From positions 1-64,000 of the forward strand of contig CAWCUT010000002.1 in assembly GCA_963798875.1 (NCBI GenBank): a stretch of DNA of 64,000 bases, read 5' to 3'. The notes under the pieces were generated by a model. The model saw only the letters and a program-made list of their open reading frames with translations. It ran no database searches and had not been told where the DNA came from. Positions within the stretch are counted from its first letter, which is position 1. The number at the start of each line of letters is the position of its first letter. Source of the stretch: an uncultured Solirubrobacterales bacterium. GTDB taxonomy: Bacteria; Actinomycetota; Thermoleophilia; Solirubrobacterales; 70-9. Below are positions 1 through 64,000 of the stretch, one piece after another. A program made the position numbers and the translations under genes.

Positions 1-1444
1 CGCCCGGCTTCTCGGCCTCCGCGTGCTCGGTCGGCGCCGGGGCCGACCCGTTGCCGTTGCTCGCCGCCGCAAGAGCGCCGTTGCCGTTTGCGCCCGGTGC
101 TGGAGCGACGTCCTCGCCCGCGTAGGCGCCGGGCTTCGGCCGCGGCTTGCCGCCGGGGAAGGCGAGCCGCAGGATCGTGCGCTGGACCATCAGCCACTGC
201 TGGCCGAACGGGCCGCTGTTGTACGGGAGCCCGTAGCGCTTGCAGATGTCCTTGACCTTGGGCGCGATCTCGGCGTAGCGCGTCGACGGCATATCCGGGT
301 AGAGGTGGTGCTCGACCTGGTAGCCGAGGTTGCCGCTGGCGACGTGGAACAGCGGTGAGCCTTCGATGTTCGCCGCGCCGCAGAGCTGCCGCACGTACCA
401 GCCGCCCTTGCTCTCGTTCTCCGCCTCCTCGGGGGTGTAGGTGTAGGTCTGGTCCGGGAAGTGGCCACAGAAGATGATCGCGTTCGACCACACGTTGCGG
501 ACGATGTTGGCGATCACGTCGGCCCACATCGTCGCCCGGAAGGTGCGCACGAACTCCTCGCCGAAGCTGGCGCCGAGCTCGATCGCCAGGTCGCCGCCCA
601 GGGAGCCGCGGCGGCCGGGCATGCGGCGCAGCAGGCCGCGCTTGGCGGTGCGTGCCGTGCCGGCCACGCCGCCCGCCTTGCGGGCGCGGCGCTTGCGCCA
701 GGCGGCGGCGCCGACGGCGACGCCACCCGCGATCACGCCGGAGAGCGCCGGGAAGGCGATGTAGTCCTTGGTGACCTGGGTGCGGGCCTTGCCGGCGATC
801 CCCTTCAGGTCCTCGATCATCTCCTCGCGCGATTTCTCGCCCTTGCGGATCGCGTCGAAGTCCATGTCGTGGAAGGCGACGCCCCACTCGAACAGGACCA
901 TGAGCAGCACGTTGTAGAAGGGCTGCAGCAGGTAGACGGGGTTCCACGGCTGCGTCGGGTCGATGCGCATGATCTCGTAGCCGAGGTCCTTGTCCTTGCC
1001 GCGCACGTTCGTGTACGTGTGGTGGATGTAGTTGTGGGAGTGCTTCCAGGCCTCCTTGGTCGAGGCGGTGTCCCAGTCCCAGGTCGAGGAGTGGATCTCG
1101 GGGTTGTTCATCCAGTCCCACTGGCCGTGCATGACGTTGTGGCCGATCTCCATGTTCTCGAGGATCTTCGCCATCGACAGCGCCGCGGTTCCGGCCGCCC
1201 AGGCGGGCTTGAAGCGGCTCGCGACGAGCAGGGCCCGGCCGAGGAGGGCGAGCCGGCGGTGCATCGCGATCATCGAGTGGATGTACTTCGCGTCGCGTTC
1301 GCCGAGGTCGCCGAACACCTCCTCGTGAATCGCGTCGAACTCCTTGCCGAGCGCTTCGATTTGCTCGGCGGACAGGCGCCTCAGCGGGCTCTCGATCCCG
1401 TCAGGGTCGATCACTGGCTTCTGGCTCTCGGTTGTCGCAGTCAT
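1..1444 (-). CDS. Membrane acyl-CoA/fatty-acid desaturase, DesA3-like. Partial: the C-terminus runs off the window's 5' edge.
   Basis: Reverse-strand translation from ATG (revcomp of cat at 1442-1444, preceded by GGAGA). Reads MTATTESQKPVIDP... with histidine boxes HNVMHGQW, HNYIHHTYTNV and QVEHHLYPDMP. Sits next to an FNR/2Fe-2S reductase, as in the mycobacterial desA3-Rv3230c pair. Not in the ORF track because it has no stop in the window. Confidence 0.8.
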   Translation of the reverse strand, partial: MTATTESQKPVIDPDGIESPLRRLSAEQIEALGKEFDAIHEEVFGDLGERDAKYIHSMIAMHRRLALLGRALLVASRFKPAWAAGTAALSMAKILENMEIGHNVMHGQWDWMNNPEIHSSTWDWDTASTKEAWKHSHNYIHHTYTNVRGKDKDLGYEIMRIDPTQPWNPVYLLQPFYNVLLMVLFEWGVAFHDMDFDAIRKGEKSREEMIEDLKGIAGKARTQVTKDYIAFPALSGVIAGGVAVGAAAWRKRRARKAGGVAGTARTAKRGLLRRMPGRRGSLGGDLAIELGASFGEEFVRTFRATMWADVIANIVRNVWSNAIIFCGHFPDQTYTYTPEEAENESKGGWYVRQLCGAANIEGSPLFHVASGNLGYQVEHHLYPDMPSTRYAEIAPKVKDICKRYGLPYNSGPFGQQWLMVQRTILRLAFPGGKPRPKPGAYAGEDVAPAPGANGNGALAAASNGNGSAPAPTEHAEAEKPG

Positions 1445-1508
1445 CGGGTCTCCATTTCTCCTCGGTGTACTTCGCTGTTACCCGCTTGCCGCGCTGCTGC
1501 CCGATTTC

Positions 1509-2612
1509 TCATAGCGCGATCTCCACGGGGCCCTCGGGGGCGTTCACGCAGATGCGGACCTTCGTTCCCTCCTCGCCGTGCACCTCACCCGAGCGCAGGT
1601 CTCGCAGGCGACCGGAGCAGAGCGTGCCGACGCACGTGTGGCAGATCCCCATCCTGCAGCCGTATTCGAGCTCGGCACCGGCCTCTTCGCCGGCGTCGAG
1701 GATCGGCGTGCTGCCGTCGCTGTGGGCCTCGATGCCGCTCTTCGTGAAGGTGATCCTGCCGCCCTCCCCGCCGGCGGCGCCCTCCCCGCCGATCACCGGC
1801 TGGAAGCGCTCGAGGTGGAGGCGATCGGTGATCCCCTCCTCTTCCCAGCGGACCTCGAAGTCCTCGATCATCTCGGCCGGGCCGCAGAGGAAGGTGTCGC
1901 GCTCGCGCCAGTCGGGGCAGAGCTCGTCGAGGTCGCCGGGGCGGATGCGTCCGTCGCCGGCCCGGGTGTGCTGCTCGTGCAGCTGCAGGCCGGAGCAGCG
2001 CGCGTCGAGCTCGCGCAGGCGCTCACCGAAGATGATGTCGTCGGAGCTCGGAGCCGAGTGCAGGTGGACGACGTCGCCGAGCGCGTCCTCGCGATCGAGG
2101 CAGCGCAGCATCGCCATGATCGGCGTGATCCCGCTGCCGGCGGAGATGAAGAGGATCCGCTCGGGACGCGGATCCGGGAGCACGAACTGGCCCTCGACGT
2201 CGGAGAGCGAGACGATCGCGCCGGGCCGCAGCTCGCTATTCACGTACGGAGAGACCTTGCCCTCCTCGACGAGCTTCGGCGTGATCGAGATGAAGCCGTC
2301 CGGGCGGCCGGGGTCCGAGGTGAGCGAGTAGGCGCGCCAGTGGCGGACGCCGGCGATGTCGAAGCCGATCCGCAGGTACTGGCCGGGCTCGTGGCCGGGC
2401 CAGGCGTGGCCGGGCCGGATCAGCACCGTGGTCGCCCCGCCCTGCTCGGGAATCAGCTCCTCGACCCGGCCGCGCAGCTCGCGCGTCGACCAGAGCGGGT
2501 TGATCAGCTCGAGGTAGTCGTCCGGCAGCAGCGGCGAGGTGAAGGCGCTGACCGCCTCCAGGATCCGGGCCCGCACCGGATGAACGACGGGCTTGGCACC
2601 GCGCTCAGCCAT
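1509..2612 (-). CDS. FAD/NAD(P)-binding oxidoreductase with a C-terminal 2Fe-2S ferredoxin domain; the electron-transfer partner of the desaturase.
   Basis: 367-aa ORF. FNR-like fold (RAYSL, GSGITP motifs). C-terminal Cys cluster CRMGICHTCVGTLCSG...C. RBS GGAAGGAGA upstream. Co-directional, 65 nt upstream of the desaturase. Confidence 0.85.
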   Translation of the reverse strand: MAERGAKPVVHPVRARILEAVSAFTSPLLPDDYLELINPLWSTRELRGRVEELIPEQGGATTVLIRPGHAWPGHEPGQYLRIGFDIAGVRHWRAYSLTSDPGRPDGFISITPKLVEEGKVSPYVNSELRPGAIVSLSDVEGQFVLPDPRPERILFISAGSGITPIMAMLRCLDREDALGDVVHLHSAPSSDDIIFGERLRELDARCSGLQLHEQHTRAGDGRIRPGDLDELCPDWRERDTFLCGPAEMIEDFEVRWEEEGITDRLHLERFQPVIGGEGAAGGEGGRITFTKSGIEAHSDGSTPILDAGEEAGAELEYGCRMGICHTCVGTLCSGRLRDLRSGEVHGEEGTKVRICVNAPEGPVEIAL

Positions 2613-2863
2613 CGACTCTCCTTCCGCGCCGACCGTATCGGATATCTGCGTACATGCCTTCCACTTACCCCTTGATAGCAGATCGTTACACCAACTGATG
2701 GCACATCAATTTGGTTGGCCAGTCAGCCAGTGGTGATACACGGGCACGTGTCGGTGGCCCTCCCGCCGACCTGCCGGTCGAGCGAGTGGAAGATTGGCGG
2801 GAATCGTTCCCCTCAATCACTCCACTCGCGTGGCCGGCCGTTTGCCCGGCGCGTGGCACGGGA

Positions 2864-3793
2864 ATGCCGGTGGGTATGGCTCTCGATGCAATGACGAGTG
2901 AACCGGCGCCCGGCACCGAGGCTCCCGGTGACGACGCCGTCTGCGTGCGGATCGATGAGTTCACCGATCCCCTCTGCCCGTGGGCCTACAGCGCCGAGCC
3001 CTTCCGGCGCCGGCTCCGCTGGCTGTACGAGGGCCGGATCAGCTGGACACCGCGCATGGTCGTGCTGGCCGACGACGCTGCCGCCCAGGCCGAGAAGGTT
3101 TGCTTCACCCCCGAGAAGCTCCGCGAGGGCCAGCGCCAGATCGCACGCGATCACAAGATGCCGATCGATACGCGCGAACGCGACTACGTGCCCGGCTCGC
3201 GCGACGCCTGCCGGGCGGTCGTCGCCGCCCGCCAGCACGGCGAGCCGCACCACGCCCGGGCCCTGCTGCGGGCGCTGCGCGTAGCCAACTTCTCGGGCCG
3301 GCAGATCGATAGGCGCGAGGTCATCGACGACGCCGCCGAGCGGGCCGGGATCGAGCCCGCCCACCTACGCCAGCAGGAGCTTCTGAACGAGACCGAGGCG
3401 GCGCTGGAGGCCGACATGGCGGCCGCGCGCGAGCCGCAACCGGCCGCGCGCGTGCTCGACCAGAAGCTCGCCAACTGGTCCGGCGGTCGTCGCTACACCT
3501 GTCCGAGCTACGAGATCACGCGCCTCTCCGACGGAGTGACGATCGCCGTCCCCGGCTTCCAGCCGTTCGCGGTCTACGACACGATCCTCGCCAACCTCGT
3601 GCCGGGGCTCGAGCGCCGCGACGCTCCGGAGACGGCACGCGAGGTCCTCGAGTGGTCGGCCGTGCCGATCAGCAGCCAGGAGGTCGCGGTGATGCTCGAC
3701 GTCGACTTCGAGGACGCCCGCGAGGAGCTCGGCCGGATCGCCGTGCTCGAGCCCGTCGGCGCCGACGGCTTTTGGACGCTGGCTGACGCCTAG
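2864..3793 (+). CDS. DsbA-like thioredoxin-fold protein (DSBA family); single-Cys CPWA variant.
   Basis: Motif VRIDEFTDPLCPWAYS near the N-terminus, typical of DSBA-family proteins. The ORF track start (2711) is probably over-extended; I chose the in-frame ATG at 2864. The start is uncertain (alternatives at 2876 and 2891). Confidence 0.55.
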   Translation: MPVGMALDAMTSEPAPGTEAPGDDAVCVRIDEFTDPLCPWAYSAEPFRRRLRWLYEGRISWTPRMVVLADDAAAQAEKVCFTPEKLREGQRQIARDHKMPIDTRERDYVPGSRDACRAVVAARQHGEPHHARALLRALRVANFSGRQIDRREVIDDAAERAGIEPAHLRQQELLNETEAALEADMAAAREPQPAARVLDQKLANWSGGRRYTCPSYEITRLSDGVTIAVPGFQPFAVYDTILANLVPGLERRDAPETAREVLEWSAVPISSQEVAVMLDVDFEDAREELGRIAVLEPVGADGFWTLADA

Positions 3794-3861
3794 ATGGCTA
3801 GAGGGCTCGTCCCGACCGCCTGCCCTTGCGGGCCCGCGATCCCCGCGCTACTTTTCGTCAC

Positions 3862-5151
3862 ATGGCTCGGGCGTCAAGCCATGCGCAGCTGATCGGGATC
3901 GCGCTCGCAGTTGCCGCGACGGCGCTGATTGCCGCCGGCCCGGCGCAGGCGGTGCCGAAGGTCAACGGCGTCTACGACCTCGACCCCTCCGAGATGCCCT
4001 TGTATCTGACCGAGGGTCCGGACGGGAACATCTGGCTGACGCTCTCGGGCGGCGCCAACGACGTCGCCCGGGTGACGCCCGCCGGCGTCGTCATCGAGTT
4101 CGACGTGGCGAACGTCAGCAACCCGGTCGGGATCGCGGCCGGCCCCGACGGCAACCTCTGGGTGACGCAGTCCGGCGGCGTTGCCTCCTTCGCACCCGCC
4201 GATCCGACGAACGCGACCGCGACGCCGATCGCGTCGCTGGCGGACCCGCGGGCCATCACCCCGGGCCCCGACGGCAACCTGTGGACGGCGAGCGGCGATC
4301 AGGTCTACGAGGTCCCGCCCGCGAACCCGGCCGGCTTCCAGCACTTCGCGGTGACGGGCATGGGCGCCCGCGGGATCAGCGCCGGGCCGAGCCTGATCTG
4401 GATCGCCGACTTCGGCGGCAAGCGGATCGTCAGCATGAAGACCGACGGTTCGGTCGCCAAGGCCTATACGGCGTCGGGCGGGCCGCAGGAGGTCACCGCG
4501 GGACCCGGCCAGCAGGTCGCCTTCGGCGATCCCACCGCGACGCCGCAGCAGATCGGGCGGATCAACCCGCCCAACAACCCGCTGACGCGAAACCTGCCGT
4601 CGATGACCGATCCGTTCGGCGTCACGTTCGGGGCCGACGGCGCCTACTGGTTCGCGCAGTTCGCGGTCAACACGCTCGGCCGGCTGACCCCCTCCGGCGC
4701 CTACACGACGCTCACCGGGCTGCCGGCCGCCTCAGGCCCCAGGTATCTGACGACGGGGCCGAACAACACGCTGTGGGTCGGCCTTCAAACCTCGCACCAG
4801 GTTGCGCGCGTGACCGGCGTGAGCAAGCCGCCGCCCAAGAAGGCGCCGGAGACGACGATCACGAAGGCGACCAAGCGCGTCCGCGCGGGTAAGCACGGCG
4901 CCAAGGCCAGCTTCCGATTCACGGCGACGCCGACGGCCGGGGCGAGCTTCGAGTGCGCGCTGCGCCGCCACCACAAGCGCAAAGGGAGCGAGAAGAAGCT
5001 GGCGAAGTTCACCTCATGCGCGAGTCCCGCGAAGTACCGGAAGCTGCGCAGGGGCAGCTGGACGTTCAGCGTCAGAGCGACGGCGAACGGCCTGACGGAC
5101 GCCTCGCCGGCGACCGCGGAGCTCAAGATCAAGCCGCGCCGCCGGCACTGA
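3862..5151 (+). CDS. Secreted beta-propeller protein with Vgb/streptogramin-lyase-like GPDGNLW repeats and a basic C-terminal tail.
   Basis: ATG at 3862 opens a signal peptide, MARASSHAQLIGIALAVAATALIAAGPAQA. Repeated ...GPDGN(I/L)W(V/L)T... blades. C-terminal Lys/Arg-rich extension. Confidence 0.6.
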   Translation: MARASSHAQLIGIALAVAATALIAAGPAQAVPKVNGVYDLDPSEMPLYLTEGPDGNIWLTLSGGANDVARVTPAGVVIEFDVANVSNPVGIAAGPDGNLWVTQSGGVASFAPADPTNATATPIASLADPRAITPGPDGNLWTASGDQVYEVPPANPAGFQHFAVTGMGARGISAGPSLIWIADFGGKRIVSMKTDGSVAKAYTASGGPQEVTAGPGQQVAFGDPTATPQQIGRINPPNNPLTRNLPSMTDPFGVTFGADGAYWFAQFAVNTLGRLTPSGAYTTLTGLPAASGPRYLTTGPNNTLWVGLQTSHQVARVTGVSKPPPKKAPETTITKATKRVRAGKHGAKASFRFTATPTAGASFECALRRHHKRKGSEKKLAKFTSCASPAKYRKLRRGSWTFSVRATANGLTDASPATAELKIKPRRRH

Positions 5152-5261
5152 GCCCGGCGCGCCGCGGCGAAGTCCCTGCAAATCTGCGCCCAGATCCGAG
5201 GGGCGCGCGGCGCAGCGTATGAGCGTTGCGTTAGCGCGGCGTTTTGTGTATCTTTCCGCGA

Positions 5262-5399
5262 AACCTGAAACCCATGCCGAATCTCCCCAATTGGGGAGAG
5301 CGGGGGAACCACAGTTCCCAGGGGCTAACTCACCAGCCGCAATTGGTGGGGGCGAAATCCTTTTGTCGCCAGCCCGACAGCTAACCCCGTAGGCGCACA
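5262..5399 (+). ncRNA. ydaO/yuaA-type cyclic-di-AMP riboswitch leader.
   Basis: Lower-GC leader directly 5' of an NlpC/P60 hydrolase gene. Contains CGAAUCUCCCC...GGGGAG...GGGGGAACC and the 3' block CCCGACAGCUAACCCCGUAGGCG, which matches the conserved ydaO terminal consensus (CCGACAGCUAACCUCGUAAGCG). The genomic context (cell-wall hydrolase) is the classical actinobacterial context for this riboswitch. Confidence 0.5.
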
Positions 5400-5411
5400 A
5401 AAGGAGTTCAA

Positions 5412-5972
5412 GTGCCCAAAGAGACCCTGAAGCGATGGCCCGTCAAGGCTTGGCTTCTGAGCGTCGCCGCAACCGTCGGTCTGGTTGCCCTCATCGCTCC
5501 CGCCGCAGCGTCGGCCGGCGGCGGCGGGGTCGGCGTCGGCTCGAGCCAGGACACCGTCCCCGGCAGCAAGGCGAAGCTCGTCCACGGACGTGCAGTCGCT
5601 CCCGCCAGCGCCCCCGACGAGGTCAAGGCCGTCATCGCCGCCGCCAACAAGATCCGCAACAAGCCCTACAAGTGGGGCGGCGGTCACGGCAAGTGGAAGG
5701 ACTCCGGCTACGACTGCTCCGGATCCGTCAGCTACGCGCTGCACGGCGGGCACCTGCTCAACAAGCCGCTCGACTCCGTCGGCTTCGAGCGCTACGGCGC
5801 GAAGAAGCACGGCAGCTGGATCACCGTGTACGGCTCCTCCAGCCACGCTTACATGGTCGTCGCCGGCCTGCGCTTCGATACGTCGATGACGCCGGGCAAC
5901 GGCCCCGGGTGGAGCAAGAAGATGCGCTCGACCCGCGAGAGCTACACCAAGCGCCACCCGCGCGGCTTCTAG
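5412..5972 (+). CDS. Secreted NlpC/P60-family peptidoglycan endopeptidase.
   Basis: GTG start after RBS AAGGAG. Signal peptide. NlpC/P60 active-site context KPYKWGGGHGKWKDSGYDCSGSVSYAL with downstream His (SHAYMV). Confidence 0.8.
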   Translation: MPKETLKRWPVKAWLLSVAATVGLVALIAPAAASAGGGGVGVGSSQDTVPGSKAKLVHGRAVAPASAPDEVKAVIAAANKIRNKPYKWGGGHGKWKDSGYDCSGSVSYALHGGHLLNKPLDSVGFERYGAKKHGSWITVYGSSSHAYMVVAGLRFDTSMTPGNGPGWSKKMRSTRESYTKRHPRGF

Positions 5973-6092
5973 CAAGCCGGCGGCGTCCGGGCACGCCTGA
6001 GGCCACCCACCGGCCGCCCACATGCCACCAGTATGCGGGCGGACCGGCGTGCGCCCTCAGCCGCCCCCGGACACTCGCCGCGTCTCCGACGC

Positions 6093-7115
6093 TCAGAGCA
6101 GCCGGAGCACGGCGCGCTCGATCCCCTCCCGGTCGGGGAAGGCGCCCGGATCAGCACCGCGCTCGATCCGCTCCAGGGCGCCGCGTACTGTCTCGCCCGA
6201 ATCGAAGCGGTCGAACACCCGCGGGTCGATGTAGGAAGCGCGGCAGACGGCCGGCGTGTTGTTGAGGTAGGCCGCCGTCTCGCGCACCGCCGCGTTCGCG
6301 ATCCGCTTGCGCTCGGCCTTCGTCGGGCGCCGCCTACCGCCGTCGGGCGCGTTGACAGCGAGCAGCACGGCGCAGAGCACGGTCGCGTTCCAGGTGCGGA
6401 AGTCCTTGGCGCTGAAGCCGGGGCCGGCGACTTCCTTGATGTACGCGTTGACGTGCTCGGAGGTGAGATCGCGCCACTCGCGGCCGCGGCGGAAGAGGAA
6501 GAGGTCCTGTCCCGGCTCGCCGCGCTTCTTCAGTGCCCTCAGCGTCGGCATCACCTGCGGCGCCGAGATCTGCTGATGGCCGCGCTTGCCGGACTTCGAC
6601 GGATAGTCGAAGACGGCGTCGCCGTCCTCGAAGGAGAGGTGCCGGCACTTGATCGTCGTCAGCCCGTAGCTCTCGTTCTCACTCTCGTAGCGCTCGCTGC
6701 CGACCCGGAAGAGGCCGAGGTCCAAGAGCGCGACGGCACACGCGCAGACCCGCTCGAAGACGAGGCCACGCTCGTCCAGCCCCGCCTCGATCCGCGCGCG
6801 CAGCTTCGGCAGGCGGCGCGCAAACTCCTCCATCTCCGCGAACTTGACCCGGTCGCGATGCTCGCGCCAGTCGTCGTGGTAGCGGTACTGCTTGCGCCCG
6901 GCGTCGTCGTAGCCGGTCGCCTGGATGTGACCACGCGGATCGGGACAGATCCACACGTCGGACCACGCCGGCGGGATCGCCAGGGCGCGAACCCGCTCGA
7001 GCGTCGCCTCGTCGGTGATCAGCTCGCCATCCTGCTCGTGGAAGCTGAAGCCGCCGCCACGCCGGGTCCGATGGATCCCCGGACCGGAGCAGTCGACTCG
7101 GCGCGTGCGAGGCAT
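6093..7115 (-). CDS. Bacterial type IB DNA topoisomerase (TopIB, poxvirus-like).
   Basis: 340 aa starting MPRTRRVDCSGPGIHRTRRGGGFSFHEQDGELI.... Conserved ALAIPPAWSDVWICPDP, GYDDAGRKQYRYH, FRVGSERYESENESYGLTT, SGKRGH, RTWNATV and the catalytic-Tyr context CRASYIDP. The 751-aa track ORF containing it is an over-extension. Confidence 0.8.
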   Translation of the reverse strand: MPRTRRVDCSGPGIHRTRRGGGFSFHEQDGELITDEATLERVRALAIPPAWSDVWICPDPRGHIQATGYDDAGRKQYRYHDDWREHRDRVKFAEMEEFARRLPKLRARIEAGLDERGLVFERVCACAVALLDLGLFRVGSERYESENESYGLTTIKCRHLSFEDGDAVFDYPSKSGKRGHQQISAPQVMPTLRALKKRGEPGQDLFLFRRGREWRDLTSEHVNAYIKEVAGPGFSAKDFRTWNATVLCAVLLAVNAPDGGRRRPTKAERKRIANAAVRETAAYLNNTPAVCRASYIDPRVFDRFDSGETVRGALERIERGADPGAFPDREGIERAVLRLL

Positions 7116-7278
7116 CGGCAGCCGAGAGGTACCCGTCCGGACCGGACGGGAAACGGCCACAGCCTCACCGTCCAACCGCCATGCCTGGCGCTGGTTGGCC
7201 CCTCGCCGGCCGTAGCCCCCTCGCCGGCGGGCGTTGACCGCCCTGGGCAGCGACGGGAGAGGGCGGGGCGAAGAATCA

Positions 7279-7371
7279 CGCCGGACGTCCGATCTTGGGC
7301 GACGTGTGGCGCGTTCATGCGCGCTGAGTGAAGCTACGCGCCACACCTCCGCGCACGCGGGACGTCCGGCG
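7279..7371. repeat. Nested inverted repeat (two-level hairpin).
   Basis: Outer arms cgccggacgtcc (7279-7290) and ggacgtccggcg (7360-7371). Inner arms gtgtggcgcg (7304-7313) and cgcgccacac (7337-7346). Both pairs are perfect complements. Contains the recurring motif GACGTGTGGCGCG. Confidence 0.5.
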
Positions 7372-7694
7372 CAGTCCTTCGCCTGGGCCCCGGGCGAGCC
7401 GTCCCGTCCATCCACCTCCTCGCCGCCCCGCAAGCCGTTGCCGCAGGCGGGCGACGCGGCCCCGCGCGGCACACCCCGCCGGCGAGCGGTTGACCGGAGC
7501 GGACTCGCATGCGAACCCACTGACGCTCCGGTGGGTTCGCAAACGGGCCTCCCCGGGTACCTTTGCCGCGTGTTCCGCCTCGTAACGCGCAAGCAGGACC
7601 GCTCGCAGGACTCCATTGCCTCGACGCCCGCGCCCGTGCAGGCCTTGTCGGACGCCGGGTTCGAGCGGCCGCTCGAGCGGGCCGGAGCAACGCT

Positions 7695-8636
7695 GTGAGC
7701 GCAGCCGAGGGGGCGGCGGGCCGCGTGCTCGTCGCCGGCGCGAACGGCTTCATCGGCCGGCGGCTGGTGACGGCGCTGCACCGGCGTGGCCGTCCCGTGC
7801 GGGCGCTGGCGCGCAGCCCCGAGCGGGCCGCCGCCGTGCTGCCCGGCGACGTCGAGCTGGCGATCGCCGACGTCGAGAGCGGCGAGGGCCTGACCGAAGC
7901 GCTCGCCGGCTGCGAGCACGCCTACTTCCTCGTTCACCTGATGGCCGGCGCCAACGCCGGCTACACCGAGCGGGAGCGCGCGAGCGCCGTCCTGTTCGCC
8001 GCCGCCGCCGCTGAGGCCGGCGTCGAGCGGATCTCCTACCTCGGCGGGCTCGGCGGCAACTCGCCGCATCTGACCTCCCGCCGGCAGACCGCCGAGGCGT
8101 TGATCGAGCAGGGCCCGCCGCTCACCTACTTTCGCGCGGCGATGATCGTCGGGCCCGGGAGCGAGTCCTACGAGCTGTTGCGCTCGATCGTCGAGCTGCT
8201 GCCGGTCGCGCCCGCGCCGAGCTGGCTCGAGAACCGGACGCAGCCGATCGGGGTGCGGGACGTGATCGCGTACCTGGCCGCCGCTCCCGACGTGCCGGAG
8301 TCGGCCGGCCGCGAGGTGCAGATCGGCGGCCCCGACGTGCTCAGCCACCGCGAGGTGATCGACGTGCTCGCGGCGCAGATGGGCAGGCGCGGTCCGCGCT
8401 GGCTGCCGGTCTCGGAGCGGATCGCGAAGCCCGAGGTGATGGCCGCCGGCGCGGCCTCACTGACGCGCGGCGACCCCGCCGTCGCCGCGGAGCTCGCCCT
8501 CGGGCTGCAGGAGGAGACGATCGTCACCGATCCGTCGGGCGCCGCCCCCTTCGGGATCCGGCCCGAGCCGCTGCCGGTCATCTTCCAGCGCTGCCTGATC
8601 GAGGCCGAGCGCGAGGCAGCGGCCGCGCACCGCTGA
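7695..8636 (+). CDS. NAD(P)-binding NmrA/SDR-family protein (atypical epimerase/reductase-like).
   Basis: Rossmann motif VLVAGANGFIGRRLV near the N-terminus. GTG at 7695; upstream ORF residues are low-complexity. An alternative start is the GTG at 7725. Confidence 0.7.
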   Translation: MSAAEGAAGRVLVAGANGFIGRRLVTALHRRGRPVRALARSPERAAAVLPGDVELAIADVESGEGLTEALAGCEHAYFLVHLMAGANAGYTERERASAVLFAAAAAEAGVERISYLGGLGGNSPHLTSRRQTAEALIEQGPPLTYFRAAMIVGPGSESYELLRSIVELLPVAPAPSWLENRTQPIGVRDVIAYLAAAPDVPESAGREVQIGGPDVLSHREVIDVLAAQMGRRGPRWLPVSERIAKPEVMAAGAASLTRGDPAVAAELALGLQEETIVTDPSGAAPFGIRPEPLPVIFQRCLIEAEREAAAAHR

Positions 8637-8666
8637 TAAGCAACCCCCGGCAAGCCGAAAGGAACC

Positions 8667-9113
8667 ATGCCCGAGTCAGTCAACGAGACCTGCGAGATCG
8701 ACGCCCCGCCAGAGGACGTGTGGGAGGTCCTGATGGATCCCGGCCGGCTCGGCGAGTGGGTCAGCGCCCACCGCAAGGTCGAGGACGTCCCCGAGCTGCC
8801 GCTCGGCGCCGGTGACAGGTTCCGCCAGCGGCTCGGCGTCGGGCCGGTCGGCTTCTGGGTCGAGTGGGAGATCGTCGAGGCCGAGCCGCCGTCGCTCGCG
8901 CGCTGGCGGGGCGAGGGGCCGGGCGGCTCGACCGCGAAGGTCAGCTACCGGCTCGCCGGCGACGGGGACGGCGGCACGCGCTTCGACTACGAGAACGACT
9001 TCGACCCGCCGGGCGGCCTGCTGGGCCAGGCGGCGAAGCGCGCGGTCAACGCCACGGCCGGCCACCGCGAGGCACGCAAGTCGCTGAAGGCGCTCGCCGG
9101 CCTGTTCGGCTGA
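8667..9113 (+). CDS. SRPBCC-superfamily protein (polyketide cyclase/dehydrase-like).
   Basis: 148-aa ORF with RBS AAAGGA. WEVLMDP...LGEWV...pattern typical of SRPBCC, CoxG or AHSA1-like proteins. Confidence 0.65.
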   Translation: MPESVNETCEIDAPPEDVWEVLMDPGRLGEWVSAHRKVEDVPELPLGAGDRFRQRLGVGPVGFWVEWEIVEAEPPSLARWRGEGPGGSTAKVSYRLAGDGDGGTRFDYENDFDPPGGLLGQAAKRAVNATAGHREARKSLKALAGLFG

Positions 9114-9119
9114 GGCTGC

Positions 9120-10106
9120 TCAGACGCCCGCGATCTCGGCGGGAGGCTGCGCCTGCGGGCGCCCGACGGGCTCGACGCTCTCCCCCGCCGGCTGGCGACG
9201 CGGCTCGAGCCGGCCGGCGGTGGCGACCGTCCACAGCGTCGCGACCCAGGTCAGCGTCGCGAGCCCGACGTGGAGCCAGACGATCTCGGCGGGCAGCTTC
9301 AGCCACCACTGGATGCCGCCAACCACCCCCTGGAGGACGAGCAGGCCGAGCACGAAGGTGAGTGGCCGGCGCGCCCGGTCGTCGGCGCCCCGGCGGCCGA
9401 GCAGGAACCAGACGGCGATCGCGCCGATGCCGAAGAGGGCGGCGATCAGCGAGTGGCGGGCGACGAGCCACTGCAACGTGTCGGAGCCCTCGAAGGTGAA
9501 GCGATGGACGAGCTGGCCCTCGTGCGCGCCGGCGTGCGGCCCCGCCGCGGTGCTCATCGTCCCGATCAGGATCGTCAGCTGGCCGAGCGGGATCAGCCCG
9601 CGGACCGCCCAGACGCCGAGCCGGTCGGAGGAGCGACGCCGGTCGTCGGGCTCGAAGCGGGAGAGCCAGACGAGCGCGAAGGCGGCGTCGAGCAGCATCA
9701 TCGAGAGGATGAAGTGGAGCATGACGAGGTCGGGCGCGAGGTCGAACTTGACGACGAGGGCGCCGAGCACGGCCTGGGCGATGACGCCGAGCGGCAGCAG
9801 CGCGCCGATCGCCGCCAGGTGCCAGCGGAAGGGACGGCGGAACCAGGCGAGTAGCGAGGCGGCGATCACGGCGAAGCCGACGAAGCCGGTGAGCAGCCGG
9901 TTGCCGTACTCGATCACCGCGTGGAGATCCGCCGGCGGCACGGCGCCGCCGTAGCACTTGGGCCAGTCCGGGCAGCCCAGGCCGGAGCCGGTGAGGCGCA
10001 CGGCCGCGCCCGTGAGCACGATCAGGACGAGCGCGCCGAGCGCGACCGAGGCGACGACGAAGTACGACTCCGGGCTGATCGAGAACTGGCGGATCCGCTG
10101 CAACAC
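9120..10106 (-). CDS. ctaA: Heme A synthase (COX15/CtaA).
   Basis: Polytopic membrane protein with the GCPDWPKCYG motif. 328 aa from a GTG start. Confidence 0.8.
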   Translation of the reverse strand: MLQRIRQFSISPESYFVVASVALGALVLIVLTGAAVRLTGSGLGCPDWPKCYGGAVPPADLHAVIEYGNRLLTGFVGFAVIAASLLAWFRRPFRWHLAAIGALLPLGVIAQAVLGALVVKFDLAPDLVMLHFILSMMLLDAAFALVWLSRFEPDDRRRSSDRLGVWAVRGLIPLGQLTILIGTMSTAAGPHAGAHEGQLVHRFTFEGSDTLQWLVARHSLIAALFGIGAIAVWFLLGRRGADDRARRPLTFVLGLLVLQGVVGGIQWWLKLPAEIVWLHVGLATLTWVATLWTVATAGRLEPRRQPAGESVEPVGRPQAQPPAEIAGV

Positions 10107-10198
10107 GACCGCCGTCAGGCTAGAGGAACCCAGCGCTCCGCTTCGTCGACGGAAGCCGCAATCAACTATCCGAACGAGGCTGCTGGTAGCTTGCGAAG

Positions 10199-11110
10199 AT
10201 GGTCTCCGAAGCCCTGAAGATCGCGGAGGAGGGTTCGCAGCTCGCCCGGGTCAACGGGATCGAGCTCTGCTACGACGAGTTCGGCGATCCGGAGGCGGAG
10301 ACGATCCTGCTGGTCATGGGGCTCGGCATGCAGATGCTCGCCTGGGACGCCGGAGTTCTGCGGGATGCTCGCCCAGCGAGGCTTCCACGTCGTCCGCTTC
10401 GACAACCGTGACGTCGGGCTCTCGACGAAGCTCGCCGGCCGCGTCAACATCCCGGCAGGGATGGTCGGGCTGACCGGTTCCGCCGTCTACACGCTCGACG
10501 ACATGGCCGCGGACACGCTCGGGCTGGTCGACCACCTCGAGCTCGATCGGGCCACCTGGTCGGCGTCTCGATGGGCGGCATGATCGGCCAGAAGGTCGCC
10601 GCGCACCTACCCCGACCGCGTCGCCAGCCTCTGCTCGATCATGTCGGGCACCGGGCGCCGGCGGATCTGGACGACGCCGCGGCTCGACGCCCTGCGGATG
10701 CTGATGCAGAAGCCGGCCCGCACGACCCGTGAGGCCTACATCGAGTCCGCGGCGACGATGTTCAGCGTCATCTCCTCGCCCGCCTATCCGCCCGAACCCG
10801 ACGCAGCTGCGCGAGCACGCCGGGCGCGCCTGGGACCGCTGCTTCTACCCGAGCGGCGTCGCCCGGCAGCTGATGGCCGTGCTGGCCTCGGGCGACCGCA
10901 CGCGCGAGCTGGCGAAGATCACCGCGCCGACGCTGGTGATCCACGGCCGCGAGGACCGGCTGATCCCGGTCCGCGCCGGGCGCAACACCGCCGCCGCGAT
11001 CCCGGCGCGCGAGCTCGAGCTGATCGACGGGATGGGCCACGACCTGCCGCCGGCCCTGTGGGAGCGGGTCGTCGAGCTGATCGTCCGCAACATCGGCCGG
11101 GCGCAGCCGG
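10199..11110 (+). pseudogene. Alpha/beta-hydrolase fold protein disrupted by at least 3 frameshifts.
   Basis: Pieces in three frames: GIELCYDEFGDPEAETILLVMGLG; HVVRFDNRDVGLS...[17 protein letters not shown]; [12 protein letters not shown]; TLVIHGREDRLIP...GMGHDLP. Together they make a complete alpha/beta hydrolase. Confidence 0.6.
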
Positions 11111-11143
11111 CGCCGAGCCGGCGCCGTCAGCGACTGACGGCGC

Positions 11144-13242
11144 TCAGCCGCCGGGCGCAGCCGCCTCGAAGGCGGCCGCGACGCCCTCGAGCAGGCGTCT
11201 CGGGCGTGAACGGCTTCTCGACGAAGCCCGCCTCGAGCTCACGGACGCCATCGCGCGAGATCGTGTCGCCCGTGTAGCCGGACATGAAGACGATGCCGAT
11301 CCCCGGATCGCAGCTCGCGCACGTCGGCGGGCGAGCTCGACTCCGGAGAGGCCCGGCATGACGATGTCGGTGAGCAGCACCGCGAAGCGCGATCTCCGCA
11401 GCGACGAGCAACTCGAGCGCCGCTCGGGCGCGGCCGCGACCTCGACGTCGTAGCCGCCCTCGACGAGCACCCGCTCGGTCAGCCGACGAACCATCGCGTC
11501 GTCCTCGACGAGCAGCACCCGGCGCGGCTGCTGCGTCGCCCTCGGCGGCGGGCGTCGCCGGCACCGCTGCATCGAGGCCGGCTGCAGCGACCTCGCTCGG
11601 CGACGGGCAGCAGGATGTCGACGTCCGTCCCGCCGCCCGGCTCGGAGGCGAGCTCGATCGAGCCGCCGAGGCCGGAGACGATCCCGTAGACGGTCGCCAG
11701 GCCGAGCCCGGAGCCCTCGCCGATCGGCTTCGTCGTGAAGAACGGCTCGAACGCCTTCTCCTGCACGGCTCGCGGCTCATGCCGACGCCGTCGTCGCTGA
11801 CCGTGAGCCGCACCCAGCGATAGCTCGGCGTCGCTGCGACCGGCGCGCTCGACGCTGATCCGGACCGTGCCGCCGTCCGGCATCGCGTCGCGGGCGTTGA
11901 CCGCGAGGTTGACGACGATCTGCTCGATCTGGCCGCGCGCCGGCCTCGATCGCGCGCAGGTCGCTCGCCAGTCGAGGTCTCGATCGAATAGCCCTCGCCG
12001 AGCGTGCGGCGCCAGCATGCGTTCGGCGCGCGGCGACCGCCTCGGCGACGTCGATCGGCTCGATCGCGACCACCTCCTGCCGCGAGAAGACGAGCAGCTG
12101 CCGGGTGAGCTCGGCGGCGCGGCGTCGCCGCCGCCTCGATCTCGTCGATCGACTCGCCTCGGACCGGCCCCGCCTGCGACGTGCTCGCGAGCGAAGGTCG
12201 CGTGGTTGAGGATGACGCCGAGCAGGTTGTTGAAGTCGTGGGCGATCCCACCGGTGAGCTGGCCCATCGCCTCGATCCGGCTGAGGCGCTGGAAGCGCGT
12301 CTCGAGGTCGCGCGCCCGCTCGCGCTCGTGCGCCGCCGCGAGCACGTGGCGAGGTCGCCTGCAGAAAGCCGACCTCGGCGACCGAGAAGTGCCGCTCGCC
12401 CCGGTGCGAAGGCGGCGAGCAGCGCCAGTCGGCCGGAAGGGGTCGCCGATCGCGACGCTGATCCCGTCCCGTGCGCCGCAGCGCGCGAAGAGCCCCTCGG
12501 GCGTCCAGCTCGGAGGGGTGTCCGTGATGACGACGCCGGTCCCGGTGCGCAGCAGCGCCGCTGCGTCGGTGCCCGCCAGCGGGATCCGCTCCGTCGGCCG
12601 CTCCTCCCCGCCCCAACCGCGACCGCCCTCGAAGCGCAGCACGCCGTTCTCGGCGTCGATGGCGAAGACGGCGACGAGCTCGATCGCCAACGATTCGGCG
12701 ACGATCTTCGCGGCCCGCGCGACGAGCTCGGTGCGCTCGATCCCGCCGATCGCCAGCGTGCCCAGCGCGGCCACGGGGCCGAGGCTGCTGGTCGCCGGCA
12801 GGTGCTCTCCGGGGGCACGGGCTGCCGAGGTGTCGAGGACGAGCGAACAGGTGCCCGCGATCGAGCCGTCGGGGCGGAAGTCGAGGCCCGAGCGAACCCG
12901 CGCCGGGAAGGTCGCGCCGTCCTTGCGCAGCAGCCGCAGGTCGTACTCGAGCGGCGTCTCGGGGATCCGCAACAGGGCCTCCCGGAGCCGTTGGGTGACG
13001 TCCGCCGTCGCGATCGGCAACTCCTCGGGCAGCCGCCCGATCGCCTGGGCCGCGGAGTAGCCAAACATCTCCTCAGCCGCCCCGCCCCATCCACTGATCA
13101 CCCGCGGCTCGCCGCTGAAGCGAATCAGCGCCACGCCAAGCGCCCGCAGCTGCGCCAGCACCACGGCCTCGCCCGCCGCGAAGGCAGCGTCGGGTCCCGC
13201 GCCAACCTGTCCCGACCCCCCGGGGTCCGCCCCATTGCTCAC
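11144..13242 (-). pseudogene. Hybrid sensor histidine kinase (PAS-HisKA-HATPase-REC) with multiple frameshifts.
   Basis: N-terminal PAS (LIRFSGEPRVISGWGGAAEEMFGYSAAQAIGRLPEEL). HisKA (GQLTGGIAHDFNNLL). HATPase (VNLAVNARDAMPDGGTVRI...GSGLGLATVYGIVSGLGGSIEL). C-terminal receiver (VLLVEDDAMVRRL...LLTDIVMPGLSG). Spread over at least 4 frames. Confidence 0.65.
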
Positions 13243-13454
13243 CTGTCGAGTCTCTACGACGTGTGCCCGCTGCGCAACCCCCCCGCTTAGGTGTACGGCG
13301 ATGGCCACCCGGACGCCATCGCCGCCATCGCCCGACCTGACGATGAGTCTTCCGGACTTCACCCCCTCCACGGTGGCAAAGCCCGGAGTGCTTCCGCCGG
13401 CCGTCGCCCGATTGGGCTGAAGTCGCGGGGATGACTCACTAGTAGCCTCGTCGC

Positions 13455-14294
13455 GTGCGGATCGGGATCGCAACCTGCGTGCACCCGCCGGCGCGGGACG
13501 AGGACATCGACTTCCTGCTGCCGGCGCTGCGCCGCCGGGGCGCCGAGGCCGAGGCGAAGCCCTGGAGCGATCCCGCGGTCGACTGGGCCGGCTACGACGT
13601 TGTCCTGATCAGCTCGACCTGGGACTACGACGAGCAGCTCGACGAGTTCCTCGCCTGGAGCAAGCGGGTCGGCGCGGCGACCGCGCTGCGCAACCCGGCC
13701 GCGACGGTCGCCTGGAACGTCGACAAGCGCTACCTGCGTGAGCTCGAGGCGGCCGGCGTCGCGACGATCCCGACGATCTGGACGGAGCCCGGTCAGGAGG
13801 AGGAGATCGAGCGCACCGTCGCCGAGCTTGGCTGGGGCGACGTGATCATCAAGCCCGTCGTCGACCTCGGCGCCCGGCGCCTGGCACGGGTCGAGACGCC
13901 GATGGTCGCCCGCATCCTCGAGGCGCTTGCGGCGCCGGGCATGGCGCAGCCCTTCCTGCGCCCCCTGCAGACCGAGGGTGAGCTCAGCCTCGTGTTCATC
14001 GGCGGCGAGCTGACCCACGCCGTCCGCAAGCGGCCCGCCCGCGGTGACTTCCGCGTCCAGCCGCAGTACGGGGGAACGGTCGAGCCGCTCGAGCCGCCGC
14101 CGGACGCGGTCGCGCTCGCCCGCGAGGCACTCGCCGCGGCACCGGGGGAGCCACTGTACGCACGCGCCGACTTGATCCGCGACGGCGACGGGAAGCTGCG
14201 CCTGATCGAGCTCGAGCTCATCGAGCCGGTCCTCTACTTGGGCTTCGCGCCGGCTGCCGCCGAGCGCCTCGCCCGGGCCCTGCTCGCAACCTGA
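13455..14294 (+). CDS. ATP-grasp domain protein (RimK/glutathione-synthetase-like). This is copy A of the duplicated unit.
   Basis: 279-aa intact ORF from a GTG start. ATP-grasp-like layout. Homologous to the truncated copy at 18590. Confidence 0.7.
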   Translation: MRIGIATCVHPPARDEDIDFLLPALRRRGAEAEAKPWSDPAVDWAGYDVVLISSTWDYDEQLDEFLAWSKRVGAATALRNPAATVAWNVDKRYLRELEAAGVATIPTIWTEPGQEEEIERTVAELGWGDVIIKPVVDLGARRLARVETPMVARILEALAAPGMAQPFLRPLQTEGELSLVFIGGELTHAVRKRPARGDFRVQPQYGGTVEPLEPPPDAVALAREALAAAPGEPLYARADLIRDGDGKLRLIELELIEPVLYLGFAPAAAERLARALLAT

Positions 14295-14773
14295 GCCCCA
14301 GGGCTCTCGTACAGATGTCGAGACGGCTTGCGGACGCTGATCGCGTGGCGCGGCGGCGCCGATGGTGAGGTCGCTGGGGGTCGTATCTGGGGACGCATCC
14401 CCGAGGAGACCTCATCAAGACGCATTCAGACATCGCAGGATCAGGGAGGGCGTGGATCGACGTCGCCGGCCGGTCTCGGGCGGGCAAACGCGCGGGCCTG
14501 GGCGGGCTGCCGGTCCGCGGACGTCCACTGCAGGGGAACGGGGCCGCCCGCCGCTGCGCACCGTTCCTCGCCGCGGCTGTCGCGGCGCTGGCGCTGACGG
14601 CAGCGAACGCCCCCGCCGACTCTGCCGACGAGCTCCTGGCCGCGACGATCGCCCTGCTCGGCGGCGCGCTGCTGGCCCGCTCACTGCCATGGCGGCGCCT
14701 GTCCGCGTCGGCGCAAGCGCTGCCGCCGCTCGCCTTCCTGGCAATCGTCGCGCTCGTCCGCGACGCGGAGGGA

Positions 14774-15511
14774 GTGGCCGTCGCAACGTTCACGCCGATG
14801 CTGGCGCTGCCCGTGATCTGGTTCGCCCTGTACGGCACGCGGACCGAGCTGGCCGTCTCGATCGGCCTCGCCGGCGCCGTCATCGCCGCGCCCGACCTGA
14901 TCGATCCGGACGGCGCGTCGCTGGAGCCGGCCGCCGCGGGCGTCTGGATCGTCGTCCTCGCGCTCGTCGGCTACGCGAGCTCGGCGATCGTCCGGGAGCG
15001 GGAACGCCTCCTCGACGAGGTCGGAAAGCTCGCCCGCACCGACCCGCTCACCGGGCTCGCCAACCGCCGCGGCTGGGGCGAGATGCTGCGCCGCGAGATC
15101 GCGCGCGCGGACCGCGACGAGGGACCGCTGTCGGTCGCGCTCGTCGACATCGACCGCTTCAAGGAGTTCAACGACCGCTACGGCCACGCCGCGGGCGACC
15201 GCCTGCTCAAGGAAGCCGCCTCGCGCTGGAGCTCGCAGATCCGCGAGATGGACCTGATCGCCAGGCACGGTGGAGAGGAGTTCGCGGTGCTGCTGCCGGG
15301 CGCCCGGGCAGCGGACGCGGCGTCCGTCGTCGAGCGCGTACGCAGCAGCGCTCCTGGAGGGATCACGATCTCGGGAGGCGTCGCGCAGCGTCAGCAGGGC
15401 GAAACCCCGGAGGCGCTCCTCGCCCGCGCCGACGCCGCCATGTACCAGGCCAAGCGCGAGGGCCGCGACGCGATCCGCGTCGCTCAGCGCTCGGCGACCA
15501 GCAACGTCTGA
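14774..15511 (+). CDS. GGDEF diguanylate cyclase with an N-terminal membrane domain (copy A). The membrane domain continues in-frame upstream to about 14400 with no canonical start.
   Basis: GGDEF core: RTDPLTGLANRRGWGE...VALVDIDRFKEFNDRYGHAAGDRLL...RHGGEEFAVLLPG. The upstream in-frame sequence encodes TM helices but lacks ATG, GTG or TTG back to a stop at 14366. The start is unresolved. Confidence 0.7.
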   Translation: MAVATFTPMLALPVIWFALYGTRTELAVSIGLAGAVIAAPDLIDPDGASLEPAAAGVWIVVLALVGYASSAIVRERERLLDEVGKLARTDPLTGLANRRGWGEMLRREIARADRDEGPLSVALVDIDRFKEFNDRYGHAAGDRLLKEAASRWSSQIREMDLIARHGGEEFAVLLPGARAADAASVVERVRSSAPGGITISGGVAQRQQGETPEALLARADAAMYQAKREGRDAIRVAQRSATSNV

Positions 15512-16316
15512 CAGGCGCGGCCGAGGGGGCCGCGCTCGTCGAGCAGCAGCGTGTCCGCCATGCCCTGCCCGTTCGGCTCGGGGATCGTGAGCGCGTCGAG
15601 GCAGACCCACTCCCCCGCCGGTAGCCGGTGCAGGTGGACGGTCAGGTCGACGTTGATGAACAGGTAGCGCTGAAAGTCGAGCGTCGAGCTGATTCCGTTG
15701 CCGGAGTCGGCGGCGACCATCACGCGCTGCAGCGACGTGGGCTCCTCCCCGGCGACGAGCGGGTGGCGCGAGCGCATCCAGCAGACGGCGGCGCCGGTCT
15801 CGAGGAAGCCGCCGCGCACGAACCGGTACTCCATCGCCGAGTGGTAGCCGACGGCCTCACCCGTCGGAAAGAAGACCTCGCTGGCCTCGAGCTCGCCGGG
15901 GGGCGGCGGCGGGCCCTGCTCGCCGCTCGGCCGCCCGGCGCGGGCGGGAGCCGAGCCCGGCCCACCGGCGCTCGCCAGCCCGTCGGGGTGCCGTCCTTGC
16001 GGACAAGGCGCACGTCGTGCTCGACCGGCGTCTCCGGCATCCGCAGCAGCGACTTCCGCACGCGCCGCGCCAGCAACGGGCTCGCGATCGGCAGCTCCTC
16101 CGGCCGGCAGCCGATCGCCTCCTCCGCGGTGAAGCCGAAGATCTCGGTCGCGGCCCCCTCCCAGGAGGTGATCCGGCGCTCGTCGCCGCTGAAGCGGATG
16201 AGGGCCGCGCCGAGCTGCAACAGGCGGGCGGTCACGGCGGCCTCTTCGGCCGCAGGCGCAGCCCCCGACTCCCCATCTGGCCTCCCCCAGCCAGCGGAAT
16301 CGCCGCCTGTGCTCAC
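15484..16316 (-). pseudogene. Chimeric remnant: a duplicated PAS-encoding 5' fragment of the sensor-kinase gene joined to the C-terminal half of a thioesterase-family gene (copy A).
   Basis: 15990-16316 encodes ALIRFSGDERRITSWEGAATEIFGFTAEEAIGCRPEELPIA..., about 75% nt identity to 12905-13242. 15484-15834 encodes MEYRFVRGGFLETGAAVCWMRSRHPLVAGEEP...HLHRLPAGEWVCLDA..., near-identical to 20037-20400. Confidence 0.5.
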
Positions 16317-16335
16317 AGGGAATTTGTACCGCTTC

Positions 16336-16770
16336 CTACGATTCCTGCCATGTGGCGCCGGCGCCTGATCGCGATTGCCGCCTGGGCGCCGGCGGTTGCG
16401 TGCCTCGGATTCGCCCTCCTGCGGGTGAGCGGAGCCGGGGGCGATCGCGGAGCTCGCGAGCTCCGACCCGGTCGCGTCGCGACGCCCGCGCTAACTCCGG
16501 CTCACCGGTTCTCGCGCCGCCAGAGAGGCGCAGGCCGGACCAGGTTACGTCGATCGCGCAGACCTTGTTGTCAACCAGGCCAAGTGGGAGCGCGAGCTCG
16601 CGGGGCACGTCCTCGGTGATGTCCGTGGCGACCCCGGAGGCCCGCTTCGGCCAGGCGACCCAGAGCCCGCCCGCGGGGTGGATCGCACCGCCGACCGGCT
16701 TGCGGCGGCGGCGTAGCTCGGCACGGCGCCGCCCGAACAGCGCGCCAACGTCCAGCGGGCCGCGTGCCAC
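16336..16770 (-). CDS. Hypothetical protein (possible gene remnant).
   Basis: GTG-initiated 144-aa ORF (WVARGPLDVGALFGRRRAEL...GGLWVAWPKRASGVATDITEDVP...). No confident family assignment. C-terminal third is low-complexity. Confidence 0.3.
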   Translation of the reverse strand: MARGPLDVGALFGRRRAELRRRRKPVGGAIHPAGGLWVAWPKRASGVATDITEDVPRELALPLGLVDNKVCAIDVTWSGLRLSGGARTGEPELARASRRDRVGARELRDRPRLRSPAGGRIRGTQPPAPRRQSRSGAGATWQES

Positions 16771-17049
16771 CCACTTCGTCGTGACGCCGTCGGGAAGCGG
16801 ACCGAGGCTCGCCGCGAAGCCGACCGGAGCGCCGGGCGTCGCCAGCGTCGAGCCGGACCAGATCCCGGCGTGCGGGGAGCGGAGTTAAGGGTGGCCGGCC
16901 GCGCCCACGTCGACGCGGTCGTCTCCATAAGAGTACGGCCGCCGCATGGCCTCACCAAGAAGAACGTATCGTGTTTCCCCATTGGCGAGATAACCAAATG
17001 AACTGCTATGTGACTTGACAAGCGGCCTCGGCTCGCCTACAAAACTCAT

Positions 17050-17580
17050 ATGGGCCCCGCTGGGAGAGGCCATGGTCGGAAGGGATACGCGGTCGTCGCG
17101 ACATCCTGGTTAGTTTGCGTGCTGCTGGTTGCTACCGATGCAGTGGGTCATACCCCCACTTCCCACGGCACAGCTTGGCAGGGGAAGGGAGGGTTCACAA
17201 CGTTGATTCCGCGATGCGTCAAGACTCTCTCCAGACTTGCTCATGGCACCCAGAATAAGGGCTTTGTTCGCACCACCACCGAGAGTTGGAAGAGCGCATT
17301 CAACGGCACTTGCAACTATACGAAGAACAAGGACAAGAACAAGATCGCTGCCAAATGGGATGTCTACCGGCGGTCAAAAGACGGCACATACAAGTACTGC
17401 GCGGGCTCCGCGTGGTATTACAATCCTAGTAGCACTTGGTCATATTCGGTGTACTACAACTTCCCAACCGTTCCGTGCAAGTGGGGTGCCTACCGGGCTA
17501 GGTCCTCCAGCTTCGTGAAACAGCACGGCAATTGGAAGGGTGGGTCGACGTGGTCCCCCCCACATTCATTCCCACCGTAG
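17050..17580 (+). CDS. Small secreted Cys/Trp/Tyr/Lys-rich protein encoded in a lower-GC island.
   Basis: N-terminal hydrophobic signal (AVVATSWLVCVLLVATDAVG). Mature region about 140 aa with 4 Cys, 7 Trp, many Tyr/Lys/Asn (…NGTCNYTKNKDKNK…YSVYYNFPTVPCKWGAY…). A/T-ending codons (aag, aac, tac) contrast sharply with the flanking genes. Confidence 0.55.
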   Translation: MGPAGRGHGRKGYAVVATSWLVCVLLVATDAVGHTPTSHGTAWQGKGGFTTLIPRCVKTLSRLAHGTQNKGFVRTTTESWKSAFNGTCNYTKNKDKNKIAAKWDVYRRSKDGTYKYCAGSAWYYNPSSTWSYSVYYNFPTVPCKWGAYRARSSSFVKQHGNWKGGSTWSPPHSFPP

Positions 17581-17586
17581 GCTGCG

Positions 17587-18018
17587 ATGATGCGTCTTCG
17601 ACCAATCCTCATTTCTATAGCGGCCATACTTCCGGTAGGGCTGGTAGTGCTGAGCGTAAGCCCGGCGTCCGACAGTCCGCGTGCCACGCATCCCGATACT
17701 GAGCTGACCGCAGCCTACGAGCCAGCGCTCCCGAAGGACGGCGACTTCGTACCAGTTGTGGGTCCGGACGGCAACGATGTTCGTTGTCCGAACGGCAAGC
17801 TCCTGAAGGTCGAGGTTGGGGGCCCGCCACCCGAAGTGTTCGTCGATCCCCCTCCCACCCAGCCAAGTGCTGCGCAACCGCCGGATGAGCCGCCTGCCGC
17901 TGGAGCCATCCTCGTACCAGCTGAACCGTTAGTTCCGATTTGCGGTGGGAAGGGAGGCACGGCGAACCCGCGATGGATTCCTCTCTCCCATCGTCACGCC
18001 GGAACGCAAGGTTCGTAG
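17587..18018 (+). CDS. Small secreted proline-rich protein (lower-GC island).
   Basis: Signal peptide MMRLRPILISIAAILPVGLVVLSVSPA. Pro-rich mature region (GGPPPEVFVDPPPTQPSAAQPPDEPPAAG) with 2 Cys. Confidence 0.45.
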   Translation: MMRLRPILISIAAILPVGLVVLSVSPASDSPRATHPDTELTAAYEPALPKDGDFVPVVGPDGNDVRCPNGKLLKVEVGGPPPEVFVDPPPTQPSAAQPPDEPPAAGAILVPAEPLVPICGGKGGTANPRWIPLSHRHAGTQGS

Positions 18019-18407
18019 CCGTCGCACTGGCTGCGGCCATGCTGGCAACTGGACTCAGTTCCCCGGGTTGTGGTGGCGGCACGGAACCAACAGCCGGCCC
18101 CGGCCCCGGCAGTGGCTCCCCCGTCAGTCTCGAGCGCGCAACGGAAATCGTCGAGAGGCGAGGCACCGAGATCCAGATGGCATATGACGGCGCCAGGACT
18201 GTGTCCCCGGCGCCTGCCAGCGGGGCGGGACCAAGAGATGCGGACGCGACTGAGGGGTTGTTCGTGATCAGGGTCTTGCTTGCGAGCGGCTCGAGGCAGC
18301 CGGCGAGGGAGCAGTCAGTCGACGGTGTGCCAATTGAGTTCCACGTACTTTCGCCGGGCGTGAGCGAATCGGCCCCTCCGCTGAATAGTGAGGGCGGTAA
18401 CCCGTAG
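17973..18407 (+). CDS. Small secreted protein or possible lipoprotein (lower-GC island).
   Basis: MDSSLPSSRRNARFVAVALAAAMLATGLSSPGCGG signal with a Cys shortly after the h-region. The ORF track start (17940) overlaps the preceding gene, so the internal ATG at 17973 is preferred. Confidence 0.4.
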   Translation: MDSSLPSSRRNARFVAVALAAAMLATGLSSPGCGGGTEPTAGPGPGSGSPVSLERATEIVERRGTEIQMAYDGARTVSPAPASGAGPRDADATEGLFVIRVLLASGSRQPAREQSVDGVPIEFHVLSPGVSESAPPLNSEGGNP

Positions 18408-18500
18408 CCATCAGGCGCCGAGTTGGCGCTGGCCGCCGAGTAGCTCGTTGACCCGGGTCAGGCCCGAGAGGCCCGGCGCTACGGCGCTGCCCGCGATAGC

Positions 18501-18526
18501 GTCCACGCCACACGTGTGGCGCGGAC
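18501..18526. repeat. 26-bp near-perfect palindrome carrying the recurring ACGTGTGGCGCG motif.
   Basis: gtccacgccacac|gtgtggcgcggac (one mismatch), immediately upstream of duplicated copy B. Confidence 0.5.
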
Positions 18527-18589
18527 GTGGCTTCAGATCTGACCGAGCCCACGGACGCGTCCACCCGTCGACCACTAGTCTCCCGCCGC

Positions 18590-19000
18590 GTGCGGATCGG
18601 GATCGCGACCTGCTCCCGCCCGCCGGCGCGGGACGAGGACATCGACTTCCTGCTGCCGGCGTTGCGGCGGCGGGGCGCCGAGGCCGAGGCCGCAGCCTGG
18701 ACCGACGCGAAGACCGATGGTCCGCCTTCGACACCGTCCTGATCAGCTCGACTTGGGACTACGACGAGCGCCTCGACGAGTTCCGTGCCTGGACCGACCG
18801 CACGGGCGGCGAAACGAAGCTGCTGAACCCTCCGGCGACCGTGGCCTGGAACCTCGACAAGCGCTACCTGCGCGAGCTCGAGGCAGCCGGCGTGGCGACG
18901 ATCCCTGCCGATGGTGCTCCGCTGGGGGTCGTATCCGGGGGATCGAACCCGGAGGGAGACCTCATCAACACCGACACAGACATGGCAAGCGCAGGGAGGC
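18590..19000 (+). pseudogene. Truncated, frameshifted ATP-grasp gene (copy B of the duplicated unit).
   Basis: Starts VRIGIATCSRPPARDEDIDFLLPALRRRGAEAEA... (about 85-90% nt identity to 13455 onward). Contains a frameshift. An internal deletion of about 0.5 kb removes the C-terminal half relative to copy A. Confidence 0.55.
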
Positions 19001-20030
19001 CGCCGATCGGCGGTCACGAGATCGACTACAGCCGCGGCAGGCGCGCTCCGGCCGCGATCCCAGAGCGAGGCCGGCCGCTCGAGGGGCGCGGCGCCTGGCG
19101 CCGCTGCGCGCCCTTCCTCGGGGCGCGGTGGCGGCGCTGTTGCTGAGCGCGTTCGTTGGGCCCGCGGCGCTGAGCGGCGCACAGCTCGTGCGGGCGCTGG
19201 CGGCGGTCGTCGGCGGCACCGTTGTCTCCCTGCTCGTCCCCTGGCAGCGACTGCCGGCGGCGGCGCAGGCGCTGCCGCCACTGCTCTTCCTCGTCTTCGT
19301 GGCGCTCGTCCGCAACGCGGAGGGAACCCCGGTGACGACGTTCACGCCGATGCTGGCGCTGCCGGTGATCTGGTTCGCCCTGTACGGGACCCAGCTCGAG
19401 CTCGGGGCCGGGATCGCCGCAGCGGGACTCGTGATCGCGCTGCCGCCGGTGCTGGATCCGGACGGCACGCTGAGCCGGGAGCTGCCCGCGGCCGGCATCT
19501 GGCTCGTCGTGCTGCTCCTCGCCGGCTACGCGACCTCGGCGCTCGTCCGCGAGCGCGAGCGGCTGCTGGGAGAGGTCGCGAAGCTGGCCCGCACCGACCC
19601 GCTCACGGGCCTCGCCAACCGCCGCGGCTGGGGCGAGCTGCTGCGGCGCGAGATCGCACGGGGCGAGCGCAGCGGCGCCCCGCTCTCGGTGGCGCTCGTC
19701 GACATCGACCGGTTCAAGGACTTCAACGACCGCTACAGGCACGGCGGGGGACCGGCTGCTGAAGGAGGCGGCCTCGCGCTGGAGCGCCCACGTCCGCGAC
19801 GATCGATGTGATCGCGCGGCACGGGGGTGAGGAGTTCGCGGTGCTGCTGCCAGGCGCGGGAGGCAGCGACGCGGTGGCCGTCGTCGAACGCATGCGGGCT
19901 GTCGCCCCCCGGGCATCACCTTCTCCGCCGGCATCGCAGAGTGGCGGCCGGGCGAGAGCCCTGACGCGCTGCTCGGGCGCGCGGACGCGGCCATGTATAG
20001 GGCCAAGCGCGAGGGCCGCGACGCTGTCCG
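18983..20030 (+). pseudogene. GGDEF diguanylate cyclase, copy B, with at least 3 frameshifts.
   Basis: ATG at 18983 (where copy A has ATC). TM region, then RTDPLTGLANRRGWGELLRRE...VALVDIDRFKDFNDRY, then a frameshift, then IARHGGEEFAVLLPG, then a frameshift, then GITFSAGIAEW...AMYRAKREGRD. About 70-85% aa identity to copy A. Confidence 0.6.
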
Positions 20031-20036
20031 GCTCGC

Positions 20037-20763
20037 TCAGCGCTCCGCGACGAGCAGCGTCTGACAGGCGCGGCCGAGCGGGCCGCGCTCGTCGAGCAGC
20101 AGCGTGTCCGCCATGCCCTGCCCGTTCGGCTCGGGGATCGTGAGCGCGTCGAGGCAGACCCACTCCCCCGCCGGCAGCCGGTGCAGGTGGACGGTCAGAT
20201 CGACGTTGATGAACAGGTAGCGCTGGAAGTCGAGCGTCGAGCTGATTCCGTTGCCGGAGTCGGCGGCGACCATCACGCGCTGCAGCGGCGTCGGGCTCCT
20301 CCCCGGCGACGAGCGGGTGGCGCATGCGCATCCAGCAGACGGCGGCGCCGGTCTCGAGGAAGCCGCCGCGCACGAACCGGTACTCCATCGCCGAGTGGTA
20401 GCCGACGTCCTCGCCGGTCGGAAAGAAGACCTCGCTGGCCTCGAGCTCGCCGGGGGCGGCGGCGGGCCCTGCTCGCCGCTCGGCCGCCCGGCGCGGGCGG
20501 GCGCCGAGCCCGGCCCATCGGCGCTCGCCAGCCCGTCGGGGATCGCCGGCGCCGATGCGGCCAGGCGCCAGGCCCGGGCCCGGATCAGCTCGCCGCCGCT
20601 CGCCGCTCGCCTCGCTCAGCGTCGCCTCGAGCAGCTCGACGCGGCGGCCGGCGCGAACCGTCGCCACGTCGACCCGCAGCTCGGCGATCGGCACCGGGCG
20701 CAGGATCTCGAACGTGATCCGGCCGACCGAGCGATCGCCGGGGCCGGCGCCGATCCCCGGCAT
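20037..20763 (-). pseudogene. Thioesterase-family (TesB/4HBT-like) protein, copy B. Full length but frameshifted.
   Basis: N-terminal GRITFEILRPVPIAELRVDVATVRAGRRVELLEA. C-terminal EYRFVRGGFLETGAAVCWMRMRHP...DFQRYLFINVDLTVHLHRLPAGEWVCLDA.... Pieces lie in at least 2 frames. Confidence 0.55.
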
Positions 20764-21099
20764 GCTGCTCGAGCGCGCGGGCGAGCAGGGCCGCGGGCGG
20801 GCCGGCGTGCTGGCTGGCGGCGTCCCAGGGGCCGCGGGTGAGCTCGGTCGAGCGAAAGGTCCGCCGCCCCCCGGCTCAGCGGCCGAGGGGCTCGAAGAAG
20901 CTCGAGGGCGAGCCGCTCAAGCGCGGGTCCGGGGATCGTGGACCATCCACGGGCGGCAGGCTACCCTCGGCACCCTGGCCGGGCTTGCAGCTCGCGAATC
21001 GCGTACCGTGCATGGGTCTCCTCAGGAGCGGCACGTTCAGGGGCCGGTAAGCGCCAGGACCTAGATTCCTGCTGAGATCCACGTCCCACAGGAGGAACC

Positions 21100-21518
21100 A
21101 TGGAAAAGGTTCAGAAGACGAGACCGCGAATGGCGCGAGCAGCTCTCCGATGAGGCAGTTCGAGGTGACCCGCAAGGCCGGGACCGAGCGCGCCTTCACC
21201 GGCCGCTACTGGGACGAGCAGGCCGACGGGACCTACCGTTGCGTGTGCTGCGGCCAGGAGCTGTTCGACTCCGAGACGAAGTTCGACTCCGGCACCGGCT
21301 GGCCGAGCTTCTACGAGCCGGCCGCCGACGCGCGGTCGAGACGAAGTCCGACAACAGCCTCTTCATGCGCCGCACCGAGGTGCTCTGCAGCCGCTGCGAC
21401 GCCCACCTCGGGCCACGTCTTCGAGGACGGCCCGGAGCCGACCGGGCAGCGCTTCTGCATCAACTCAGCCGCGCTCTCGCTGGATCAGCCGAGCGACGAG
21501 CCGGCACCAGACTCCTAA
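21100..21518 (+). CDS. msrB: Peptide-methionine (R)-S-oxide reductase MsrB, with about 4 apparent frameshifts.
   Basis: RBS AGGAGGA then ATG. Fragments [77 protein letters not shown] and [21 protein letters not shown] are distributed over three frames. Confidence 0.7.
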
Positions 21519-21721
21519 GACCAGGAGAGGGTTCGCAGCGACGGCGTGGGAACGGCACGCCGTCGCTCGGTCCTGCGCGGACGGCGGCGCGAGGGCCCGC
21601 TGCTCGGCGTCCTCGTCGGCTCACGTGCTGGCGCACGCTTCGCCTCCTGCGTCCTTGATCAGCGAGCCCTCGCACTCGCCGCCGGTATCCCTCTTTGGAT
21701 TTCTCCGGTTAGGCTCATCTC

Positions 21722-22214
21722 GTGGAGATCTTCGGGCTCGACGCCTGGCTCGTCTGGTTTCTGATCGGCATGGGGCTGCTGATCGTCGAGGTGGCGATCG
21801 CGTTCACGTTCTACGCGGCGCCGATCGCGCTCGGCGCGTTCGGGGCGGCGATCGTCGCGGCGCTCGGCGGCGGGATCGAGCTGCAGCTCGTCGCCTTCAT
21901 CATCGGCTCGCTGCTCTCGCTCGCCTTCCTGCGGCCGCTCGTCGCGCCAGCACCTGCAGCCGCCCGACGCGGAGAAGGCCTCGAACGTGCAGAGCCTGAT
22001 CGGGCGCCGGGCGGTGGCGCTGCAACGGGTCGACGTCGACTCAGGCACGGTCCGGCTCGGCGACGACGTCTGGTCGGCGCGGACACCGATCCGAGGATCT
22101 CGTGATCGAGGAGGGCGCGCGCGTCGAGGTCGTCGACATCCGCGGCGTCTACGCCTACGTAGAGCCGATGCCCATGCAACCGTCCGAGCCGGCCGCGGCC
22201 GGCGGGGAGGAGTG
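21722..22214 (+). CDS. NfeD-like membrane protein (partner of the SPFH protein), frameshifted.
   Basis: N-terminal TM helices (MEIFGLDAWLVWFLIGMGLLIVEVAIAF...). C-terminal OB-fold-like (GRRAVALQRVDVDSGTVRLGDDVWSART...VEVVDIRGVYAYVEP). At least 2 frame changes. Confidence 0.55.
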
Positions 22215-22219
22215 AACAG

Positions 22220-23200
22220 ATGACCCCGTTCCCGCAACCGTGCCGCTCGCGGCCGTCAACGGCGGTCGCGATCGCGCTCGCCGCGCTCGCGATCTTCGTG
22301 CTCGATCACGCTCGCCGCCGCCGTCAAGATCGTGCCGCAGGCGCGCGCCGGGGTGGTCGAGCGGCTCGGCCGCTACCAGCGCACGCTGCAGCCGGGCCTG
22401 GCCCTGCTGATCCCGTTCGTCGACCGCGTGCTGCCGCAGATCGATCTGCGCGAGCAGGTCGTCACCTTCCCGCCTCAGGCCGTGATCACCGAGGACAACG
22501 TCAACGTCAACATCGACACCGTCGTCTACTACACGATCATCGACCCGAAGGCCGTGACTTACGAGGTCGCCCAGCCGATCCGCGCGATCGAGCAGCTGAC
22601 GATCACGACGCTGCGCAACGTGATCGGCTCGCTCGACCTCGAGGAGGCGCTGACCAGCCGCGACTCGATCAACGCACCAGCTGCGCACGGTGCTGGACGA
22701 GGCGACCGGCAAGTGGGGAATCCGCGTCAACCGGATCGAGCTCAAGGCGATCGACCCGCCGCCGACGATCCAGGAGGCGATGGAGAAGCAGATGCGGGCC
22801 GAGCGCGACAAGCGCGCCGCGATCCTCAACGCCAGGGCGCGAAGGAGTCCTCGATCCTCGTCGCCGACGGCGAGAAGCAGTCGGCCGTGCTGCGCGCAGA
22901 GGGCGCCAAGGAGGCGGCGATCCTCGACGCCCAGGGCGACCGCGAGGCGCAGGCGCTGCGGGCGGAGGGCGAGGCGATGGGCATCAAGACCGTCTTCGAC
23001 AGCCTGCACAAGGGCGAGGTCGACGAGGGCATCCTCACCTACCTCTACCTGGAGATGCTGCCCCAGCTCGCCGCCGGGCGAGGCGAACAAGCTGTTCCTG
23101 ATCCCGCAGGAGATCACCGAGGCGCTGGGCACGGCTCGGCAAGAGTCGATCGGCGACGCGCTGCCGAAGCCGCCCAAGCGCGCGCGAGGCCGCCGGCTCG
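22220..23200 (+). CDS. SPFH/band-7 (stomatin/HflC-like) protein with at least 4 apparent frameshifts.
   Basis: Segments [35 protein letters not shown]...[50 protein letters not shown] and [31 protein letters not shown]... lie in alternating frames. The 3' end is approximate. Confidence 0.6.
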
Positions 23201-23279
23201 GACATCGACGAGGCGAGCCGTCGCCGCGCGCGCGGCATCGACTCCTCAGACCGTCGAGCCGCCGCCGCGACTGTCGACC

Positions 23280-24600
23280 TCCGCATGTGCGGGAAACGGC
23301 ACGCTAGGCGCGACGAGCCGCCGAGCTCGGCGGGGCGCCGCGCTCGACGAGGACCGTGCGGGACGGCGACCGAGCCGTCGGCGCGCTGGTGGTTCTCGAT
23401 GATCGCGATCAGCGTGCGGCCGACGGCGACGGCCGTGCCGTTCAGCGTGTTGACGGGCTCCGGCGAGGCGCCCTCCGCCGCGCGGAAGCGGCAGTTGAGG
23501 CGGCGCGCCTGGTAGTCGGTCGTGTTCGAGGTCGAGGTCAGCTCGCGGTAGCGCTCCTGGCTCGGGATCCACGCCTCGCAGTCGAACTTGCGGGCGGCGG
23601 GCGCGCCGAGGTCACCGACGGCGATGTCGACGACGCGGTAGGGGATCTCGAGCGCCCGCAGGATCTGCTCCTCGATCGCGAGCAGGCGCTGGTGCTCGGC
23701 CTCGGCCTCCTCGGGCCGGACGAAGCTGAACATCTCGACCTTGTCGAACTGGTGCACGCGGAAGATCCCGCGCGTGTCCTTGCCGGCGGCGCCGGCCTCG
23801 CGGCGGAAGCAGGTCGAGATGCCGGCGTAGCGGATCGGCGAGCGTCGGCGCCGTCGAGGATCTCGTCGGCGTGCAGGGCGGCGAGCGAGACCTCGGAGGT
23901 GCCGACGAGGAAGAGCTCGTCCTTGGGGACCTCGTAGATCATCTCGCGCTCGCCCGGGAAGAAGCCGGTCCCGTACAGCGGCGTCCTCGCGGACGAGGAC
24001 CGGCGGCACGACCGGGTACGAAGCCCTGCGCGCTCGGTCACCTCGACGGCGAAGCGGATCAGCGCCAGCTCGACGAGGACGAGGTCGCCCGATCAGGTAG
24101 GCGAAGCGCGAGCCGGAGGCCTCCGCCGCCTTCTCGGTCTCGATCAGGCCGAGCGCCCGGCCGATCTCGAGGTGGTCGCGGACCTCGAAGTCGAACGCGG
24201 GCCGCTCGCCGACCTCGCGCAGCACGACCGCGTCCTCGTCGGTGTCGCCGTCGGGCGCGTCGGGATGCGGGCGGGTTGGGAAGCGTCGCCGCGAGCCGGT
24301 CGCGCTCGGACTCGACCTCCGCGAGCTCGCCCTCGAGCTCCTTGATCCGCGCCGAGACCTCGCGCATCGCCGCGATCGCCTCGTCCGCGTCGCGGCCCTC
24401 GCGCTTGGCGAGGCCGATCGCGTCGGAGGCCTCGTTGCGCTCGGCCCGCAGCCCCTCGACCTCGGGCAAGCAGCTCACGGCGGCGGGCGTCGAGGCGGAG
24501 CAGCTCGTCGAGGTCGGCGTCGGCGCCGATCCGGGCGAGGGCGGCGCGTGCCGGCGCGGGGTCGTCGCGGATCCGCTTCAGGTCGAGCAGGGTCGCCCCC
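23280..24600 (-). CDS. serS: Seryl-tRNA synthetase, with at least 4 apparent frameshifts. Boundaries are approximate.
   Basis: N-terminal coiled coil ([21 protein letters not shown]...[19 protein letters not shown]). Class II core ([83 protein letters not shown]). Pieces are in several frames and no clean ATG start is found. Confidence 0.65.
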
Positions 24601-24605
24601 GCCGC

Positions 24606-25068
24606 TCAACCGTTGGAGTCGTAGTTCGCCGTCGGGGCGTTGCCGGGCTTGGAGTCCTCCTGCTGCTGCAGGGACTCGTCCTGGTTCGGCGACGGCCGCG
24701 GCGGAATCGACCGCCTGCGTGCCGGAGTAGTCGGCGATGAACTTGGCGACCCGCTTCGCGTCCTCGCCGACGACGATGTTCTGGGGCATGATCGAGCCGG
24801 AGATGCCGCCGTTCTCGATCGCGTACAGCGCGTGCGCGTAGTCGACCTTGCGCTGGTCGAGGTTCGGGCCCTGCTGGCGCAGCGTCCTGTTGCCCGAGCC
24901 CTGCGTGCCGGCGGCGTCCAGCGTGTGGCAGCCGCCGCAGCGCTGGGAGAAGATCGTGGCGGCCGCATAATCGGGGTCATTGGCGGCCACGCTGACGCCT
25001 TCGCTGCCGCAGGCAGCGACGCCGAGGGCGCAGAGCGCGAGTGCGATCAGTACGTAAAGGGGCCGCAC
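24606..25068 (-). CDS. Class I c-type cytochrome lipoprotein; C-terminal frameshift.
   Basis: Lipobox LGVAACGS. Heme-binding CGGCH. Met ligand region GSIMPQN. The tail continues in another frame (…ADYSGTQAVDSAAAVAEP then …QQEDSKPGNAPTANYDSNG). Confidence 0.6.
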
Positions 25069-25098
25069 GCGGGCGGCATCATACTTCGGACGCCCCCG

Positions 25099-25599
25099 AT
25101 GTCCGCCGCAGACCCGACCACCCCCGAGATCGACCCCGGCGAGCTCCGCGCCGCCATGTCGCGCTTCCCGACCGGAGTCACCGTCGTCACGGCGCCGACG
25201 GCCGACGGCCCGGCCGGGCTGGCTGCCAACGCCGTCACCTCGCTTTCACTCGAGCCGCCGCTGATGCTCGCCTGCCTCGACCGCGGCTCGCGCACGCTGC
25301 GCGCCGTCGAGGCGGCAGGCCGCTTCGGCGTCAACGTCCTCGGCGCCGAGGGCGAGGAGCTCGCCCGGGCCTTCGGCCGCAAGATCCCGATGGCGGAGAA
25401 GTGGGAAGGCGTCGGCCACTCCGACAGAGACGGCCTGCCGCGCCTCGACGCCGCGATCGTCTTCATCGCCTGCACGATGCGCGACGTGCTCGCCGGCGGC
25501 GACCACGTGATCGTCACCGGCGCGGTCGACTCGATCGCCGAGCGCGACGGTAGTCCGCTGCTGTTCGTCGACGGCGCCTACAGGCCCGCTTCCGGCTGA
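25099..25599 (+). CDS. Flavin reductase (FMN-binding split-barrel, HpaC-like).
   Basis: FPTGVTVVT...GLAANAVTSLSLEPPLMLACL...GDHVIVTGAV pattern. ATG at 25099 is the first sensible start inside the longer track ORF. Confidence 0.7.
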   Translation: MSAADPTTPEIDPGELRAAMSRFPTGVTVVTAPTADGPAGLAANAVTSLSLEPPLMLACLDRGSRTLRAVEAAGRFGVNVLGAEGEELARAFGRKIPMAEKWEGVGHSDRDGLPRLDAAIVFIACTMRDVLAGGDHVIVTGAVDSIAERDGSPLLFVDGAYRPASG

Positions 25600-26063
25600 C
25601 CGGCCCCTGGCTCGCGCAGGTCCGTGCGGCTGAAGGCCCGGGTCGCGCCTTCGTCGACGCTGCCCGGCAACCCGACGCGCAGCCGCGTGGCTCCGATCAG
25701 CAGCTCGTCGCCGTCATCCAGGCGGCGCCGGCCGGCGATGCGCTCGCCGTTCAGGAACGTTCCATTGCGCGAGGTGCCGTCGTCGACCACCGTCCAGTCG
25801 TCGCCGACCGGCTCCAGGCGGGCATGCAGGCGCGAGGCGCCCTCGTCCCAGTGCAGCGAGATGTCCATCCAGGAGCCGCGCCCGATCGTCACCGAGCCGC
25901 TCTCGGGCAGCTCGTAGATGCGCTGCTGGCTGCGCATGTCCCGGAAGAGGACGTAGGGCCGGGCACGGGCTTCCGCGTCGAGGCGCGACACCCGCTCCGT
26001 TGGCGAGGCGGCCGCGAAACCGTCCTCGTCCGCACCGTCTTGCTCGCTGCCCATCGGCAACAC
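25578..26063 (-). CDS. FHA-domain protein.
   Basis: FHA signature TIGRGS...ISLHWDEGASRLHARLEP...WTVVDDGTSRNGTFLNGERI. Confidence 0.7.
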   Translation of the reverse strand: MLPMGSEQDGADEDGFAAASPTERVSRLDAEARARPYVLFRDMRSQQRIYELPESGSVTIGRGSWMDISLHWDEGASRLHARLEPVGDDWTVVDDGTSRNGTFLNGERIAGRRRLDDGDELLIGATRLRVGLPGSVDEGATRAFSRTDLREPGAGQPEAGL

Positions 26064-26123
26064 CTCCTCTCGAACGAGAGTAGCGCCGCGGCGGCAATGG
26101 TCAAGCCGCGAGAGGAGCTACAT

Positions 26124-26603
26124 CTAGAGCTGGACGGCGGCCGCCCGCAGGGCGAGGCCGAGGATGACGAGCGCGCCGACGGCCATGATCCCGGTCTCGC
26201 GGCGGACGATCGCGGCGGCGACGGCCTGCTGGCGCCCGCGCGGCAGCGACTCGAAGTCGAGGCCCTCGAGCTCGTGCTCGTTGGCTTGCCAGCGGGCGCC
26301 CTCGGCGAGCAGCGAGACGAGCACCGGCAGGACGCCGTACAGGTAGTGCAGGTTGGCGGCCTCGTGGCCGAGCAGGAGCAGGATCGCGCCGATCGCGACC
26401 TGGACGACGACGGCGACCTGGGCGAAGCGCAGCAGGTACCAGAAGGCGACCGAAGGCCGGCGCGTGTACCAGCAGAAGCCGCCCCACGCCCCGGCGAGCA
26501 GGTTGGAGGCGATCACCGTGATGCCGCAGATGACGTGGACCGTGACCACGCGGCGGAACTGTAGTGAGGGACGCTCAGCGAACCGGATACAGTGGGCCTG
26601 CAA
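26124..26603 (-). CDS. Hypothetical membrane protein.
   Basis: Hydrophobic 159-aa ORF with several predicted TM helices. It overlaps the nuoA upstream region and the start is uncertain, so confidence is low. Confidence 0.3.
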
Positions 26604-26631
26604 GCCCGCAGGAAGGATCGGCCGGCAGCAA

Positions 26632-26991
26632 ATGCTCCAGAGCTATCTCCCAGTGATCGTCTTCGCCGGCCTCGGCATCGCCGTCGGCGGCGCCTTCACG
26701 GCGCTCAACAAGGTCCTCGGACCGTCGAAGCCGAACGCGGTCAAGTCCGAGGCCTACGAGTGCGGGCTGCCCTCCGACATCCAGCGGACGTTCCGCTTCG
26801 GAATCAGCTTCTACATGATCGCGATGCTGTTCATCCTCTTCGACATCGAGGTCGTCTTCCTGTATCCGGTGGGCGTGATCCTGAACGGCGCCTCGAGCGT
26901 CTTCGTGCTCGTCGAGGTGCTCGTCTTCGCCGCGCTGCTGCTCGTCGCGCTCGCCTACGTCTGGCGCCGGGGGGCCCTCAACTGGAGGTAG
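26632..26991 (+). CDS. nuoA: NADH-quinone oxidoreductase subunit A.
   Basis: [31 protein letters not shown]...AYECG...[10 protein letters not shown]. Internal ATG of the track ORF 26353-26991. Confidence 0.85.
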
Positions 26992-27077
26992 AGCGGCACA
27001 AGCTGCGCGGCCTGCAGCCGCTCGACCAGCCCCGCAGCCCCGAGGAGCTGCGGATCCGGCAGCTCCGCGCGCGCGAC

Positions 27078-27923
27078 ATGCAGCGTGGCGATCTCGACGG
27101 TCCCGACCTCGAGGAGTACGTCGAGCAGCGGCTGCTGACGACGACGATGGACAAGGCCATCGCCTGGGCGCGCGGCAATGCGATGTGGCCGGCGACGTTC
27201 GGCCTCGCCTGCTGCGCGATCGAGATGATGTCGATGGTCTCGGCCCGCTACGACACCGCCCGCTACGGCGCCGAGGTCTTCCGCGCCTCGCCGCGGCAGG
27301 CCGACATGCTGATCCTCTCGGGCCGGGTCTCGATCAAGATGGTCCCGGTCATCCGCCGCATCTACGACCAGATGCTGGAGCCGAAGTGGGTGCTCTCCAT
27401 GGGGGCCTGCTCTTCCTCCGGCGGGATGTTCGCCAACTACGCGGTCGTCCAGGGCGCCGACAAGTTCCTGCCGGTCGACATCCACATCCCCGGCTGCCCG
27501 CCGCGGCCGGAGGCGCTGATGTACGGGATCCTGAAGCTGCGCGACAAGGTCCTCGGCGACCCGGACCTCGGCTGGCGCGACCAGTACGCGGCCCACGGGA
27601 CCGAGGAGGACGAGCGCCCCTGGCAGGCGGGCGCGATTCGGAGTCGAGCGGGCCGGCGCGGCCCCCTCCGACGGCCGGCTCGTCGGCAAGGCCGACGCCG
27701 GCCGCGCCGAGAAGCTGATCGCCGACGCGGAGCTGATCAAGCTCGCCCAGGAGCCGGTCTCCGAGTCGGAGATGGTCCGCGACGCGGCCTCCCGCGCGCG
27801 GGGCACCGCCGACGGCGAGGAGAGCTCGATGCCGGGCACGCGCGCCGACAGCGGCGAGGCGGAGAGCCGCAGGCGGGCGACGGGAGACTGGGACGATGCC
27901 TGACGCACCCGGCCTCGAGCTGA
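27078..27923 (+). CDS. nuoB: NADH-quinone oxidoreductase subunit B with a long low-complexity C-terminal tail, possibly frameshifted.
   Basis: [51 protein letters not shown]...[10 protein letters not shown]...CPPRPEAL. The core ends around 27600. The remaining 300 nt read as Arg/Gly junk in-frame but as plausible protein in another frame. Confidence 0.75.
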
Positions 27924-28426
27924 TCGCGCACGAGATCAACACGCGCCACGACGGCGCCGTGATCGGGACCAGCTACGACCGGGCCCAGCCGGTGCTGCTG
28001 ACGACGCCGGAGCACATCCGCGAGGTCCTCCGCTGGCTCAGGGAGGCGCCGGGGCAGGAGTACGGGTTCCTCGCCTCGTTGCACGCCGCCGATTACCTGC
28101 CGGCCGAGCCCCGCTTCGCGGTCCACTACGAGCTGCTCAACATGAACCGCGTGGAGCGGCTCTCGGTCAAGTGCCTGATCGCCGAGCCCGCGGACGGCGC
28201 GCTGCCGCAGTCGCACACGGTCGTCGACATCTTCCCGACGGCCTACTTCCAGGAGCGCGAGGCCTACGACTTCTTCGGCATCGTCTTCGAGGGCCATCCC
28301 GATATGCGCCGGATCCTCTTGCCCGAGGACTACGTCGGCTGGCCGCAGCGCCGCGACTTCCCGGTCGGCGGCGATCCCGTGATCTTCACGAACACCGAGA
28401 ACGAGGTCCCGGGCTGGACCCGGTAG
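27896..28426 (+). CDS. nuoC: NADH-quinone oxidoreductase subunit C.
   Basis: 176-aa ORF with ...[30 protein letters not shown]...[27 protein letters not shown].... Confidence 0.85.
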
Positions 28427-28507
28427 GCGGCAGGACGATGGCGACACCGACACGACCAACCGGCCCCGACGAGAAGCTACGCGGACACCACGCGCACGGT
28501 CGAGGAG

Positions 28508-29752
28508 ATGGGCCGCGACGCGGTCGGCCGCACCGAAGCGCAGGTAATCGGCACCTCGCCGATCGAGCACACCGCGATCGAGCGCGAGGAGGAGCTCTTC
28601 ACGGTCAACATGGGGCCGCACCACCCCGCGACGCACGGCGTCCTGCGGCTGCTCGTCTCGCTCGAGGGCGAGGTCGTCCGCGACCTCAAGCCGGTGATGG
28701 GCTACGTCCACACCGGGATCGAGAAGTCCTGCGAGGAGAAGTCGTACTGGAAGGTGATCCCGTTCGTGGAGCGGATGGACTACCTCTCCTACTACTTCAA
28801 CGCGGAGGCCTTCTGCGGCGCCGTCGAGAAGCTGCTCGAGCTCGAGATCCCGCCCCGCGCCAAGTGGCTGCGGACGCTGCACATGGAGCTCAACCGGATC
28901 AGCTCGCACCTCGTCGGGCTCGGTACGACGGCGCTCGACCTCGGCGCGATGTCGATGTTCTGGTACTGCTTCCGCGAGCGCGACAAGATCCTCGACCTGA
29001 TGGAGATGTCGTCGGGGCAGCGCATGCACACGCGCTACTTCCAGGTCGGCGGCGTGATCGAGGACATCCCGCTCGGCTTCGAGGAGAAGGTGCTCGCCTT
29101 CTGCGACGACATGCCGAACCGCGTCGACCAGTACGCGGCGCTGCTGCAGAACAACGAGATCTTCCTGCAGCGGACCAAGGACGTCGGCGTCGTCTCCGCC
29201 GAGCGCCTGCTCGACCTCGGCGTCACCGGGCCGCTGCTGCGCGCCGCGGGCGTGCCCTGGGATCTGCGCAAGGTCGATCCCTACCTCGCCTACGGCGAAG
29301 TCGACTTCGACGTCCCCGTCGGCACCGTCGGCGACAACTGGGATCGCTTCATCGTCCGGACCGAGGAGATGCGGCAGTCGACGCGGATCATCCGCCAGTG
29401 CGTCGAGAAACTGCCCGAGGGTCCGTGGATCGCCGACGATCGCAAGATCGTGCTGCCGCCGCGGCACGAGCTCGGCACCTCGATGGAAGCCCTGATCCAC
29501 CACTTCAAGCTCGTCACCGAGGGCTTCCGCGTGCCGCCCGGCGAGGTCTACAACCCGATCGAGTCGCCGCGCGGCGAGCTCGGCTGCTTCGTCGTCGCCG
29601 ACGGCTCCGCGAAGCCGGCCCGCGTGCACATGCGCGAGCCCAGCTTCGTCAACCTGCAGTCGCTGCGCGACATGTGCATCGACGAGTACGTCGCCGACAT
29701 GATCGCCAACCTCGCCTTCCTCGACCCGATCCTCGGAGGCATCGACCGGTGA
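28508..29752 (+). CDS. nuoD: NADH-quinone oxidoreductase subunit D.
   Basis: VNMGPHHPATHGVLRL...SSMEALIHHFKLVTEGFRVPPGEVY...SPRGELG. The N-terminus may be truncated by a frameshift: an upstream out-of-frame ATG at 28438 gives a more typical length. Confidence 0.85.
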   Translation: MGRDAVGRTEAQVIGTSPIEHTAIEREEELFTVNMGPHHPATHGVLRLLVSLEGEVVRDLKPVMGYVHTGIEKSCEEKSYWKVIPFVERMDYLSYYFNAEAFCGAVEKLLELEIPPRAKWLRTLHMELNRISSHLVGLGTTALDLGAMSMFWYCFRERDKILDLMEMSSGQRMHTRYFQVGGVIEDIPLGFEEKVLAFCDDMPNRVDQYAALLQNNEIFLQRTKDVGVVSAERLLDLGVTGPLLRAAGVPWDLRKVDPYLAYGEVDFDVPVGTVGDNWDRFIVRTEEMRQSTRIIRQCVEKLPEGPWIADDRKIVLPPRHELGTSMEALIHHFKLVTEGFRVPPGEVYNPIESPRGELGCFVVADGSAKPARVHMREPSFVNLQSLRDMCIDEYVADMIANLAFLDPILGGIDR

Positions 29753-30503
29753 GCCGAGGATCCGGACGAGGCCGAGGGCGAGCACCGACCGCCGAGAGCG
29801 GCAAGCCGCCCGTGCCCGAGGAGGGCACGCCACCGGGCGACGAGCAGGCCGGGCGCCGAGGTCGGCCGATCGGCGCCGAGGAGGAGAGTCAGGGCCACTA
29901 CCGCGAGCCCGACGGCCGGCGTCGAGGTTCCCGACGATCTCCGCGCCGAGATCGAGGCGGCTCTCGCCCGCTACCCGCAGAAGCGCTCCGCCTCGCTGCC
30001 GGCCCTGCATGCGATCCAGGCCCGCTACGGCTGGTGCACGCCGGAGGGAATCGAGCAGGCGGCAGCGGTCATGGACGTCGACCCGGCCTACCTCGAGTCG
30101 GTCGCGAGCTTCTACGACCTCTTCCACCTCGAGCCCGCCGGCCAGCCACCAGGTGCTCGTCTGCACCAACATCTCCTGCTGGATGCGCGGCGCCGACGAA
30201 CTGCTCGACGCGGTCTGCAAGGCAGCGGGCGCCGACCGACACGAGGCCGGCCACGGCGGCACCGTCAACGAGGCCGGCGACATGTTCGTGAGCGGCTTCG
30301 AGTGCCTCGGCGCCTGCGACATCGCGCCGATGACCTCAGTCGACGGCGTCTACTACGGCCCGCTGGAGGACGCGGACGCGCAGACGCTCATCGACCAGCT
30401 CCGCAGCGGCGCCGACGTCCTGCCGGAGAAGGCCCTGAAGCGCGAGGCCGCGGCGGGCGGCCCCGAGCCCGAGCCGGATCCCCGCGTCGCCGACGCCGGC
30501 TGA
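29749..30503 (+). CDS. nuoE: NADH-quinone oxidoreductase subunit E with 2 apparent frameshifts.
   Basis: GTG start overlaps the nuoD stop (GTGA). Core LRAEIEAALARYPQKRSASLPALHAIQARYGWCTPEGIEQAAAVMDVDPAYLESVASFYDLFHLEPAGQ, then frameshift, then HQVLVCTNISCWMRGADELLDAVCKAAG...GFECLGACDIAPMTSVDGVYYG. Frame changes near 29883 and near 30150. Confidence 0.75.
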
Positions 30504-30518
30504 GGGCGGGGCGTCACG

Positions 30519-30550
30519 CCGGCGCGGGCGTCTCCCGCCGGCGTTTGCAG
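30519..30550 (+). terminator. Candidate intrinsic terminator after nuoE.
   Basis: GC-rich inverted repeat gccggcgcgggcg/cgcccgccggc followed by GTTTGC, immediately after the nuoE stop. Weak U-tract. Confidence 0.3.
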
Positions 30551-30905
30551 TGAGGGAAGTCGGCCGAAGTGAGCCTTCCGTGCTCCCGCGCGCGCCTCTC
30601 ATGACGGAATCGCGTGGCCTCGCGGTCCCCGGCAAGGACACTGGTCACGTTGCACCGCAACCTGCGGTGGAACGTGACCACTCGCCTAAACGGCCTCCCA
30701 ACCCGTCACGGAAGCCAAACGCCCTCGCGCCTTCCGTGACACCTCCGTAGGCCCACACCCCTTACTGCTCCCGAGGCATCACCCGTCCGCCGGGGTCCCG
30801 GCCCCGCGGGGCGTAACCCCACCGCGCACAATCGCCAGCCTCAATCGCTCGCATCGGAGCCACCCCGTCGCGGGGCGTCACGCCATCGCCCGCGAGGGGG
30901 GCCTC

Positions 30906-31290
30906 ACTCCCAGGGCAGCCGGACCGGCCGGCCCGGCGAGTAGCCCAGCGAGAGCCAGTCGTGCAGGCCGCCGCGGTAGTAGAGGAGTGCCTCCGGCGGG
31001 GCGCCGGCGGCGAGCAGGGCCTTGATCGCGCGGGGCGTGGCCCGGCACTGCGGGCCGTTGCAGAAGAGAGCGACCGGGGCACGCTCGACGAGCTCGATCG
31101 ACGTGCTCGGCGATCTCCGCCGAGGGGATTGCGACGGCGCCGGGAATCGTGCCGTGCGCGACCGACTCAGGAATCCGGGTGTCGACGGCGAGCCCGCCGG
31201 CCTCGAGATGCTCGATCAGCTCGAGCTCGCCGATCGTCTCGACGCCCGGCGCGAGCCGCAGCGGCTGCACGGTGCCCCAGCTCGAGTCGA
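30906..31290 (-). CDS. Single-domain rhodanese (sulfurtransferase) with one frameshift. Start is approximate.
   Basis: …ELIEHLEAGGLAVDTRIPESVAHGTIPGAVAIPSAEIAEHVD, then frameshift, then ELVERAPVALFCNGPQCRATPRAIKALLAAGAPPEALLYYRGGLHDWLSLGY. Active-site Cys in CNGPQC. Confidence 0.55.
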
Positions 31291-31455
31291 CGGTGACGAA
31301 GCCGTCGCCCGCCCTGAGCGGGATCGCTCGGGACGTCGGTCGGCGGTGTGGCGCAGGTACGGGCCTTCGGGCGGCCTGAGGGAGCGTCGCCCGACCGGGT
31401 CGGCAAGGTCGTGCGGTGCATCGGTGGGGGCAGTGCCTGTGAGGGCGGCATCGGA

Positions 31456-32666
31456 CTAACCGACCCTCACGCCGCGGCTGCGCGAGGCGAGGAAGAGGCG
31501 CTCGAAGGCGAGCTTCGCCCAGTGCGCCTGCGGTCCGTGCATGATCCGCGGGTTCTCGCTGTCGCCGAGCACGTGGTCGGCCTTGAAGATGACGCCGTTG
31601 TTGCCGGCGTCGAGGACGCAGACCGCGGCGAGGTCGGCGAGCGGCAGCTCCTCGTGCAGCGCCATCGTCGATGTCGGCGGCGATGTTGCGCGCGGCGACC
31701 TCGGCCATCTTCTCGCTCATGTGCCCGGTCTTCGGGACCCCGGCCGGCACCGGCGTCTCGCCGGGCGGCGGGATCGCGATGTCGACCCCGGCGGCGAACA
31801 CCTCGGGGTGATCGACGTGGCGGTACTGGGCGTCGACGGGAATGAAGCCCATCGGGTTGGCGAGGCCCTCGGTGTCGCGGACCACGTCGACCCCGGTGAA
31901 CGGCGGCACGATCATCGAGAAGCTGAAGGGCAGCGTGCGGCCGCCCTCGAGGTGCATCTCGCCGTCGTCGACGCGCTCGATCTCGTTGTTGGTGATCCCC
32001 TCGATCCCGAGCCGGTCGAAGAACTTGCCGACCATCTCGGAGGAATTGCCCACGCCGCCGAGACCGAAGTGGCCGAGGAACGGCTCGGCCGTGACGAAGG
32101 TGACGGGGGCGACGTCCTCGAGCCCCGCCTTCTTGATCCGGTGCTTGACGTTGAAGAGGAACTCGTAGGAGGCGCCGAAGCAGCAGCCGCCCTGGGCGGT
32201 GCCGATCACGACCGGGCCCGGGTCGTCGAGGAACCGCTCCCAGGACTCGCGGGCGTGCGAGCGCGTGCTCGAGGTTGCAGATCGAGCTCGTGTAGCCGCT
32301 CCTCGGGGCCGAGGCCGGCGATCTTCTCGAAGGCGAGCCGCGGGCCCGTCGCCAGCAGCAGCCGGTCGTACGGAGCGTCTGCCCACCCGAGGTCGCGACC
32401 TCGCGGTTGGCGAGATCGATCCGCGTCGCCGCCTCGTTGACGAAGCGGATCCCCTTGCGCTCGTACATCGGCGCCAGCGGGAAGGTGACGTCGTCGGGCT
32501 CGCGGATGCCGAGCGGCAGCCAGATCAGCGACGGGATGAAGGTGAAGTCCTCGCGCGGGTCGAGGACGACGACCTCGTGCTCGTCGGCGAGCTGCTTGCG
32601 GAGCTCGAGCGCCGCGGTCAGCCCCGCGAAGCTCGAACCGACGACGACGACACGTTGGGCTGGCAA
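31456..32666 (-). CDS. sqr: Sulfide:quinone oxidoreductase-like FAD-dependent pyridine-nucleotide-disulfide oxidoreductase, frameshifted.
   Basis: RBS GGAGG plus TTG start. N-terminal RVVVVGSSFAGLTAALELRKQL...VVVLDPREDFTFIPSLIWLPLG. Middle CCFGASYEFLFNVKHRIKKAG...FVTAEPFLGHFGLGGVGNS. C-terminal MHGPQAHWAKLAFERLFLA. Pieces lie in at least 3 frames. Confidence 0.65.
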
Positions 32667-32837
32667 GGCGAACCTCCTGATCGGGAACCGGCCCCCCGTT
32701 CGAGGAGCTGCCCCCGATGGTGCCCTTAGCCGCAGGCGCCTACATCCGTGGCGCGGCGCCGACGGCCTGCGGGTATCCCGCAACGCCGCCCGTCGCCGGG
32801 CGGTGGGCCGGGCACGAGGCCGGAGGCGGGACTCAGC

Positions 32838-33610
32838 TCAGGAGCCGGAGGCCTTCTGGATCGCGTCCTCGACCTGGCCGGTCGACGGCGCGGCACCGAC
32901 GACCTGCGTGCCGCCGGGGCCCTCGACGAGCAGCGAGGGCGTGCTCGAGAAGCCCTTCTCGCTGGCTTCCTTCTGGATGGCCTGCAGCTGCTTCGTCCAC
33001 TTGTCGGAGTTGCGCGAGGTGTTCCAGGCGTCGATGTCCTTGACGCCGGCCGCCTCGGCGACGTCCGTCAGGAACTCGTCGGTGACGTAGCCCGAGTTCT
33101 CCGTGCCCTGGTTGGCGTAGAAGGTCTCGACGAACTGCCAGTAGCGGCCCTGCTCGGAGGCCGCCAGCGCCGCCTTCGCGGCGTCGACGGACTGCGGGCC
33201 GATGATGATGAAGTTCTTGAACTCGATGTTGGCGTCGCCGGCGTGACCGGGCCGGAGAGGAGCTCGGGGATCGACTTGTCGCTGAATGCCTTGCAGGCGG
33301 GGCACTGCAGGTCGCCGAACTCGACGATCGTCGCCTTCGCGTTCGGGTCGCCAAGCACGGTTCCGTTCTGATCGAGGCCGTTGACGAGATCGACGGTCGA
33401 GTTGGTCGTGATCTCGTTGGCGTTGCCCCCGCTGGAGTCGCTGCCGGACTGGCTGATCACGATCAACGCGACGACGACCACCACCGCAATCAGCGCCACG
33501 CCGCCGATGATCGCGAACATGCGCTGGCGCGCGGCCTGGCTCGATTCGGCCTGCTCGGCCTCGAGCCGTTCCTGCCGTCGCTGTTCCTTCTCGTCCTTGC
33601 GGGATGCCAT
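32838..33610 (-). CDS. DsbA-like thiol:disulfide oxidoreductase (membrane-anchored), one frameshift.
   Basis: N-terminal TM (MFAIIGGVALIAVVVVVALIV). Thioredoxin active site GDLQCPACKAF. The C-terminal half (…GRYWQFVETFYANQGTENSGYVTDEFL…) is in a second frame. Confidence 0.6.
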
Positions 33611-33639
33611 CCGGTCGGGTGTCCTCTCTGGGGTGGGGT

Positions 33640-34116
33640 CTAGCTGGGTAGGGGCTCTCGCGGTGCCGTGCTAACGCCGGCGAACCGTATCCCGCGCAGC
33701 AGGCTAACGATGAGCACGAGGGTCATGACGATCGCGCTGCCCACGCACCACTGGCAGATCGCGTTGATGACGAAGAGCTCCAGGTAAGTCAGGTAGGCGG
33801 AGAAGCCGAAGCCGATCAGCGCCGCGAGGATGCCGAGCATCCGGCCGGGGTCGCCGGGTAGCGCTGCGGCGACGAGCACCGCGACGTAACCGAGCAGCCC
33901 GAGCACAGGAACCGGGATGCCGGCGAGCTTCGCGTAATCGGAGTGCTGCACGGTCTCACAGCCGCCACCGAAGGCGCAGACGGGGTTGTCGCCGCCGGCG
34001 TAGTGCTCGATCGTCAGGTAGACGGCGATCCCAAGGCCGATCAGGCCAAGCACGCCGAGCGTTATCCGCAGACGTCGTTCGGTCACGCCTCTTCTCCGCG
34101 CTGCGCCACGCCGCAA
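33640..34116 (-). CDS. Vitamin K epoxide reductase (VKOR) family protein.
   Basis: Four-TM protein with CAFGGGC and CQWC motifs. Adjacent to the DsbA-like gene, the usual actinobacterial DsbA/VKOR pairing. Confidence 0.75.
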   Translation of the reverse strand: MRRGAARRRGVTERRLRITLGVLGLIGLGIAVYLTIEHYAGGDNPVCAFGGGCETVQHSDYAKLAGIPVPVLGLLGYVAVLVAAALPGDPGRMLGILAALIGFGFSAYLTYLELFVINAICQWCVGSAIVMTLVLIVSLLRGIRFAGVSTAPREPLPS

Positions 34117-34195
34117 GGGTAAGCGGTTCCCATCTTCCGCACCTAAACACCTACGGGCACCGCGGGTGGCGGGTTCACTGCAGCTGTGCTACTCT

Positions 34196-34216
34196 CATTC
34201 ACAACTGTTTAGTTGT
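34196..34216. promoter_or_regulatory. Candidate ArsR-family operator.
   Basis: AT-richer sequence cattCACAACTgtttAGTTGTata with the perfect 6-4-6 inverted repeat ACAACT/AGTTGT, about 25 nt upstream of the arsR-like start. Confidence 0.4.
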
Positions 34217-34237
34217 ATAGCTTGAAAGGCAACCCAG

Positions 34238-34579
34238 ATGGCCCTTCCGTCACCGATCCCTGAGCCCGTCGTCGAGCTCATCGCCGGGCGCTTCCGGCTC
34301 CTCAGCGAGCCGATGCGGATCCGCGCCCTCGACCAGCTGCGGGAGGCCGGCGAGGCCTCCGTCAGCGAGCTCTCCGAGGCACTGGGCACGAGTCAGCAGA
34401 ACGTCTCCAAGCACCTCGGCGCCCTCCATGGCGACGGCATCGTCAGCCGCCGCAAGGACGGCAACCGCGTGCTCTACGCGATCGCCGACGACTCCGTGCT
34501 CGAGATCTGTGAAGCCGTCTGCGGCGGCATCGAACGCCGCGTCGGCGAGCTCTCCAACGCCCTGGCGGCGGTGGCCTGA
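34238..34579 (+). CDS. ArsR/SmtB-family transcriptional regulator.
   Basis: Winged-helix core (LSEPMRIRALDQL...ASVSELSEALGTSQQNVSKHLGALHGDGIV). C-terminal CEAVCGG pair of Cys. Stop overlaps the downstream ATG (TGATG). Confidence 0.8.
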   Translation: MALPSPIPEPVVELIAGRFRLLSEPMRIRALDQLREAGEASVSELSEALGTSQQNVSKHLGALHGDGIVSRRKDGNRVLYAIADDSVLEICEAVCGGIERRVGELSNALAAVA

Positions 34580-36714
34580 TGAGCGCTGCAAGCACTTCAC
34601 CTGTCGCACCGGTCGTCGTCGGACCGGTCGGGCGCCTCGGCGCCTGGGCCGGCTCCCACTTCCGCACCGTCCTGATCGCGTGGATCGTGATCGTCGTCGG
34701 CCTCGGCTTCTTCGCGCCGAAGGTCGAGACGGCGCTCTCCGGCGCCGGCTGGGAGGCGAGCGGCTCCGAATCGGTCGCCGCCCGCCAGCAGCTCGACACG
34801 CAGTTCGGGGGCCTCTCCTCCAGCGCCCTGCAGGTCGTGGTCAGCTCGAGCACGCTGAGCTCCGGCGACCCCGCCTTCGACGCTGTCGTCGCCAAGACCG
34901 GCCACGTGCTTGCCGGCGATCAGCGCGTCGCCCGCGTGATCCCGCCGCGGCAGTCCGGCGCGATCTCGCCCGATGGCCACACGGTCGTCGTGCAGGCCGC
35001 CGCCGGTGCGAACAGCAACGACATGGTCCGCGCCGCCGACGACCTCAAGGGTCCCCTCGCCGCCGCCGGTAACGATCAGGTCACGGTCGCCCTGACGGGG
35101 TCCTCCGGCATGTGGTCGGACTTCAACGAGGCGAACCGCAACGCGATGATGAAGTCGGAGGTGATCTCCTGGCCGGTGACGCTGACGATCCTGCTGCTCG
35201 CCTTCGGATCGCTCGTCGCCGCCGGTCTGCCGCTGATGCTGACGATCATGGGGCTGGCCGCCGCGGCCGGATCCCTCTACCTCGGCTCGCAGCTCTTCGA
35301 CATCTCGATCTGGGCGATGAACTTCGCGCTCATGTTCGCGCTGGCGCTCGGCATCGATTACGCGCTGTTCATCGTCTACCGCTTCCGCGGCGCCCTCTTC
35401 GGCGCCGAGCGTGACCCGGTCGAGGCCGCCGCCGTGACGATGGACACGGCCGGCAAGGCCGTCCTGTTCAGCGGCATGACCGTGCTGATCTCGCTCTCGG
35501 CGGTGATGCTCGTCCCGAGCCCGGCCTTCAGATCGATGGCGCTCGGGATCATGCTCGCCGTGATCTTCGTCCTCGGCGCGTCGCTGACGCTGCTGCCGGC
35601 CGTGCTCGCCAAGCTCGGCCCGAAGATCGACTCATTGAGCCTGCCCTGGGTGCACTCCGGCGAGCACCGCTCGGCGCGCTTCGCCGCCTGGGGCGAGCGG
35701 ATCTGGCGACGGCCGCTGCTCTACGGCATGCCGGCGCTGCTGTTGCTCGTCCTTCTGGCGCTGCCGATCCTGCGCCTCGACACCGGCATGCCGTCGATCA
35801 AGGTCGTGCCCGAGGGCGACTCTTCGCGGACCGGCTACCAGCAGATCACCTCGGCCTTCGGCCCCGGTGCTCCCGGCACCCTGCAACTCGTCGGCCCGGC
35901 GGCGCAGGTGAAGATGGCCGCCAACGAGGCAAAGGCCGACCCCGGCGTTGCCGCCGTGCAGCCGATCCTCGCGGGCCCGCAGGGCGGCGCCATGGTCCAG
36001 GTGGTCCCGGCGTCGGATCCGTCCGCGAGCGCCACGGGCGCGACGATCGACAGGCTCCGCAGCGAGCTGCCCAACCAGGTGCTCGTCGGCGGCGCGGTCG
36101 CCGAGAACCACGACCTCGAGCAGCTGCTCAAGGACCGGACGCCGCTGGTCATCGGGGTCGTGCTCGTGCTCGGCTTCCTGCTGCTGCTCGTTGCCCTGCA
36201 GGCACCGCTGGTCGCCGCGCTCGGCGTGATCACCAACCTGCTCGCGGTCAGCGCCGCGTTCGGCGCGGCGACGCTGATCTTCCAGGACGGGCACCTGTCC
36301 GGCCTGCTCGGATTCGAGTCGCAGGGCTTCCTCGACGCGTGGGCGCCCGTGTTCTTCTTCGCGATGGTCTTCGCCATCTCGATGGACTACACGGTCTTCC
36401 TGCTGTCCTCGGCAAAGGAGCACTGGGACCGCAGCCACAACGCCCGCGAGGCGATGGTCGGTGGGCTCGCCCACTCCGGCCGCGTGATCTTCGCGGCGGC
36501 CGGCGTGATGGTCGCGGTGTTCCTCACGTTCGCGCTCTCGGGCCCGCTGCCGCCGAAGGAGATGGGCGTGATCCTCGGGATCGCGGTGCTCCTCGACGCG
36601 CTGCTCGTGCGGCTGCTGCTCGTGCCCGTCCTGCTCCGTTTCGCAGGCGCCGCCGCGTGGGCCGTGCCCCGCCGGTTGCAGAAGCTGCTGCCGAACGTAC
36701 GCTTCGGTCACTGA
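34579..36714 (+). CDS. MMPL-family (RND superfamily) membrane transporter.
   Basis: 711 aa, intact. Two MMPL-type transmembrane bundles separated by periplasmic domains. Confidence 0.8.
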   Translation: MSAASTSPVAPVVVGPVGRLGAWAGSHFRTVLIAWIVIVVGLGFFAPKVETALSGAGWEASGSESVAARQQLDTQFGGLSSSALQVVVSSSTLSSGDPAFDAVVAKTGHVLAGDQRVARVIPPRQSGAISPDGHTVVVQAAAGANSNDMVRAADDLKGPLAAAGNDQVTVALTGSSGMWSDFNEANRNAMMKSEVISWPVTLTILLLAFGSLVAAGLPLMLTIMGLAAAAGSLYLGSQLFDISIWAMNFALMFALALGIDYALFIVYRFRGALFGAERDPVEAAAVTMDTAGKAVLFSGMTVLISLSAVMLVPSPAFRSMALGIMLAVIFVLGASLTLLPAVLAKLGPKIDSLSLPWVHSGEHRSARFAAWGERIWRRPLLYGMPALLLLVLLALPILRLDTGMPSIKVVPEGDSSRTGYQQITSAFGPGAPGTLQLVGPAAQVKMAANEAKADPGVAAVQPILAGPQGGAMVQVVPASDPSASATGATIDRLRSELPNQVLVGGAVAENHDLEQLLKDRTPLVIGVVLVLGFLLLLVALQAPLVAALGVITNLLAVSAAFGAATLIFQDGHLSGLLGFESQGFLDAWAPVFFFAMVFAISMDYTVFLLSSAKEHWDRSHNAREAMVGGLAHSGRVIFAAAGVMVAVFLTFALSGPLPPKEMGVILGIAVLLDALLVRLLLVPVLLRFAGAAAWAVPRRLQKLLPNVRFGH

Positions 36715-36748
36715 TGCGAAAGCCAACCAACGAGCCAAGGAGTCACCG

Positions 36749-38131
36749 ATGATCTTCCGACAGTTCCTGCAGGAGGACCTCTCGTGCGCCTCCTACATGG
36801 TCGGCGACGGCGATTCCGTCGCGATCGTCGATCCGAAGTTCGAGATCGACGAGTACCTGCAGACGGCCCGTTACCTCGGGGTGAAGATCGAGCACGTGCT
36901 CGAGACGCACAACCACGCCGATCACGTCTCCGGCCACGGCCGGCTGGCGGCGGCGACCGGGGCGACGATCCATGTGCACCGGCTCGCCGACCCCGACTAC
37001 GAGCACGAGTCCTTCGACGACGGCTGGGAGCTGGAGCTCGGCGATCTCGTGATCCGCGCGCTGCACACGCCGGGCCACCGGCCCGAGCACACGGCGTTCG
37101 CGCTGATCGACCGCTCGCGCTCCGACGACCCCTGGGCGGTGCTGACCGGCGACACGCTGTTCGTCGGCGACGTCGCCCGGCCGGATCTCGCGATCGACAA
37201 GACCGAGGGCGCCCGCGGGATCTTCGAGTCGCTGCACGGCAAGCTGCTCGGCCTGCCGGCGGACACCGAGATCTGGCCCGGCCACCTCGGCGGCTCGATG
37301 TGCGGCTCCGGCGCGATGAGCCCGAAGATCGCCTCGACGATCGGTTTCGAGCGCGCCCACAACGAGCTGCTTGCGATCAACGACTCCGAGGAGTTCGTCG
37401 CCGCCTCGCTCGAGCGGATCGGCTCCCAGCCGCCGAACTTCCGCAACATCGTCGCGATCAACCGCGGCGAGCTGCTCACCGACGGCGTCGACGCGCACCC
37501 GCTGACGCCGGGCCAGCTGCAGCGCCGGATCGACGACGGGGCGTTCCTCGTCGACACGCGAACGACGATGCAGTTCGGCGACGCCCACATCCCCGGTGCC
37601 ACGCACATCTCGATCCTCGGCCCGGGCTTCGCCTCGCGGCTCGCGTGGCTCGCCACACCCGACCAGGAAATCGTCTTCGCCGGGCGCGACGACGCCGACG
37701 GCGTCCGCGCGGTGCAGCTCGCCCAAGCCGTCGGCCTGCGCAACCTCGGCGGCTTCCTCGACGGCGGCATGACCGCCTGGCGCGAGGAGGAACGGCCGGT
37801 GGAGCGGACCGAGCGGCTCACGGTCGGTGAGCTCAAGGAGCGCTGGGACGCGGGCGAGATCGAAGTCCTCGACGTGCGCGAGCCCGGCGAGTACGAGGAG
37901 GGCCACATCCCCGGCGCCCGCAACCTCGTCTGGCACGACATCGACCAGCTCCCCGCCGACGTCGACGGCAAGCCGGTGGCGACGATCTGCCAGGGCGGCA
38001 CCCGGGCCGGGATCGCGGCGAGCCTGCTGCAGCGCTTCGGCGCCGAGCGGGTCGCCTACGTCCCCCGCGGTGGCATGAGCGCCTGGCGGGAGCAGGGCTT
38101 GCCGCTCGAGGATCCCCGGGCCGCGGACTGA
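36749..38131 (+). CDS. Metallo-beta-lactamase-fold persulfide-dioxygenase-like enzyme fused to two rhodanese domains (CstB/Blh-like).
   Basis: HNHADHVSGHGR (HxHxDH) MBL motif. Two C-terminal rhodanese modules with Cys in ICQGGTRAG. 460 aa, intact. Confidence 0.75.
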   Translation: MIFRQFLQEDLSCASYMVGDGDSVAIVDPKFEIDEYLQTARYLGVKIEHVLETHNHADHVSGHGRLAAATGATIHVHRLADPDYEHESFDDGWELELGDLVIRALHTPGHRPEHTAFALIDRSRSDDPWAVLTGDTLFVGDVARPDLAIDKTEGARGIFESLHGKLLGLPADTEIWPGHLGGSMCGSGAMSPKIASTIGFERAHNELLAINDSEEFVAASLERIGSQPPNFRNIVAINRGELLTDGVDAHPLTPGQLQRRIDDGAFLVDTRTTMQFGDAHIPGATHISILGPGFASRLAWLATPDQEIVFAGRDDADGVRAVQLAQAVGLRNLGGFLDGGMTAWREEERPVERTERLTVGELKERWDAGEIEVLDVREPGEYEEGHIPGARNLVWHDIDQLPADVDGKPVATICQGGTRAGIAASLLQRFGAERVAYVPRGGMSAWREQGLPLEDPRAAD

Positions 38132-38196
38132 TCGCCGGCGAGGCGTCACGTTCCATGTCGTCACGACATGCTTCGTAACCAGCCGGCGGGGCGCCG

Positions 38197-38970
38197 ATGA
38201 GCGGCCTCGAGGCGGCACCGCTCGGCCTCGCGATCGGCCTCTTGATGGGCGCCTTCGGCGGTGGCGGCTCGCTGCTCGCCGTGCCGCTGCTCGTCTACGT
38301 CGTCGGCCAGGACGTGCGCGAGGCGCAGGCGACCTCCCTCGTGATCGTGATCGCCGGGGCGCTGGCGGCGCTCGCCGCCTACCTGCGCACCGACGACGTG
38401 CGCCTCCGCGCCGGCATTGCCTTCGGCCTGGCCGCCGGCGTCAGCGCGCTCGCCGGCTCCGTTGTCAACCGGCACCTGAACCCCGACCTGCTGCTGCTCA
38501 TCTTCAGCCCGCTGATGGTCGCCGGGGCGGCGGCCCTCGTCAGCGACGCCGCGCGCCGGCCGGCCCAGTTCCGGCCGTGGCGCTTCGGCATCTCACGCTC
38601 AAGCGTCGTGCGCGTCATCGTCTACGGCCTCGCGGTCGGTTGGATCACGGGCTTGTTCGGCGTCGGCGGGGGCTTCGTGATCGTCCCGGTGCTTGTCCTG
38701 GGCCTGCGCTTCTCGACGATCGAGGCGGTGGCGACGAGCCTGCTGATCGTGATCATCGGCTCCGGCTTCGCGCTCGTCGACCGGATCGCCTCCGGCGACG
38801 TCGACTGGAGCATCGCGATCCCGCTCTCGATCGCCGCGGCCCTCGGCGCGCTCGCCGGCCATCAGGTCGCCGAGCGCTACGACGGCGAGCGGCTGCGCCA
38901 GGCACTCGCCGTGGTCATCGTTGGGGCCGCCGTCTACACGGCGATCCGCTCGGCCGCGGCGCTGATCTGA
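38197..38970 (+). CDS. TauE/SafE-family sulfite/organosulfur exporter.
   Basis: Eight-TM duplicated 4-TM architecture, 257 aa. Glycine-rich helices typical of DUF81/TauE. Confidence 0.7.
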   Translation: MSGLEAAPLGLAIGLLMGAFGGGGSLLAVPLLVYVVGQDVREAQATSLVIVIAGALAALAAYLRTDDVRLRAGIAFGLAAGVSALAGSVVNRHLNPDLLLLIFSPLMVAGAAALVSDAARRPAQFRPWRFGISRSSVVRVIVYGLAVGWITGLFGVGGGFVIVPVLVLGLRFSTIEAVATSLLIVIIGSGFALVDRIASGDVDWSIAIPLSIAAALGALAGHQVAERYDGERLRQALAVVIVGAAVYTAIRSAAALI

Positions 38971-38979
38971 GCGCAGCCG

Positions 38980-40566
38980 TTAGCTGCGCGCGGCGTCGTT
39001 GCCGGGCGCGAACTCCCGGGCCGTCTGGCGGCGCAGGACTGCCACGCCGAACGCGGTCAGCGCCGCGAGCAGGATGAAGACGAGCACCTGCCCGATGCCC
39101 TGGACGCCCGGCATGAAGGACAGCCACAGCAGGTAGACGCCGGCGACGATCGTGTACGTGCCGACCGGGTGATCGCGCAGGAAGGGGGCGATGAAGCGAC
39201 GCGACGCCACGGCATAGCGGCTCGGCCCGGCGAGCGCCGCGGCAGCGAGGAACCCGAGGCCGATGACGAGGATGAAGCGGGCCCGGTCGCGCAGCGACTG
39301 GGAGAGGATGTCCCACACTGACTCGATGGCCGGCTTGACGGTTTCGGTGCTCGCCAGGGAGCCGACCTCGTTGCCGATCAGGCGCTTGGCCGTGAGCACG
39401 ACGAGCGTCGCGACAACGATGCCGCCGCCGACCGCGCTCAGCGCCTCCCGGCGCCAGCCCTTGGCGAGATAGAGCGCGGCGATGAAGAGGAAGAAGACGA
39501 GCAGCGGCAGCACGATGCCCAGGTTGCGGAGCACCTTGACGGCCGTCTGAATGCCGCTCAGCTCGTTGGAGTCCATCAGCACGAGCTGGCCCGGGTTCTG
39601 GACGACCTGGCTGTCGAGCAGCGTCGTTACCCGGCCCTGCAGCGTGGCGAGGTTGGCATCGAGCGCCTCGACGTTCGCCCGGCTCGGATCCTTGAGCACG
39701 ACTGCGGTGCGGTGCTCGAGCACGACGAGCCGGTGCTTGACGTCGGCGAGGACGCCCTTGAGGTCGGAGAGCTTGCCCTGCAGCTGCGAGGGCACCTTGT
39801 CCTCGATGCCGGCGATCTTCTTCTGCAGGCCCTTGATCTGGGTGACCAGGTCGCCGGCGAGCGTGTTGAGCTCCGTGAGGTTGGTCCGGGTCTCGGAATC
39901 GAGCACGCCCGTCTGCGCCTGGGCGATGCCGGCCCGGACCGAGGAGATCTTGCCCTGCGCCTCGGTGAGCCGGTCGCGGAGCGTTACCGAGAAGTCCTGG
40001 ATGAAGCTCTGAATCTGCTCGATCGTCGCCGGATTGACTCCGAGCCGGGCAGCCAGATCGGCGATTACGGCGCCGTACTGGAAGGTGACCTCGCCGTTGG
40101 TGGTCGAGACGAACTGGCCCTTGTCCTCGATCAACGAGACGAACTGTTTGTGTGCCGCGGTCACCGCGCCGGAGACGAGCCCCTGGACCTGGGGCGAGGC
40201 GAGCGCCTTCTCGGCCACGTTGGTGGCGAGGTCCCTCGTCACGGCCGCGATCGGGCCCGCGAACGGCTGCACCTGGGGCGGCAGCTTCGCCTCGATCTGA
40301 GCCTGGACGTCGACGTCCTTGTAGAGCTGGTCGACGGCGAAGACGCTGAGCTGCTCCTGGACGTCGGAGTCGGCGAGGATCGAGTCCGTCGTCTTGCTGA
40401 CCTGGTTCGTGTCGAGCAGCGCCTCCTGGACCCAGTTGGCCGTGATCGAGAAGATCAGCAGGATCGAGGCGACGACGACGAGCGTCCAGACGCCCGCCCG
40501 ATGGCGCCTGTGGGCGGCAGGGAGCTCGGCCGTCGGTTGATCGGCTTTGCCGGCCATGGTCGGCAC
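38980..40566 (-). CDS. Hypothetical membrane protein with a long extracytoplasmic coiled-coil domain.
   Basis: 528 aa. N-terminal TM helix, then a Q/T/V/K/D-rich heptad-like region of about 300 aa, then about 4 C-terminal TM helices. Intact ORF. No recognisable family. Confidence 0.5.
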   Translation of the reverse strand: MPTMAGKADQPTAELPAAHRRHRAGVWTLVVVASILLIFSITANWVQEALLDTNQVSKTTDSILADSDVQEQLSVFAVDQLYKDVDVQAQIEAKLPPQVQPFAGPIAAVTRDLATNVAEKALASPQVQGLVSGAVTAAHKQFVSLIEDKGQFVSTTNGEVTFQYGAVIADLAARLGVNPATIEQIQSFIQDFSVTLRDRLTEAQGKISSVRAGIAQAQTGVLDSETRTNLTELNTLAGDLVTQIKGLQKKIAGIEDKVPSQLQGKLSDLKGVLADVKHRLVVLEHRTAVVLKDPSRANVEALDANLATLQGRVTTLLDSQVVQNPGQLVLMDSNELSGIQTAVKVLRNLGIVLPLLVFFLFIAALYLAKGWRREALSAVGGGIVVATLVVLTAKRLIGNEVGSLASTETVKPAIESVWDILSQSLRDRARFILVIGLGFLAAAALAGPSRYAVASRRFIAPFLRDHPVGTYTIVAGVYLLWLSFMPGVQGIGQVLVFILLAALTAFGVAVLRRQTAREFAPGNDAARS

Positions 40567-40665
40567 CCTATGCGAGCGCGCCAGGCGGCACCATCACCCT
40601 GATCGGGCGATCTTCCCGGACGGCCCAGATCCCGACCCCGCACGCCGTTCCGGTAGGTTTTTCCC

Positions 40666-41979
40666 GTGCCTGAGACACGGATGCTGTTCCGCAACATCGA
40701 CGATCCGGAGCTGCGGACGCTGGCCGGATACAAGCGCCGCGGCGGCTACACGGCGATCGAAAAGGCGTTCAGGGGCATCGAGCCCGACGAGCTCCTGCAC
40801 GATCTCGAGGACTGCGGCCTGCGCGGCCGCGGCGGCGCCGGCTTCTCGATGGGCAAGAAGGCGGGCTTCCTGCCACGCGGGTCGATGCAGAAGTACCTGT
40901 GCTGCAACGCCGACGAGTCCGAGCCGGGCACCTTCAAGGACCGCGAGCTGATGTTCAAGAACCCGCACCAGCTGATCGAGGGGATCGCAATCGCGGGTAT
41001 GGCCGCCGACACGACGAAGGCCTTCATCTTCATCCGCGGCGAGTACGCCGAGGTCGCCGACGTGCTCGACGAAGCCGTCGCCGAGGCGTACGCGGCGGGC
41101 TACCTGGGCGAGAACCTCCTCGGCACCGGGACGACCGTGGACCTCGTCGTCCACCGCGGCGCCGGCGCCTACATCTGCGGCGAGGAGACGGCGCTGCTCG
41201 ACGCGCTCGAGGGCAAGCGCGGCAACCCGCGACTGAAGCCCCCCTTCCCCGCGATCCAGGGCCTGTACGGCGGGCCGACGCTGATCAACAACGTCGAGAC
41301 GCTGAGCAACGTCCCGCACGTGGTCAACAACGGCGCCGACTGGTTCAAGAGCTTCGGCACCGAGCAGTCGACGGGGACAAAGGTCGTCTCGGTCTCCGGC
41401 TGCGTCAAGCGGCCCGGCAACTACGAGGTCGAGCTCGGCATCCCGAGCCGTGAGCTCATCTACGACCTGGCCGGCGGGCCGCTCGTCGGTGACGTCAAGG
41501 CGTGGTACCCGGGCGGCTCCTCCGCCCCCGTCCTCGGTCCCGAGGAGCTCGACCTGCCGTACACGTTCGAGGACATGGCCGACGCCGGCTCGATGCTCGG
41601 CTCCGGGGCGATCATCGTCGCCGACCAGACCGTCTCGATCCCGCACATGGCGCTGCGCACGGCGCGCTTCTACCACCACGAGTCGTGCGGCAAGTGCACG
41701 CCCTGCCGGGAGGGCACGAACTGGACGGTGAAGATGCTCGAGCGGGTCGTCCGCGGCGAGGCGACGCCGATGGACCTCGACATCATCGCCTCCGTCCAGG
41801 AGAACATCATCGGCCACTGCCTGTGCGTGCTCGGCGACGCGATGGCGATGCCGGTCGCCTCGATGGTCAAGCGCTGGCGCTCGGAGTTCGAGGACGTGAT
41901 CGCCAAGGCCCGCGACGCCGCGCTCGCGCCCCTCGACGTCGAGCCGGCGATCGCGACGCCGGTCGGCGTCGGCGCCTAA
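40666..41979 (+). CDS. nuoF: NADH-quinone oxidoreductase subunit F.
   Basis: 437 aa, intact. GAGAYICGEETALL NADH/FMN site and CGKCTPCREG 4Fe-4S motif. Confidence 0.9.
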   Translation: MPETRMLFRNIDDPELRTLAGYKRRGGYTAIEKAFRGIEPDELLHDLEDCGLRGRGGAGFSMGKKAGFLPRGSMQKYLCCNADESEPGTFKDRELMFKNPHQLIEGIAIAGMAADTTKAFIFIRGEYAEVADVLDEAVAEAYAAGYLGENLLGTGTTVDLVVHRGAGAYICGEETALLDALEGKRGNPRLKPPFPAIQGLYGGPTLINNVETLSNVPHVVNNGADWFKSFGTEQSTGTKVVSVSGCVKRPGNYEVELGIPSRELIYDLAGGPLVGDVKAWYPGGSSAPVLGPEELDLPYTFEDMADAGSMLGSGAIIVADQTVSIPHMALRTARFYHHESCGKCTPCREGTNWTVKMLERVVRGEATPMDLDIIASVQENIIGHCLCVLGDAMAMPVASMVKRWRSEFEDVIAKARDAALAPLDVEPAIATPVGVGA

Positions 41980-42060
41980 CGATCCAGCCGCCCGCTGCAG
42001 GGCCGGCTGCGGAGGAAGGACCACGGCAGGGTCCGGCGGGCCTCCGGCGAAGACCTCGCC

Positions 42061-42528
42061 GTGCCCTCCAAGCCGGACAGCTCGATGGCTCAGCGCTACA
42101 TGGAACGGCGCGTCGAGGAAAAGGGGCTGCTGCCGCGGATCGCGGCCTCGCTGATCGCGACTGCGTGGGTCGCGGCGATCGTCGTCTTCGGGATCGTCGA
42201 GCATCTGATCGACCCCGACACCTTCGGTTCGGTCTGGTACGGGATGTGGTGGGCGACGCAGACCGTGACCACCGTCGGCTACGGCGACGTCGTCCCGCAA
42301 AATGGCGCCGGGCAACTCGTCGCGACGGTCCTGATGGTCGGGGGCCTCTCCTTCTTCGCCGTGCTCACGGGCTGGATCACGACCGCCTTCGTCACCCGAG
42401 CGCAGTCGCTGCGCGACCGTGGGCCTGAGCTGGCGGTCGAGGAGAAGCTGGACCGGCTCACCGCCGAGATCACGGCGCTGCAGGAGCAGGTCGCGCGGCT
42501 CGGGCCGCCGGCCAAGGGCGGCGTCTAG
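42061..42528 (+). CDS. Two-TM potassium channel (KcsA-like).
   Basis: Selectivity filter TTVGYGDV between two TM helices. C-terminal coiled coil. Confidence 0.75.
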   Translation: MPSKPDSSMAQRYMERRVEEKGLLPRIAASLIATAWVAAIVVFGIVEHLIDPDTFGSVWYGMWWATQTVTTVGYGDVVPQNGAGQLVATVLMVGGLSFFAVLTGWITTAFVTRAQSLRDRGPELAVEEKLDRLTAEITALQEQVARLGPPAKGGV

Positions 42529-42548
42529 ATCTAGATGGTTGATCCCAC

Positions 42549-43934
42549 CTAGGTCGGCGCAGGCGGCGGATCCGCCCCGGAGCCCGCGCGCGCTGCGGCG
42601 GGCTCGTCGTCCTCGTCCGACGGCTGCGGCAGCTCGATCACGACCAGGTAGGCGACGACGACGCCGACGATGATCAGCGGGCTCGTGCCGAGCCCCGAGC
42701 CGGCGGTGAGCACGAGCGCCAGGACCGTGGCCGAGAGCGGCAGCCGCAGGACCGCGACGACCGCGGCGCCGATGCCGACCGCGATCGCCGGCGTCAGCTC
42801 GAAGCCCGGCAACCGCGACGCCATGATCCCGCCGGCGGTGCCGAGGAAGATCGCCGGGAAGACCGGGCCGCCGCGGAAGCTGCCGAGCGAGATCCCGTAG
42901 GCGATCCCCTTGAGCGCGATCAGAACGGCAAGGGCCCCCGTCGACCAGGCGGCGGCGTCGTGGACCAGCGGCGCGACCTGCACCTCGCCCGAGAAGAAGA
43001 CCTCGTCGGCGCCCTTGTCGGTGATCTGCGCGAACACGATCGCGAGCACCGAAACCGTCGCCCCGATCAGTGGCAGCACGACGAAAGGACGGCGCAGGGC
43101 AGCGGGCTCGACCCGGCGGCCGATGATGAAGATGAGGTGCACGGCCACGGCGATCACGACCGCAAGCGGGATCGTCCACAGGAAGTCGACCGCATCCGGG
43201 CGCGCGAAGGCGGGCAGGCTGATCGGCCCGAGCGCGATGGCCGAGGTGTCGAGGCCGGTCCACGAGCCCATGCCGGTGGCCAGCAGCGAGCCGATCCCGG
43301 AGGCGAGCAGACCGGGGATCAGGATGAGCGGCAGCCGCTGCTTGTCGAGCCCGGCCGCCTCGACCAGCAGTACTGCCGCGATCACGGGCGAGCCGAACAG
43401 GAACGAGATCGCGGCGAAGACGCCCGCAAAGGCGATGATCAGCTGCGCCTCCGGCGGCGAATCGGAGGCCGCCTGGCGGATCAGCAGGAAGCCGAGCCCG
43501 CCGCCGACGGCGATCAGCGGCGCCTCGGGACCGAGCACGATGCCGAGGCCAATGCCGGCGAGCGCGGCGAGCAGGACTCCGGGCAGGTCGATCGGCTCGG
43601 TCGGCGTCGCGTTGAGCCCGCGGACTGGAATGTGCCCGCCCTTCCCTGGCATGCGCGCAACGGCGAAGGCGACGAGCACGCCGGCGATGACGAGGAACGG
43701 CAGCGACCACCAGTCCGGGGTGCTGTCGAAGCCGAAGGTGTCGGGCAGGTCGTCGTAGACGCCGACCTGGATCTGGTGGATCGCCTCGAGAAAGCACCAG
43801 GCGACGAGCGAGGAGACGATGCCGACGATCGCCGCCAGCACGAGCAGCTTGAGGAACGAACGCTGCCGCATCACGGCCATCGGGTCGGGCCCTCCCGCCG
43901 GCGGCTGGGGCTGGGCGGCCTGCGCCTCCATCAT
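42549..43934 (-). CDS. ClC-family voltage-gated chloride channel/transporter.
   Basis: 461 aa polytopic protein with ClC-like GKGGHIP and GPEAPL segments. Confidence 0.7.
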   Translation of the reverse strand: MMEAQAAQPQPPAGGPDPMAVMRQRSFLKLLVLAAIVGIVSSLVAWCFLEAIHQIQVGVYDDLPDTFGFDSTPDWWSLPFLVIAGVLVAFAVARMPGKGGHIPVRGLNATPTEPIDLPGVLLAALAGIGLGIVLGPEAPLIAVGGGLGFLLIRQAASDSPPEAQLIIAFAGVFAAISFLFGSPVIAAVLLVEAAGLDKQRLPLILIPGLLASGIGSLLATGMGSWTGLDTSAIALGPISLPAFARPDAVDFLWTIPLAVVIAVAVHLIFIIGRRVEPAALRRPFVVLPLIGATVSVLAIVFAQITDKGADEVFFSGEVQVAPLVHDAAAWSTGALAVLIALKGIAYGISLGSFRGGPVFPAIFLGTAGGIMASRLPGFELTPAIAVGIGAAVVAVLRLPLSATVLALVLTAGSGLGTSPLIIVGVVVAYLVVIELPQPSDEDDEPAAARAGSGADPPPAPT

Positions 43935-43969
43935 CGGGCCGAGCCTATGGGAAACGCCCCTGCACGGAT

Positions 43970-43986
43970 CACCCGGTCAGGGTGAT
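43970..43986. promoter_or_regulatory. Palindromic motif TCACCCGGTCAGGGTGA (site 1 of the recurring family).
   Basis: Perfect 6-5-6 inverted repeat about 85 nt upstream of the 44071 gene. The identical 17-mer occurs at 46596-46612. Confidence 0.45.
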
Positions 43987-44070
43987 GCTCGCGGCCCTGC
44001 GCCTGCGCTGGAGTTCAATATGGTGCCGACCGCGCGCCGGCGCGGTTCACACCAACAGGAGGATCAGGCG

Positions 44071-44490
44071 ATGCCGACCCAGGCCTACCAACCGAACAAC
44101 TTCCGTTTCGTCGAGCGCCCGCAGCTCGGGACCATCGGCGAGCGCCTCACCGTCGCCGGCTGGCTCGGGCTGATCGGCCTCCTCAACCTCTTCTACGCGA
44201 TCGCGGTGATCGCCGGCTCGGACATCTTCATCACCACCGCTTCCTGGCTCGTCGGCGACGCGCGGCCCTGGGGCTGGCTGATGCTGGTCGTCGCCCTGAT
44301 CCAGCTCGCCGCCGTCCCGGCGGCGGCGCTCGGCATGAAGCCTGGCCTGTGGATCGCCGTCATCTCGGCGATCGCCCACATCGCGGCAGCGATCATGTTC
44401 ATGACCGACGAGTTCGTGCTCGGGCTGCTCCTCATACTCGTCGACATCGCCATCCTGCTCGCCGCGGCGATCGCGATCGAAGACGCCTGA
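44071..44490 (+). CDS. Small DUF-type membrane protein (paralog A).
   Basis: RBS AGGAGG then ATG. 139 aa with 3-4 TM helices. Paralogous to 46130-46546 (shared …G.D.F.T…W.G…G…IQL…A… pattern). Confidence 0.6.
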   Translation: MPTQAYQPNNFRFVERPQLGTIGERLTVAGWLGLIGLLNLFYAIAVIAGSDIFITTASWLVGDARPWGWLMLVVALIQLAAVPAAALGMKPGLWIAVISAIAHIAAAIMFMTDEFVLGLLLILVDIAILLAAAIAIEDA

Positions 44491-44870
44491 GCGGCGTCTG
44501 GCCAGGCTGGTCCGGGCTGGGTCGGCGGGGGGTGGCGGCAGCTCCAGCCCCTTACGCCGCGCGGACCGGCGTTGCCGGCGAAGGGCGTGGCAGCGCGAGG
44601 GCACTGAGGGAGGTCGGTTGAGAAGGGGGGTGGGCTTGGGCGTTCCTTGTCGACTTTTCCATCTATATGACGGGAAAGTCGACGAGGTTCGGTGCCGCGG
44701 GCCCAGCGGGCCCAGCGGGCCCAGAGATGGACTTCGCCTGCGCCCCTCGGTGCCCAAAGGCGGTCAACCTTCCGCCGGCGTCGGGGTTGGGCCCGCGGCG
44801 ACCGCCGGAACGCAAACGGCCGGCGACCCGAGGGCCGCCGGCCGCTGCTCGAACCTCTCGAGACGGCGCC

Positions 44871-45167
44871 TCAGCCGAGGATCTTGGCCTTCTGGGCCGC
44901 GAACTCTTCCTCGGTGAGGACGCCGCTGTCGCGGAGCTCGCCGAGCTGCTTGAGCTGCGCGATCGGATCTGCCGCGGGCGCCGCCGGGGCGGCGGGCTGC
45001 GCCTGCTCAGCCATCTGCTGCTCGGTCCCCATGTCGACGCCGGTGTAGGGGTCGCGGCCCTGGTCGGCCCAGCGCTGGTGCTGGCGCTTTTGGACGCGAC
45101 CGCTGACGGCGGTCGCCGTGCCGGCGACGACGGCGGTGCGGGCTACTCCTCGAATCAGTCCTGGCAT
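44871..45167 (-). CDS. SHOCT-domain protein.
   Basis: C-terminal LKQLGELRDSGVLTEEEFAAQKAKILG (SHOCT). ATG preceded by AAGGAG. The longer track ORF is an over-extension. Confidence 0.6.
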   Translation of the reverse strand: MPGLIRGVARTAVVAGTATAVSGRVQKRQHQRWADQGRDPYTGVDMGTEQQMAEQAQPAAPAAPAADPIAQLKQLGELRDSGVLTEEEFAAQKAKILG

Positions 45168-45213
45168 TGTCTCGCTCCTTGTTCGCTGAGTGGTCGAAGT
45201 GTGACGGGGCCGG

Positions 45214-45768
45214 TCAGCCCTCGAGCTCGTCGAGCGCTGCGAGCAGCGCCTGCACCGGGATCCTGCCGCTGGCGACGAGCTGGCCACCGGAGCGACGCAC
45301 GGCGGACGCGAAGGGCGCCGCCCACGAGTTCTCGTAGACGAGCAGCGCCGCCGCGGTCCCGGGCTCGAGCGCCTCGGCCGCCTCGGCAAGGTCCTCGTCG
45401 CCGATCAGCCCCGAGGAGGCGCCGGCGAAGACCTGCAGATGCTCCGCCGGACCACCGAGGTCCTCGAGGTCAAGCGCTGCGATCGTGCCGTCCTCGCCCT
45501 TGACGAAGACCGCGAGGTCGAGGACGCGGATGATGCCCCGCTCGACCAGGTCGAGGAGCAGCGGCATGGCCTCTCCGTTGGGCTGCCGGTCGGGCCACTC
45601 GACCAGGATGTAATCGATCGGGCCGACCTCGTCCAGTTCTTCGCTCGCCACCTCTACCACCTCTCGGTTCAACTCAGGTTTCCGGTTATGGGCGCAGGCT
45701 ATCTCGGTCGCATGGCTGGGCATCACCCGGATCGAGTGACGTCCGCCAGGCTCGCCGACGGCTCGCAC
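45214..45768 (-). CDS. Hypothetical protein (DUF, often paired with SHOCT in actinobacteria).
   Basis: …GPIDYILVEWPDRQPNGEAMPLLLDLVERGIIRVLDLAVFVKGEDGTIAALDLED… No catalytic motifs recognised. Confidence 0.4.
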   Translation of the reverse strand: MRAVGEPGGRHSIRVMPSHATEIACAHNRKPELNREVVEVASEELDEVGPIDYILVEWPDRQPNGEAMPLLLDLVERGIIRVLDLAVFVKGEDGTIAALDLEDLGGPAEHLQVFAGASSGLIGDEDLAEAAEALEPGTAAALLVYENSWAAPFASAVRRSGGQLVASGRIPVQALLAALDELEG

Positions 45769-45800
45769 TCGGCGGCGGCGGGCCCGACGCGGCTTCGGGG

Positions 45801-46073
45801 ATGGTCGTCATCCAGCTGCTCTCGAACGGACCCCTACAGCAGGTCGTGCAAGCGATCGCCTACGGGGCGGCGCTCGGCCTCAATCCGCTCGCCGTACTGA
45901 TCCTGACGATCGGCGCCGGCGCCCTGTTCGGCGCCGTCGGCCTGGTGCTCGCCGCGCCCGTGACCTCGGCGATCATCCGCATCTCCGCCGACCTCGCAAA
46001 GGCGCGGGAGGCGGAGCGGCGCCCTCAGCCCAGGGCGCGCCGGCCCCGTAACCCGGCGGCGCCTGACCGGTGA
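45801..46073 (+). pseudogene. C-terminal remnant of an AI-2E (PerM) family transporter.
   Basis: …LGLNPLAVLILTIGAGALFGAVGLVLAAPVTSAIIRISADL… matches only the last about 80 aa of AI-2E transporters. No upstream body. Confidence 0.35.
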
Positions 46074-46129
46074 ACGACGAGCGGGGCCCGCAGGCCCCGC
46101 TCGAGGTGTGCTTTGTTCGGTCGGTGGCG

Positions 46130-46546
46130 CTAGACCCTCGGCCCGGGCGCGGGCTCGTCCGGGTCCCACTCGATGACACCCCAGACGACCCAGATGCAGA
46201 GGAGGAACACGCCGAACGACCACCACGGGTAGTGGCCGCCCATTCCAACCAGCGCCTCGATCGCGCCGATGCTGCCGGCGGCGATCGCGATCACGCGGCC
46301 GTAGATGTGGCCGGCGATCAGCGAGGCACCGCCCGTGAGCTGGATGATGCCGAGGACGATCAGCACCCAACCGTACGTATGCAGGTTGGTGAAGACGAAG
46401 CGCGTATCGCCGACGAAGACGTTCGCGTCACCGAGCGCGCCGATCCCGTAGATGATGTTGATGAAGCCGATGATCAGCAGCAAAGTCGCCGCGAACACCG
46501 CGCGTCCTGAACCCTTCATGTTCGTTCTCCTTTCGCGAGGAGGCAA
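46130..46546 (-). CDS. Small DUF-type membrane protein (paralog B).
   Basis: 138 aa with 3-4 TM helices. Homologous to 44071-44490. Preceded, in gene orientation, by the same 17-bp palindrome (46596-46612). Confidence 0.6.
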   Translation of the reverse strand: MPPRERRTNMKGSGRAVFAATLLLIIGFINIIYGIGALGDANVFVGDTRFVFTNLHTYGWVLIVLGIIQLTGGASLIAGHIYGRVIAIAAGSIGAIEALVGMGGHYPWWSFGVFLLCIWVVWGVIEWDPDEPAPGPRV

Positions 46547-46595
46547 TCCCCTCGTGGTTGCGGAACGAAGGTAGGCCGCCTGTTGCCGGCCACCG

Positions 46596-46612
46596 TCACC
46601 CGGTCAGGGTGA
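46596..46612. promoter_or_regulatory. Palindromic motif TCACCCGGTCAGGGTGA (site 2).
   Basis: Identical 17-mer to site 1. About 50 nt upstream of the paralog B start. Lies between the gad stop and the paralog. Confidence 0.45.
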
Positions 46613-46628
46613 TCTTCGCCGCACCCGC

Positions 46629-48032
46629 TCAATAGCCTGTCGCCGACTTGACCTTCGCACGCTCGCTCTCGTGGGCGCCGCCCTTGCTCTCGAGCGTCTC
46701 GCAGGCCGCCCCGATGTCGTCGGCGAGCGTCGAGACGAGCGTGTGGCTGAAGTTGAGCTTGACCAGCGCCCGCAGCATCTTCACGTGGTCGGCCTTCGGC
46801 GGCATCGTGTAGGCGGGCAGCATCCAGTTGCGCTCCGCCGCGACCTGCCAGGCGATGTCGAACTCATCGAAGCGGTCCTCGTCGGCAAGGTTGAACGCAA
46901 CGAGCGGCAGTTGCTCCTCTCCGTCGCCGATCAGTTGGAAGCGGCCCATGTCGCGCAGGCGCGAGGCGAGCAGCTGCGCGTTCTCGTGCATCACGCTCAT
47001 CACGTAGCGATAGCCCTCGAAACCGAAGCGGCAGAAGTTGTAGTACTGCGCCAGAACCATCGCCGAGCCCGTCGAGAAGTTGAGCGTGAACGTCGCGTCC
47101 GTCTTGCCGAGGTAGTTCTCGTAGAAGACGAGGTCCTCGGCCAGATCGGCCTTCTCGCGGAAGATGAGCCAGCCGATGCCCGGGTAGACCATCCCGAACT
47201 TGTGCCCGGAGACGTTGATCGAGCGCACCTGCTCGAGCCGGAAGTCCCACTCGCGATCGGGGTAGAGGAAGGGCCAGACGAAGCCGCCGCTGGCCGCATC
47301 GACGTGCAGCGGCACGTCGATGCCCTTCTCCTGCTTGAGCCGGACGAGCAGCGAGTTGATCCCCTCGATGTCGTCGGCGTGACCGGTGAACGTCGTGCCG
47401 AGCACGGCGGCGACGCCGATCGTGTTCTCGTCGACGTGCGGCTCCACGTCCTCGGGCCCGATCGTGTACTTGTCGGGCTGCAGCGGGACGATCCGCGGCT
47501 CGACGTCGAAGTAGCGGCAGAACTTCTCCCAGACGACGTGCACGTCGCCGCCGAAGACGAGGTTGGGGCTGTCGGTCGGCCGGCCCGCGGCCTGCTGACG
47601 CTGGCGCCACTTCCACTTCAGCGACAGGGCGCCGAGCATGATCGCCTCCGAAGAACCCTGGGTGCGGGCACCGGTCGTCTCGCCTGGCGCGTTGAACAGG
47701 CTGGCGAGGATGCGGATGCAGCGCTGCTCGATCTCGGCCGTGCGCGGGTACTCGGCGTGGTCGATGAAGTTGCGGTGGAGGTTCATCGCGACCACGCGCT
47801 GCGCCTCCGGCTCCATCCACGTGGTGACGAAGGTGGCCAGGTTGCGCTCGGGAACGCCGTCGAGGACGAGCTCCTCGCCGATCAGGCGCATCGCGTCGAC
47901 CGCCGGCATACCGTGCGAGGGCAACTCACCGTCGGGCGGTCCCTCGGTCAGGAACTTGTTGCCGAACTTGCCGATGAAGCCGTCGTCATCGATCGGGTTC
48001 ACCGCACCGTGGTCGTTCGCCTTGCTGCTCAC
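46629..48032 (-). CDS. gadB: Glutamate decarboxylase (PLP-dependent).
   Basis: RBS GAGGAG plus GTG start. Strong GAD similarity throughout (…LATFVTTWMEPEA…NVSGHKFGMVYPGIGW… PLP-lysine region). The track ORF start at 48320 is over-extended. Confidence 0.8.
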   Translation of the reverse strand: MSSKANDHGAVNPIDDDGFIGKFGNKFLTEGPPDGELPSHGMPAVDAMRLIGEELVLDGVPERNLATFVTTWMEPEAQRVVAMNLHRNFIDHAEYPRTAEIEQRCIRILASLFNAPGETTGARTQGSSEAIMLGALSLKWKWRQRQQAAGRPTDSPNLVFGGDVHVVWEKFCRYFDVEPRIVPLQPDKYTIGPEDVEPHVDENTIGVAAVLGTTFTGHADDIEGINSLLVRLKQEKGIDVPLHVDAASGGFVWPFLYPDREWDFRLEQVRSINVSGHKFGMVYPGIGWLIFREKADLAEDLVFYENYLGKTDATFTLNFSTGSAMVLAQYYNFCRFGFEGYRYVMSVMHENAQLLASRLRDMGRFQLIGDGEEQLPLVAFNLADEDRFDEFDIAWQVAAERNWMLPAYTMPPKADHVKMLRALVKLNFSHTLVSTLADDIGAACETLESKGGAHESERAKVKSATGY

Positions 48033-48141
48033 GCTTCTCCTCGTTCCGTATCCCCCGCCGTGCGAGGCTCGGAGGCGAGCGTGAAGCGCCGCGCGAGCAC
48101 GCGCATCACCACGTCTGGGTGAAACGGGGACCGCGCCCCGG

Positions 48142-49566
48142 TCAGTCCGGCTCGGGCGGCGCCAGCTCCAGCCGGCCGTCCTCGATCGCCTGCGAGAACT
48201 CCGCGAAGTCGCTCTCGTTGCGGTCCGCGTAGGCGGCGGCGAAGGAGCCCATCGCCTTCGAGAACCCCTTGCCGCCCCCGAGGTAGCCTGCGATCGCGAT
48301 CGGATCGCCGCCGCGGGCATGCGCGCCGGCGAGCGTCGTGCCGCAGACGCGGCCGAACGTGGCGAGATCGCCGGGCGTCATCTCCTCGATCCGGGCCGAG
48401 GCCTTGGCATCCCAGAGTTGCCGCACGTAGAAGTGACGCTCGGGCTCGGAGCGGATCGTCGCGGACGTCCAGCCGAGGAGGATGTCGCCGGCCGCCTGCA
48501 TCAGGCGCTGACCCTCGACGACGCGGCGGCCATGGTGCGAGTAGACGGACGGACCCGTATACGGCTCGAGTACCGAGGCCTCGGCCTCCTTGATCTGCAG
48601 GAAGAGCGGGTCGCTGTCGTCACGGCCGATCAGCAGGGCGATCCACGCGCGCGTGCCGACGCTGCCGACGCCGACCACCTTGCGTCCGGCATCGACGAAG
48701 CGGTACTTACGCAGCAGGTGCTTGTTCTCGTCCGCGAGCGAATCCAGGTAGGAACCGAGCACCTGGTTGACGAGCTCGGCGACGAGGTCGGCCTCGTCCG
48801 GGGCGATCTCGCGCGTCGGGACGAGAACGGGCGGCTGCGAGCGGATCCGGAGCTTCCCGTCGACGCGCTCGGTGAGCTTCGCCAGCGCCCGCATCCGCGT
48901 CTTCGAGGCCGCCTTGGCGGCGTTGCGGTCGATCGCCTTGCGCCGGCGGGAGTCGACCGAGCGCCGGTACTCCTCGAGCGGGCCCTCCGCCTCGAAGCGG
49001 CGGTAGCGGACGTCGATGTGGCCGAGCTCGGCGAGCTCGGCCATCGTCGTCGCGTAGGTGGAGACGGCCGCGACAACGGCGTCGCGCCGCTGCGGGCGGT
49101 CGAACCCGCGATTGCGCCCGGCGATCTCGAAGCTCGCCGCGAGCCGCTTGACGTCCCATTCCCATGGGCCGGGGTGCGTCTCGTCGAAGTCGTTGCAGTC
49201 GAGCACGATGCGCCGGTCGGCGGCGGCGAAGCCGCCGAAGTTGGAGAGGTGGGCGTCGCCGCAGAGCTGCGTGCGCAGTCCCGCGTCGGGAGTGCCGCTC
49301 AGGTCGGCGGCCATGATCGCCGCCGCGCCCCGGTAGAAGGTGAACGCCGAGTCGAGCATCCGCCGGTGGCGCAGCGGCAGCAGCTCCTGCAGCCGCGCGG
49401 TCTCCTGCGCCTCGAGGATCGCTACGGGGTCGACGCCGGCGGGCCGATCGAACTCCGCGTGGCTCGAGCGCGGCGCCGTCCCTCGCGCGGCCCGGCCCAG
49501 CTCGCGGCGCTCCTCGGGGCTGAGCTCAGCCCACGGCAGCGTCAGGATCGCCGCGGCGGTTGCCAT
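48142..49566 (-). CDS. DUF2252-domain protein.
   Basis: 474 aa, intact. LRHRRMLDSAFTFYRGAAAIMAADL...QLCGDAHLSNFGGFAAADRRIVLDCNDFDETHPGPWEWDVKRLAAS matches the DUF2252 pattern. Confidence 0.65.
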   Translation of the reverse strand: MATAAAILTLPWAELSPEERRELGRAARGTAPRSSHAEFDRPAGVDPVAILEAQETARLQELLPLRHRRMLDSAFTFYRGAAAIMAADLSGTPDAGLRTQLCGDAHLSNFGGFAAADRRIVLDCNDFDETHPGPWEWDVKRLAASFEIAGRNRGFDRPQRRDAVVAAVSTYATTMAELAELGHIDVRYRRFEAEGPLEEYRRSVDSRRRKAIDRNAAKAASKTRMRALAKLTERVDGKLRIRSQPPVLVPTREIAPDEADLVAELVNQVLGSYLDSLADENKHLLRKYRFVDAGRKVVGVGSVGTRAWIALLIGRDDSDPLFLQIKEAEASVLEPYTGPSVYSHHGRRVVEGQRLMQAAGDILLGWTSATIRSEPERHFYVRQLWDAKASARIEEMTPGDLATFGRVCGTTLAGAHARGGDPIAIAGYLGGGKGFSKAMGSFAAAYADRNESDFAEFSQAIEDGRLELAPPEPD

Positions 49567-49602
49567 CCACCCGATCGTACGCCCACGCGGCGGCCTTCCA
49601 GC

Positions 49603-49619
49603 TCACCCGATCGGGGTGA
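49603..49619. promoter_or_regulatory. Palindromic motif TCACCCGATCGGGGTGA (site 3).
   Basis: In the divergent intergenic region between DUF2252 (minus) and the 49653 membrane protein (plus). About 35 nt upstream of the plus-strand ATG. Confidence 0.4.
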
Positions 49620-49652
49620 TGTTGCCGCTCCTCCCCCAGATAGCTTGCGGCG

Positions 49653-50291
49653 ATGGCCGTACATGCGGGAACCCTGAAGGCCCGACCCGGGCTGCCGCGG
49701 CTGATCGGCGGCCTCTTCGCGATCGGCTCGGTCTGCTTCTTCGTCGGTCCCTTCCCCGGCTTCGTCAACCTGGTCGGTGCCGAAGCCGACGGCATCACCT
49801 TCTTCGTCGGCTCGCTCTTCTTCACGTCGGCGGCGCTGCTACAGGCACTCGAGGCGCACGGCAAGGACAGGCTGCCGACGCTGATCCAGTTTGCCGGCAC
49901 GATCTTCTTCAACGTCAACACCTACCGGGCGCTGCAGACGACGATCGACAACTCCGACGTCAACAGGCTGATCTGGGCGCCGGAGGCGATCGGCTCCGCC
50001 TGCTTTCTGATCTCGGGCGCGATGGCGTTCGCCGACATCCGCGGTCAGGGCTTCTCGCTGCGGCACAGCGCCGAGGGCAGGATCGCCTCGATCAACCTGG
50101 CGGGCTGCGTCTTCTTCGTGATCGCCACGATCGCCTCTTACGTCGTCCCGAAGACGGGCGACGCGCTCGACCTCGCGGCCGCGAACTGGAGCACGGCGCT
50201 CGGCGCGCTCTGCTTCTTCGCGGGCGCCGTGATCCTCGCGCGCGCCTCTGCGCCTGACTCAGCGGGCGAGCGGCCGCGCGTCGCCGGCTGA
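49653..50291 (+). CDS. Hypothetical polytopic membrane protein.
   Basis: 212 aa with about 6 TM helices. No family recognised. Confidence 0.5.
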   Translation: MAVHAGTLKARPGLPRLIGGLFAIGSVCFFVGPFPGFVNLVGAEADGITFFVGSLFFTSAALLQALEAHGKDRLPTLIQFAGTIFFNVNTYRALQTTIDNSDVNRLIWAPEAIGSACFLISGAMAFADIRGQGFSLRHSAEGRIASINLAGCVFFVIATIASYVVPKTGDALDLAAANWSTALGALCFFAGAVILARASAPDSAGERPRVAG

Positions 50292-50416
50292 CGGCAGCCG
50301 CTGCGGCTTGGGTGAGGCCGGGGGCGCTACCGGTGCCGGCGTCGGGGGCGGCAGGTAGGAGCCGGTCGCGATCGCGATCGCCCGTAGCAGTGGGGTCCGG
50401 CGCACCACCAGCTTGC

Positions 50417-50770
50417 TCATGGCCCGTGATCCCCGGCGGCAGCGCCCGGCAAGCCCATGCCCAGCGCCAGCATCAGCTCGGGAGCGGCGGCGATCGCCCG
50501 CGCCTCCCCGACCAACGGCGCGACGGCGCGAAGCAGCTCCAACAACTCGGCGGGCGTAACCCCGGCGTCGATCGCGGCCGTCACCTGGCGACCGTAGGCG
50601 GCGGGCGGCGCATCGAGCGCCGTCGAAACGGCAAGACGGACGAGCGCCACGGTGCGCTCACCGAGGGCCGAGGCCGGCGGCTGCTCGCCGAGCCCTCCGG
50701 CCAACGCCTCGGGCCGGCCCGAGGCGACCTCCGCCAACGCCCTGTGAACCTCGGTCTCGCTCGCGCCCAT
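50417..50770 (-). CDS. AhpD/carboxymuconolactone-decarboxylase-like protein.
   Basis: Internal ATG (MGASETEVHRALAEV…) of track ORF 50417-50914. Helical AhpD-like fold features. The palindrome site lies about 60 nt upstream. Confidence 0.5.
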   Translation of the reverse strand: MGASETEVHRALAEVASGRPEALAGGLGEQPPASALGERTVALVRLAVSTALDAPPAAYGRQVTAAIDAGVTPAELLELLRAVAPLVGEARAIAAAPELMLALGMGLPGAAAGDHGP

Positions 50771-50829
50771 GTCTCCTCGTTGCCCTCGTCGCCGAGTCCG
50801 AAAGCTATGGGCAGCGGCCTCGGCGATCA

Positions 50830-50846
50830 TCACCCGAACGGGGTGA
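50830..50846. promoter_or_regulatory. Palindromic motif TCACCCGAACGGGGTGA (site 4).
   Basis: 6-5-6 inverted repeat upstream of the AhpD-like gene on the minus strand, just 3' of the LAL regulator stop. Confidence 0.4.
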
Positions 50847-50852
50847 GGGCGT

Positions 50853-53204
50853 TCAGCCGGGCTGACGGATCGCCGCTTTTGCCTCGCGCGACGCCCCCGA
50901 GCCGGGCAGCTCACCGCCGGCGATCAGCCCCGCGGCCTGGGCGACGTCGACCGCCTCCGCACGCGAGCTGACGCCGAGCTTGCGGTAGATCGATCGTGCC
51001 TGGGACTTGACCGTGTTGGTCGACACGAACAGCTGCGCGGCGATCTCGCGGAAGCTGTGGTGGGTCGGCAGCTGGTGCAGGAGGCGGAGCTCCGCCGGGG
51101 TCAGCGGCCAGCGCGTCTCGCCACCGGAGGCGGCGGCCTCCTCGCGTGCCCGGCCGAGCATCTCCTCGAGGACGGGCGCCCCGACCGCCCGCCGCACGTG
51201 CGGCTCGGCCTCGTCGAGCCAGCGATGGGCGCCGGCGAAGTCGTCGAGCTGCAGCAGCGCCCGGGCGAGGACGATCCGCGCCTCGGCCTCGTACCAAGAA
51301 CTCATATCGGTGATCGCTGGAATCAGCGCGGCGGCCTGCCGCGCCGACGTGACTGCATCGTTGACCCGGCCGCGGCGAGCTTTGATCAAGGCCGTCACCG
51401 CGATCGCCAGCGCCTGAGTCTCGTGCCTATCGATCCCGTAGCGCTGGACCGTCGCCGCACTGTGTTCCTCGAGCGCCCAGGCCTCGGTCTCGGCACCGGC
51501 GTCAAGCAGGAGGAGTGCGTGCTGCGCGAGGCAGAGGCTGCGGACCGTCGGCGCGGCGCGGTCGCCGAGCCGGGCGCCCTCGGCGAGCGCCTCGGCAGCA
51601 CCGTCTCCGTCGCCGCCGAGATGCCGGGCGACGCCCTCGATGAAGCAGGCGAGCGAGCGCCACGGATCGCTCTCGGGAAGGAGGGCGCGGGCTCTGGCGC
51701 CGGCATCAAGCGCATCCGGGAGTGCTACCGCGATGCCGCCGGAGGCGGCGATCAGGTCCGCCCCGAACTCGATCGAGGAGCGCTCGTCCTTGGGCACGAA
51801 CTCGAGCGCCGCCCGGGCAGCCGCCGTCAGGCGGTCGACGCCGGCGCCGTCGCCGGCGTTCAGGTCGAGCGCCGCCTGTGTCAACGCCAGCTGCGGGTTC
51901 GCCAGGATCGTCGCGTCGCTGAAGCGCGCCAGCCACGCCGCGACGCCCGCGACGCGCCCATGGCTGGCGTAGTCGGGCACGTGCTCCCACAGCAGGCGAC
52001 CGGCGGCAACCTCATCACCGCTGGTGATCGCGTGCTCGATCGCCCGATCGGCATCGCCCCGCTCGGCGTAGATGCGGCTCGCGCGCAGCTGCAGCTCCCT
52101 GAGGCGGCCGGAGCCGCGGCGCTCTAGTTCGCCGAGCAACATCTCGCGCAAGAGCGCGTGATAGCGGAAGTCGCGGTCGAAGCGGTCAAGCGGAATCACG
52201 AGCGGGTTCGACTGCGAGAGCCGGCGCAGGTCCTCGGCCGATCCCTGGCGGCCGAGCAGCGCGTCGCAGGCTTCCCCGTCGAGCTGCTCGAGCACCGAGC
52301 ATTCGATCAGGAAGGTGCGATCCTCTTCCTCGAGGACCGAGATCAACTCCTCGCGCAGGTAGTCGGCGATCACGCGGTCCTCTCCGGTAAAGCGCCGGAT
52401 CGCGTCGTCGGCATCGGGCGCATCGGCGAGTGAGAGGGCGGCCAGGTAGACCGCGACCGGCCAACCCTCCGTGTGCTCCGCGAGCTCCTTGAGTGGGCCA
52501 GGACCGAGCTCGATCCCGGCGACCTCGAGGAACGCGGCGATCTCGCCCCGCGTCATTGCCAGCGGCTTCGGCCCGATCTCGGCGAGGCGACCCTCAGCGC
52601 GCAGCCGGCCGAGCTTCAGTCCCGGATCGCCGCGGGTCGCCACCGCCAGTTGCGAGCCCTCCGGCATCGCCATTGCCAGTGCGCGGATCAGCTCGAGCGC
52701 CCCTGGATCGGAGACGAGATGGAAGTCGTCGAGGACGATGACGAAGGGGCGCTCGCGGGCGGCCACCAGCGCGGCCAGCCGCGGGGTCACCGAAGAGATG
52801 AGACCCGGGCGTGCGCCCACGAGCAGATCGAAGACGGCCGGATCAACCGGGTCGATCGAGTCGAGGACGGTGGCCAGCGTCCGGGCGAGGAAGACAGGAT
52901 CGTTGTCGCGATCGTCGATCGTCACCCAGCCGAACGGACGCGGGTCGGCGGCGTCCCATTCGGTCAGCAGTGTCGTCTTGCCGGATCCGGCCGGCGCCGC
53001 CAGCAAGAGCATTGCGCAGCGCGCGTAGACGTCGAGCTGCTCGACCAGACGCCGCCGTGTGATCAGTCCCCGTTCGGGGCTCCATGCCGGGCTTGGCAGG
53101 CGCAGCGGAACGGGTGCCGCTGCGTTCTCGCTGCTCGCTTGTACCCCGATGGTGCGTCGACCTCCAGCGATCTGCCACGTGCCCAGGCTTGGGCCGAAGG
53201 GCAC
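50853..53204 (-). CDS. LAL-family (large ATP-binding LuxR) transcriptional regulator.
   Basis: N-terminal P-loop (LAAPAGSGKTTLL). Long TPR-like helical middle. C-terminal LuxR HTH (LTPAELRLLHQLPTHHSFREIAAQLFVSTNTVKSQARSIYRKLGVSSRAEAV). The true start is probably somewhat downstream of the track start. Confidence 0.75.
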   Translation of the reverse strand: MPFGPSLGTWQIAGGRRTIGVQASSENAAAPVPLRLPSPAWSPERGLITRRRLVEQLDVYARCAMLLLAAPAGSGKTTLLTEWDAADPRPFGWVTIDDRDNDPVFLARTLATVLDSIDPVDPAVFDLLVGARPGLISSVTPRLAALVAARERPFVIVLDDFHLVSDPGALELIRALAMAMPEGSQLAVATRGDPGLKLGRLRAEGRLAEIGPKPLAMTRGEIAAFLEVAGIELGPGPLKELAEHTEGWPVAVYLAALSLADAPDADDAIRRFTGEDRVIADYLREELISVLEEEDRTFLIECSVLEQLDGEACDALLGRQGSAEDLRRLSQSNPLVIPLDRFDRDFRYHALLREMLLGELERRGSGRLRELQLRASRIYAERGDADRAIEHAITSGDEVAAGRLLWEHVPDYASHGRVAGVAAWLARFSDATILANPQLALTQAALDLNAGDGAGVDRLTAAARAALEFVPKDERSSIEFGADLIAASGGIAVALPDALDAGARARALLPESDPWRSLACFIEGVARHLGGDGDGAAEALAEGARLGDRAAPTVRSLCLAQHALLLLDAGAETEAWALEEHSAATVQRYGIDRHETQALAIAVTALIKARRGRVNDAVTSARQAAALIPAITDMSSWYEAEARIVLARALLQLDDFAGAHRWLDEAEPHVRRAVGAPVLEEMLGRAREEAAASGGETRWPLTPAELRLLHQLPTHHSFREIAAQLFVSTNTVKSQARSIYRKLGVSSRAEAVDVAQAAGLIAGGELPGSGASREAKAAIRQPG

Positions 53205-53444
53205 GTTATGGGCCGGGGCGGGGCCTCACTCAGTACTTACCCGTAGAAGGCGCGCGCCGCCTCACCCGATTGGGGCTAGAAGTGCCGCCTCTGCAGCGCA
53301 TAGCTTCTCTGCATCCTCTTCGACCTGCCGACATGGGTACTGGCGCTCACGATCGTCGCCGCAACCTTCGGGGCGACGGCGCTCGGCGCCTGGGTCGGCC
53401 GGCACTCCCGGCATCTGAGCGAGCACCTCAGCGAGCCGCTCGGC

Positions 53445-54089
53445 GTGCTGCAGGGAGCGCTGCTCGGCGTGGTCGGGCTGATCCTCGCCTTCGGCCTCTC
53501 GCTGGCACTCTCCCGCTACGAGGACAGGCGGGCGACGATCGTCGGCGAGGCGAATGCGATCGGCACGACGTACCTGCGTGCGCAGCTGCTCGAGCCCGGC
53601 ATCCGCGGCCCCTCCCTCAGGCTGCTCGACAGCTACGCGCACCAGGCGGTCGACGTCGCCGACCGGGTCCCCGGCAGCGACACCGAGAAGGCAGCAGTGG
53701 CGAACGAGGAGTCGCTGCAGGAACGCCTCTGGGCCCTGGCCCGGCGCGCCGTCGCCGAGCAGCCGGTCGCAACTGGACCGCGTCTGTACGTCGAGACGCT
53801 GAACAACATGATCGATGCTCAGGGGACGCGCCAGGCGGCGCTCGCCAACCGGGTTCCGCACCCGGTGCTGCTGCTCGAGCTGCTCGGCGGCGCCGTTGCA
53901 CTGGCGCTGCTCGCCGGCTACCTGGCAATGATCGGGCGCGGGGGCAGCGCCGTCTTCGTGATCGCCGGCCTCGTCGCCTTCCTGCTCTTCGTCATCGCTG
54001 ACCTCGACCGGCCGACGCGAGGGCTGATCAAGGTCCCCGACACCCCGCTCGAGAACCAGTACCAGTCGCAGCTGCACCCACCCGGGTAG
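53445..54089 (+). CDS. DUF4239 (bestrophin-like) membrane protein.
   Basis: GTG start. …RYEDRRATIVGEANAIGTTYLRAQLLEP… The in-frame TM region upstream (to about 53300) lacks a canonical start. A weaker palindrome variant, TCACCCGATTGGGGCT, lies at 53262-53277. Confidence 0.5.
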   Translation: MLQGALLGVVGLILAFGLSLALSRYEDRRATIVGEANAIGTTYLRAQLLEPGIRGPSLRLLDSYAHQAVDVADRVPGSDTEKAAVANEESLQERLWALARRAVAEQPVATGPRLYVETLNNMIDAQGTRQAALANRVPHPVLLLELLGGAVALALLAGYLAMIGRGGSAVFVIAGLVAFLLFVIADLDRPTRGLIKVPDTPLENQYQSQLHPPG

Positions 54090-54187
54090 CCAGGCACGCC
54101 CGAGGGCCTGCCTGGGTTCCTGTTCAGGTAGGTTGAGCGGGTGATCGACGTCACTCGCAAGTTCCCTCTGTCACTAGGTCGGACCGC

Positions 54188-56708
54188 TTGAGCAAGGCCG
54201 AGAAACCGCAGATCACGATCGTCGTCGACGGCGTCGAGATCGAGACCACGGAAGGCCGGATGCTGGTCGACGCCGCCAAGTCCGGCGACGTCGAGATCCC
54301 GGTCTTCTGTTACGAGCCGAAGCTCGGCGACCCGGTCGGCGCCTGCCGCATGTGCCTGGTCGAGATCGAGGGCATCCCAAAGCTGCAGACCGCCTGCTCG
54401 ACCCCGGTCCGGGACGGGATGGTCATCTACACGCAGACCGACCGGGTCAAGGAGGCGCAGAACGCGGTCGTCGAGTTCCTGCTCGTCAACCACCCACTCG
54501 ATTGCCCCGTCTGCGACAAGGGCGGCGAGTGCCCGCTGCAGGACATCTCGATGGGCTGGGGTCCCGGCCGCAGTCGCGTCACCGATCCGAAGCGCCACTT
54601 CCAAAAACCGATCCCGCTGAGCCCGCTGATCAAGATCGACCGCGAGCGCTGCATCCTCTGCTACCGCTGCGTGCGCTTCAGCCAGGAGGTCGCCGAGGAC
54701 GAGCACCTGCAGCTGCTCGAGCGCGGCCCGAAGACGTTCGTCGGGACCTTCAACGACCGGCCCTACTCCGCCCCCTTCCACGGCAACATCATCGAGCTCT
54801 GTCCCGTCGGCGCCCTGACCTCGCAGACGTACCGCTTCCGGGCGCGGCCGTGGGACATCGAGGACGCGGGTTCGGTCTGCACGCTCTGCCCGAGCCAGTG
54901 CAACGTCAAGTTCACCGTCCGCGACGAGCAGGTCGTCCGCGTCCTCGGCCGCGACAACCACGACGTCGACGACGGCTGGCTCTGCGACAAGGGCCGCTTC
55001 GGCTTCGAGATGTTTGCCTCCGACAATCGACCGCTGGGGCCGCAGGTGCGGACCGGCGGCGCGCTCGGTGAAGCGACCTGGGCCGAAGCACTGGAGCGAA
55101 CCGCACGCGGGCTGACCGAGGCGCACGGCAAGGTCGCCGCGATCGTCGGCGGCGGCGCCTCGAACGAGGAGGCCTACTTGATCCAGCGCATGGTTCGCGG
55201 CCCGCTCGCCTCCCACGACGTCGTCGGCGCCGAGCACGGCGCCGTCCCCGCCGCGTCGCGCGCGGCGCTCTCCGATCCGGACCTCGCCCTCTCGATGGGC
55301 GACATCGACGGCGCCGACGCGATCCTCGTGGTCGGCACGGACCCGATGCACGACATGCCGATCCTCGAGCTGCGGATCCGCAAGGCCGTGCGCCGCCACG
55401 GTTCCGACCTGCTCGTCGCGACCGAGCGCCCGACGGCGCTCGACGGTGGCGCGGCGGTGGGCTCCTCCGGATGCCTGGAGGCGGCGCGGTATGCACCCGG
55501 CGGCGCGGCGGCCTTCCTCGCCTCGCTGGCCGCCGAGCTGCAGGGCGAAGGCGATGGCGCCAACGGCTTCGCCGAGGCTCTGCGCGGAGCGGAGGACGTG
55601 GCGATCGTGTGGGGCGAGCGGATCTCGACCGGTCCCGGCGGCGAGAGCGCCGTCTCCTCGCTGCTCGAGATCGCCGACGCGCTCGGGCTCGCCGGGCAAG
55701 CCCGGCAGCGGCCTGCTCGAGGTTCCCGCTCGCCGCCAATGGCCGCGGCCTCCGCGAGGCGGGCGCCTACGAGAACGTCGGCCCGGGGCTGGTGCCGCTC
55801 GCCCGCAGCGGGCGCGACGCCGATGCGATCCGCGAGGCGCTCGAAGCCGGCGAGCTCGAGGCCCTGATCCTCTGGGATGTCGACCCGGTTCGCGACTTCG
55901 CCGACCCCGAGGGCTGGGCGCGGGCGATCGGCGCCGCCAACTTCACCCTGAGCGTCTCGATGTTCGACGGTGCCAGCGCCAAGGGCGCCGACGTGCACCT
56001 GCCGGCGGAGACACACGCCGAGAAGGAGGGCAGCGTCACCCACCCGGACGGGCGCCTGCAGCGGGTCCGGCCCTCGGTGCCGCATCCGGGGGCGGTGCGG
56101 CCCCTGTGGCAGGCGCTGACCGAGCTCAGCGCGCAACTCGGCGACGAGACCGGCGCCGGCACCGCCGGTGAGGTCTTCGAGCTGCTCGCCGCCGAAGCGC
56201 CGATCTACGCCGGGCTCACCTACGACCGGATCGGCGGCACCGGGATCCGCTGGCAGGAGGTCAACGCCGCGGCCGGCGCCCGAGCGGCTCGGCCGCCCCC
56301 GCCCCCGTGCCGCACGCCACCGAGCCGGCAGCCGGGATGCTGCGACTCGGCACCTACCACGACCTCTGGGCCGACTACGTCGCCGAGCGCAACCCGAGCC
56401 TCGAGTACCTCTCACCGCCGCAGACGCTCGAGCTCAGCGAAGGCGCCGCGCGCGGGCTCGGCGTCGGCAACGGAACCGAGGTGATCGTCACCGGCGAGAC
56501 CGGCGAGGAGCTGCGCGCCGTCGTCGCGATCCGGCCGCGGATGCCCGACGACGTCGGCTTCTTGATCGAGGGCACCGCCGAGGACGCCGCGAACCTGCTC
56601 GGCGAGGCGCGCGCGATCAGCGTCGCCGTCGCGCCTGCGGCGGAGGAGGACGAGGCACCGGCCCTCGGCGTCTCGGCCCGCGAGAAGGTCGCAGTGGTAG
56701 CCCGATGA
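54188..56708 (+). CDS. nuoG: NADH-quinone oxidoreductase subunit G with 2 apparent frameshifts.
   Basis: N-terminal 2Fe-2S/4Fe-4S Cys clusters (CYEPKLGDPVGACRMC…CPVCDKGGEC…CILCYRCVRF…CPVGAL…CTLCPSQC). Molybdopterin-like domain continues in a second frame (55471-) and a third (56307-56708). The stop overlaps the nuoH start (ATGA). Confidence 0.8.
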
Positions 56709-57715
56709 GCATCGCCGACGTCAGCTTCGCCGAGGCGACCTGGCTGCTCGTCCTCAAGTCGATCGTGATCTTCTTCGTGATCCTCTCGCTCGTGCCGATC
56801 ATCCTGGTCATCGAGCGCAAGCTGCTCGGCCGCTTCCAGGCGCGCTACGGCCCCAACCGCGTCGGCCCCTTCGGGCTGATGCAGCCGATGGCCGACGTGC
56901 TCAAGCTGCTCACCAAGGAGAGCTACAAGCCCGACAACGCGGTCCCCTACCTGTGGGCGATCGCGCCGGCCCTGGTCATCCTGAGCGCCACGGCGACGCT
57001 CGCGATCATTCCCTTCGGCGACGTCGACGGCAAGGTCGGCCTGTACGGGATCGACGTGCCGATCGGGATCCTCTACGCCTTCGCCTTCGGCTCGATCTCC
57101 TTCTACGGGCTGCTGCTCGGCGGCTGGGCGTCGGGGTCGAAGTTCAGCTTCATGGGCGCAATGCGCTCGGCCGCGCAGCTGATCTCCTACGAGATCTCGA
57201 TGGGACTCTCGCTGCTCGGCGTGGTCATGATGGCCGGCTCACTCAGCCTCGTCGACATCTCCAACGCCCAGGCGGACACCGTCTGGTACGTGATCCCCCA
57301 GTTCGTCGGCTTCATCATCTTCATGGTCTCCGGCTTCGCCGAGTCCAACCGCGCCCCGTTCGACTTGGCGGAGGCCGACGCCGAGCTCGTCGCCGGCTAC
57401 AACACCGAGTACGGCGGCATGCGCTTCGGCTCTTTCTTCATGGCCGAGTACATGGAGATGATCGTCGTCAGCGGCATCGCCGCGGCGATGTTCCTCGGCG
57501 GCTGGCACCTGCCCTTCGGCCTGCACACCCCAGCGCTCATCGGCGTACTCGTGATGCTCGCCAAGATCTTCATCCTGCTGATCTTCTTCATCTGGATCCG
57601 GGCGACGCTGCCACGGCTGCGCTACGACCAGCTGATGTCGCTCGGGTGGAAGGTCCTGCTGCCGCTGGCGACGCTCAACGTGCTGGTCACCGCGGTGCTC
57701 GTCACCGTCACCTGA
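56705..57715 (+). CDS. nuoH: NADH-quinone oxidoreductase subunit H.
   Basis: MSIADVSFAEATWLLVLKSIVIFF…ERKLLGRFQARYGPNRVGPFGLMQPMADVLKL… Internal ATG of track ORF 56168-57715. Confidence 0.85.
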   Translation: MSIADVSFAEATWLLVLKSIVIFFVILSLVPIILVIERKLLGRFQARYGPNRVGPFGLMQPMADVLKLLTKESYKPDNAVPYLWAIAPALVILSATATLAIIPFGDVDGKVGLYGIDVPIGILYAFAFGSISFYGLLLGGWASGSKFSFMGAMRSAAQLISYEISMGLSLLGVVMMAGSLSLVDISNAQADTVWYVIPQFVGFIIFMVSGFAESNRAPFDLAEADAELVAGYNTEYGGMRFGSFFMAEYMEMIVVSGIAAAMFLGGWHLPFGLHTPALIGVLVMLAKIFILLIFFIWIRATLPRLRYDQLMSLGWKVLLPLATLNVLVTAVLVTVT

Positions 57716-57779
57716 GCACCTGAGCGGCCACCGAAGCGCGCCGTCGACGCCGCGCGACGGTCGCCGCGGGCGGCACCCC

Positions 57780-57965
57780 CGCCCCAGAGGGGAACCTCGG
57801 CCGAAAGAACACGCCTGACGTCCCCAAGACCCCTACGTTCGGCGCGGTGCTTCCGTATAGGGAAAGGAACACGCCACAGGTATCGCCGATCGCGACGTGT
57901 GGCGCGTTGGTTCCTCGATGCCGCCTCCGCCTCACTCCGCTGCAAGACGTGTGGCACACGCCTTC
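57780..57965. repeat. Imperfect tandem and inverted repeats in the nuoH-downstream intergenic region.
   Basis: GAAAGAACACGCC (about 57804) and GAAAGGAACACGCC (about 57862). GACGTGTGGCGCGTT (57895-57909) and GACGTGTGGCACACGCC (57946-57962). AGGAACACGCCACAG is nearly complementary to CTGTGGCGCGTTGGTTCCT. Confidence 0.45.
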
Positions 57966-58037
57966 GGCCATGTCTGTTAGCTTTCTGTGAGCGACGCTCA
58001 CGGAACGCTCAGTCGTGAAGTAGGCGTCGCTTCTTCG

Positions 58038-58550
58038 CATATGGACATCGGCAGCGCCCGCAGCACCCGTACGCCCGCACTCGCGATCGCCCTCGTGGCG
58101 AGCCTGCTCGCGATCCTGGTCGTTGCCGGCGGCGCCGCGGCACGCGGTGGCGGGATCGGCACCGGCGACGGTGGCGGTGGTGGTGGCAAGGGCTCGTGGA
58201 GCGGCAAGCTCAAGGGCGTCTCCCCCTCCTACGCGAAGTTCTCCGGCCTCGTCTCGAAGAAGACGCGGCTCTCGTTGCGCGTGATGGGAGCCTGGTCGCT
58301 CGCCGAGGGCGGGCCCAAGGACAATCCGCTCAACATCGGCCCCGGCAAGCGCTTCGGCACGGTCGGCAAGGGGGCAAGAGCGACCACCAACCTGCTCCAC
58401 GAAGACCGCTATCGCAGGATCCTCCGCAGCCGCAACCTCTCCGACGGCATGCAGATCAAGGCGATCGCCAACTCACCCTGGTGTCCGGGCTGCCACGGCT
58501 ACGGCAAGCTCCTGCACAGCGCCTACAAGCAGGTCAAGGTCAAGCACTGA
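58038..58550 (+). CDS. Hypothetical secreted Gly-rich protein.
   Basis: MDIGSARSTRTPALAIALVASLLAILVVAGGAAA signal. Gly run. C-terminal CPGCHGYGK. ATG at 58038 within track ORF 57987-58550. Confidence 0.4.
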   Translation, partial: HMDIGSARSTRTPALAIALVASLLAILVVAGGAAARGGGIGTGDGGGGGGKGSWSGKLKGVSPSYAKFSGLVSKKTRLSLRVMGAWSLAEGGPKDNPLNIGPGKRFGTVGKGARATTNLLHEDRYRRILRSRNLSDGMQIKAIANSPWCPGCHGYGKLLHSAYKQVKVKH

Positions 58551-59638
58551 GCGCTGGCGGGGTTCTGTCCCCCAGCGGGTGATGGCACGCGGCCCAGTGA
58601 CCCTCGCCGTAGTCGACGAACTCGGGCTCGATCTCCGAGCAGACGTCGGTCGCGTACGGGCAGCGGGTGTGGAAGCGGCAGGCTGAAGGGGGGTTCGCCG
58701 GGCTCGGCACGTCGCCCTCGAGGATCTGATGCGTGCGCTCGCGGTTTGCGCGCGGGTCGGGAATCGGAATCGCGTTGAGCAGCGACTGCGTGTAGGGGTG
58801 GATCGGGTTCGTGTAGACGGCCTCCGCCGGGCCGAGCTCGACGATCTTGCCCAGGTACATGACCGCGATCCGGTCGGCGACGTGGCGGACCACGCCGAGG
58901 TCGTGAGCGACGAAGACGTAGGCGAGGTCGAGATCGTCCTGCAGGTCCTCGAGCAGGTTGATGATCTGCGCCTGGATCGAGACATCGAGCGCCGAGACCG
59001 GCTCGTCGGCGACGATCAGCTTCGGCTTCAGCGCCAGCGCCCGGGCGATGCCGATCCGCTGCCGCTGGCCGCCTGAGAACTCGTGCGGGAAGCGGTTGTA
59101 GTGCTCGGGGCTGAGCCCGACGCGCTCGAGCAGCTCGCCGACCGCCTCCTTGACCCCGTCGTGCTCGACGATGCCGTGCAGGCGCATCGGGTCGCCGACG
59201 ATCTGGGCGACGCGCTTGCGCGGGTTCAGCGAGGCGTAGCGGGTCCTGGAAGATCATCTGCATTCGCGGGCGCAGCTTCCGCATCTCGCTGCCCGACAGT
59301 CCGGTGATCTCGCGGCCTTCGAAGCGGACCGAGCCCGAGGTCGGCTCGAGCAGCTGCAGCACGGTCCGGCTCAGCGTCGACTTGCCGCAGCCGGACTCAC
59401 CGACGAGGCCGAGCGTCTCGCCGGCATTGACCGTGAAGGAGACGTCGTCGACGGCCTGGACCGAGCCGATCTGCTTGTCGAAGATAATCCCGCGGGTGAT
59501 CGGGAAGTGCTTGACGAGGTGGTCGACCTGGAGGATCGGCGTCTCGTCAGCGTGCGGGTTGGCGGCCTTGATCTCGGCGACGTCGACCGAGGTGCCCTCG
59601 CCCTGCTTGATCGGCTCGCCGCCCTCCTGCTCGCTCAC
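58523..59638 (-). CDS. Oligopeptide/dipeptide ABC transporter ATP-binding protein (OppF/DppF-like) with 1 frameshift.
   Basis: Walker [16 protein letters not shown] then frameshift near 59230, then [15 protein letters not shown] (signature), Walker B LIVADEP. C-terminal Cys-rich OppF extension. Confidence 0.7.
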
Positions 59639-60714
59639 GATCCCTCCCCTCCGCTCGCGCTTGCCGTCTCGGCCGACTCAGGCGCCTCGGGCGACTCGAG
59701 CCCGAACTCGCCACCCTCAACCACCCGCAGCTCCTTCTTCTGCTCGGGGTCGAGCCAGCAGCGGTCGAGATGCTCCGGCGCACCGCCGCGGTGCTCGAGC
59801 TCGGGTAGCTGCCGGCACTTGTCGAAGGCGTGCGGGCAGCGGGGCTCGAAGGCGCAGCCGGTTGGCGGCGTGATCAGCGACGGCGGCTGCCCCGCGATCT
59901 GGGCGAGTCGCGCCGTCCGCGCCTGATCGATCCGGGTCAGCGAGCCGAGCAGGCCCCAGCTGTAGGGATGTTGGGGGTCGTAGAAGATGTCGTCGAGGGT
60001 GCCCGACTCGACCACGCGGCCTCCGTACATGACGAGCACGCGGTCGGCGACCTCGGCGATCACGCCGAGGTCGTGGGTGATCATGATCACGGCCATTCCG
60101 AAGCGCTTGCGCAGGCTCTCCAGCAGGCGCAGGATCTGCGCCTGTGTCGTGACATCGAGCGCCGTCGTCGGCTCGTCGGCGATCAGCACCTGGGGATCGT
60201 TGGTCAGCGCCATCGCGATCATCACGCGCTGCCGCATGCCACCGCTGAACTCGTGCGGGTACTCGCCCATGCGGCGCTCGGGGTCGGGGATCCCGACGAG
60301 CCCGAGTAGCTCGACCGCGCGTGCCTCCGCGTCGCCGTCGGAGAGGTTGCGGTGCACCTGGATCGCCTCGACGAGCTGCTTGCCGACCTTGAAGAACGGG
60401 TGCAGAGAGGAGAGCGGGTCCTGGAAGATCATCGAGATGCCGTTGCCGCGGATCGCGCGCAGGTCGTCGTCCTTCAGCGAGATCAGGTCGCGGCCCTCGA
60501 AGTGGGCGGTGCCGGTGATCGTCGTGTTGTCGGCCCGCGTCAGGCCCAGTAGCGAGAGGTTCGTGACGCTCTTGCCGGAGCCCGACTCGCCGACGATGCC
60601 GACGGTCTCCCCGGGCGCGATCTCGAAGCTGACGCCGTTGACCGCCTGCACGACACCGTCCTCGGTCGCGAAGCGGACCTCGAGGTCGGAGACTTTGAGG
60701 ATCGGCTCGCTCAC
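59635..60714 (-). CDS. Oligopeptide/dipeptide ABC transporter ATP-binding protein (OppD/DppD-like).
   Basis: [34 protein letters not shown]. 359 aa, intact. Start overlaps the upstream permease stop. Confidence 0.8.
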
Positions 60715-61706
60715 TCGTACCTCACCCGCGGGTCCAGGTAGGCGTAGGCGACGTCGACGACAAGGTTCAGGATGATGATGAAGAAGGCACCGAACATGGT
60801 GATCCCCTGGATCATCGGCAGGTCGGAGCGGCTGATCGCGTTGAAGGTTTCGAGGCCGAGGCCGGGGATGTTGAAGACGCTCTCGGTGAGGATCGCGTTA
60901 CCGGCCAGGAGCACGGCGACGTCGAGGCCGAGCAGCGTGATGATCGGCGTGATCGCGCTGCGCAAGGCGTGTTTGAGCACGACCGTTCGTTCCGGCACCC
61001 CCTTCGCCCGGGCCGTCCGGATGTAGTCCTGGTCCATCACCTCGAGCATCTGCGAGCGCAGATATCGGGCGTAGATGGCCGCGGTGGCCGCGGCTAATAC
61101 CGCCCAGGGCAAGATCATCGAGCCGACCTTGCCGGCGAAGTCCGTCGCCTGCCCGTAGGAACCGATGCCGGGGAAGATCTTGAAGATGCCGACGTCGTCG
61201 GCAAACAGGTAGAGCGCGACGAGGCCGAGCCAGAAGACCGGGGCCGAGATCAGGATCAGCGACGAGGTCATCGTCGTCCGGTCGAGCAGGGAGCGGCGCT
61301 TGACGGCCGAGATGATGCCGATCGGGATCGCGATCAAGAGCCAGAGGATCGTGGCGCCGATGACGAGCATGGCCGTTGCCGGCAGGTCGCTGAAGATGAC
61401 GTCCTTGACGTCGGCGTTGGACTGGTAGCTGTGGCCGAAATACAGCGGCCCGGTAGCGTCGGTGCCCGGCAGGTCGAGGGGGGTGAAGACGCCCTTGATG
61501 TAGATCCAGAACTGGGTCAGGACCGACTTGTCGAGGCCGAGGGAGTGGCGAATCGCCTCGATCTGATCCTGGTTGGCCTGGCGGCCGGCGCGCAGCTGCG
61601 CGGGGTCGGCCGAGGGGAAGACGTAGAAGAGGACGAAGATGACACCGCTGACGATGATCAACAGCAGGATCGCCCAGAGCAGGCGGCGGATGATGTAGCG
61701 GAGCAT
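60711..61706 (-). CDS. ABC transporter permease (OppB/DppB-like).
   Basis: MLRYIIRRLLWAILLLIIVSGVIFVLF… and EAA-like loop. 331 aa, intact. Confidence 0.8.
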   Translation of the reverse strand: MLRYIIRRLLWAILLLIIVSGVIFVLFYVFPSADPAQLRAGRQANQDQIEAIRHSLGLDKSVLTQFWIYIKGVFTPLDLPGTDATGPLYFGHSYQSNADVKDVIFSDLPATAMLVIGATILWLLIAIPIGIISAVKRRSLLDRTTMTSSLILISAPVFWLGLVALYLFADDVGIFKIFPGIGSYGQATDFAGKVGSMILPWAVLAAATAAIYARYLRSQMLEVMDQDYIRTARAKGVPERTVVLKHALRSAITPIITLLGLDVAVLLAGNAILTESVFNIPGLGLETFNAISRSDLPMIQGITMFGAFFIIILNLVVDVAYAYLDPRVRYE

Positions 61707-61800
61707 CTAGTGCGTCGGGGGGCGGAAGCGGTTTGCATGCCGGGGCCCCGGCCCCCTCGCCGCCGCGGCGGCGAGGGGGCTCGGGTGCCTCAGCGCCCGG

Positions 61801-63607
61801 TCAGGGCTTCAGCGACGTGAACGAGAGATCCCAGTTCGCGTTCGCCTTGTTGACCACGCCGGCGACGTCCGCCGACTGGATGTTGGCCTGGTCATCCCAG
61901 ATGTACGGGATGGCCGGAGCCTGTGCGCTGATCATGTCGTCGACCTGACCCCATGCAGCCGCGCGCTCCTGCGGGTCGGTGACCAACGAGGCCTTGTTGA
62001 TGGCCTTGTTGATCTCCGGCACGTTGAGCTGCGGCCAGTTGGAGTTGTTCTCCGGGACGATGTTCTCCCCGTTGAACGTCGGGTCGAGCATCGACTGGCC
62101 GTCGTTGAAGTCCTTCAGCCAGCCCACGTTCGGGCAGACCTGCGGAGCGTTCGAAGGAACGCTGCAGAACTTCGTGTACATGATGTCGTGCGTGACCTTC
62201 TGCAGGTTGACGTCGAAGCCGAGCTCCTCGAGCTGGCTCTTCGCAACCTCGGCCGTGTCGGACCCGGGTGGCGAGTCGTCGGCGACCATCGTGATCTTGC
62301 AGTCCGAGCCCTCGCACTTACCGCTCGAGAAGCCGGCCTTCTTCATGTAGGAGGCCGCCAGGCTCGGGTCGCCATCCGGATTCTTGGTGAAATCCAGATC
62401 GGGACCCGCGAGGCCACCCGCCTGCTCGAAGCCGGGGAAGTCCGGCGGCAGGTAGTGGGTGGCGACCGGACCGGTCAGCTCACCACCGCGCGTGTTGCGC
62501 AGATCGGTGCGGTTCGCGTTCGCGATCACGGCCTTGCGGACGTTGATGTCGTCGAACGGCGCCTTCTGCGTGTTCAGGGCGATGTAGCGGTTGCCACCGC
62601 TCGGGGTCAGCGTCAGCTGACCCTGCTCACCACTCTGAACCGCCTGCTTGATCGCCGACGGCGGCGTCGTGAAGTCGCCGTTGACGAGGTCGCTGCCGGT
62701 GAGGATCTTCTTCGACGCGGAGACCGTGTCGGCGAAGCCCTCCTGCACCTTGATCTCGTCCAGGTACGCCGGGCGGTAGTCGCCGTCCGGGTTCCAGTTC
62801 GGATTGCGAACCAGGTCGATCGTCTTGTTCGGCGTGTACTGCTTGATCATGTACGGGCCGGTCGCGACCTGGTTCTCACCGTAGGTCGAGGGGTTCTTGG
62901 CGTCGTACTTCTTCGCGTACTCCTCCGGGACCGGGGAGCTGACCGGCAGGGTCAGCGCGCCGATCACGCCCGCCGAGCTCGTCTTCGTGAGCTCGATCTG
63001 CAGCGTCGTGTCGTCCGGTGTAGTGATCCCCTTGATGTCGGGGGCGCCACCGGTCGGGTTGTCCTGAGCCTGCTTGACCGCGTCCTGGATGCCGACGACG
63101 TCCTTCAGGTACGTCTGCACGTAGCCGTTCGGGACACCGGGCAGCAAGCGAGCGCTCGATCGCGTACTTGACGTCGGCCGAGGTGACCGTCCGATTGACC
63201 GGCGGCGAGAACTTGACGTCAGGACGGATCTTGTAGGTGATCGTCTTGCCGTCGTCGCTGACGGTCGGCGCCTCCGCGGCGAGTGCCGGGGTCGGATCCT
63301 CGATGTCGGCGGGCGCGTAGGCCTCGAGCGGAGTCTGCGTCGCCCCATCGATCATGAACGACCACTGGTAATAGGCCGCGCCGGGATCGATGTAGTCGAC
63401 ATCGCTGGCCGCGATCACGGTCAGGGTGCCGCCCTTTTGCGCGTTGTCGGGCGGTGTCGTCGGCGCGGCGTACTTGGACTGTGCGTCCGAGACGCCGCTC
63501 TCGCTACTCGTGCTGCTGCTACTGCCGCTGCTGCCGCAGGCCGCGAGGACCAGCGCGGCGGTCAGCGCCATTCCGGGTATCAAGACCCGGAGCAAGCTTC
63601 GTCGCAT
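61801..63607 (-). CDS. ABC transporter substrate-binding lipoprotein (family 5, OppA/DppA-like) with 1 frameshift.
   Basis: RBS GAAAGGAAG plus ATG. Lipobox LVLAACGSS. SBP_bac_5-like body in two frames (frameshift near 63150). Confidence 0.7.
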
Positions 63608-63666
63608 TGTTCTTCCTTTCGTTCCGGAGACCGGGCTGATACCCGGCTTTTCCTCTCTCTTGTTGT

Positions 63667-64000
63667 TCAAGACTTCCTGCCTCCACGCGGATCGAGCGCG
63701 TCCTGCATCGCATCGCCGATGAAGTTGAAGGCGAGTACGGTGAGGACGAGGGCCACGCCCGGGAACAGCATGTACCACCATGCCTCGCTGAAGATCGGGG
63801 TCGCGTCGGAGATCATCTGCCCCCAGCTCGGCTTGTCGGTGACGCCGACGCCGAGGAAGGAGAGCGCCGCCTCGTAAAGGATCACCTGCGGGATCAGGAC
63901 CGACGCGTAGACGACGATCGGCGCCATCAGGTTCGGCAGCAGCTCACGGAAGATGATCCTCGAGTTCGTCGCGCCGACGGCACGGGCGGATTCGATGAAC
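63667..64000 (-). CDS. ABC transporter permease (OppC/DppC-like), C-terminal part. The gene continues beyond the 3' edge.
   Basis: …EAALSFLGVGVTDKPSWGQMISDATPIFSEAWWYMLFPGVALVLTVLAFNFIGDAMQDALDPR… The upstream portion is read in the reverse frame to the window end (63928-64000: TNSRIIFRELLPNLMAPI…). Confidence 0.7.
   Translation of the reverse strand, partial: FIESARAVGATNSRIIFRELLPNLMAPIVVYASVLIPQVILYEAALSFLGVGVTDKPSWGQMISDATPIFSEAWWYMLFPGVALVLTVLAFNFIGDAMQDALDPRGGRKS

Follow-up and report, generated by a model that had tools for sequence, protein, structure and literature searches.

Pseudogene-rich, decaying genomes, such as those of Mycobacterium leprae, Sodalis glossinidius and recent symbionts, contain many frameshifted genes, housekeeping genes among them, together with nonsense mutations, relaxed dN/dS, a deletional bias, larger deletions and often IS expansion. 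The natural indel bias of bacterial pseudogenes is deletional. In programmed +1/-1 frameshifting (prfB, dnaX, IS3 transposases) one protein is likewise read from two frames; the sites are conserved among orthologues and carry slippery or stimulatory signals. The usual error of Nanopore consensus sequence consists of deletions in homopolymers. Nanopore bins below ~40-fold coverage require polishing, failing which their genes are frameshifted (PMC9262707), and the MAGs of the Microflora Danica (MFD) catalogue were produced with Flye --meta and one Medaka round, without short-read polishing (PMC12313526). In Nanopore MAGs of this type, single-base indels break otherwise intact genes, more densely in some MAGs, and in some parts of a contig, than in others.

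The 64,000-nt stretch of soil Solirubrobacterales DNA analysed here (the window) likewise contains many genes that are read from more than one frame. We counted ~62 frame changes across 17 genes between 10.3 and 63.2 kb, using three methods independent of one another: codon-usage segment scoring with a six-frame Viterbi path; tblastn with the ORFs of 80 related loci, in which colinear hits in differing frames were sought; and frameshift-aware protein-to-DNA alignment against every related ORF, followed by consensus calling. Certain junctions were backed by 20-49 references in the tblastn search. A simple GC frame-plot was also tried for strand calling and proved too noisy. The affected genes, the corrected labels of other complex I genes and the internal control are as follows.

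10193-11095, + strand, alpha/beta hydrolase: 4 changes, ~10351 (insertion), 10544 (deletion), 10604 (insertion), 10785 (insertion)
11162-13183, - strand, PAS / HATPase_c / receiver hybrid histidine kinase: ~13 changes between 11194 and 12428 (~9 insertions, 4 deletions), at approximate positions since they come from Viterbi only, without an orthologue reference
18578-20020, + strand, ATP-grasp-like remnant plus GGDEF gene (syntenic copy 2): 5 changes, ~18717 (deletion), 19121 (deletion), 19737 (insertion), 19798 (insertion), 19899 (deletion)
20043-20890, - strand, acyl-CoA thioesterase (copy 2): at least 4 changes, 20295 (insertion), ~20440 (deletion), ~20595 (insertion), ~20764 (insertion)
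21082-21515, + strand, msrB: 4 changes, insertions at 21121, 21155 and 21410, deletion at 21331
21719-22212, + strand, NfeD-like membrane protein: 2 insertions, 21947 and 22086
22222-23196, + strand, SPFH/Band 7 protein: 5-6 changes, insertions at 22264, 22304, 22677 and 23076, deletion at 22832, possibly also 22221
23316-24603, - strand, serS (seryl-tRNA synthetase): 8 insertions, 23358, 23844 (2 nt), 23980, 24018, 24034, 24088, 24269, 24468
24612-25086, - strand, small CxxCH (cytochrome-c-like) protein: 1 insertion at ~24702, in the C-terminal tail (7/9 references)
26982-27864, + strand, nuoB with a C-terminal extension: 1 insertion (T) at 27637
27908-28420, nuoC, and 28478-29746, nuoD: corrected labels
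29788-30500, + strand, nuoE: +1 insertion at 30145 (firm)
30907-31440, - strand, rhodanese-like protein: 3 changes, 31097 (insertion of A), 31324 (deletion of C), 31411 (deletion of G)
31459-32762, - strand, SQR-like FAD/pyridine-nucleotide disulfide oxidoreductase: 4 changes, insertions at 31657, 32255 and 32298, deletion at 32371
32841-33703, - strand, DsbA-like thioredoxin-fold protein: 1 deletion at ~33240 (5/5 references and the DNA alignment)
33643-55690, strand not applicable, internal control of 22 kb and ~20 genes: no frame change
40681-41976, nuoF: corrected label
54194-56690, + strand, nuoG: 3 changes, insertions at ~55703 and ~55725, deletion at ~56279
58543-59641, - strand, oppF-type ABC ATPase: 1 insertion at ~59236-59243, within the conserved MIFQDP..SLNP motif
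61804-63571, - strand, oppA-type solute-binding protein: 1 insertion at ~63150

The first-pass annotation had described pervasive apparent frameshifts, and the three methods bear this out to a greater extent than it had proposed. Its figure of at least 15 broken genes holds, with 17 found; its range of one to four changes per gene does not, as counts reach 8 in serS and ~13 in the kinase. The minimum of four that it gave for serS and for the SPFH gene is exceeded in both, and its estimate of about four in msrB is matched. SQR, the kinase, the hydrolase, oppF and oppA are all interrupted, as it had stated (4, ~13, 4, 1 and 1 changes). Two changes each had been claimed for nuoG and nuoE: nuoG is interrupted, but three times, and nuoE has one firm insertion and a probable second shift near 29787-29915, in its variable N-terminus.

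Support for the individual calls is broad. The four hydrolase events were identical from Viterbi and from frameshift-aware alignment to the related locus L009, and the same two approaches gave the ATP-grasp/GGDEF calls. Agreement came from 10-11 of 11 references for thioesterase copy 2, 11/11 for msrB, 5/5 for the SPFH gene, 54-57 for serS, and 34/34 and 16/17 for nuoG. The oppF call combines Viterbi with alignment to the paralogue OppD, and the oppA call combines Viterbi with the junction sequence.

The events are strongly clustered, with 57/62 lying within 10.2-33.3 kb, which is 36% of the window (binomial p = 4e-20). Outside this segment there are three in nuoG, confined to 580 nt of an otherwise clean gene, and one each in oppF and oppA. 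One-base indels reach ~2-6 per kb in the affected stretches, and insertions outnumber deletions about 3:1 (~46 vs 16, p = 2e-4). The same procedures returned no consensus events at 33.3-55.7 kb, a stretch that holds VKOR, ArsR, MMPL, MBL-rhodanese, TauE, nuoF, channels, a decarboxylase, DUF2252, LAL, bestrophin and the first 1.5 kb of nuoG. Consensus events at 40.4-40.5 kb were discarded, as they precede the nuoF start and fall where the reference ORFs run on from stop to stop. The related loci do not extend over 1-10.2 kb; there the only Viterbi flags, at 1431 and 7677, were considered spurious, leaving no real frameshift, and every ORF returned complete Pfam domains. The control stretches thus amount to ~32 kb and 28 genes, and the long neighbours listed as intact in the first-pass annotation, MMPL (711 aa), LAL (783 aa), nuoF and TopIB (6096-7508), are indeed unbroken.

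When the frames are re-joined, every interrupted gene yields a full-length conserved protein. End-to-end Pfam coverage is regained for the hydrolase (Abhydrolase_1 3-239 of 245, with the GxSxG elbow restored), the kinase (H, N, G1, F and G2 boxes back, HATPase_c 5-110 of 111 spanning three junctions), SQR (Pyr_redox_2 2-277 of 291), NuoG (every domain continuous), OppF (ABC_tran 2-136 of 137) and OppA (SBP_bac_5 2-365 of 368), the last two unbroken over the junction. MsrB shows its SelR domain. Corrected SerS contains 0 stops, has complete Seryl_tRNA_N and tRNA-synt_2b domains, shares 89% identity with the L002 protein over 418 aa and aligns with seryl-tRNA synthetases of the database across 100% of its length (E = 1e-236).

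Selection on these genes appears unchanged. The dN/dS values of the corrected genes (0.12-0.42) were judged equal to those between intact orthologues (0.17-0.32); individual values were 0.12 for the GGDEF part (95% identical to L002), 0.20 for msrB and 0.22 for the SQR-like gene, each with 0 stops, as was also the case for the corrected SPFH gene. From the dN values, the window branch is never longer than those of its relatives (serS, 0.027 for the window vs 0.038 for L002), and no relaxation of selection was found in the interrupted genes by either measure. In-frame stops were absent from 14 of the 16 corrected gene alignments. The stop in one of the two exceptions, alignment g32.8, lies upstream of the start codon, and the other is a single in-frame TAG at 20876-20878, in the N-terminal part of thioesterase copy 2, where conservation is poor; a further indel pair probably accounts for it, so that the 16 alignments hold no confirmed internal nonsense codon. 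The larger deletions and nonsense codons that accompany frameshifts in pseudogenes were not found with these, and neither was a deletion-biased indel spectrum. Nor did Pfam scans of the window reveal a transposase or IS element.

The imbalance between indels and substitutions is also marked. Across 21.1-24.6 kb there are 17 frame-breaking indels private to the window vs 12 private substitutions at the 1672 columns invariant in all its relatives, and 7 unique indels vs 2 unique substitutions at the conserved sites of serS; over the same blocks, L003 and L005 each show 62 unique substitutions and not one unique indel. Seven of the eight serS insertions are seen only in the window in a nine-sequence DNA alignment (23358 comes from the protein-guided alignment alone). 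Each of the SPFH and rhodanese-like events is private to the window in DNA alignments, and the nuoB insertion is absent from L001, L010, L002 and L003.

We also looked at the sequence around the indels. The first-pass annotation had directed attention to homopolymer runs, where such indels would be expected. Run lengths at the 23 precisely placed events equal the background (Mann-Whitney p = 0.52), and none of the 23 lies in a run of at least 4, although the window has 92 runs of at least 5. Among 4-mers at the indel sites, none survives correction for 256 tests (the best is CGAT, uncorrected p = 0.005). By eye the methylation motif GATC seemed frequent near insertions; its frequency is that of the background (p = 0.32-0.56). 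We also considered that insertions might mark SNPs between co-assembled strains, with both alleles kept in tandem: the inserted base equals the neighbouring alternative allele in 6/14 cases vs 26% expected (p = 0.14). The nuoE insertion at 30145 fits this idea neatly (GGCCA[C/G]CAC -> GGCCAGCCAC).

The comparison with close relatives proposed in the first-pass annotation showed that the indels are window-specific and that the relatives are patchy at other loci. Most closely related to the window are MAGs of Solirubrobacterales, many of which are Nanopore-only and come from the MFD catalogue; several have the same defect. Exact-protein look-ups with four intact genes found no match on record. 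A near-identical second assembly was not found for the densest stretch, the best identity for corrected SerS being 80% in the metagenome scan and 89% in the protein database, too distant for comparison base by base; in the genome-contig scan L001 and L010 reach 90-97% nucleotide identity, but only over 25.5-41 kb. In the error-rich relatives the patches are dense and one-directional. At 34.2-39 kb L002 has 30 unique insertions, of which 19 fall in the MMPL gene, unbroken in the window; the same genes carry 18 unique deletions in L001, 10 of these in MMPL; L010 has 6 indels in nuoC/D and L017 has 6 frameshifts in nuoF. L003, L004, L005, L008 and L009 are nearly free of such indels, and the non-MFD MAGs and public metagenome contigs among the relatives have almost none. 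At least one frameshift is present in 22/121 copies of nuoD, nuoF and serS from MFD (Nanopore-only) MAGs vs 3/183 from other assemblies (Fisher p = 3e-7).

The indels of the window are private to it, with one exception, the nuoE insertion at 30145, which recurs unchanged in L010, an independent contig. Under purely random error the chance of this sharing is estimated at ~1%, and it calls for an error that depends on context, a consensus drawn from mixed strains, or an allele truly common to both. L001 is nearer to the window here and does not have the insertion, and downstream of the insertion the original nuoE frame stays highly conserved (VLVCTNISCWMRG) in both the window and L010. The error-rich L001 and L002 also have one indel in common, which implies that coincident indels do happen between poor stretches.

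Taken together, the indels are present, specific to the window and located in genes that in other respects have kept their coding information intact, and we hold with high confidence that they are assembly consensus errors and not mutations of the organism. The first-pass annotation had also preferred uncorrected indel errors to biology, and the full-length re-joined genes, the unchanged purifying selection, the excess of indels over substitutions at conserved sites, the insertion bias and the same patches in related Nanopore-only MAGs (PMC12313526) agree with it. From the relatives we infer that long metagenomic reads, probably Nanopore, were most likely assembled into the contig with no polishing by short reads, and that in some stretches the consensus may have rested on very few reads or on mixed related strains. 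Such stretches would have kept indels at near-single-read quality, while adjoining ones were properly corrected. The insertion bias and the missing link to homopolymers are unlike the usual description of Nanopore consensus sequence, in which homopolymer deletions are stressed; the insertion bias counts against this reading. Errors of homopolymer length in the classical sense (454, Ion Torrent, older Nanopore chemistry) would account for the few events in which a G or C run of two bases has become three (21410, 24088, 24269), but with all 23 placed events at background run length this is very unlikely to be the general cause.

Genuine and very recent decay, with inactivation under way in a ~25 kb core segment to which serS and complex I genes belong, would explain why many frameshifts are concentrated in particular genes, and could draw on the 30145 insertion common to the window and L010 and on apparently real remnants (the truncated thioesterase, the ATP-grasp copy 2 with its 587-bp deletion, the AI-2E transporter fragment). 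The first-pass annotation had likewise allowed that the clustering might reflect decay. It does not indicate this, because the relatives show the same one-sided patchiness in genes that are unbroken in the window. The insertion excess argues in the same direction, since the natural bias is deletional; the indels are not tied to homopolymers, unlike slippage mutations; the Pfam scans showed no transposase or IS element; and serS carries eight frameshifts yet lacks stops and has unique substitutions at just two conserved sites, with dN/dS and branch length unchanged. None of the features that accompany frameshifts in the pseudogene-rich genomes was seen in the window, and we regard decay as highly improbable. 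Were the indels real, they would amount to a very recent frameshift burst, insertion-biased and independent of homopolymers, in a ~25 kb core segment (serS, msrB, SPFH, complex I genes and a sulfide-oxidation cluster) of a free-living soil Solirubrobacterales population, with no effect on substitutions; such a burst would point either to an unknown mutational process specific to indels or to a lineage that is not viable, and we give it scarcely any credence. That most events are errors and a few are real interruptions, for example the shared nuoE +1 or the decayed duplicates at 13-21 kb with their truncated thioesterase copy 1 and deleted ATP-grasp copy 2, is unlikely: the insertion is identical in two contigs, but nuoE remains conserved beyond it, L001 lacks it, the indel shared by L001 and L002 is a precedent for coincidence, and the truncations are not frameshifts. 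Programmed frameshifting or other recoding, for which nothing speaks beyond the frame changes themselves, is refuted because orthologues in up to 57 relatives keep a single frame at each site; several events per gene, in both directions and with no common context, also differ from the known sites, and the probability left to it is negligible.

As sequencing or assembly errors, the frame breaks matter only for annotation; almost certainly they are no real biological feature and have practical importance only. At ~10-33 kb, and locally at 55.7-56.3, 59.2 and 63.15 kb, gene calls and pseudogene counts are not to be relied on, nor are estimates of completeness or inferences about metabolism, and a missing serS or a broken complex I would be wrong conclusions from this contig. 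Other findings in the window that hinge on exact reading frames inherit the same problem. The kilobase-scale one-directional indel patches of L001, L002, L010 and L017, all public Nanopore-only MAGs of the same order, are worth knowing if these are used as references.

An Rfam scan of the conserved 400-nt spacer 3' of nuoE gave nothing meaningful. The window also contains a fragment of an AI-2E transporter, and at 13-21 kb a divergent duplication in which thioesterase copy 1 is without its N-terminal domain and the second ATP-grasp copy has a 587-bp deletion. Both truncations are ordinary ones, not frameshifts.

The window has a G+C content of ∼70%, and because high G+C yields many spurious long ORFs, the real coding frames were sought in three ways. 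The first approach combined G+C at third codon positions with a codon log-odds score that had been trained on clean long ORFs. By these measures, long single-frame genes fill 1-10.2, 13.4-15.5, 25.6-29.7 and 34.2-55.7 kb, and outside those stretches the signal is made up of short abutting segments on the same strand in differing frames. A six-frame Viterbi path agreed with this picture. For the comparison with relatives, the NuoD protein was scanned against one genome per species, giving 80 related loci (designated L001, L002 and so on), nearly all of them from Solirubrobacterales or Conexibacter-type MAGs and slightly more than half carrying the 'MFD' isolate names of the Microflora Danica catalogue. 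In tblastn, the 1130 ORFs of these loci gave colinear matches across frames, with up to 49 references supporting a junction. We also wrote a frameshift-tolerant protein-to-DNA aligner for the purpose and applied it to 564 reference/window pairs, accepting an event only when the majority of the references spanning the site agreed. The hybrid histidine kinase, oppF and oppA have no orthologues in the loci and were checked by asking whether Pfam profile coordinates ran on without a break at each junction, oppF being additionally aligned to its paralogue OppD.

The resulting catalogue holds ∼62 events in 17 genes, so that the first-pass annotation, which had reported at least 15 frame-broken genes, was correct and understated the extent. 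The kinase has ∼13 events, serS eight, the SPFH protein gene 5-6 and nuoG three, and there are four each in msrB, the SQR-like gene, the alpha/beta hydrolase and the thioesterase. The events are strongly clustered, with 57 of the 62 falling within 36% of the window (p = 4e-20) and local density peaking at ∼5 per kb in 18.6-24.7 kb and 10.2-13.2 kb. With the same methods, 33.3-55.7 kb yielded zero consensus events. No related locus extends over 1-10.2 kb, where the Viterbi path found no real frameshift, only spurious flags at 1431 and 7677. Pfam scans found intact genes in 1-10.2 kb and the other clean regions; these include MMPL, LAL, nuoF and TopIB, all previously described as intact and all complete here.

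The coding information of the interrupted genes is undamaged. When its frames are re-joined, SerS is 89% identical to the orthologue in L002 (CAVXRV010000009.1) across 418 residues and contains no stop codon. Its Seryl_tRNA_N and class II core domains are both complete, and its alignment with database seryl-tRNA synthetases runs from end to end (E = 1e-236). Re-joining likewise restores the H, N, G1, F and G2 boxes of the kinase and the GxSxG elbow of the hydrolase, and gives end-to-end profile coverage for NuoG, SQR, OppF and OppA. In-frame stops are absent from 14 of the 16 gene alignments; the thioesterase stop lies at the N-terminus, within a short stretch resembling one more indel pair, and that in the g32.8 alignment is upstream of the start codon. 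Nor is selection on these genes relaxed. Nei-Gojobori dN/dS values for the corrected window genes against L002, L003 and L004 are 0.12-0.42, no different from the 0.17-0.32 of intact orthologues among themselves, and three-way distances reveal no extra nonsynonymous change on the window branch (for serS, 0.027 for the window versus 0.038 for L002, with SPFH, NfeD, SQR and msrB similar).

Private events were counted from multiple DNA alignments of the window and up to eight relatives. Seventeen private frame-breaking indels lie in the window between 21.1 and 24.6 kb, against only 12 private substitutions at the 1672 columns invariant in all relatives; serS alone has seven private indels and two private substitutions. 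In these blocks L003 and L005 each show 62 private substitutions and not one private indel. The changes in the window are almost purely indels; natural eightfold breakage of one gene would bring substitutions well in excess of indels. Insertions outnumber deletions by ∼46:16 (p = 2e-4), whereas the pseudogenes of bacteria are deletion-biased, and the indel spectrum is unlike that of spontaneous frameshift mutation. The first-pass annotation had proposed counting indels in homopolymer or GC runs; this count gave no homopolymer enrichment at the indel sites (p = 0.52), and no enrichment of short motifs, GATC included, was found there.

The nearest relatives of the window are L001 (CAWKLZ010000014.1), with 94-97% nucleotide identity to 25.5-31.4 kb, and L010 (CAWKLZ010000005.1), with 94-96% identity to 32.7-41 kb. 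The next closest are L002 and L003, 82-91% identical to the window over stretches that start at 19.3 kb for L002 and at 21.1 kb for L003 and extend to 39 kb. L001 and L010 are both contigs of one MAG, MFD05442.bin.2.280, and because this MAG contains two versions of the nuoA-E and sulfur-cluster locus that are ∼90% identical, the bin is probably a mix of two related genomes. Up to 31.4 kb the window most resembles L001, and beyond 32.7 kb it most resembles L010; 31452-32712, the SQR-like gene, is missing from both and found in L002 and L003.

The same defect occurs in these relatives.

Indels in the related loci (positions are window equivalents)
L002, 34.2-39 kb: 30 insertions and 1 deletion, private and non-triplet, of which 19 fall within the MMPL gene, which is intact in the window
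L001, same genes as the L002 patch: 1 insertion and 18 deletions, private and non-triplet
L010, nuoC/D (27.9-29.7 kb): 6 indels; none in 34-39 kb
L003, L004, L005, L008 and L009: private non-triplet indels at ∼0.1-0.3 per kb, chiefly at variable gene ends

Outside its patch, L002 has few or zero private non-triplet indels in most blocks. Further cases are nuoF of L017, with six frameshifts, and serS of L046, with three. At least one frameshift is present in 22 of 121 nuoD, nuoF and serS copies from MFD MAGs, as against 3 of 183 from other assemblies (p = 3e-7), and all three copies with at least two frameshifts are in MFD MAGs. Patches of this kilobase scale, which lie at different positions in different assemblies and each have their own directional bias, are the mark of a faulty consensus and not of shared descent. 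The MFD MAGs are Nanopore-only Flye --meta assemblies that received a single Medaka round and no polishing with short reads; Nanopore-associated errors have been reported in those of lower coverage, and Illumina data of shallow depth are available for the Microflora Danica samples (PMC12313526). Nanopore consensus indels are known to lead to frameshifted gene calls, and short-read polishing is needed for bins below ∼40-fold coverage (PMC9262707).

One event is shared. At 30145, in a conserved part of nuoE, an identical +1 insertion occupies the same alignment column in the window and L010, an independent contig, and is absent from L001, the closer relative. The site reads GGCCAGCCAC in the window and L010, GGCCACCAC in L001 and is CAG-type in L008. 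The inserted form is what retaining both alleles of a C/G polymorphism in tandem would produce, which hints at strain mixing; in a general test of this idea, the inserted base matched a neighbouring alternative allele in 6 of 14 cases, against 26% expected (p = 0.14). A consensus error dependent on sequence context or on a mixture of strains would fit the insertion. Coincidences of this kind are not peculiar to the window, because L001 and L002, both error-rich, also have one indel in common.

The data show defects that are private to this assembly and consist of indels alone. Intact coding, continued selection, the indel-only spectrum and the patches in relatives support the earlier preference for uncorrected indel errors over biology, and the frame changes are very probably assembly errors and not a biological feature. 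As to cause, we infer that the contig was assembled from long reads and that in some stretches the right strain was represented by too few reads, or reads from related strains occurring together were piled up; the polisher would then have left indel noise near read level (0.2-0.6% in patches), with well-covered stretches clean. A second assembly of the same species covering the densest stretch was not found in the collections searched. The finding is a warning for annotation of the window at 10-33 kb, 55.7-56.3, 59.2 and 63.15 kb, and the public MAG loci L002, L001, L010 and L017 contain dense patches of indels running in one direction, so that users of these loci as references will meet fragmented MMPL, MBL-rhodanese, TauE, nuoC/D or nuoF genes.

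The window also contains a divergent internal duplication of an ATP-grasp/GGDEF/thioesterase block, with copy 1 at 13437-15988 and copy 2 at 18573-20541 (82% nucleotide identity). A kinase PAS segment is duplicated as well (12916-13179 and 15990-16253, 70%). Copy 2 is the syntenic orthologue, 95% identical to L002 in amino acids and indel-riddled; copy 1 is clean, yet more diverged (74%). The arrangement may reflect either a true segmental duplication or two related genomes joined as a chimera. The copy 1 thioesterase has only its C-terminal domain, the N-terminal domain being missing, and the copy 2 ATP-grasp gene has a 587-bp deletion. An 83-aa ORF at 45768-46016 (+), inside a window-specific insert, covers no more than the final 60 positions of the AI-2E transporter profile and is likely a genuine gene remnant. 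All three look like ordinary real remnants and not like errors; they are not frameshifts and leave the verdict unchanged.

Between the two copies, G+C drops to 65.7% and the coding signal is weak over 16200-18600, a stretch with small ORFs having signal-peptide/lipoprotein-like N-termini at 17050-17580, 17587-18018 and 17940-18407; a Pfam scan of the coding segments 16525-16884 and 17245-17538 gave no match. A c-di-AMP riboswitch (Rfam RF00379, 69.7 bits, full model) at 5265-5410 (+) lies immediately 5' of ORF 5412-5969, which has no Pfam match. A 303-bp unit 3' of nuoE, noncoding by codon score and with no Rfam match, is single-copy in the window (30513-30817) and present as 2.9 tandem copies (99% matches) in L002 (12399-13279), with 76-79% identity between the two. 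The complex I operon itself is in pieces:

26.6-30.5 kb: nuoABCDE
Between nuoE and nuoF, ∼10 kb: sulfur-related cluster (rhodanese, SQR-like, DsbA, VKOR, ArsR, MMPL, MBL-rhodanese, TauE), most of it also in relatives
40.7-42.0 kb: nuoF
Between nuoF and nuoG, ∼12 kb: insert (ion channel, CLC, PLP decarboxylase, DUF2252, LAL regulator, bestrophin-like), missing from L004, L005, L008 and L009
54.2-57.7 kb: nuoG and nuoH

Follow-up and report, generated by a model that had tools for sequence, protein, structure and literature searches.

Homology-facilitated illegitimate recombination (HFIR) is known from transformable Acinetobacter, Streptococcus pneumoniae and Pseudomonas stutzeri, and E. coli conjugation yields it at low frequency (PMC3240628; references in PMC5361080). 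Integration with one homologous and one illegitimate end, as well as duplication of the homologous segment, has been documented experimentally (PMC3240628; PMC5361080). Orphan immunity-gene and Rhs/CDI 3'-end arrays arise by successive allele displacement, as in the T6SS of Vibrio cholerae, and a one-anchor mechanism like that considered here has been proposed for them (PMC5361080). In Bacillus subtilis interspecies transformation, the cited part of PMC6382021 reports that recombination tolerates up to ~23% divergence, and the cited part of PMC13344027 describes transformants that often carry several discontinuous donor segments close together. Here, we analyzed a doubled signalling-gene cluster in DNA of an uncultured Solirubrobacterales bacterium. 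The event that produced it is of an already known kind, and sequence comparison indicates that, for the most part, the second copy did not arise by old internal duplication but is a version of this cluster from a related soil species.

Results

The window analyzed was a stretch of 64,000 nucleotides (GCA_963798875.1, CAWCUT010000002.1:1-64000). Gapped self-BLAST of the window and a repeat search confirmed a repeat with tandem geometry and a unit of 3074 bp (12916-15989). The sequence-only reading had proposed similar blocks at 13430-15990 and 18560-20770 with 85-90% identity, and self-alignment found extended similarity close to these positions; however, the overall identity was ~82%, and block B stopped at 20541 instead of 20770. 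A 13437-13771 matched B 18573-18905 with 83% identity, and A 14358-15988 matched B 18907-20541 with 81.5% identity and 38 gap columns. The latter match was uneven, with 57-85% in the left part and 97-98% in the last ~460 bp. The kinase 5' end was also repeated (12916-13179 versus 15990-16253, 70% identity, ungapped), bracketing copy A with direct repeats as had been noticed before, and at the protein level the similarity ran on to the GTG starts at 13242 and 16316. The A/B blocks and the kinase 5' pair were the sole long self-matches in that region of the window. The start-to-start spacing of the kinase 5' repeat was 3074 nt, and the remaining repeat families were spaced at 5134-5135 (3074 + ~2060) and 4550-4555 (3074 + ~2060 - ~581). 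The repeat is thus head-to-tail with a single novel end-to-start junction, the arrangement given by in situ tandem duplication. Pfam identified the genes as a kinase (PAS and HATPase_c), an ATP-grasp (GSH-S_ATP), a GGDEF gene and a thioesterase (4HBT_3C in copy A, 4HBT_3 in copy B).

The genes of unit A were analyzed next to L001, L002 and L003, which are related Solirubrobacterales loci from Nanopore soil MAGs. The native hybrid histidine kinase (11177-13242, minus strand) was assigned by Pfam on the window ORF and the L003 orthologue and by tblastn frames. The intact L003 orthologue has the Pfam architecture PAS-GAF-HisKA-HATPase_c-REC. The 5' 327 bp of the native gene (12916-13242) form the left end of repeat unit A, and its 3' two-thirds, as assembled, contain many 1-bp indels. 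ATP-grasp-A (13455-14294, plus strand) encodes an intact, DcsG-like ATP-grasp protein of 279 aa, as judged from Pfam GSH-S_ATP, GC3 and homology; its GC3 was 0.93, in one frame only, and its aa identity to L001/L003 was 95%. Since it scored 201.7 bits against NF058666, below the NCBIfam cut-off of 360, the name DcsG was withheld. GGDEF-A (14362-15511, plus strand) is a diguanylate cyclase gene encoding a hydrophobic N-terminal region and a GGEEF motif (Pfam GGDEF, 6.4e-40), with 94% aa identity to L003 (tblastn). Translation and a start-codon survey showed that its frame is open from 14369, and that, as assembled, two 1-bp homopolymer differences put the conserved ATG (14362) out of frame. Both were called visually, by setting the window sequence against the L003 translation; the alignment lists one of them, at 14398. 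Copy A had been read as keeping both ORFs intact, which held for ATP-grasp-A, and for GGDEF-A as to its open frame and motif, but not its start. Thioesterase-A (15484-15988, minus strand) consists of the native-type C-terminal hotdog half only (Pfam 4HBT_3C, 3.9e-23), is 94.6% identical in aa to residues 127-293 of the L003 thioesterase in a single frame (tblastn), and is cut off at the junction.

Next to this gene, an out-of-register illegitimate junction at 15988-15990 was located by reference to the parental sequences (window, L001, L002 and L003). Native thioesterase sequence (...CCCGTCGGGG) is followed by T and then by GCCGTCCTTGCGGAC... of the L002-type kinase, so that a second histidine-kinase 5' fragment is fused, at its codon ~109, to the thioesterase 3' half. 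The two sides share no homology, the position is ambiguous by at most 1-3 nt, and thioesterase sequence directly abuts kinase PAS-coding sequence. The earlier observation that a kinase 5' fragment replaces the 5' half of thioesterase-A was borne out (15990-16253, 70% nt identity to the native kinase, ungapped). The junction 26-mer was not found in JGI metagenome contigs, and the chimeric ORF across the junction had no match in the protein database. The first difference from the native kinase lies 13 nt right of the junction. A two-step model, native duplication followed by allele replacement, is disfavoured, as it would need a crossover within the 13 nt between the junction and this first L002-type difference.

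Unit B begins at the junction with the L002-type kinase 5' fragment and upstream DNA (15990-16443, minus strand; GTG at 16316, 109 codons, PAS), assigned by nt and aa identity and informative sites. It was 88.9% identical to L002 in nt without gaps and 85.5% in aa, versus 70% nt identity to the native kinase, and it reads out of frame into thioesterase-A. A DUF3052-family gene remnant follows (16525-16866, minus strand; residues 16-129 of ~136), which lacks a start and a proper end; it was recognized by a homologous-protein search, with names as given by the sources, and by tblastn (75% identity). It was absent at the same position in L001, L002 and L003 and unmatched in 80 loci. The low-GC island was recovered at ~16750-18000 (55-64% GC versus 73% background), as an insert within unit B. 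Composition and translations delimited a low-GC (~56-66%) cluster at 17050-18407 (plus strand) with three small ORFs (17050-17580, 17587-18018 and 17940-18407), whose N-termini resemble signal or lipoprotein sequences by eye only. These ORFs had no Pfam or NCBIfam match at or above curated cut-offs; ORF 17940-18407 gave one sub-threshold NCBIfam match (NF058595), and ORF1 had 68 remote homologues at E<=1e-3. The cluster had no plasmid or phage match. ATP-grasp-B (18590-18905, plus strand; self-BLAST, tblastn and alignment) is L002-type and retains the first ~105 codons only. The large internal deletion previously put at ~0.5 kb measured 586 bp, A 13772-14357 having no counterpart and the matches at B 18905 and 18907 being adjacent; relative to L002 it was 761 bp, and it took out the remainder of the gene together with the spacer that precedes GGDEF. 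GGDEF-B (18983-20064, plus strand; tblastn frames and indel list) is L002-type and retains its ATG. Its central 206 codons were 97% identical to L002 and, as assembled, are shifted by four small indels summing to -3, in agreement with the small indels reported there. The B-specific small indels were 1-bp deletions at 18717, 19124 and 19909, a 2-bp deletion at 19743 and a 1-bp insertion at 19800.

The ancestry of the two copies was then compared. L001, L002 and L003 each have one single-copy kinase-ATP-grasp-GGDEF-thioesterase locus, and two ATP-grasp copies were seen in none of the first 45 fetched loci (the tabulated set). Copy A and both flanks were 91-95% identical to L001/L003; the left flank showed 91-94% identity to L001/L003 and 72-75% to L002, and the right flank 91-95% and 79-89%, respectively. 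By sliding identity, B from 15990 to ~20060 was 87-96% identical to L002 and 57-85% to A/L001/L003, and the B-A divergence followed the L001-L002 between-species distance bin by bin. Nearly all informative sites in this part of B were L002-type, starting within tens of bases to the right of the junction. Over 15990-~20060, B grouped with L002 and A with L001/L003, and the copies were mutual closest relatives only in the last ~460 bp. The inserted segment resembles another lineage more than it does the resident copy or flanks, indicating foreign ancestry, with the donor clade represented by a single genome, L002 (~92% identical to the B segment). The copies had been read as old paralogues that diverged in place, a view unsupported by the single-copy relatives and by B being L002-type up to ~20060 and native-type beyond. 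The A-B divergence therefore appears to be between-lineage divergence imported by recombination, not time elapsed since duplication.

Could the tandem still be ancient? An in situ duplication before the L003/L002 clade split would require reciprocal collapse in the relatives, with the A-type kept in L001/L003 and the B-type in L002, retention of both copies here, and recent conversion of the thioesterase 3' halves. The exactly head-to-tail geometry (12916-15989) fits this history, as does an A-L002 distance in the unit (25-30%) exceeding that of the flanks, which old paralogues predict; a conversion tract between the junction and the point of falling similarity could also yield the 97% block. 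The third-codon-position divergence from L002 was 15-18% for the left part of B, 21-39% for unit A and ~24% as the weighted mean of twelve flank genes. At 15.5%, the left part of B was the lowest of 13 comparisons, overlapping the lowest two flank genes (16-17%), and by itself this distance would be compatible with vertical descent. However, its nt distance to L002 is roughly half that of the average flank (8% versus ~18%), and it is also closer in third positions (15.5% versus ~24%). Moreover, the B branch carried 49 substitutions versus 52 on the L002 branch, with 8/8/33 at codon positions 1/2/3, and the same third-position bias was found in the kinase fragment (2/3/8) and in GGDEF-B-specific substitutions (5/4/19). 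Because these substitutions are unaccelerated and third-position-biased, the left part of B, including the necessarily dead kinase fragment, must have evolved as working genes until recently, whereas an ancient duplicate would never have been functional in the kinase fragment after the junction formed. The dead kinase and thioesterase fragments would also have to persist through ~20% lineage divergence, and at least two precise independent losses plus conversion would be needed versus one event. We therefore regard an ancient duplication as unlikely.

At the other end of the foreign segment, informative-site maps and sliding identity showed a sharp switch from L002-type to native-type sites at 19985-20085, with a small mosaic native-type patch inside. 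This homologous crossover zone, a stretch in which the clades are ~89-91% identical, has its centre at the GGDEF and thioesterase stop codons, in a convergent overlap of 28 bp. Beyond it, thioesterase-B (20037-20920, minus strand; tblastn versus the L003 thioesterase, Pfam 4HBT_3) is native-type and full length with both hotdog halves, as assembled with six 1-bp indels; its 5' half (20542-20920) is single-copy. The sole true native duplicate was the ~460-bp pair 15530-15988 and 20085-20541, 97% identical. About 12 of 431 sites differed between these thioesterase halves and 7 derived sites were shared; of the polarised differences, 10 were A-only and none B-only. These sites indicate that the halves are sisters formed after the split from L003/L001, and that the truncated copy evolves faster.

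A segment doubled on both sides of an insert is also the signature of a single crossover, which raises a Campbell-type route: end-joining (thioesterase' to kinase') would have closed a donor fragment into a circle, a single crossover would have inserted it, and the left thioesterase would later have been converted to native type. The pair 15530-15988 and 20085-20541 is such a doubled segment, and this is the commonest outcome in E. coli experiments, where 109-950 bp were duplicated (PMC3240628), compared to ~460 bp here. A crossover at ~15530 predicts, however, a donor-type thioesterase-A up to 15988 and reciprocal donor/recipient hybrid flanking copies. Instead, thioesterase-A was native up to the junction, sharing the 7 derived sites with thioesterase-B, and of the 11 sites that set it apart from thioesterase-B and L003, just 2 matched L002. 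This route hence needs an additional, complete conversion step, and we consider it rather improbable.

The consensus beside the recombinant block had a peculiarity. About 55 window-specific 1-bp indels, insertion-biased and with no excess of substitutions, were found in the neighbouring native genes. They were confined to 2.2 kb on the left (10175-12421) and 4.6 kb on the right (20293-24900), and absent inside the block and farther out. The source is one long-read metagenome-assembled contig of 707,633 bp, whose consensus is locally poor beside the block. With indels this dense, and unaccompanied by extra substitutions, on either side of the block, 1-bp frameshifts are not a safe sign of decay. 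The claim that a second cyclase copy is being pseudogenised consequently stood for structural truncation, which affects ATP-grasp-B, the kinase fragment and thioesterase-A, but not for the 1-bp frameshifts. It is barely conceivable that the flanking indels are real, a scar left during integration of the foreign allele by repair or recombination-associated DNA synthesis that was highly error-prone; break-associated mutagenesis around a horizontal-transfer joint would then have left a natural footprint.

The same indels bear on whether the tandem is false, assembled from reads of co-occurring L003-like and L002-like species strung in series. They suggest a heterogeneous or poorly polished pile-up; the source is a single contig of a public assembly, and the relatives are Nanopore soil MAGs from samples with many related bins each (PMC12313526). 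The donor-to-native switch also falls within conserved sequence, a place at which an assembler could likewise change over. The sequence-only reading had held that the divergence rules out an assembly artefact, which is an invalid inference, as the pertinent artefact is a chimera of two co-occurring species. What disfavours the artefact is rather the 15988/15990 join, out of register and without homology and so not an overlap-driven mis-join, together with the asymmetric thioesterase divergence: 10:0 on the truncated copy is consistent with a real fragment under relaxed selection, but not with one gene sampled twice or with a sampling of two strains. Neither a homologous or overlapping join nor identical copies were found. 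A random chimeric read joining two species at one 5-kb locus is extremely unlikely, and unit B lacks 586 bp and has 2.1 kb in addition, neither of which changes occurs at that position in L002, the only donor-clade genome available. Taken together, we judge a false tandem very improbable.

Discussion

Our comparisons demonstrated mosaic ancestry, two breakpoints, a sister relationship of the thioesterase halves and truncation of three genes. We propose that an L002-clade allele was probably integrated beside the resident locus by one homologous crossover and one out-of-register illegitimate join, in an HFIR-like event. The resident locus would originally have been arranged as kinase (-), ATP-grasp (+), GGDEF (+) and thioesterase (-), like its single-copy relatives. 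The incoming fragment would have carried the homologous locus of a different, L002-related species, L002 itself being ~20-25% diverged from the resident lineage in this region. Its right end would have recombined homologously in the best-conserved stretch, the convergent GGDEF/thioesterase 3' ends (19985-20085), and its left end, in the donor kinase PAS-coding region, would have been joined illegitimately to the resident thioesterase at 15988, which is ~460 bp farther downstream than the crossover. With the illegitimate joint on the far side of the crossover, the native thioesterase 3' sequence would be doubled over ~460 bp with the donor segment between, mimicking a 3074-bp tandem duplication. 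Recipient DNA was not lost between the joints, 15530-15988 being present twice, which makes the event an HFIR-like variant and not a textbook product. As classical HFIR deletes the recipient DNA that is duplicated here, we infer a single-step event of this type that would need either a replicated or sister copy or DNA synthesis priming at the invading end. The 2.1-kb DUF3052/low-GC segment may have arisen in the donor or after integration, and so may the 586-bp deletion.

Among the known systems, HFIR offers a close parallel, in that the conserved GGDEF/thioesterase 3' region serves as the anchor and 15988/15990 as the illegitimate joint. However, classical products lose the recipient DNA between the joints, whereas ~460 bp of it is doubled here; moreover, the "foreign" DNA here is the homologous locus of a related species, and hence mimics a tandem duplication. 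An ordinary tandem segmental duplication, by unequal or illegitimate sister-chromosome exchange, similarly gives a head-to-tail unit and one novel junction, and the ~460-bp thioesterase segment is an in-lineage duplicate. Nevertheless, for ~85% of what can be aligned of the unit, each copy has its closest relative elsewhere, and identity is bimodal, 57-85% versus 97%. The small native-type patch within the crossover zone resembles the Bacillus subtilis mosaic transformants as described in the cited part of PMC13344027, although the mosaics in the cited parts of that report and PMC6382021 are in-register replacements, while the event here is additive and out of register. Finally, as in orphan immunity and Rhs/CDI arrays, the incoming allele was added beside the resident one without clean replacement, leaving truncated or orphaned remnants in series. 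Those arrays are toxin/immunity modules under strong diversifying selection with many recurrences; in contrast, the locus described here is a signalling/biosynthetic cluster, seen once and without an evident selective rationale.

Structure of the repeat

Self-comparison of the window by repeat search and gapped self-BLAST gave three collinear matches between a left copy (A) and a right copy (B), confirming the repeat described by the sequence-only reading. A 12916-13179 matched B 15990-16253 (70% identity, ungapped), A 13437-13771 matched B 18573-18905 (83%), and A 14358-15988 matched B 18907-20541 (81.5%); no further long self-match was found in the region by these searches. The start-to-start distances of 3074, 5134, and 4553 nt are consistent with one head-to-tail unit of 3074 bp (12916-15989); its second copy carries about 2.06 kb extra and lacks 586 bp. 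The coordinates proposed earlier were essentially correct, except that block B ends at 20541, and the A-B identity, put at 85-90%, was measured at ~82%. Because global MAFFT alignment of the two units was misled by the large indels, it was discarded, and piecewise BLAST and a five-way alignment excluding the insert were used instead. Elsewhere in the window, a second, weaker direct repeat was observed on the same strand (58855-59461 and 60025-60651, 66% over ~630 bp).

Gene identities were assigned by GC3 frame analysis and Pfam. Copy A contains the start of a hybrid histidine kinase (GTG at 13242, minus strand), ATP-grasp-A (13455-14294, plus), GGDEF-A with a GGEEF motif (14369-15511, plus), and thioesterase-A (15484-15988, minus). 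As previously noted, the last has lost its 5′ half at the junction with a second kinase 5′ fragment, and only the C-terminal hotdog half remains. That fragment opens copy B, running from GTG 16316 down to 15990 (minus, 109 codons). It is followed by ATP-grasp-B (18590-18905, plus), truncated to ~105 codons by the 586-bp deletion, GGDEF-B (18983-20064, plus), and a full-length thioesterase-B (20037-20920, minus).

Ancestry of copy B

Relatives were collected by scanning GTDB species representatives with ATP-grasp-A as a query, which placed the window among Solirubrobacterales. Comparison of loci L004-L021 with the window and three related MAG loci (L001-L003) showed that the core conserved throughout the order consists of an alpha/beta-hydrolase, a DcsG-like ATP-grasp protein, and the thioesterase. 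Among the loci compared, the hybrid kinase and GGDEF genes were confined to the window, L001, L003, and L002; in this clade only, one has been inserted to each side of the ATP-grasp gene. All three relatives (3/3) are single-copy. The window flanks and unit A share 91-95% identity with L001 and L003, hereafter the native type, and 72-89% with the more distant L002, from which the native type diverges here by ~20-25%.

Next, sliding 200-nt identity was measured in a five-sequence alignment. From 15990 to ~20000, copy B shared 87-96% identity with L002 and just 57-85% with A, L001, and L003, and the B-A distance matched the L001-L002 distance in each bin. Right of ~20025, its identity was 95-97% with A and L003, against 76-90% with L002. 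The same switch was observed at informative sites, defined as positions where L001 equals L003 and L002 differs. Copy B carried the L002 state at almost all of them from the first tens of bases past the junction to 19983, then a short mosaic at 19985-20085, and then the native state. A possible second short donor tract at 21164-21185 was not significant. Thus, the anatomy described by the sequence-only reading was largely correct, but its ancient internal duplication was not borne out by the comparison with relatives, in which the locus is single-copy and the left part of B (15990-~20060, B-left) is of the L002 type.

We then compared the evolution of B-left with that of L002. With the native clade as outgroup, B-specific substitutions numbered 49 and L002-specific ones 52, the former distributed 8/8/33 over codon positions 1/2/3. 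The kinase fragment of B, which could not function once the junction existed, is nevertheless third-position-biased (2/3/8). This pattern indicates that B-left remained a functional allele until recently. Third-position distances to L002 were 15-18% for B-left, 21-39% for unit A, and 16-32% (weighted mean ~24%) for twelve flank genes. An ancient duplication followed by reciprocal loss and later conversion is compatible with these distances, which do not decide against it by themselves since two flank genes are as near L002 as B-left. However, such a history requires several precise losses and long persistence of dead fragments, and it is at odds with a B branch that is short and biased to third positions; it is considered unlikely.

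Breakpoints and the duplicated thioesterase stretch

The right breakpoint lies within the 19985-20085 zone, whose midpoint falls in the 28 bp over which the convergent GGDEF and thioesterase genes overlap at their stop codons. This is the most conserved stretch between the two clades. At the left breakpoint, 15988/15990, native thioesterase sequence ...CCCGTCGGGG abuts L002-type kinase sequence GCCGTCCTTGCGGAC..., and the single T separating them is ambiguous. The parental sequences flanking this out-of-register join have no homology in common. The junction 26-mer was absent from JGI metagenome contigs. A protein database search with the chimeric kinase′/thioesterase ORF returned zero homologues at E<=1e-5, indicating that the searched database held no close relatives. 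Native duplication with subsequent allele replacement was rejected: the first difference of B from the native kinase is 13 nt past the junction, leaving only a few bases within which the left crossover must fall.

The similarity and shared derived sites of A and B limit the native duplicate to the last ~460 bp. Over 431 aligned sites (A 15558-15988 and B 20111-20541, with L003 and L001), 7 sites had a derived state common to A and B and absent in L003 and L001; 10 sites were unique to A, 0 to B, 6 to L003, and 27 to L001. This pattern indicates that the two thioesterase halves are duplicates formed in the window lineage after its split from L003 and L001, and that truncated thioesterase-A has since evolved faster. 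By a tally from the listed positions, 5 of the 10 A-unique changes were at first or second codon positions, as expected of a dead fragment. Single-crossover integration of a circularised donor fragment is known to yield flanking duplications (PMC3240628), but it predicts donor-type sequence within thioesterase-A. This was not seen: thioesterase-A differs from thioesterase-B and L003 at 11 sites, and it matches L002 at just 2 of them.

An assembly chimera has to be weighed, since the sequence comes from one 707,633-bp contig in a public assembly and the relatives are Nanopore soil MAGs polished by one round of Medaka (PMC12313526). It is unlikely because the junction is without homology and out of register, the thioesterase halves are 10:0 asymmetric, and unit B carries its own deletion and insert.

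Frameshifts and apparent decay

Counted against both L001 and L003, 61 frameshifting indels (46 insertions and 15 deletions) are specific to the window. Nearly all are at 10175-12421 and 20293-24900, immediately to the left and right of the rearranged block, where they disrupt the hydrolase, the native kinase over its 3′ two-thirds, thioesterase-B, and the right-flank genes. These tracts contain ~1 indel per 130 bp, with insertions and deletions at 3:1, mostly outside homopolymers. Unit A has only a handful, in non-coding or gene-start positions (13322, 13449, 14301, 14398). Farther out, no 500-nt bin at 7500-10000 contained more than one, and indels were rare or absent to 10140; in the other stretches checked, 0 were found at 4000-6000, 0 at 24500-26500, and three at 26500-28000. 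Window-specific substitutions showed no excess within the indel tracts, and thioesterase-B had 2 unique indels and 0 unique substitutions in 431 bp. Therefore, pseudogene decay was rejected as the main reading of the flank indels, which are most likely consensus errors, and small indels are unsafe as evidence for decay. Conserved genes of the reference loci also have split frames, in L001 (kinase, 5070-7144), L002 (hydrolase, 6407-7211), and L003 (GGDEF N-terminus, ~11000-11230), indicating that frameshifts are general in these assemblies.

By contrast, the shortening of the kinase fragment, thioesterase-A, and ATP-grasp-B is structural. Decay of copy B, as first proposed, thus holds for its structural truncations, among them the 586-bp deletion in ATP-grasp-B, but not safely for the GGDEF-B frameshifts. 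The four indels of GGDEF-B (19124, 19743, 19800, 19909) sum to net -3, its substitutions are distributed 5/4/19 over codon positions, and the gene may be intact in reality. Conversely, the intact ORFs ascribed to copy A were confirmed for ATP-grasp-A but not for GGDEF-A, whose conserved ATG (14362) is out of frame as assembled owing to two 1-bp homopolymer differences. These were recognised by eye, by reading the window sequence against the L003 translation; the alignment lists one, at 14398.

The insert in unit B

The extra ~2.1 kb (16444-18555) had no counterpart among 80 fetched loci. It contains a DUF3052-family remnant (16525-16866, minus) covering residues 16-129 of ~136, lacking start and end, which is 75% identical to Solirubrobacterales homologues and is the sole DUF3052 sequence in the window. 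A group of three small, low-GC ORFs (~56-66% GC) follows (17050-18407), with N-termini that by eye are signal- or lipoprotein-like and no known domains in Pfam or NCBIfam. ORF1 (17050-17580) is a member of an uncharacterised family with 68 remote homologues, mostly of 110-300 aa and most ~165 aa; its region also occurs within a few proteins of ~700-1100 aa, at the C-terminal end in two. A mobile-element origin was rejected: the insert has no terminal direct or inverted repeats, the ORFs scanned matched no transposase or integrase family (Pfam, NCBIfam), and plasmid or phage similarity was absent outside the DUF3052 part. Within 15800-19000, Rfam and tRNA scans found no RNA genes, and promoter and terminator scans performed no better than shuffles.

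At the corresponding position, L002 has a different 404-bp segment (9564-9968), by eye resembling the C terminus of an endonuclease/exonuclease/phosphatase-type protein, with no Pfam family; the kinase/ATP-grasp spacer is thus a variable spot in the clade. A 28-bp near-perfect palindrome (93%; GTCCACGCCACACGTGTGGCGCGGAC) was observed at 18500-18527, ~60 bp upstream of ATP-grasp-B, and is missing at the equivalent L002 position.

Discussion

Judged from these sequence comparisons, the structure is most plausibly a foreign allele that one-sided homologous recombination placed alongside the native one. The donor DNA would have been part of the homologous locus of an L002-clade species. One of its ends probably entered by homologous crossover within 19985-20085, and the other by an illegitimate join at 15988/15990. 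Because this join would sit ~460 bp past the crossover, the native thioesterase stretch would be doubled, with the donor segment between its copies.

The window would then offer a clean natural case in which recombination between related soil species adds a foreign allele next to the resident one, and indirect evidence of chromosomal DNA exchange between ~20%-diverged uncultured Solirubrobacterales lineages. The product of such recombination mimics an old gene duplication, so the divergence of apparent paralogues cannot be read as age unless relatives are checked. Likewise, 1-bp frameshifts in long-read MAG contigs are a poor basis for pseudogene calls. The value of the case is modest and chiefly methodological.

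The class of event is already known, and no new kind of system is involved. Homology-facilitated illegitimate recombination (PMC3240628; PMC5361080) follows the same logic, with one homologous and one illegitimate end; however, its usual product deletes recipient DNA, whereas the product in the window duplicates it.

Follow-up and report, generated by a model that had tools for sequence, protein, structure and literature searches.

In this soil bacterium of the Solirubrobacterales, a once contiguous nuo operon appears to have been expanded in place by stepwise insertions while its genes remained functional, and the frame breaks in these genes appear to be errors, a reading to which a probability of about 0.75 is given. 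The window, a 64-kb stretch of DNA analysed as a whole, carries nuoA-E, nuoF and nuoG-H on the plus strand in canonical order (Table 1), separated by gaps of 10.2 kb (30504-40665) and 12.2 kb (41980-54187). For each of these genes the Pfam search agrees in position, strand and order with the preliminary description of this DNA, which had put the gaps at about 10 and 12 kb, and the contents it had given for both inserts are likewise recovered. The GTGA coupling overlap it had reported for nuoD and nuoE is real, with the GTG start of nuoE lying over the nuoD stop at 29749-29752. The ATGA overlap reported for nuoG and nuoH is an artefact of an extra C at 56692: the true nuoG stop is the TAG at 56698-56700, and in the two closest relatives this TAG stands 4 nt ahead of the nuoH ATG. 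As also described earlier, nuoH is followed by a minus-strand opp operon instead of nuoI-N, and NuoI-N queries from a relative gave no tblastn match anywhere in the window. Relatives are cited below by handle (L numbers).

Table 1. Features of the window and its nuo locus, in order of position.
Feature	Position	Strand	Basis and remarks
Upstream nuo flank	24475-26603	mixed	Pfam; cytochrome c (-), orf159 (-, 26124-26603)
Flavin reductase	25099-25599	+	Pfam; upstream nuo flank
FHA-domain gene	25578-26063	-	Pfam; upstream nuo flank; window only
nuoA	26632-26991	+	PF00507, 103 bits
nuoB	27078-27903 (core 27078-27638)	+	PF01058; C-terminal extension of ~100 aa
nuoB frame break	~27639	+	One extra base, frame 3 to frame 1; alignment to L088
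nuoC	27896-28426	+	PF00329, 124 bits
nuoD	28508-29752	+	PF00346, 386 bits
nuoE	29749-30503	+	PF01257; alignments to L003 and L088 NuoE
nuoE frame breaks	~29857, ~30146	+	Extra bases, frame 1 to 2 to 3
Hairpin zone	30504-30906		Structured non-coding convergent gap, nuoE versus minus-strand SQR-rhodanese gene
SQR-like flavoprotein with C-terminal rhodanese domain	30907-32651	-	Pfam: Pyr_redox_2, Rhodanese
DsbA-like thioredoxin-fold protein	32844-33544	-	Pfam; one frame slip
VKOR	33640-34053	-	Pfam
ArsR/SmtB regulator	34238-34579	+	Pfam, NCBIfam
MMPL transporter	34579-36714	+	Pfam, NCBIfam
MBL-fold persulfide-dioxygenase (PDO)-like protein, two rhodanese domains	36749-38131	+	Pfam, NCBIfam
TauE/SafE exporter	38197-38970	+	Pfam, NCBIfam
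Coiled-coil protein, 528 aa	38980-40566	-	No family match; between TauE and nuoF
GGTAGGTT box 1	40652-40659	+	-10-like box (TAGGTT); ends 6 nt before nuoF GTG
nuoF, intact	40666-41979	+	PF01512, PF10589, SLBB
Insert between nuoF and nuoG	41980-54187	mixed	Pfam
GGTAGGTT box 2	54127-54134	+	Ends 53 nt upstream of nuoG start
nuoG	54188-56700	+	Pfam matches across three frames; alignment to intact 887-aa NuoG of L083
nuoG frame breaks	~55692, ~55729, ~56275, ~56284, ~56692	+	Five private single-base insertions
nuoH, intact	56705-57715	+	PF00146, 391 bits
orf169	within 58041-64000	+	No family
opp-type ABC transporter operon	within 58041-64000	-	Pfam; at the nuoH/SDR junction
oppF and oppA frame breaks	59239 and 63148	-	Private single-base insertions

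Several subunits are closely matched elsewhere. NuoA is 73% identical to that of L003 over all 119 aa, and NuoF is 100% identical to a protein (P0001) on a 707,633-bp contig. In a three-frame view, the true end of nuoB is at 27903, giving an 8-nt overlap with the nuoC ATG; the extension of NuoB recurs in L088, whose NuoB is intact at 289 aa, and frameshift-aware alignment to it makes the N2-cluster motifs LACC, GAC and GCPP visible.

As written, nuoE and nuoG are not single open reading frames, since eight frame-breaking single-base insertions occur in raw nuoB, nuoE and nuoG. The preliminary description had taken nuoE and nuoG as whole, overlooking these eight breaks and leaving assembly error unconsidered. 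To judge from the sequences, the breaks are almost certainly long-read assembly errors rather than mutations, because only one of the eight is found outside the window assembly, every one is an insertion, dN/dS on either side of them stays at 0.04-0.2, and the essential gene serS is broken likewise, needing about four frame corrections yet scoring 404 bits end to end. A decaying complex I, with nuoB, nuoE and nuoG as true pseudogenes, nuoI-N lost and another NADH dehydrogenase in use, would account for the lesions in the raw sequence and for a window without nuoI-N. It would also fit the broken nuoG of L084 and the nuoE slip at 30146, which is common to L081, an independent assembly at about 94% DNA identity whose nuoE has further lesions of its own. 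Such decay is nevertheless quite unlikely. Bacterial pseudogenes favour deletions, whereas in a three-way comparison of the window, L084 and L085 the coding indels that are not multiples of three are all private +1 insertions (seven, two and none, respectively). The five private lesions of nuoG come without any neutral drift, the broken genes have intact orthologs in L083, L085 and L088 (at 95-99% protein identity in L085), and serS, msrB, oppF and the SQR gene bear the same lesion type. In L082, a similar assembly, the clearly constrained MMPL gene contains 27 such indels at a dN/dS of 0.15. Two observations sit less easily with assembly error. The shared slip at 30146 would not be expected from random error, so that a systematic error has to be invoked for it, and the strong clustering of the breaks, with about 16 kb at 34.6-53 kb free of them and many in nuoB, nuoE, nuoG, the SQR gene and 10-25 kb, counts against this best explanation. 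Three relatives with contiguous operons (L001, L003 and L008) have MFD bin names; the MFD long-read series consists of Nanopore-only Flye assemblies with one Medaka round (PMC12313526).

Coding constraint is visible across the dispersed genes. The dN/dS ratio is 0.07 for nuoD against L081 (C-terminal 115 codons), 0.04 ahead of the 30146 slip and 0.14 after it for nuoE, and 0.04, 0.12 and 0.14 for nuoF against L081, L082 and L083. It is 0.13 for nuoG against L085, or 0.08 between slips, and 0.035 for nuoH against L085. By this measure, the nuo genes still look functional.

Contiguous nuo genes occur in nine more distant Thermoleophilia/Solirubrobacterales genomes, spanning nuoA-H in L001-L005, L007 and L008, nuoD-G in L006 (a 4.9-kb contig) and nuoA-N in L089; in L003 and L004 contiguity reaches into the nuoI-N region. 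The order cytochrome c, flavin reductase, orf159, nuoA is common to L001-L004, L007 and L089, and in L005 and L008 only the flavin reductase match is missing. The upstream flank is conserved and therefore places nuoA-E of the window at the ancestral locus. Since these nine order-level relatives are contiguous, mostly behind the same flank, the split is best read as derived and as having arisen at that locus.

The interruption between nuoE and nuoF appears to belong to an older layer. In L088 (GCA_038206985.1), nuoA-E are followed by a 1090-aa gene, then by ArsR, PDO-rhodanese and TauE, nuoF, two genes, nuoG-H, an SDR gene and nuoI, whose product, at 177 bits, exceeds the cut-off of 163. The order in L086 and L087 is MMPL, PDO-rhodanese, TauE, nuoF-G-H, SDR, ABC transporter and nuoI, and L099 has nuoB-E followed by VKOR and then ArsR, MMPL, PDO-rhodanese and TauE. 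The cassette lies directly upstream of nuoF in L086-L088, L093, L095-L098 and L100, with TauE then nuoF in L093, L095-L098 and L100; in the window, L081 and L082, a minus-strand gene stands between TauE and nuoF. This coiled-coil gene is found in the window's closest clade only (L081 and L082) and is missing from L086-L088. Throughout the wider clade (NuoF 78-91% identical) the cassette is present and an SDR gene separates nuoH from nuoI. Judged by gene order, the cassette and the lost nuoH-nuoI contiguity are the clade's normal state and not recent here, because they are present in more than 10 independent assemblies.

Within the insert between nuoE and nuoF, the genes ArsR, MMPL, PDO and TauE show a dN/dS of 0.09-0.25 against L081 and no frame-breaking indels. 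The SQR-rhodanese gene looks intact once about five to six frame slips are stitched, giving a 533-aa protein with no stops that covers Pyr_redox_2 positions 3-277 of 291 plus Rhodanese; window positions 31453-32711 are missing from L081, whose DsbA homolog is intact at 256 aa. The hairpin cluster next to nuoE had been proposed to mark a first breakpoint. The hairpins themselves stand (30635-30687 and 30692-30753; fold z = -3.85 for the zone), as does a local repeat, GCGGGGCGTCACGCC. A role as a breakpoint mark is not supported: the repeat has no enrichment across the window and the zone is kept at 89% in L081.

The insert between nuoF and nuoG is of another kind. It holds a K+ channel, a CLC channel, two DUF7144 genes, SHOCT, DUF6325 and an AI-2E fragment, followed by a glutamate-decarboxylase-like PLP enzyme, DUF2252, YrhK-like and CMD genes, and also a large LuxR-type ATPase regulator and a bestrophin-like protein. 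It is common to L081/L084 and L082, with extra or replaced genes right after nuoF, and absent from L083, L086-L088 and L093-L100; by these layouts only the closest relatives (at least 95%) have it, in varying form. In L083, L084 and L085, nuoH likewise adjoins orf169 and opp, with intact opp ATPases, and in L083 nuoGH is inverted beside nuoF. Variation of this slot between close relatives is what a variable region would display, and both inserts could be integrated mobile elements. This is very improbable: Pfam found no integrase or transposase domains in the inserts, tRNA genes and a shift in GC content are lacking, flanking direct or inverted repeats do not exceed chance, and inheritance of the cassette between nuoE and nuoF has been stable throughout a wide clade.

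The window evidently comes from a metagenome assembly prone to error, and such an assembly could in principle have joined nuo blocks to unrelated DNA. A chimera of this kind is scarcely credible, as the nuo junctions are found again in assemblies made independently, from different samples and on different sequencing platforms, contrary to the misassembly envisaged as a possible refutation. The joint of nuoE with the cassette is found in L081, L088 and L099, that of TauE, with or without the coiled-coil gene, with nuoF in L081, L082 and the relatives with the cassette directly upstream of nuoF, and that of bestrophin with nuoG in L084. Only the exact joint of nuoF with the K+ channel gene has no counterpart outside the window, since one or two extra genes lie there in L081 and L082.

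Taken together, these layouts suggest that a contiguous nuoA-N operon was widened at its ancestral locus, one insertion after another and with local rearrangements, at the nuoE/nuoF, nuoF/nuoG and nuoH/nuoI junctions. An older layer, spread over the wide clade, would have brought a sulfide-oxidation cassette between nuoE and nuoF (ArsR, MMPL, persulfide-dioxygenase/rhodanese and TauE co-oriented with nuo, plus VKOR/DsbA in the reverse orientation). It would also have left the SDR gene separating nuoH from nuoI, and nuoI without nuoJ-N behind it. A younger layer, confined to the closest relatives and common, with variants, to L081/L084, L082 and L085, would have added the coiled-coil gene ahead of nuoF, an insert of 12-18 kb (channel, stress and regulator genes) at nuoF/nuoG, and orf169 with the opp operon after nuoH. 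The preliminary description had offered insertion into an ancestral operon and a lineage with dispersed complex I as alternatives, and each holds in part: insertion in that distant relatives are contiguous and the window keeps order and orientation, dispersal in that the older interruptions are lineage-typical. Relatives do share the dispersed layout at these two junctions, as had been named as a refutation, but the nuoF/nuoG insert is recent and variable. That description had spoken of two cargo blocks, which oversimplifies the case, because at least three junctions are interrupted, each stepwise, and the inversion in L083 adds to them.

Under this history, nuoA-E, nuoF and nuoG-H would form separate transcription units, with nuoI and nuoJ-N as further units elsewhere. 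A TANNNT promoter-like box is present for each detached unit, although a generic sigma-70 scan found nothing. The motif GGTAGGTT has only two copies in 64 kb against 0.16 expected. Box 1 is a candidate promoter for a probably leaderless nuoF mRNA, and a TANNNT box at equal spacing precedes nuoF in L081, L082, L083, L086 and L088. Box 2, a candidate nuoG-H promoter, recurs as TTCAGGTAGGTT ahead of nuoG in L084 and ahead of the inverted nuoG in L083.

The genes nuoI-N probably lie elsewhere in the genome, which would make complex I complete; a NuoI search and a cluster listing gave no contig attributable to this genome or its closest relatives. Some actinobacteria, such as Streptomyces, have extra partial nuo sets, and the view here is confined to part of a genome in which nuoI-N were not found, so the dispersed copy might instead be a paralogous or repurposed set serving another NADH- or ferredoxin-linked module beside a normal contiguous nuoA-N. 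That arrangement is unlikely. The dispersed nuoA-E lie behind the same flank as the relatives' single contiguous operon, and among the best 120 NuoF and NuoH matches (to ~78% identity) the 707,633-bp and 977,636-bp contigs contribute one protein each. In L088, L086 and L100, nuoI has kept its canonical place close by, which is what one operon being pulled apart would predict.

This locus is a genuine but unsurprising case of operon fragmentation of a kind already known, as split nuo clusters were known before. The cassette has the same domain set as sulfide-detoxification clusters (SQR, CstB/Blh-type PDO-rhodanese fusion, TauE and ArsR/BigR-type repressor), but NCBIfam scores are far under the cut-offs (BigR 39 versus 155, Blh 40 versus 625, type III SQR 36 versus 525), and membership of these families is therefore not established. 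Unlike described clusters of this type, for which to our knowledge neither feature is known, it lies within a nuo operon and includes an MMPL transporter. [quoted passage not shown] The likeness extends to the window's ArsR-MMPL-PDO-TauE genes, which share the strand of nuo and are closely spaced. In these Alphaproteobacteria, however, the ORFs are few and small and lie in one operon of about 20 kb, whereas in the window, from Actinomycetota, the inserts measure 10-12 kb, include regulators and genes on the other strand, and vary from one close relative to the next; each nuo block also seems, from its motifs, to have its own promoter. A 'split' category of complex I genes has been defined with Bdellovibrio and Synechocystis as examples (PMC4758237). 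Bdellovibrio and cyanobacterial NDH-1 resemble the window in having complex I genes over several sub-clusters. In contrast to them, the window's pieces are collinear at the ancestral locus and graded intermediates exist, from contiguous operons through those interrupted at nuoE/nuoF and nuoH/nuoI to those interrupted or inverted at nuoF/nuoG, which lets the fragmentation be followed one stage at a time.

The complex I genes of the window form three blocks, nuoA-E, nuoF and nuoG-H, all on the plus strand and in canonical order. This arrangement had been read from the sequence in the preliminary description and is borne out by Pfam placement: each of NuoA-H scores above the curated threshold of its own subunit family, with the C-terminal domains of nuoG matched in other frames. 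The blocks are parted by 10.2 kb and 12.2 kb of non-nuo DNA, and an opp operon follows nuoH (see the table below); G+C is about 70% throughout the window. A search with a relative's proteins found none of NuoI-N on either strand of the 64-kb window; they are also absent from the 10 kb downstream of nuoH in L084 and L085. In three other relatives (L086, L088 and L100), nuoI sits one to three genes past nuoH. The split layout is inherited, since it is present in related genomes, and is no assembly accident.

Features of the nuo region and other sites of the window, with putative promoter boxes
Feature	Position	Strand	Assignment or remark
c-di-AMP riboswitch	5265-5410	+	RF00379, 69.7 bits; directly 5' of ORF 5412-5972
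ORFs of atypical composition	17050-17580 (K-, Y-, W-, S-, N-rich); 17587-18018		signal-peptide-like N-termini
FHA-domain gene	25578-26063	-	between flavin reductase and orf159
nuoA	26632-26991	+	PF00507
nuoB	from 27078	+	PF01058
nuoC	27896-28426	+	PF00329
nuoD	28508-29752	+	PF00346
nuoE	to 30503	+	PF01257
First gap	30504-40665		opens with a structured non-coding stretch
SQR-like flavoprotein fused to rhodanese	first gap	-	domain search
DsbA-like gene, VKOR gene	first gap, past SQR	-	Pfam
ArsR-family regulator, MMPL transporter, MBL-fold dioxygenase with two rhodanese domains, TauE exporter	first gap	+
Coiled-coil protein	last in first gap	-	no family match
GGTAGGTT box	40652-40659		ends 6 nt before nuoF GTG
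nuoF	40666-41979	+	PF01512 and PF10589
K+ channel, CLC channel, DUF7144, SHOCT, DUF6325, PLP decarboxylase, others	41980-54187 (second gap)	both	Pfam
DUF2252, LuxR-type ATPase regulator, bestrophin-like protein	41980-54187 (second gap)		Pfam
GGTAGGTT box	54127-54134		ends 53 nt before nuoG start
nuoG	from 54188	+	NuoG Fe-S and molybdopterin domains
nuoH	56705-57715	+	PF00146
orf169, then opp operon	past nuoH	- (opp)	orf169 without family assignment
GGTAGGTT or TANNNT boxes, relatives	L081 ~9973; L083 ~9640; L084 ~7427	- (L083)	in L088 upstream of nuoF, nuoG and nuoI

By NuoF, the reference genomes closest to the window are MAGs of uncultured Solirubrobacterales/Thermoleophilia, with 64-81% identity. 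In seven of the eight closest (L001-L005, L007, L008), nuoA-B-C-D-E-F-G-H is contiguous, and the eighth, L006, is a 4.9-kb contig with nuoD-G. ORFs of nuoI-M size and order continue the operon in L003 and L004, and in L089, where it extends through nuoN. Genes for cytochrome c, flavin reductase and orf159 lie upstream of nuoA in the window and in most of the contiguous-nuo genomes. The nuoA-E block therefore stands at the ancestral nuo locus. The dispersed genes most likely correspond as orthologs to the single operon and do not form a stray second set. The FHA-domain gene within this flank is absent from all relatives that have the flank, and marks one more small insertion into the nuo locus.

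The contexts of closer relatives, taken from a large protein database, arrange as a graded series. In L088 (GCA_038206985.1, NuoF 89%), nuoA-E is followed by a minus-strand 1090-aa gene, by ArsR, dioxygenase-rhodanese and TauE genes and by nuoF; then come CsbD and deacetylase genes on the minus strand, nuoG-H, an SDR gene, nuoI (177 bits, against an NCBIfam cut-off of 163) and unrelated genes. Two contigs at 91%, one JGI and one ENA short-read (L086/L087), carry MMPL, dioxygenase-rhodanese, TauE and a contiguous nuoF-G-H, followed by SDR, an ABC transporter and nuoI. Nine JGI metagenome contigs were retrieved with TauE as query. One of them, L099, shows nuoB-E, a minus-strand VKOR gene, then ArsR, MMPL, dioxygenase-rhodanese and TauE; TauE leads directly into nuoF in six, with nuoG immediately downstream in four of these (two extending to nuoH), and two of the nine stop soon past TauE without a nuoF match. 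In L083 (90%, a contig of 3.2 Mb), the opp operon comes first, nuoH and nuoG (intact, 887 aa) follow on the opposite strand, and nuoF comes last, facing away from them.

The window's own layout is common to L081/L084 (98%, one contig), L082 (95%) and L085 (NuoH 99%), with local differences. In L081 the stretch from nuoF to the K+ channel gene is 6.3 kb longer; L082 carries another gene past nuoF and a CLIPPER-repeat gene before it, the latter (L082 4454-7645) between TauE and the coiled-coil gene. The slot directly 3' of nuoF varies among near-identical relatives (L081 11299-17585; L082 11316-14066): it is empty in the window, L081 has a 1079-aa ORF and a LuxR-type regulator there, and in L082 it is taken by a DUF7948/SBBP protein. 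L081 also lacks 1.26 kb of the SQR-rhodanese gene (window 31453-32711) while matching the window on either side, which is either a real strain deletion or a local assembly collapse.

From this series it follows that the ArsR-to-TauE cassette at the nuoE/nuoF boundary and the interruption between nuoH and nuoI are old and lineage-typical, that the large nuoF/nuoG insert is young, as are the coiled-coil gene and the opp block, and that the slot past nuoF is still changing. Almost every junction of the window was found again in one or more independent assemblies of other samples, which excludes misassembly; the exact joint of nuoF to the K+ channel gene is the sole junction unique to the window. 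The first interpretation of the split, which set insertion into an ancestral operon against a lineage with dispersed complex I, is partly supported: in-place expansion of the ancestral operon stands, and so does a lineage-typical origin for the older part. The count of two cargo blocks does not, as three boundaries are interrupted (E/F, F/G and H/I).

Insertion of a mobile element or genomic island was considered as the source of the inserts. A domain search found no integrase, transposase or other recombinase among the insert genes, and no tRNA gene lies in the window. Direct or inverted repeats at the junctions do not exceed shared k-mers of 10-11 nt, within random expectation; there is no compositional shift (GC 0.67-0.74 across 26-58 kb), and codon-model scores are as high in the inserts as elsewhere. 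On these results it was rejected. The order and orientation of the nuo blocks are preserved in the window, and one relative (L083) carries an inversion with a breakpoint in the nuoF/nuoG spacer. Most simply, ordinary recombination would have inserted, deleted and inverted DNA repeatedly at a small number of intergenic boundaries, and selection would have kept each nuo gene intact.

The hairpin zone at the start of the first gap (in 30504-30906) was also weighed as a repeat-family element; its short repeat motif is not enriched across the window and it gives no Rfam match at gathering thresholds, so this was rejected. The sole Rfam match in the window is the c-di-AMP riboswitch, far upstream of nuo. 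Another stretch, 16864-18595 (1.7 kb), dips to a G+C of about 0.64, lacks host-like coding signal and yields no tandem repeats or Rfam match; the two ORFs of atypical composition there may be horizontally acquired secreted proteins.

Decay of the operon into pseudogenes was suggested by the spread of nuoG over three frames, and a codon-usage HMM switches frame in nuoB, nuoE and nuoG. Frameshift-aware alignment of intact orthologs (L088 NuoB, L088 NuoE, L083 NuoG) located eight single extra bases in the raw sequence, at about 27639, 29857, 30146, 55692, 55729, 56275, 56284 and 56692. Two extra nuoG frameshifts from an L003-based alignment (55463, 55516) were alignment noise and disappeared with the closer L083 NuoG as reference. 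The decay explanation was rejected, first, on dN/dS. Against relatives 94-96% identical in DNA, values are 0.035-0.2 for nuoD, nuoE, nuoF, nuoG and nuoH; nuoE gives 0.04 on one side of its slip and 0.14 after it, and nuoG gives 0.13 as a whole, with 0.08 between its slips and 0.20 past them, so that no relaxation towards 1 is seen downstream of the nuoE or nuoG lesions. Secondly, the lesions are private and insertion-only, and natural gene decay is expected to include deletions. When the window, L084 and L085 were aligned together over 9 kb, all coding indels that are not multiples of three are +1 and private to one assembly (window seven, L084 two, L085 none); of the eight nuo lesions, seven occur in the window only, and L085 is free of such lesions. 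Thirdly, like lesions break oppF and oppA (at 59239 and 63148), the SQR gene, msrB and the essential serS. When stitched, the SQR gene reads as 533 aa without stops, and serS, after about four frame corrections, gives an end-to-end match of 404 bits to TIGR00414.

The evidence indicates that the frame breaks of the window are assembly error. Similar damage is seen elsewhere: the MMPL gene of L082 has 27 such indels with dN/dS still at 0.15, and nuoG is also annotated in pieces in L001, L084 and L089. MFD bin names occur on L001, L003 and L008, and the MAGs of the MFD long-read series were assembled with Flye from Nanopore data only, with one round of Medaka (PMC12313526). Flye-style names (contig_NNNN) are also found in the ENA records of L081-L085, and we infer that the source assembly of the window belongs to the same series. 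The slips are strongly clustered, with none across about 16 kb at 34.6-53 kb, and several of ten insertion sites adjoin CG-rich GAGCGG-like strings, with no motif established statistically. Dense slips occur at 23362-24687 (-), 21156-21500 (+), 10193-13185 and 19122-25089, stretches that when stitched read as full-length proteins: serS, msrB and an alpha/beta-hydrolase, a response regulator and PAS histidine kinase, a GGDEF protein, and NfeD and SPFH proteins. Such clustered errors would mislead any pseudogene call in the window. One of them also produced the ATGA overlap of nuoG and nuoH noted in the preliminary description, which results from the extra C at 56692; L084 and L085 read ...GTCGAGTGGTAG-CCCG-ATG, where nuoG stops at a TAG that precedes the nuoH ATG by 4 nt. 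The slip in nuoE at 30146 (…GGCCAGC[C]A…) is the exception among the eight, being present at the same position in L081 (~756). It is thus found in two independent assemblies of about 94% identical DNA with both nuoE halves under strong purifying selection, and could be a systematic basecalling error in this sequence context or something real, e.g. a recoding site.

The nuo genes are most likely intact and functional. In alignment to L088, frame-corrected NuoB keeps its Fe-S ligand motifs, including PGCPPRP, and frame-corrected NuoE keeps VCTNISC and ECLGAC; we take these to be the ligands of clusters N2 and N1a, respectively. Both proteins are longer in the clade than in order-level relatives, NuoB by a C-terminal extension of about 100 aa (window 27640-27903; 289 aa in L088, 548-1417) and NuoE by about 60 aa of low-complexity sequence at its N-terminus.

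For actinobacterial leaderless mRNAs, which begin with their start codon, a TANNNT -10 element precedes the transcription start by about 6-7 nt. Counting both strands of the 64 kb, there are exactly two copies of the octamer GGTAGGTT (0.16 expected), one before nuoF and one before nuoG, and the surrounding sequence also aligns, as GTTCnGGTAGGTT-N6-GTG. A TANNNT hexamer is found 6-8 nt before the nuoF start codon in every clade member, a spacing that holds even where as few as 28-44 nt separate the end of TauE from that codon. TTCAGGTAGGTT is kept upstream of nuoG in L083 and L084, and L088 shows the same box geometry before nuoG and nuoI. Because the TANNNT box and start-codon geometry fit the leaderless layout, we infer from these patterns that each detached nuo unit probably has its own promoter, the boxes being candidate leaderless-type promoters. 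Transcription would then be predicted to start at the G of the nuoF GTG (40666) and, ahead of nuoG, at about 54141. A generic sigma-70 scan of 26-45 kb returned no promoters, and a terminator scan of the same interval gave fewer terminator-like sites than shuffled sequences.

A functional role of the cassette is a separate matter. It lies on the nuo strand between nuoE and nuoF across the whole clade, in many environments, and where it directly abuts nuoF the distance is 28-145 nt. Against the BigR, Blh and type III SQR models of NCBIfam its proteins score far under the cut-offs, and they are therefore described by domain only. It is conceivable, if rather improbable, that the cassette is functionally tied to the NADH-oxidising module, with ArsR-controlled read-through adding a second control layer over nuoF(-G-H). 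A sulfide- or sulfite-responsive ArsR operon would then read through atop the leaderless promoter of nuoF and would couple the oxidation of NADH to the stress that sulfide places on the quinone pool.

Few bacterial gene orders are as conserved as that of the nuo operon. The lineage of the window provides an unusually complete series, from contiguous genes to interruption at the E/F and H/I boundaries and on to a nuoF/nuoG boundary that is interrupted, inverted or re-filled. It shows a 14-gene operon for a single complex dismantled gene by gene, every gene still under selection, which is apparently tolerated because the detached pieces all carry promoters of their own. The series is useful for ideas on operon persistence and on whether only certain subunit boundaries tolerate breakpoints. 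It also carries a caution: clustered single-base insertions in the compared long-read MAGs mimic pseudogenes and even create false coupling overlaps, so that frame breaks alone are insufficient to call gene decay. Overall, the case is of modest interest. Its nuo genes are parted by non-nuo genes, and it belongs to the already-described interspersed or split clusters, of which nuo clusters with unrelated ORFs interspersed (Rhodobacter capsulatus) and 'split' clusters (Bdellovibrio, cyanobacteria) are known categories (PMC4758237). The Rhodobacter/Paracoccus subtype consists of small same-strand ORFs in one transcription unit, whereas the inserts of the window include regulators and minus-strand genes (among them SQR, DsbA, VKOR, coiled-coil, CLC, GAD, DUF2252 and LuxR), and only the ArsR-to-TauE genes fit that subtype. 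Compared with the clusters of R. capsulatus, Bdellovibrio and cyanobacteria, the window differs in phylum, insert size and mixed orientation, holds a sulfide-oxidation cassette inside the N-module genes, and comes from a lineage that offers a stepwise series.
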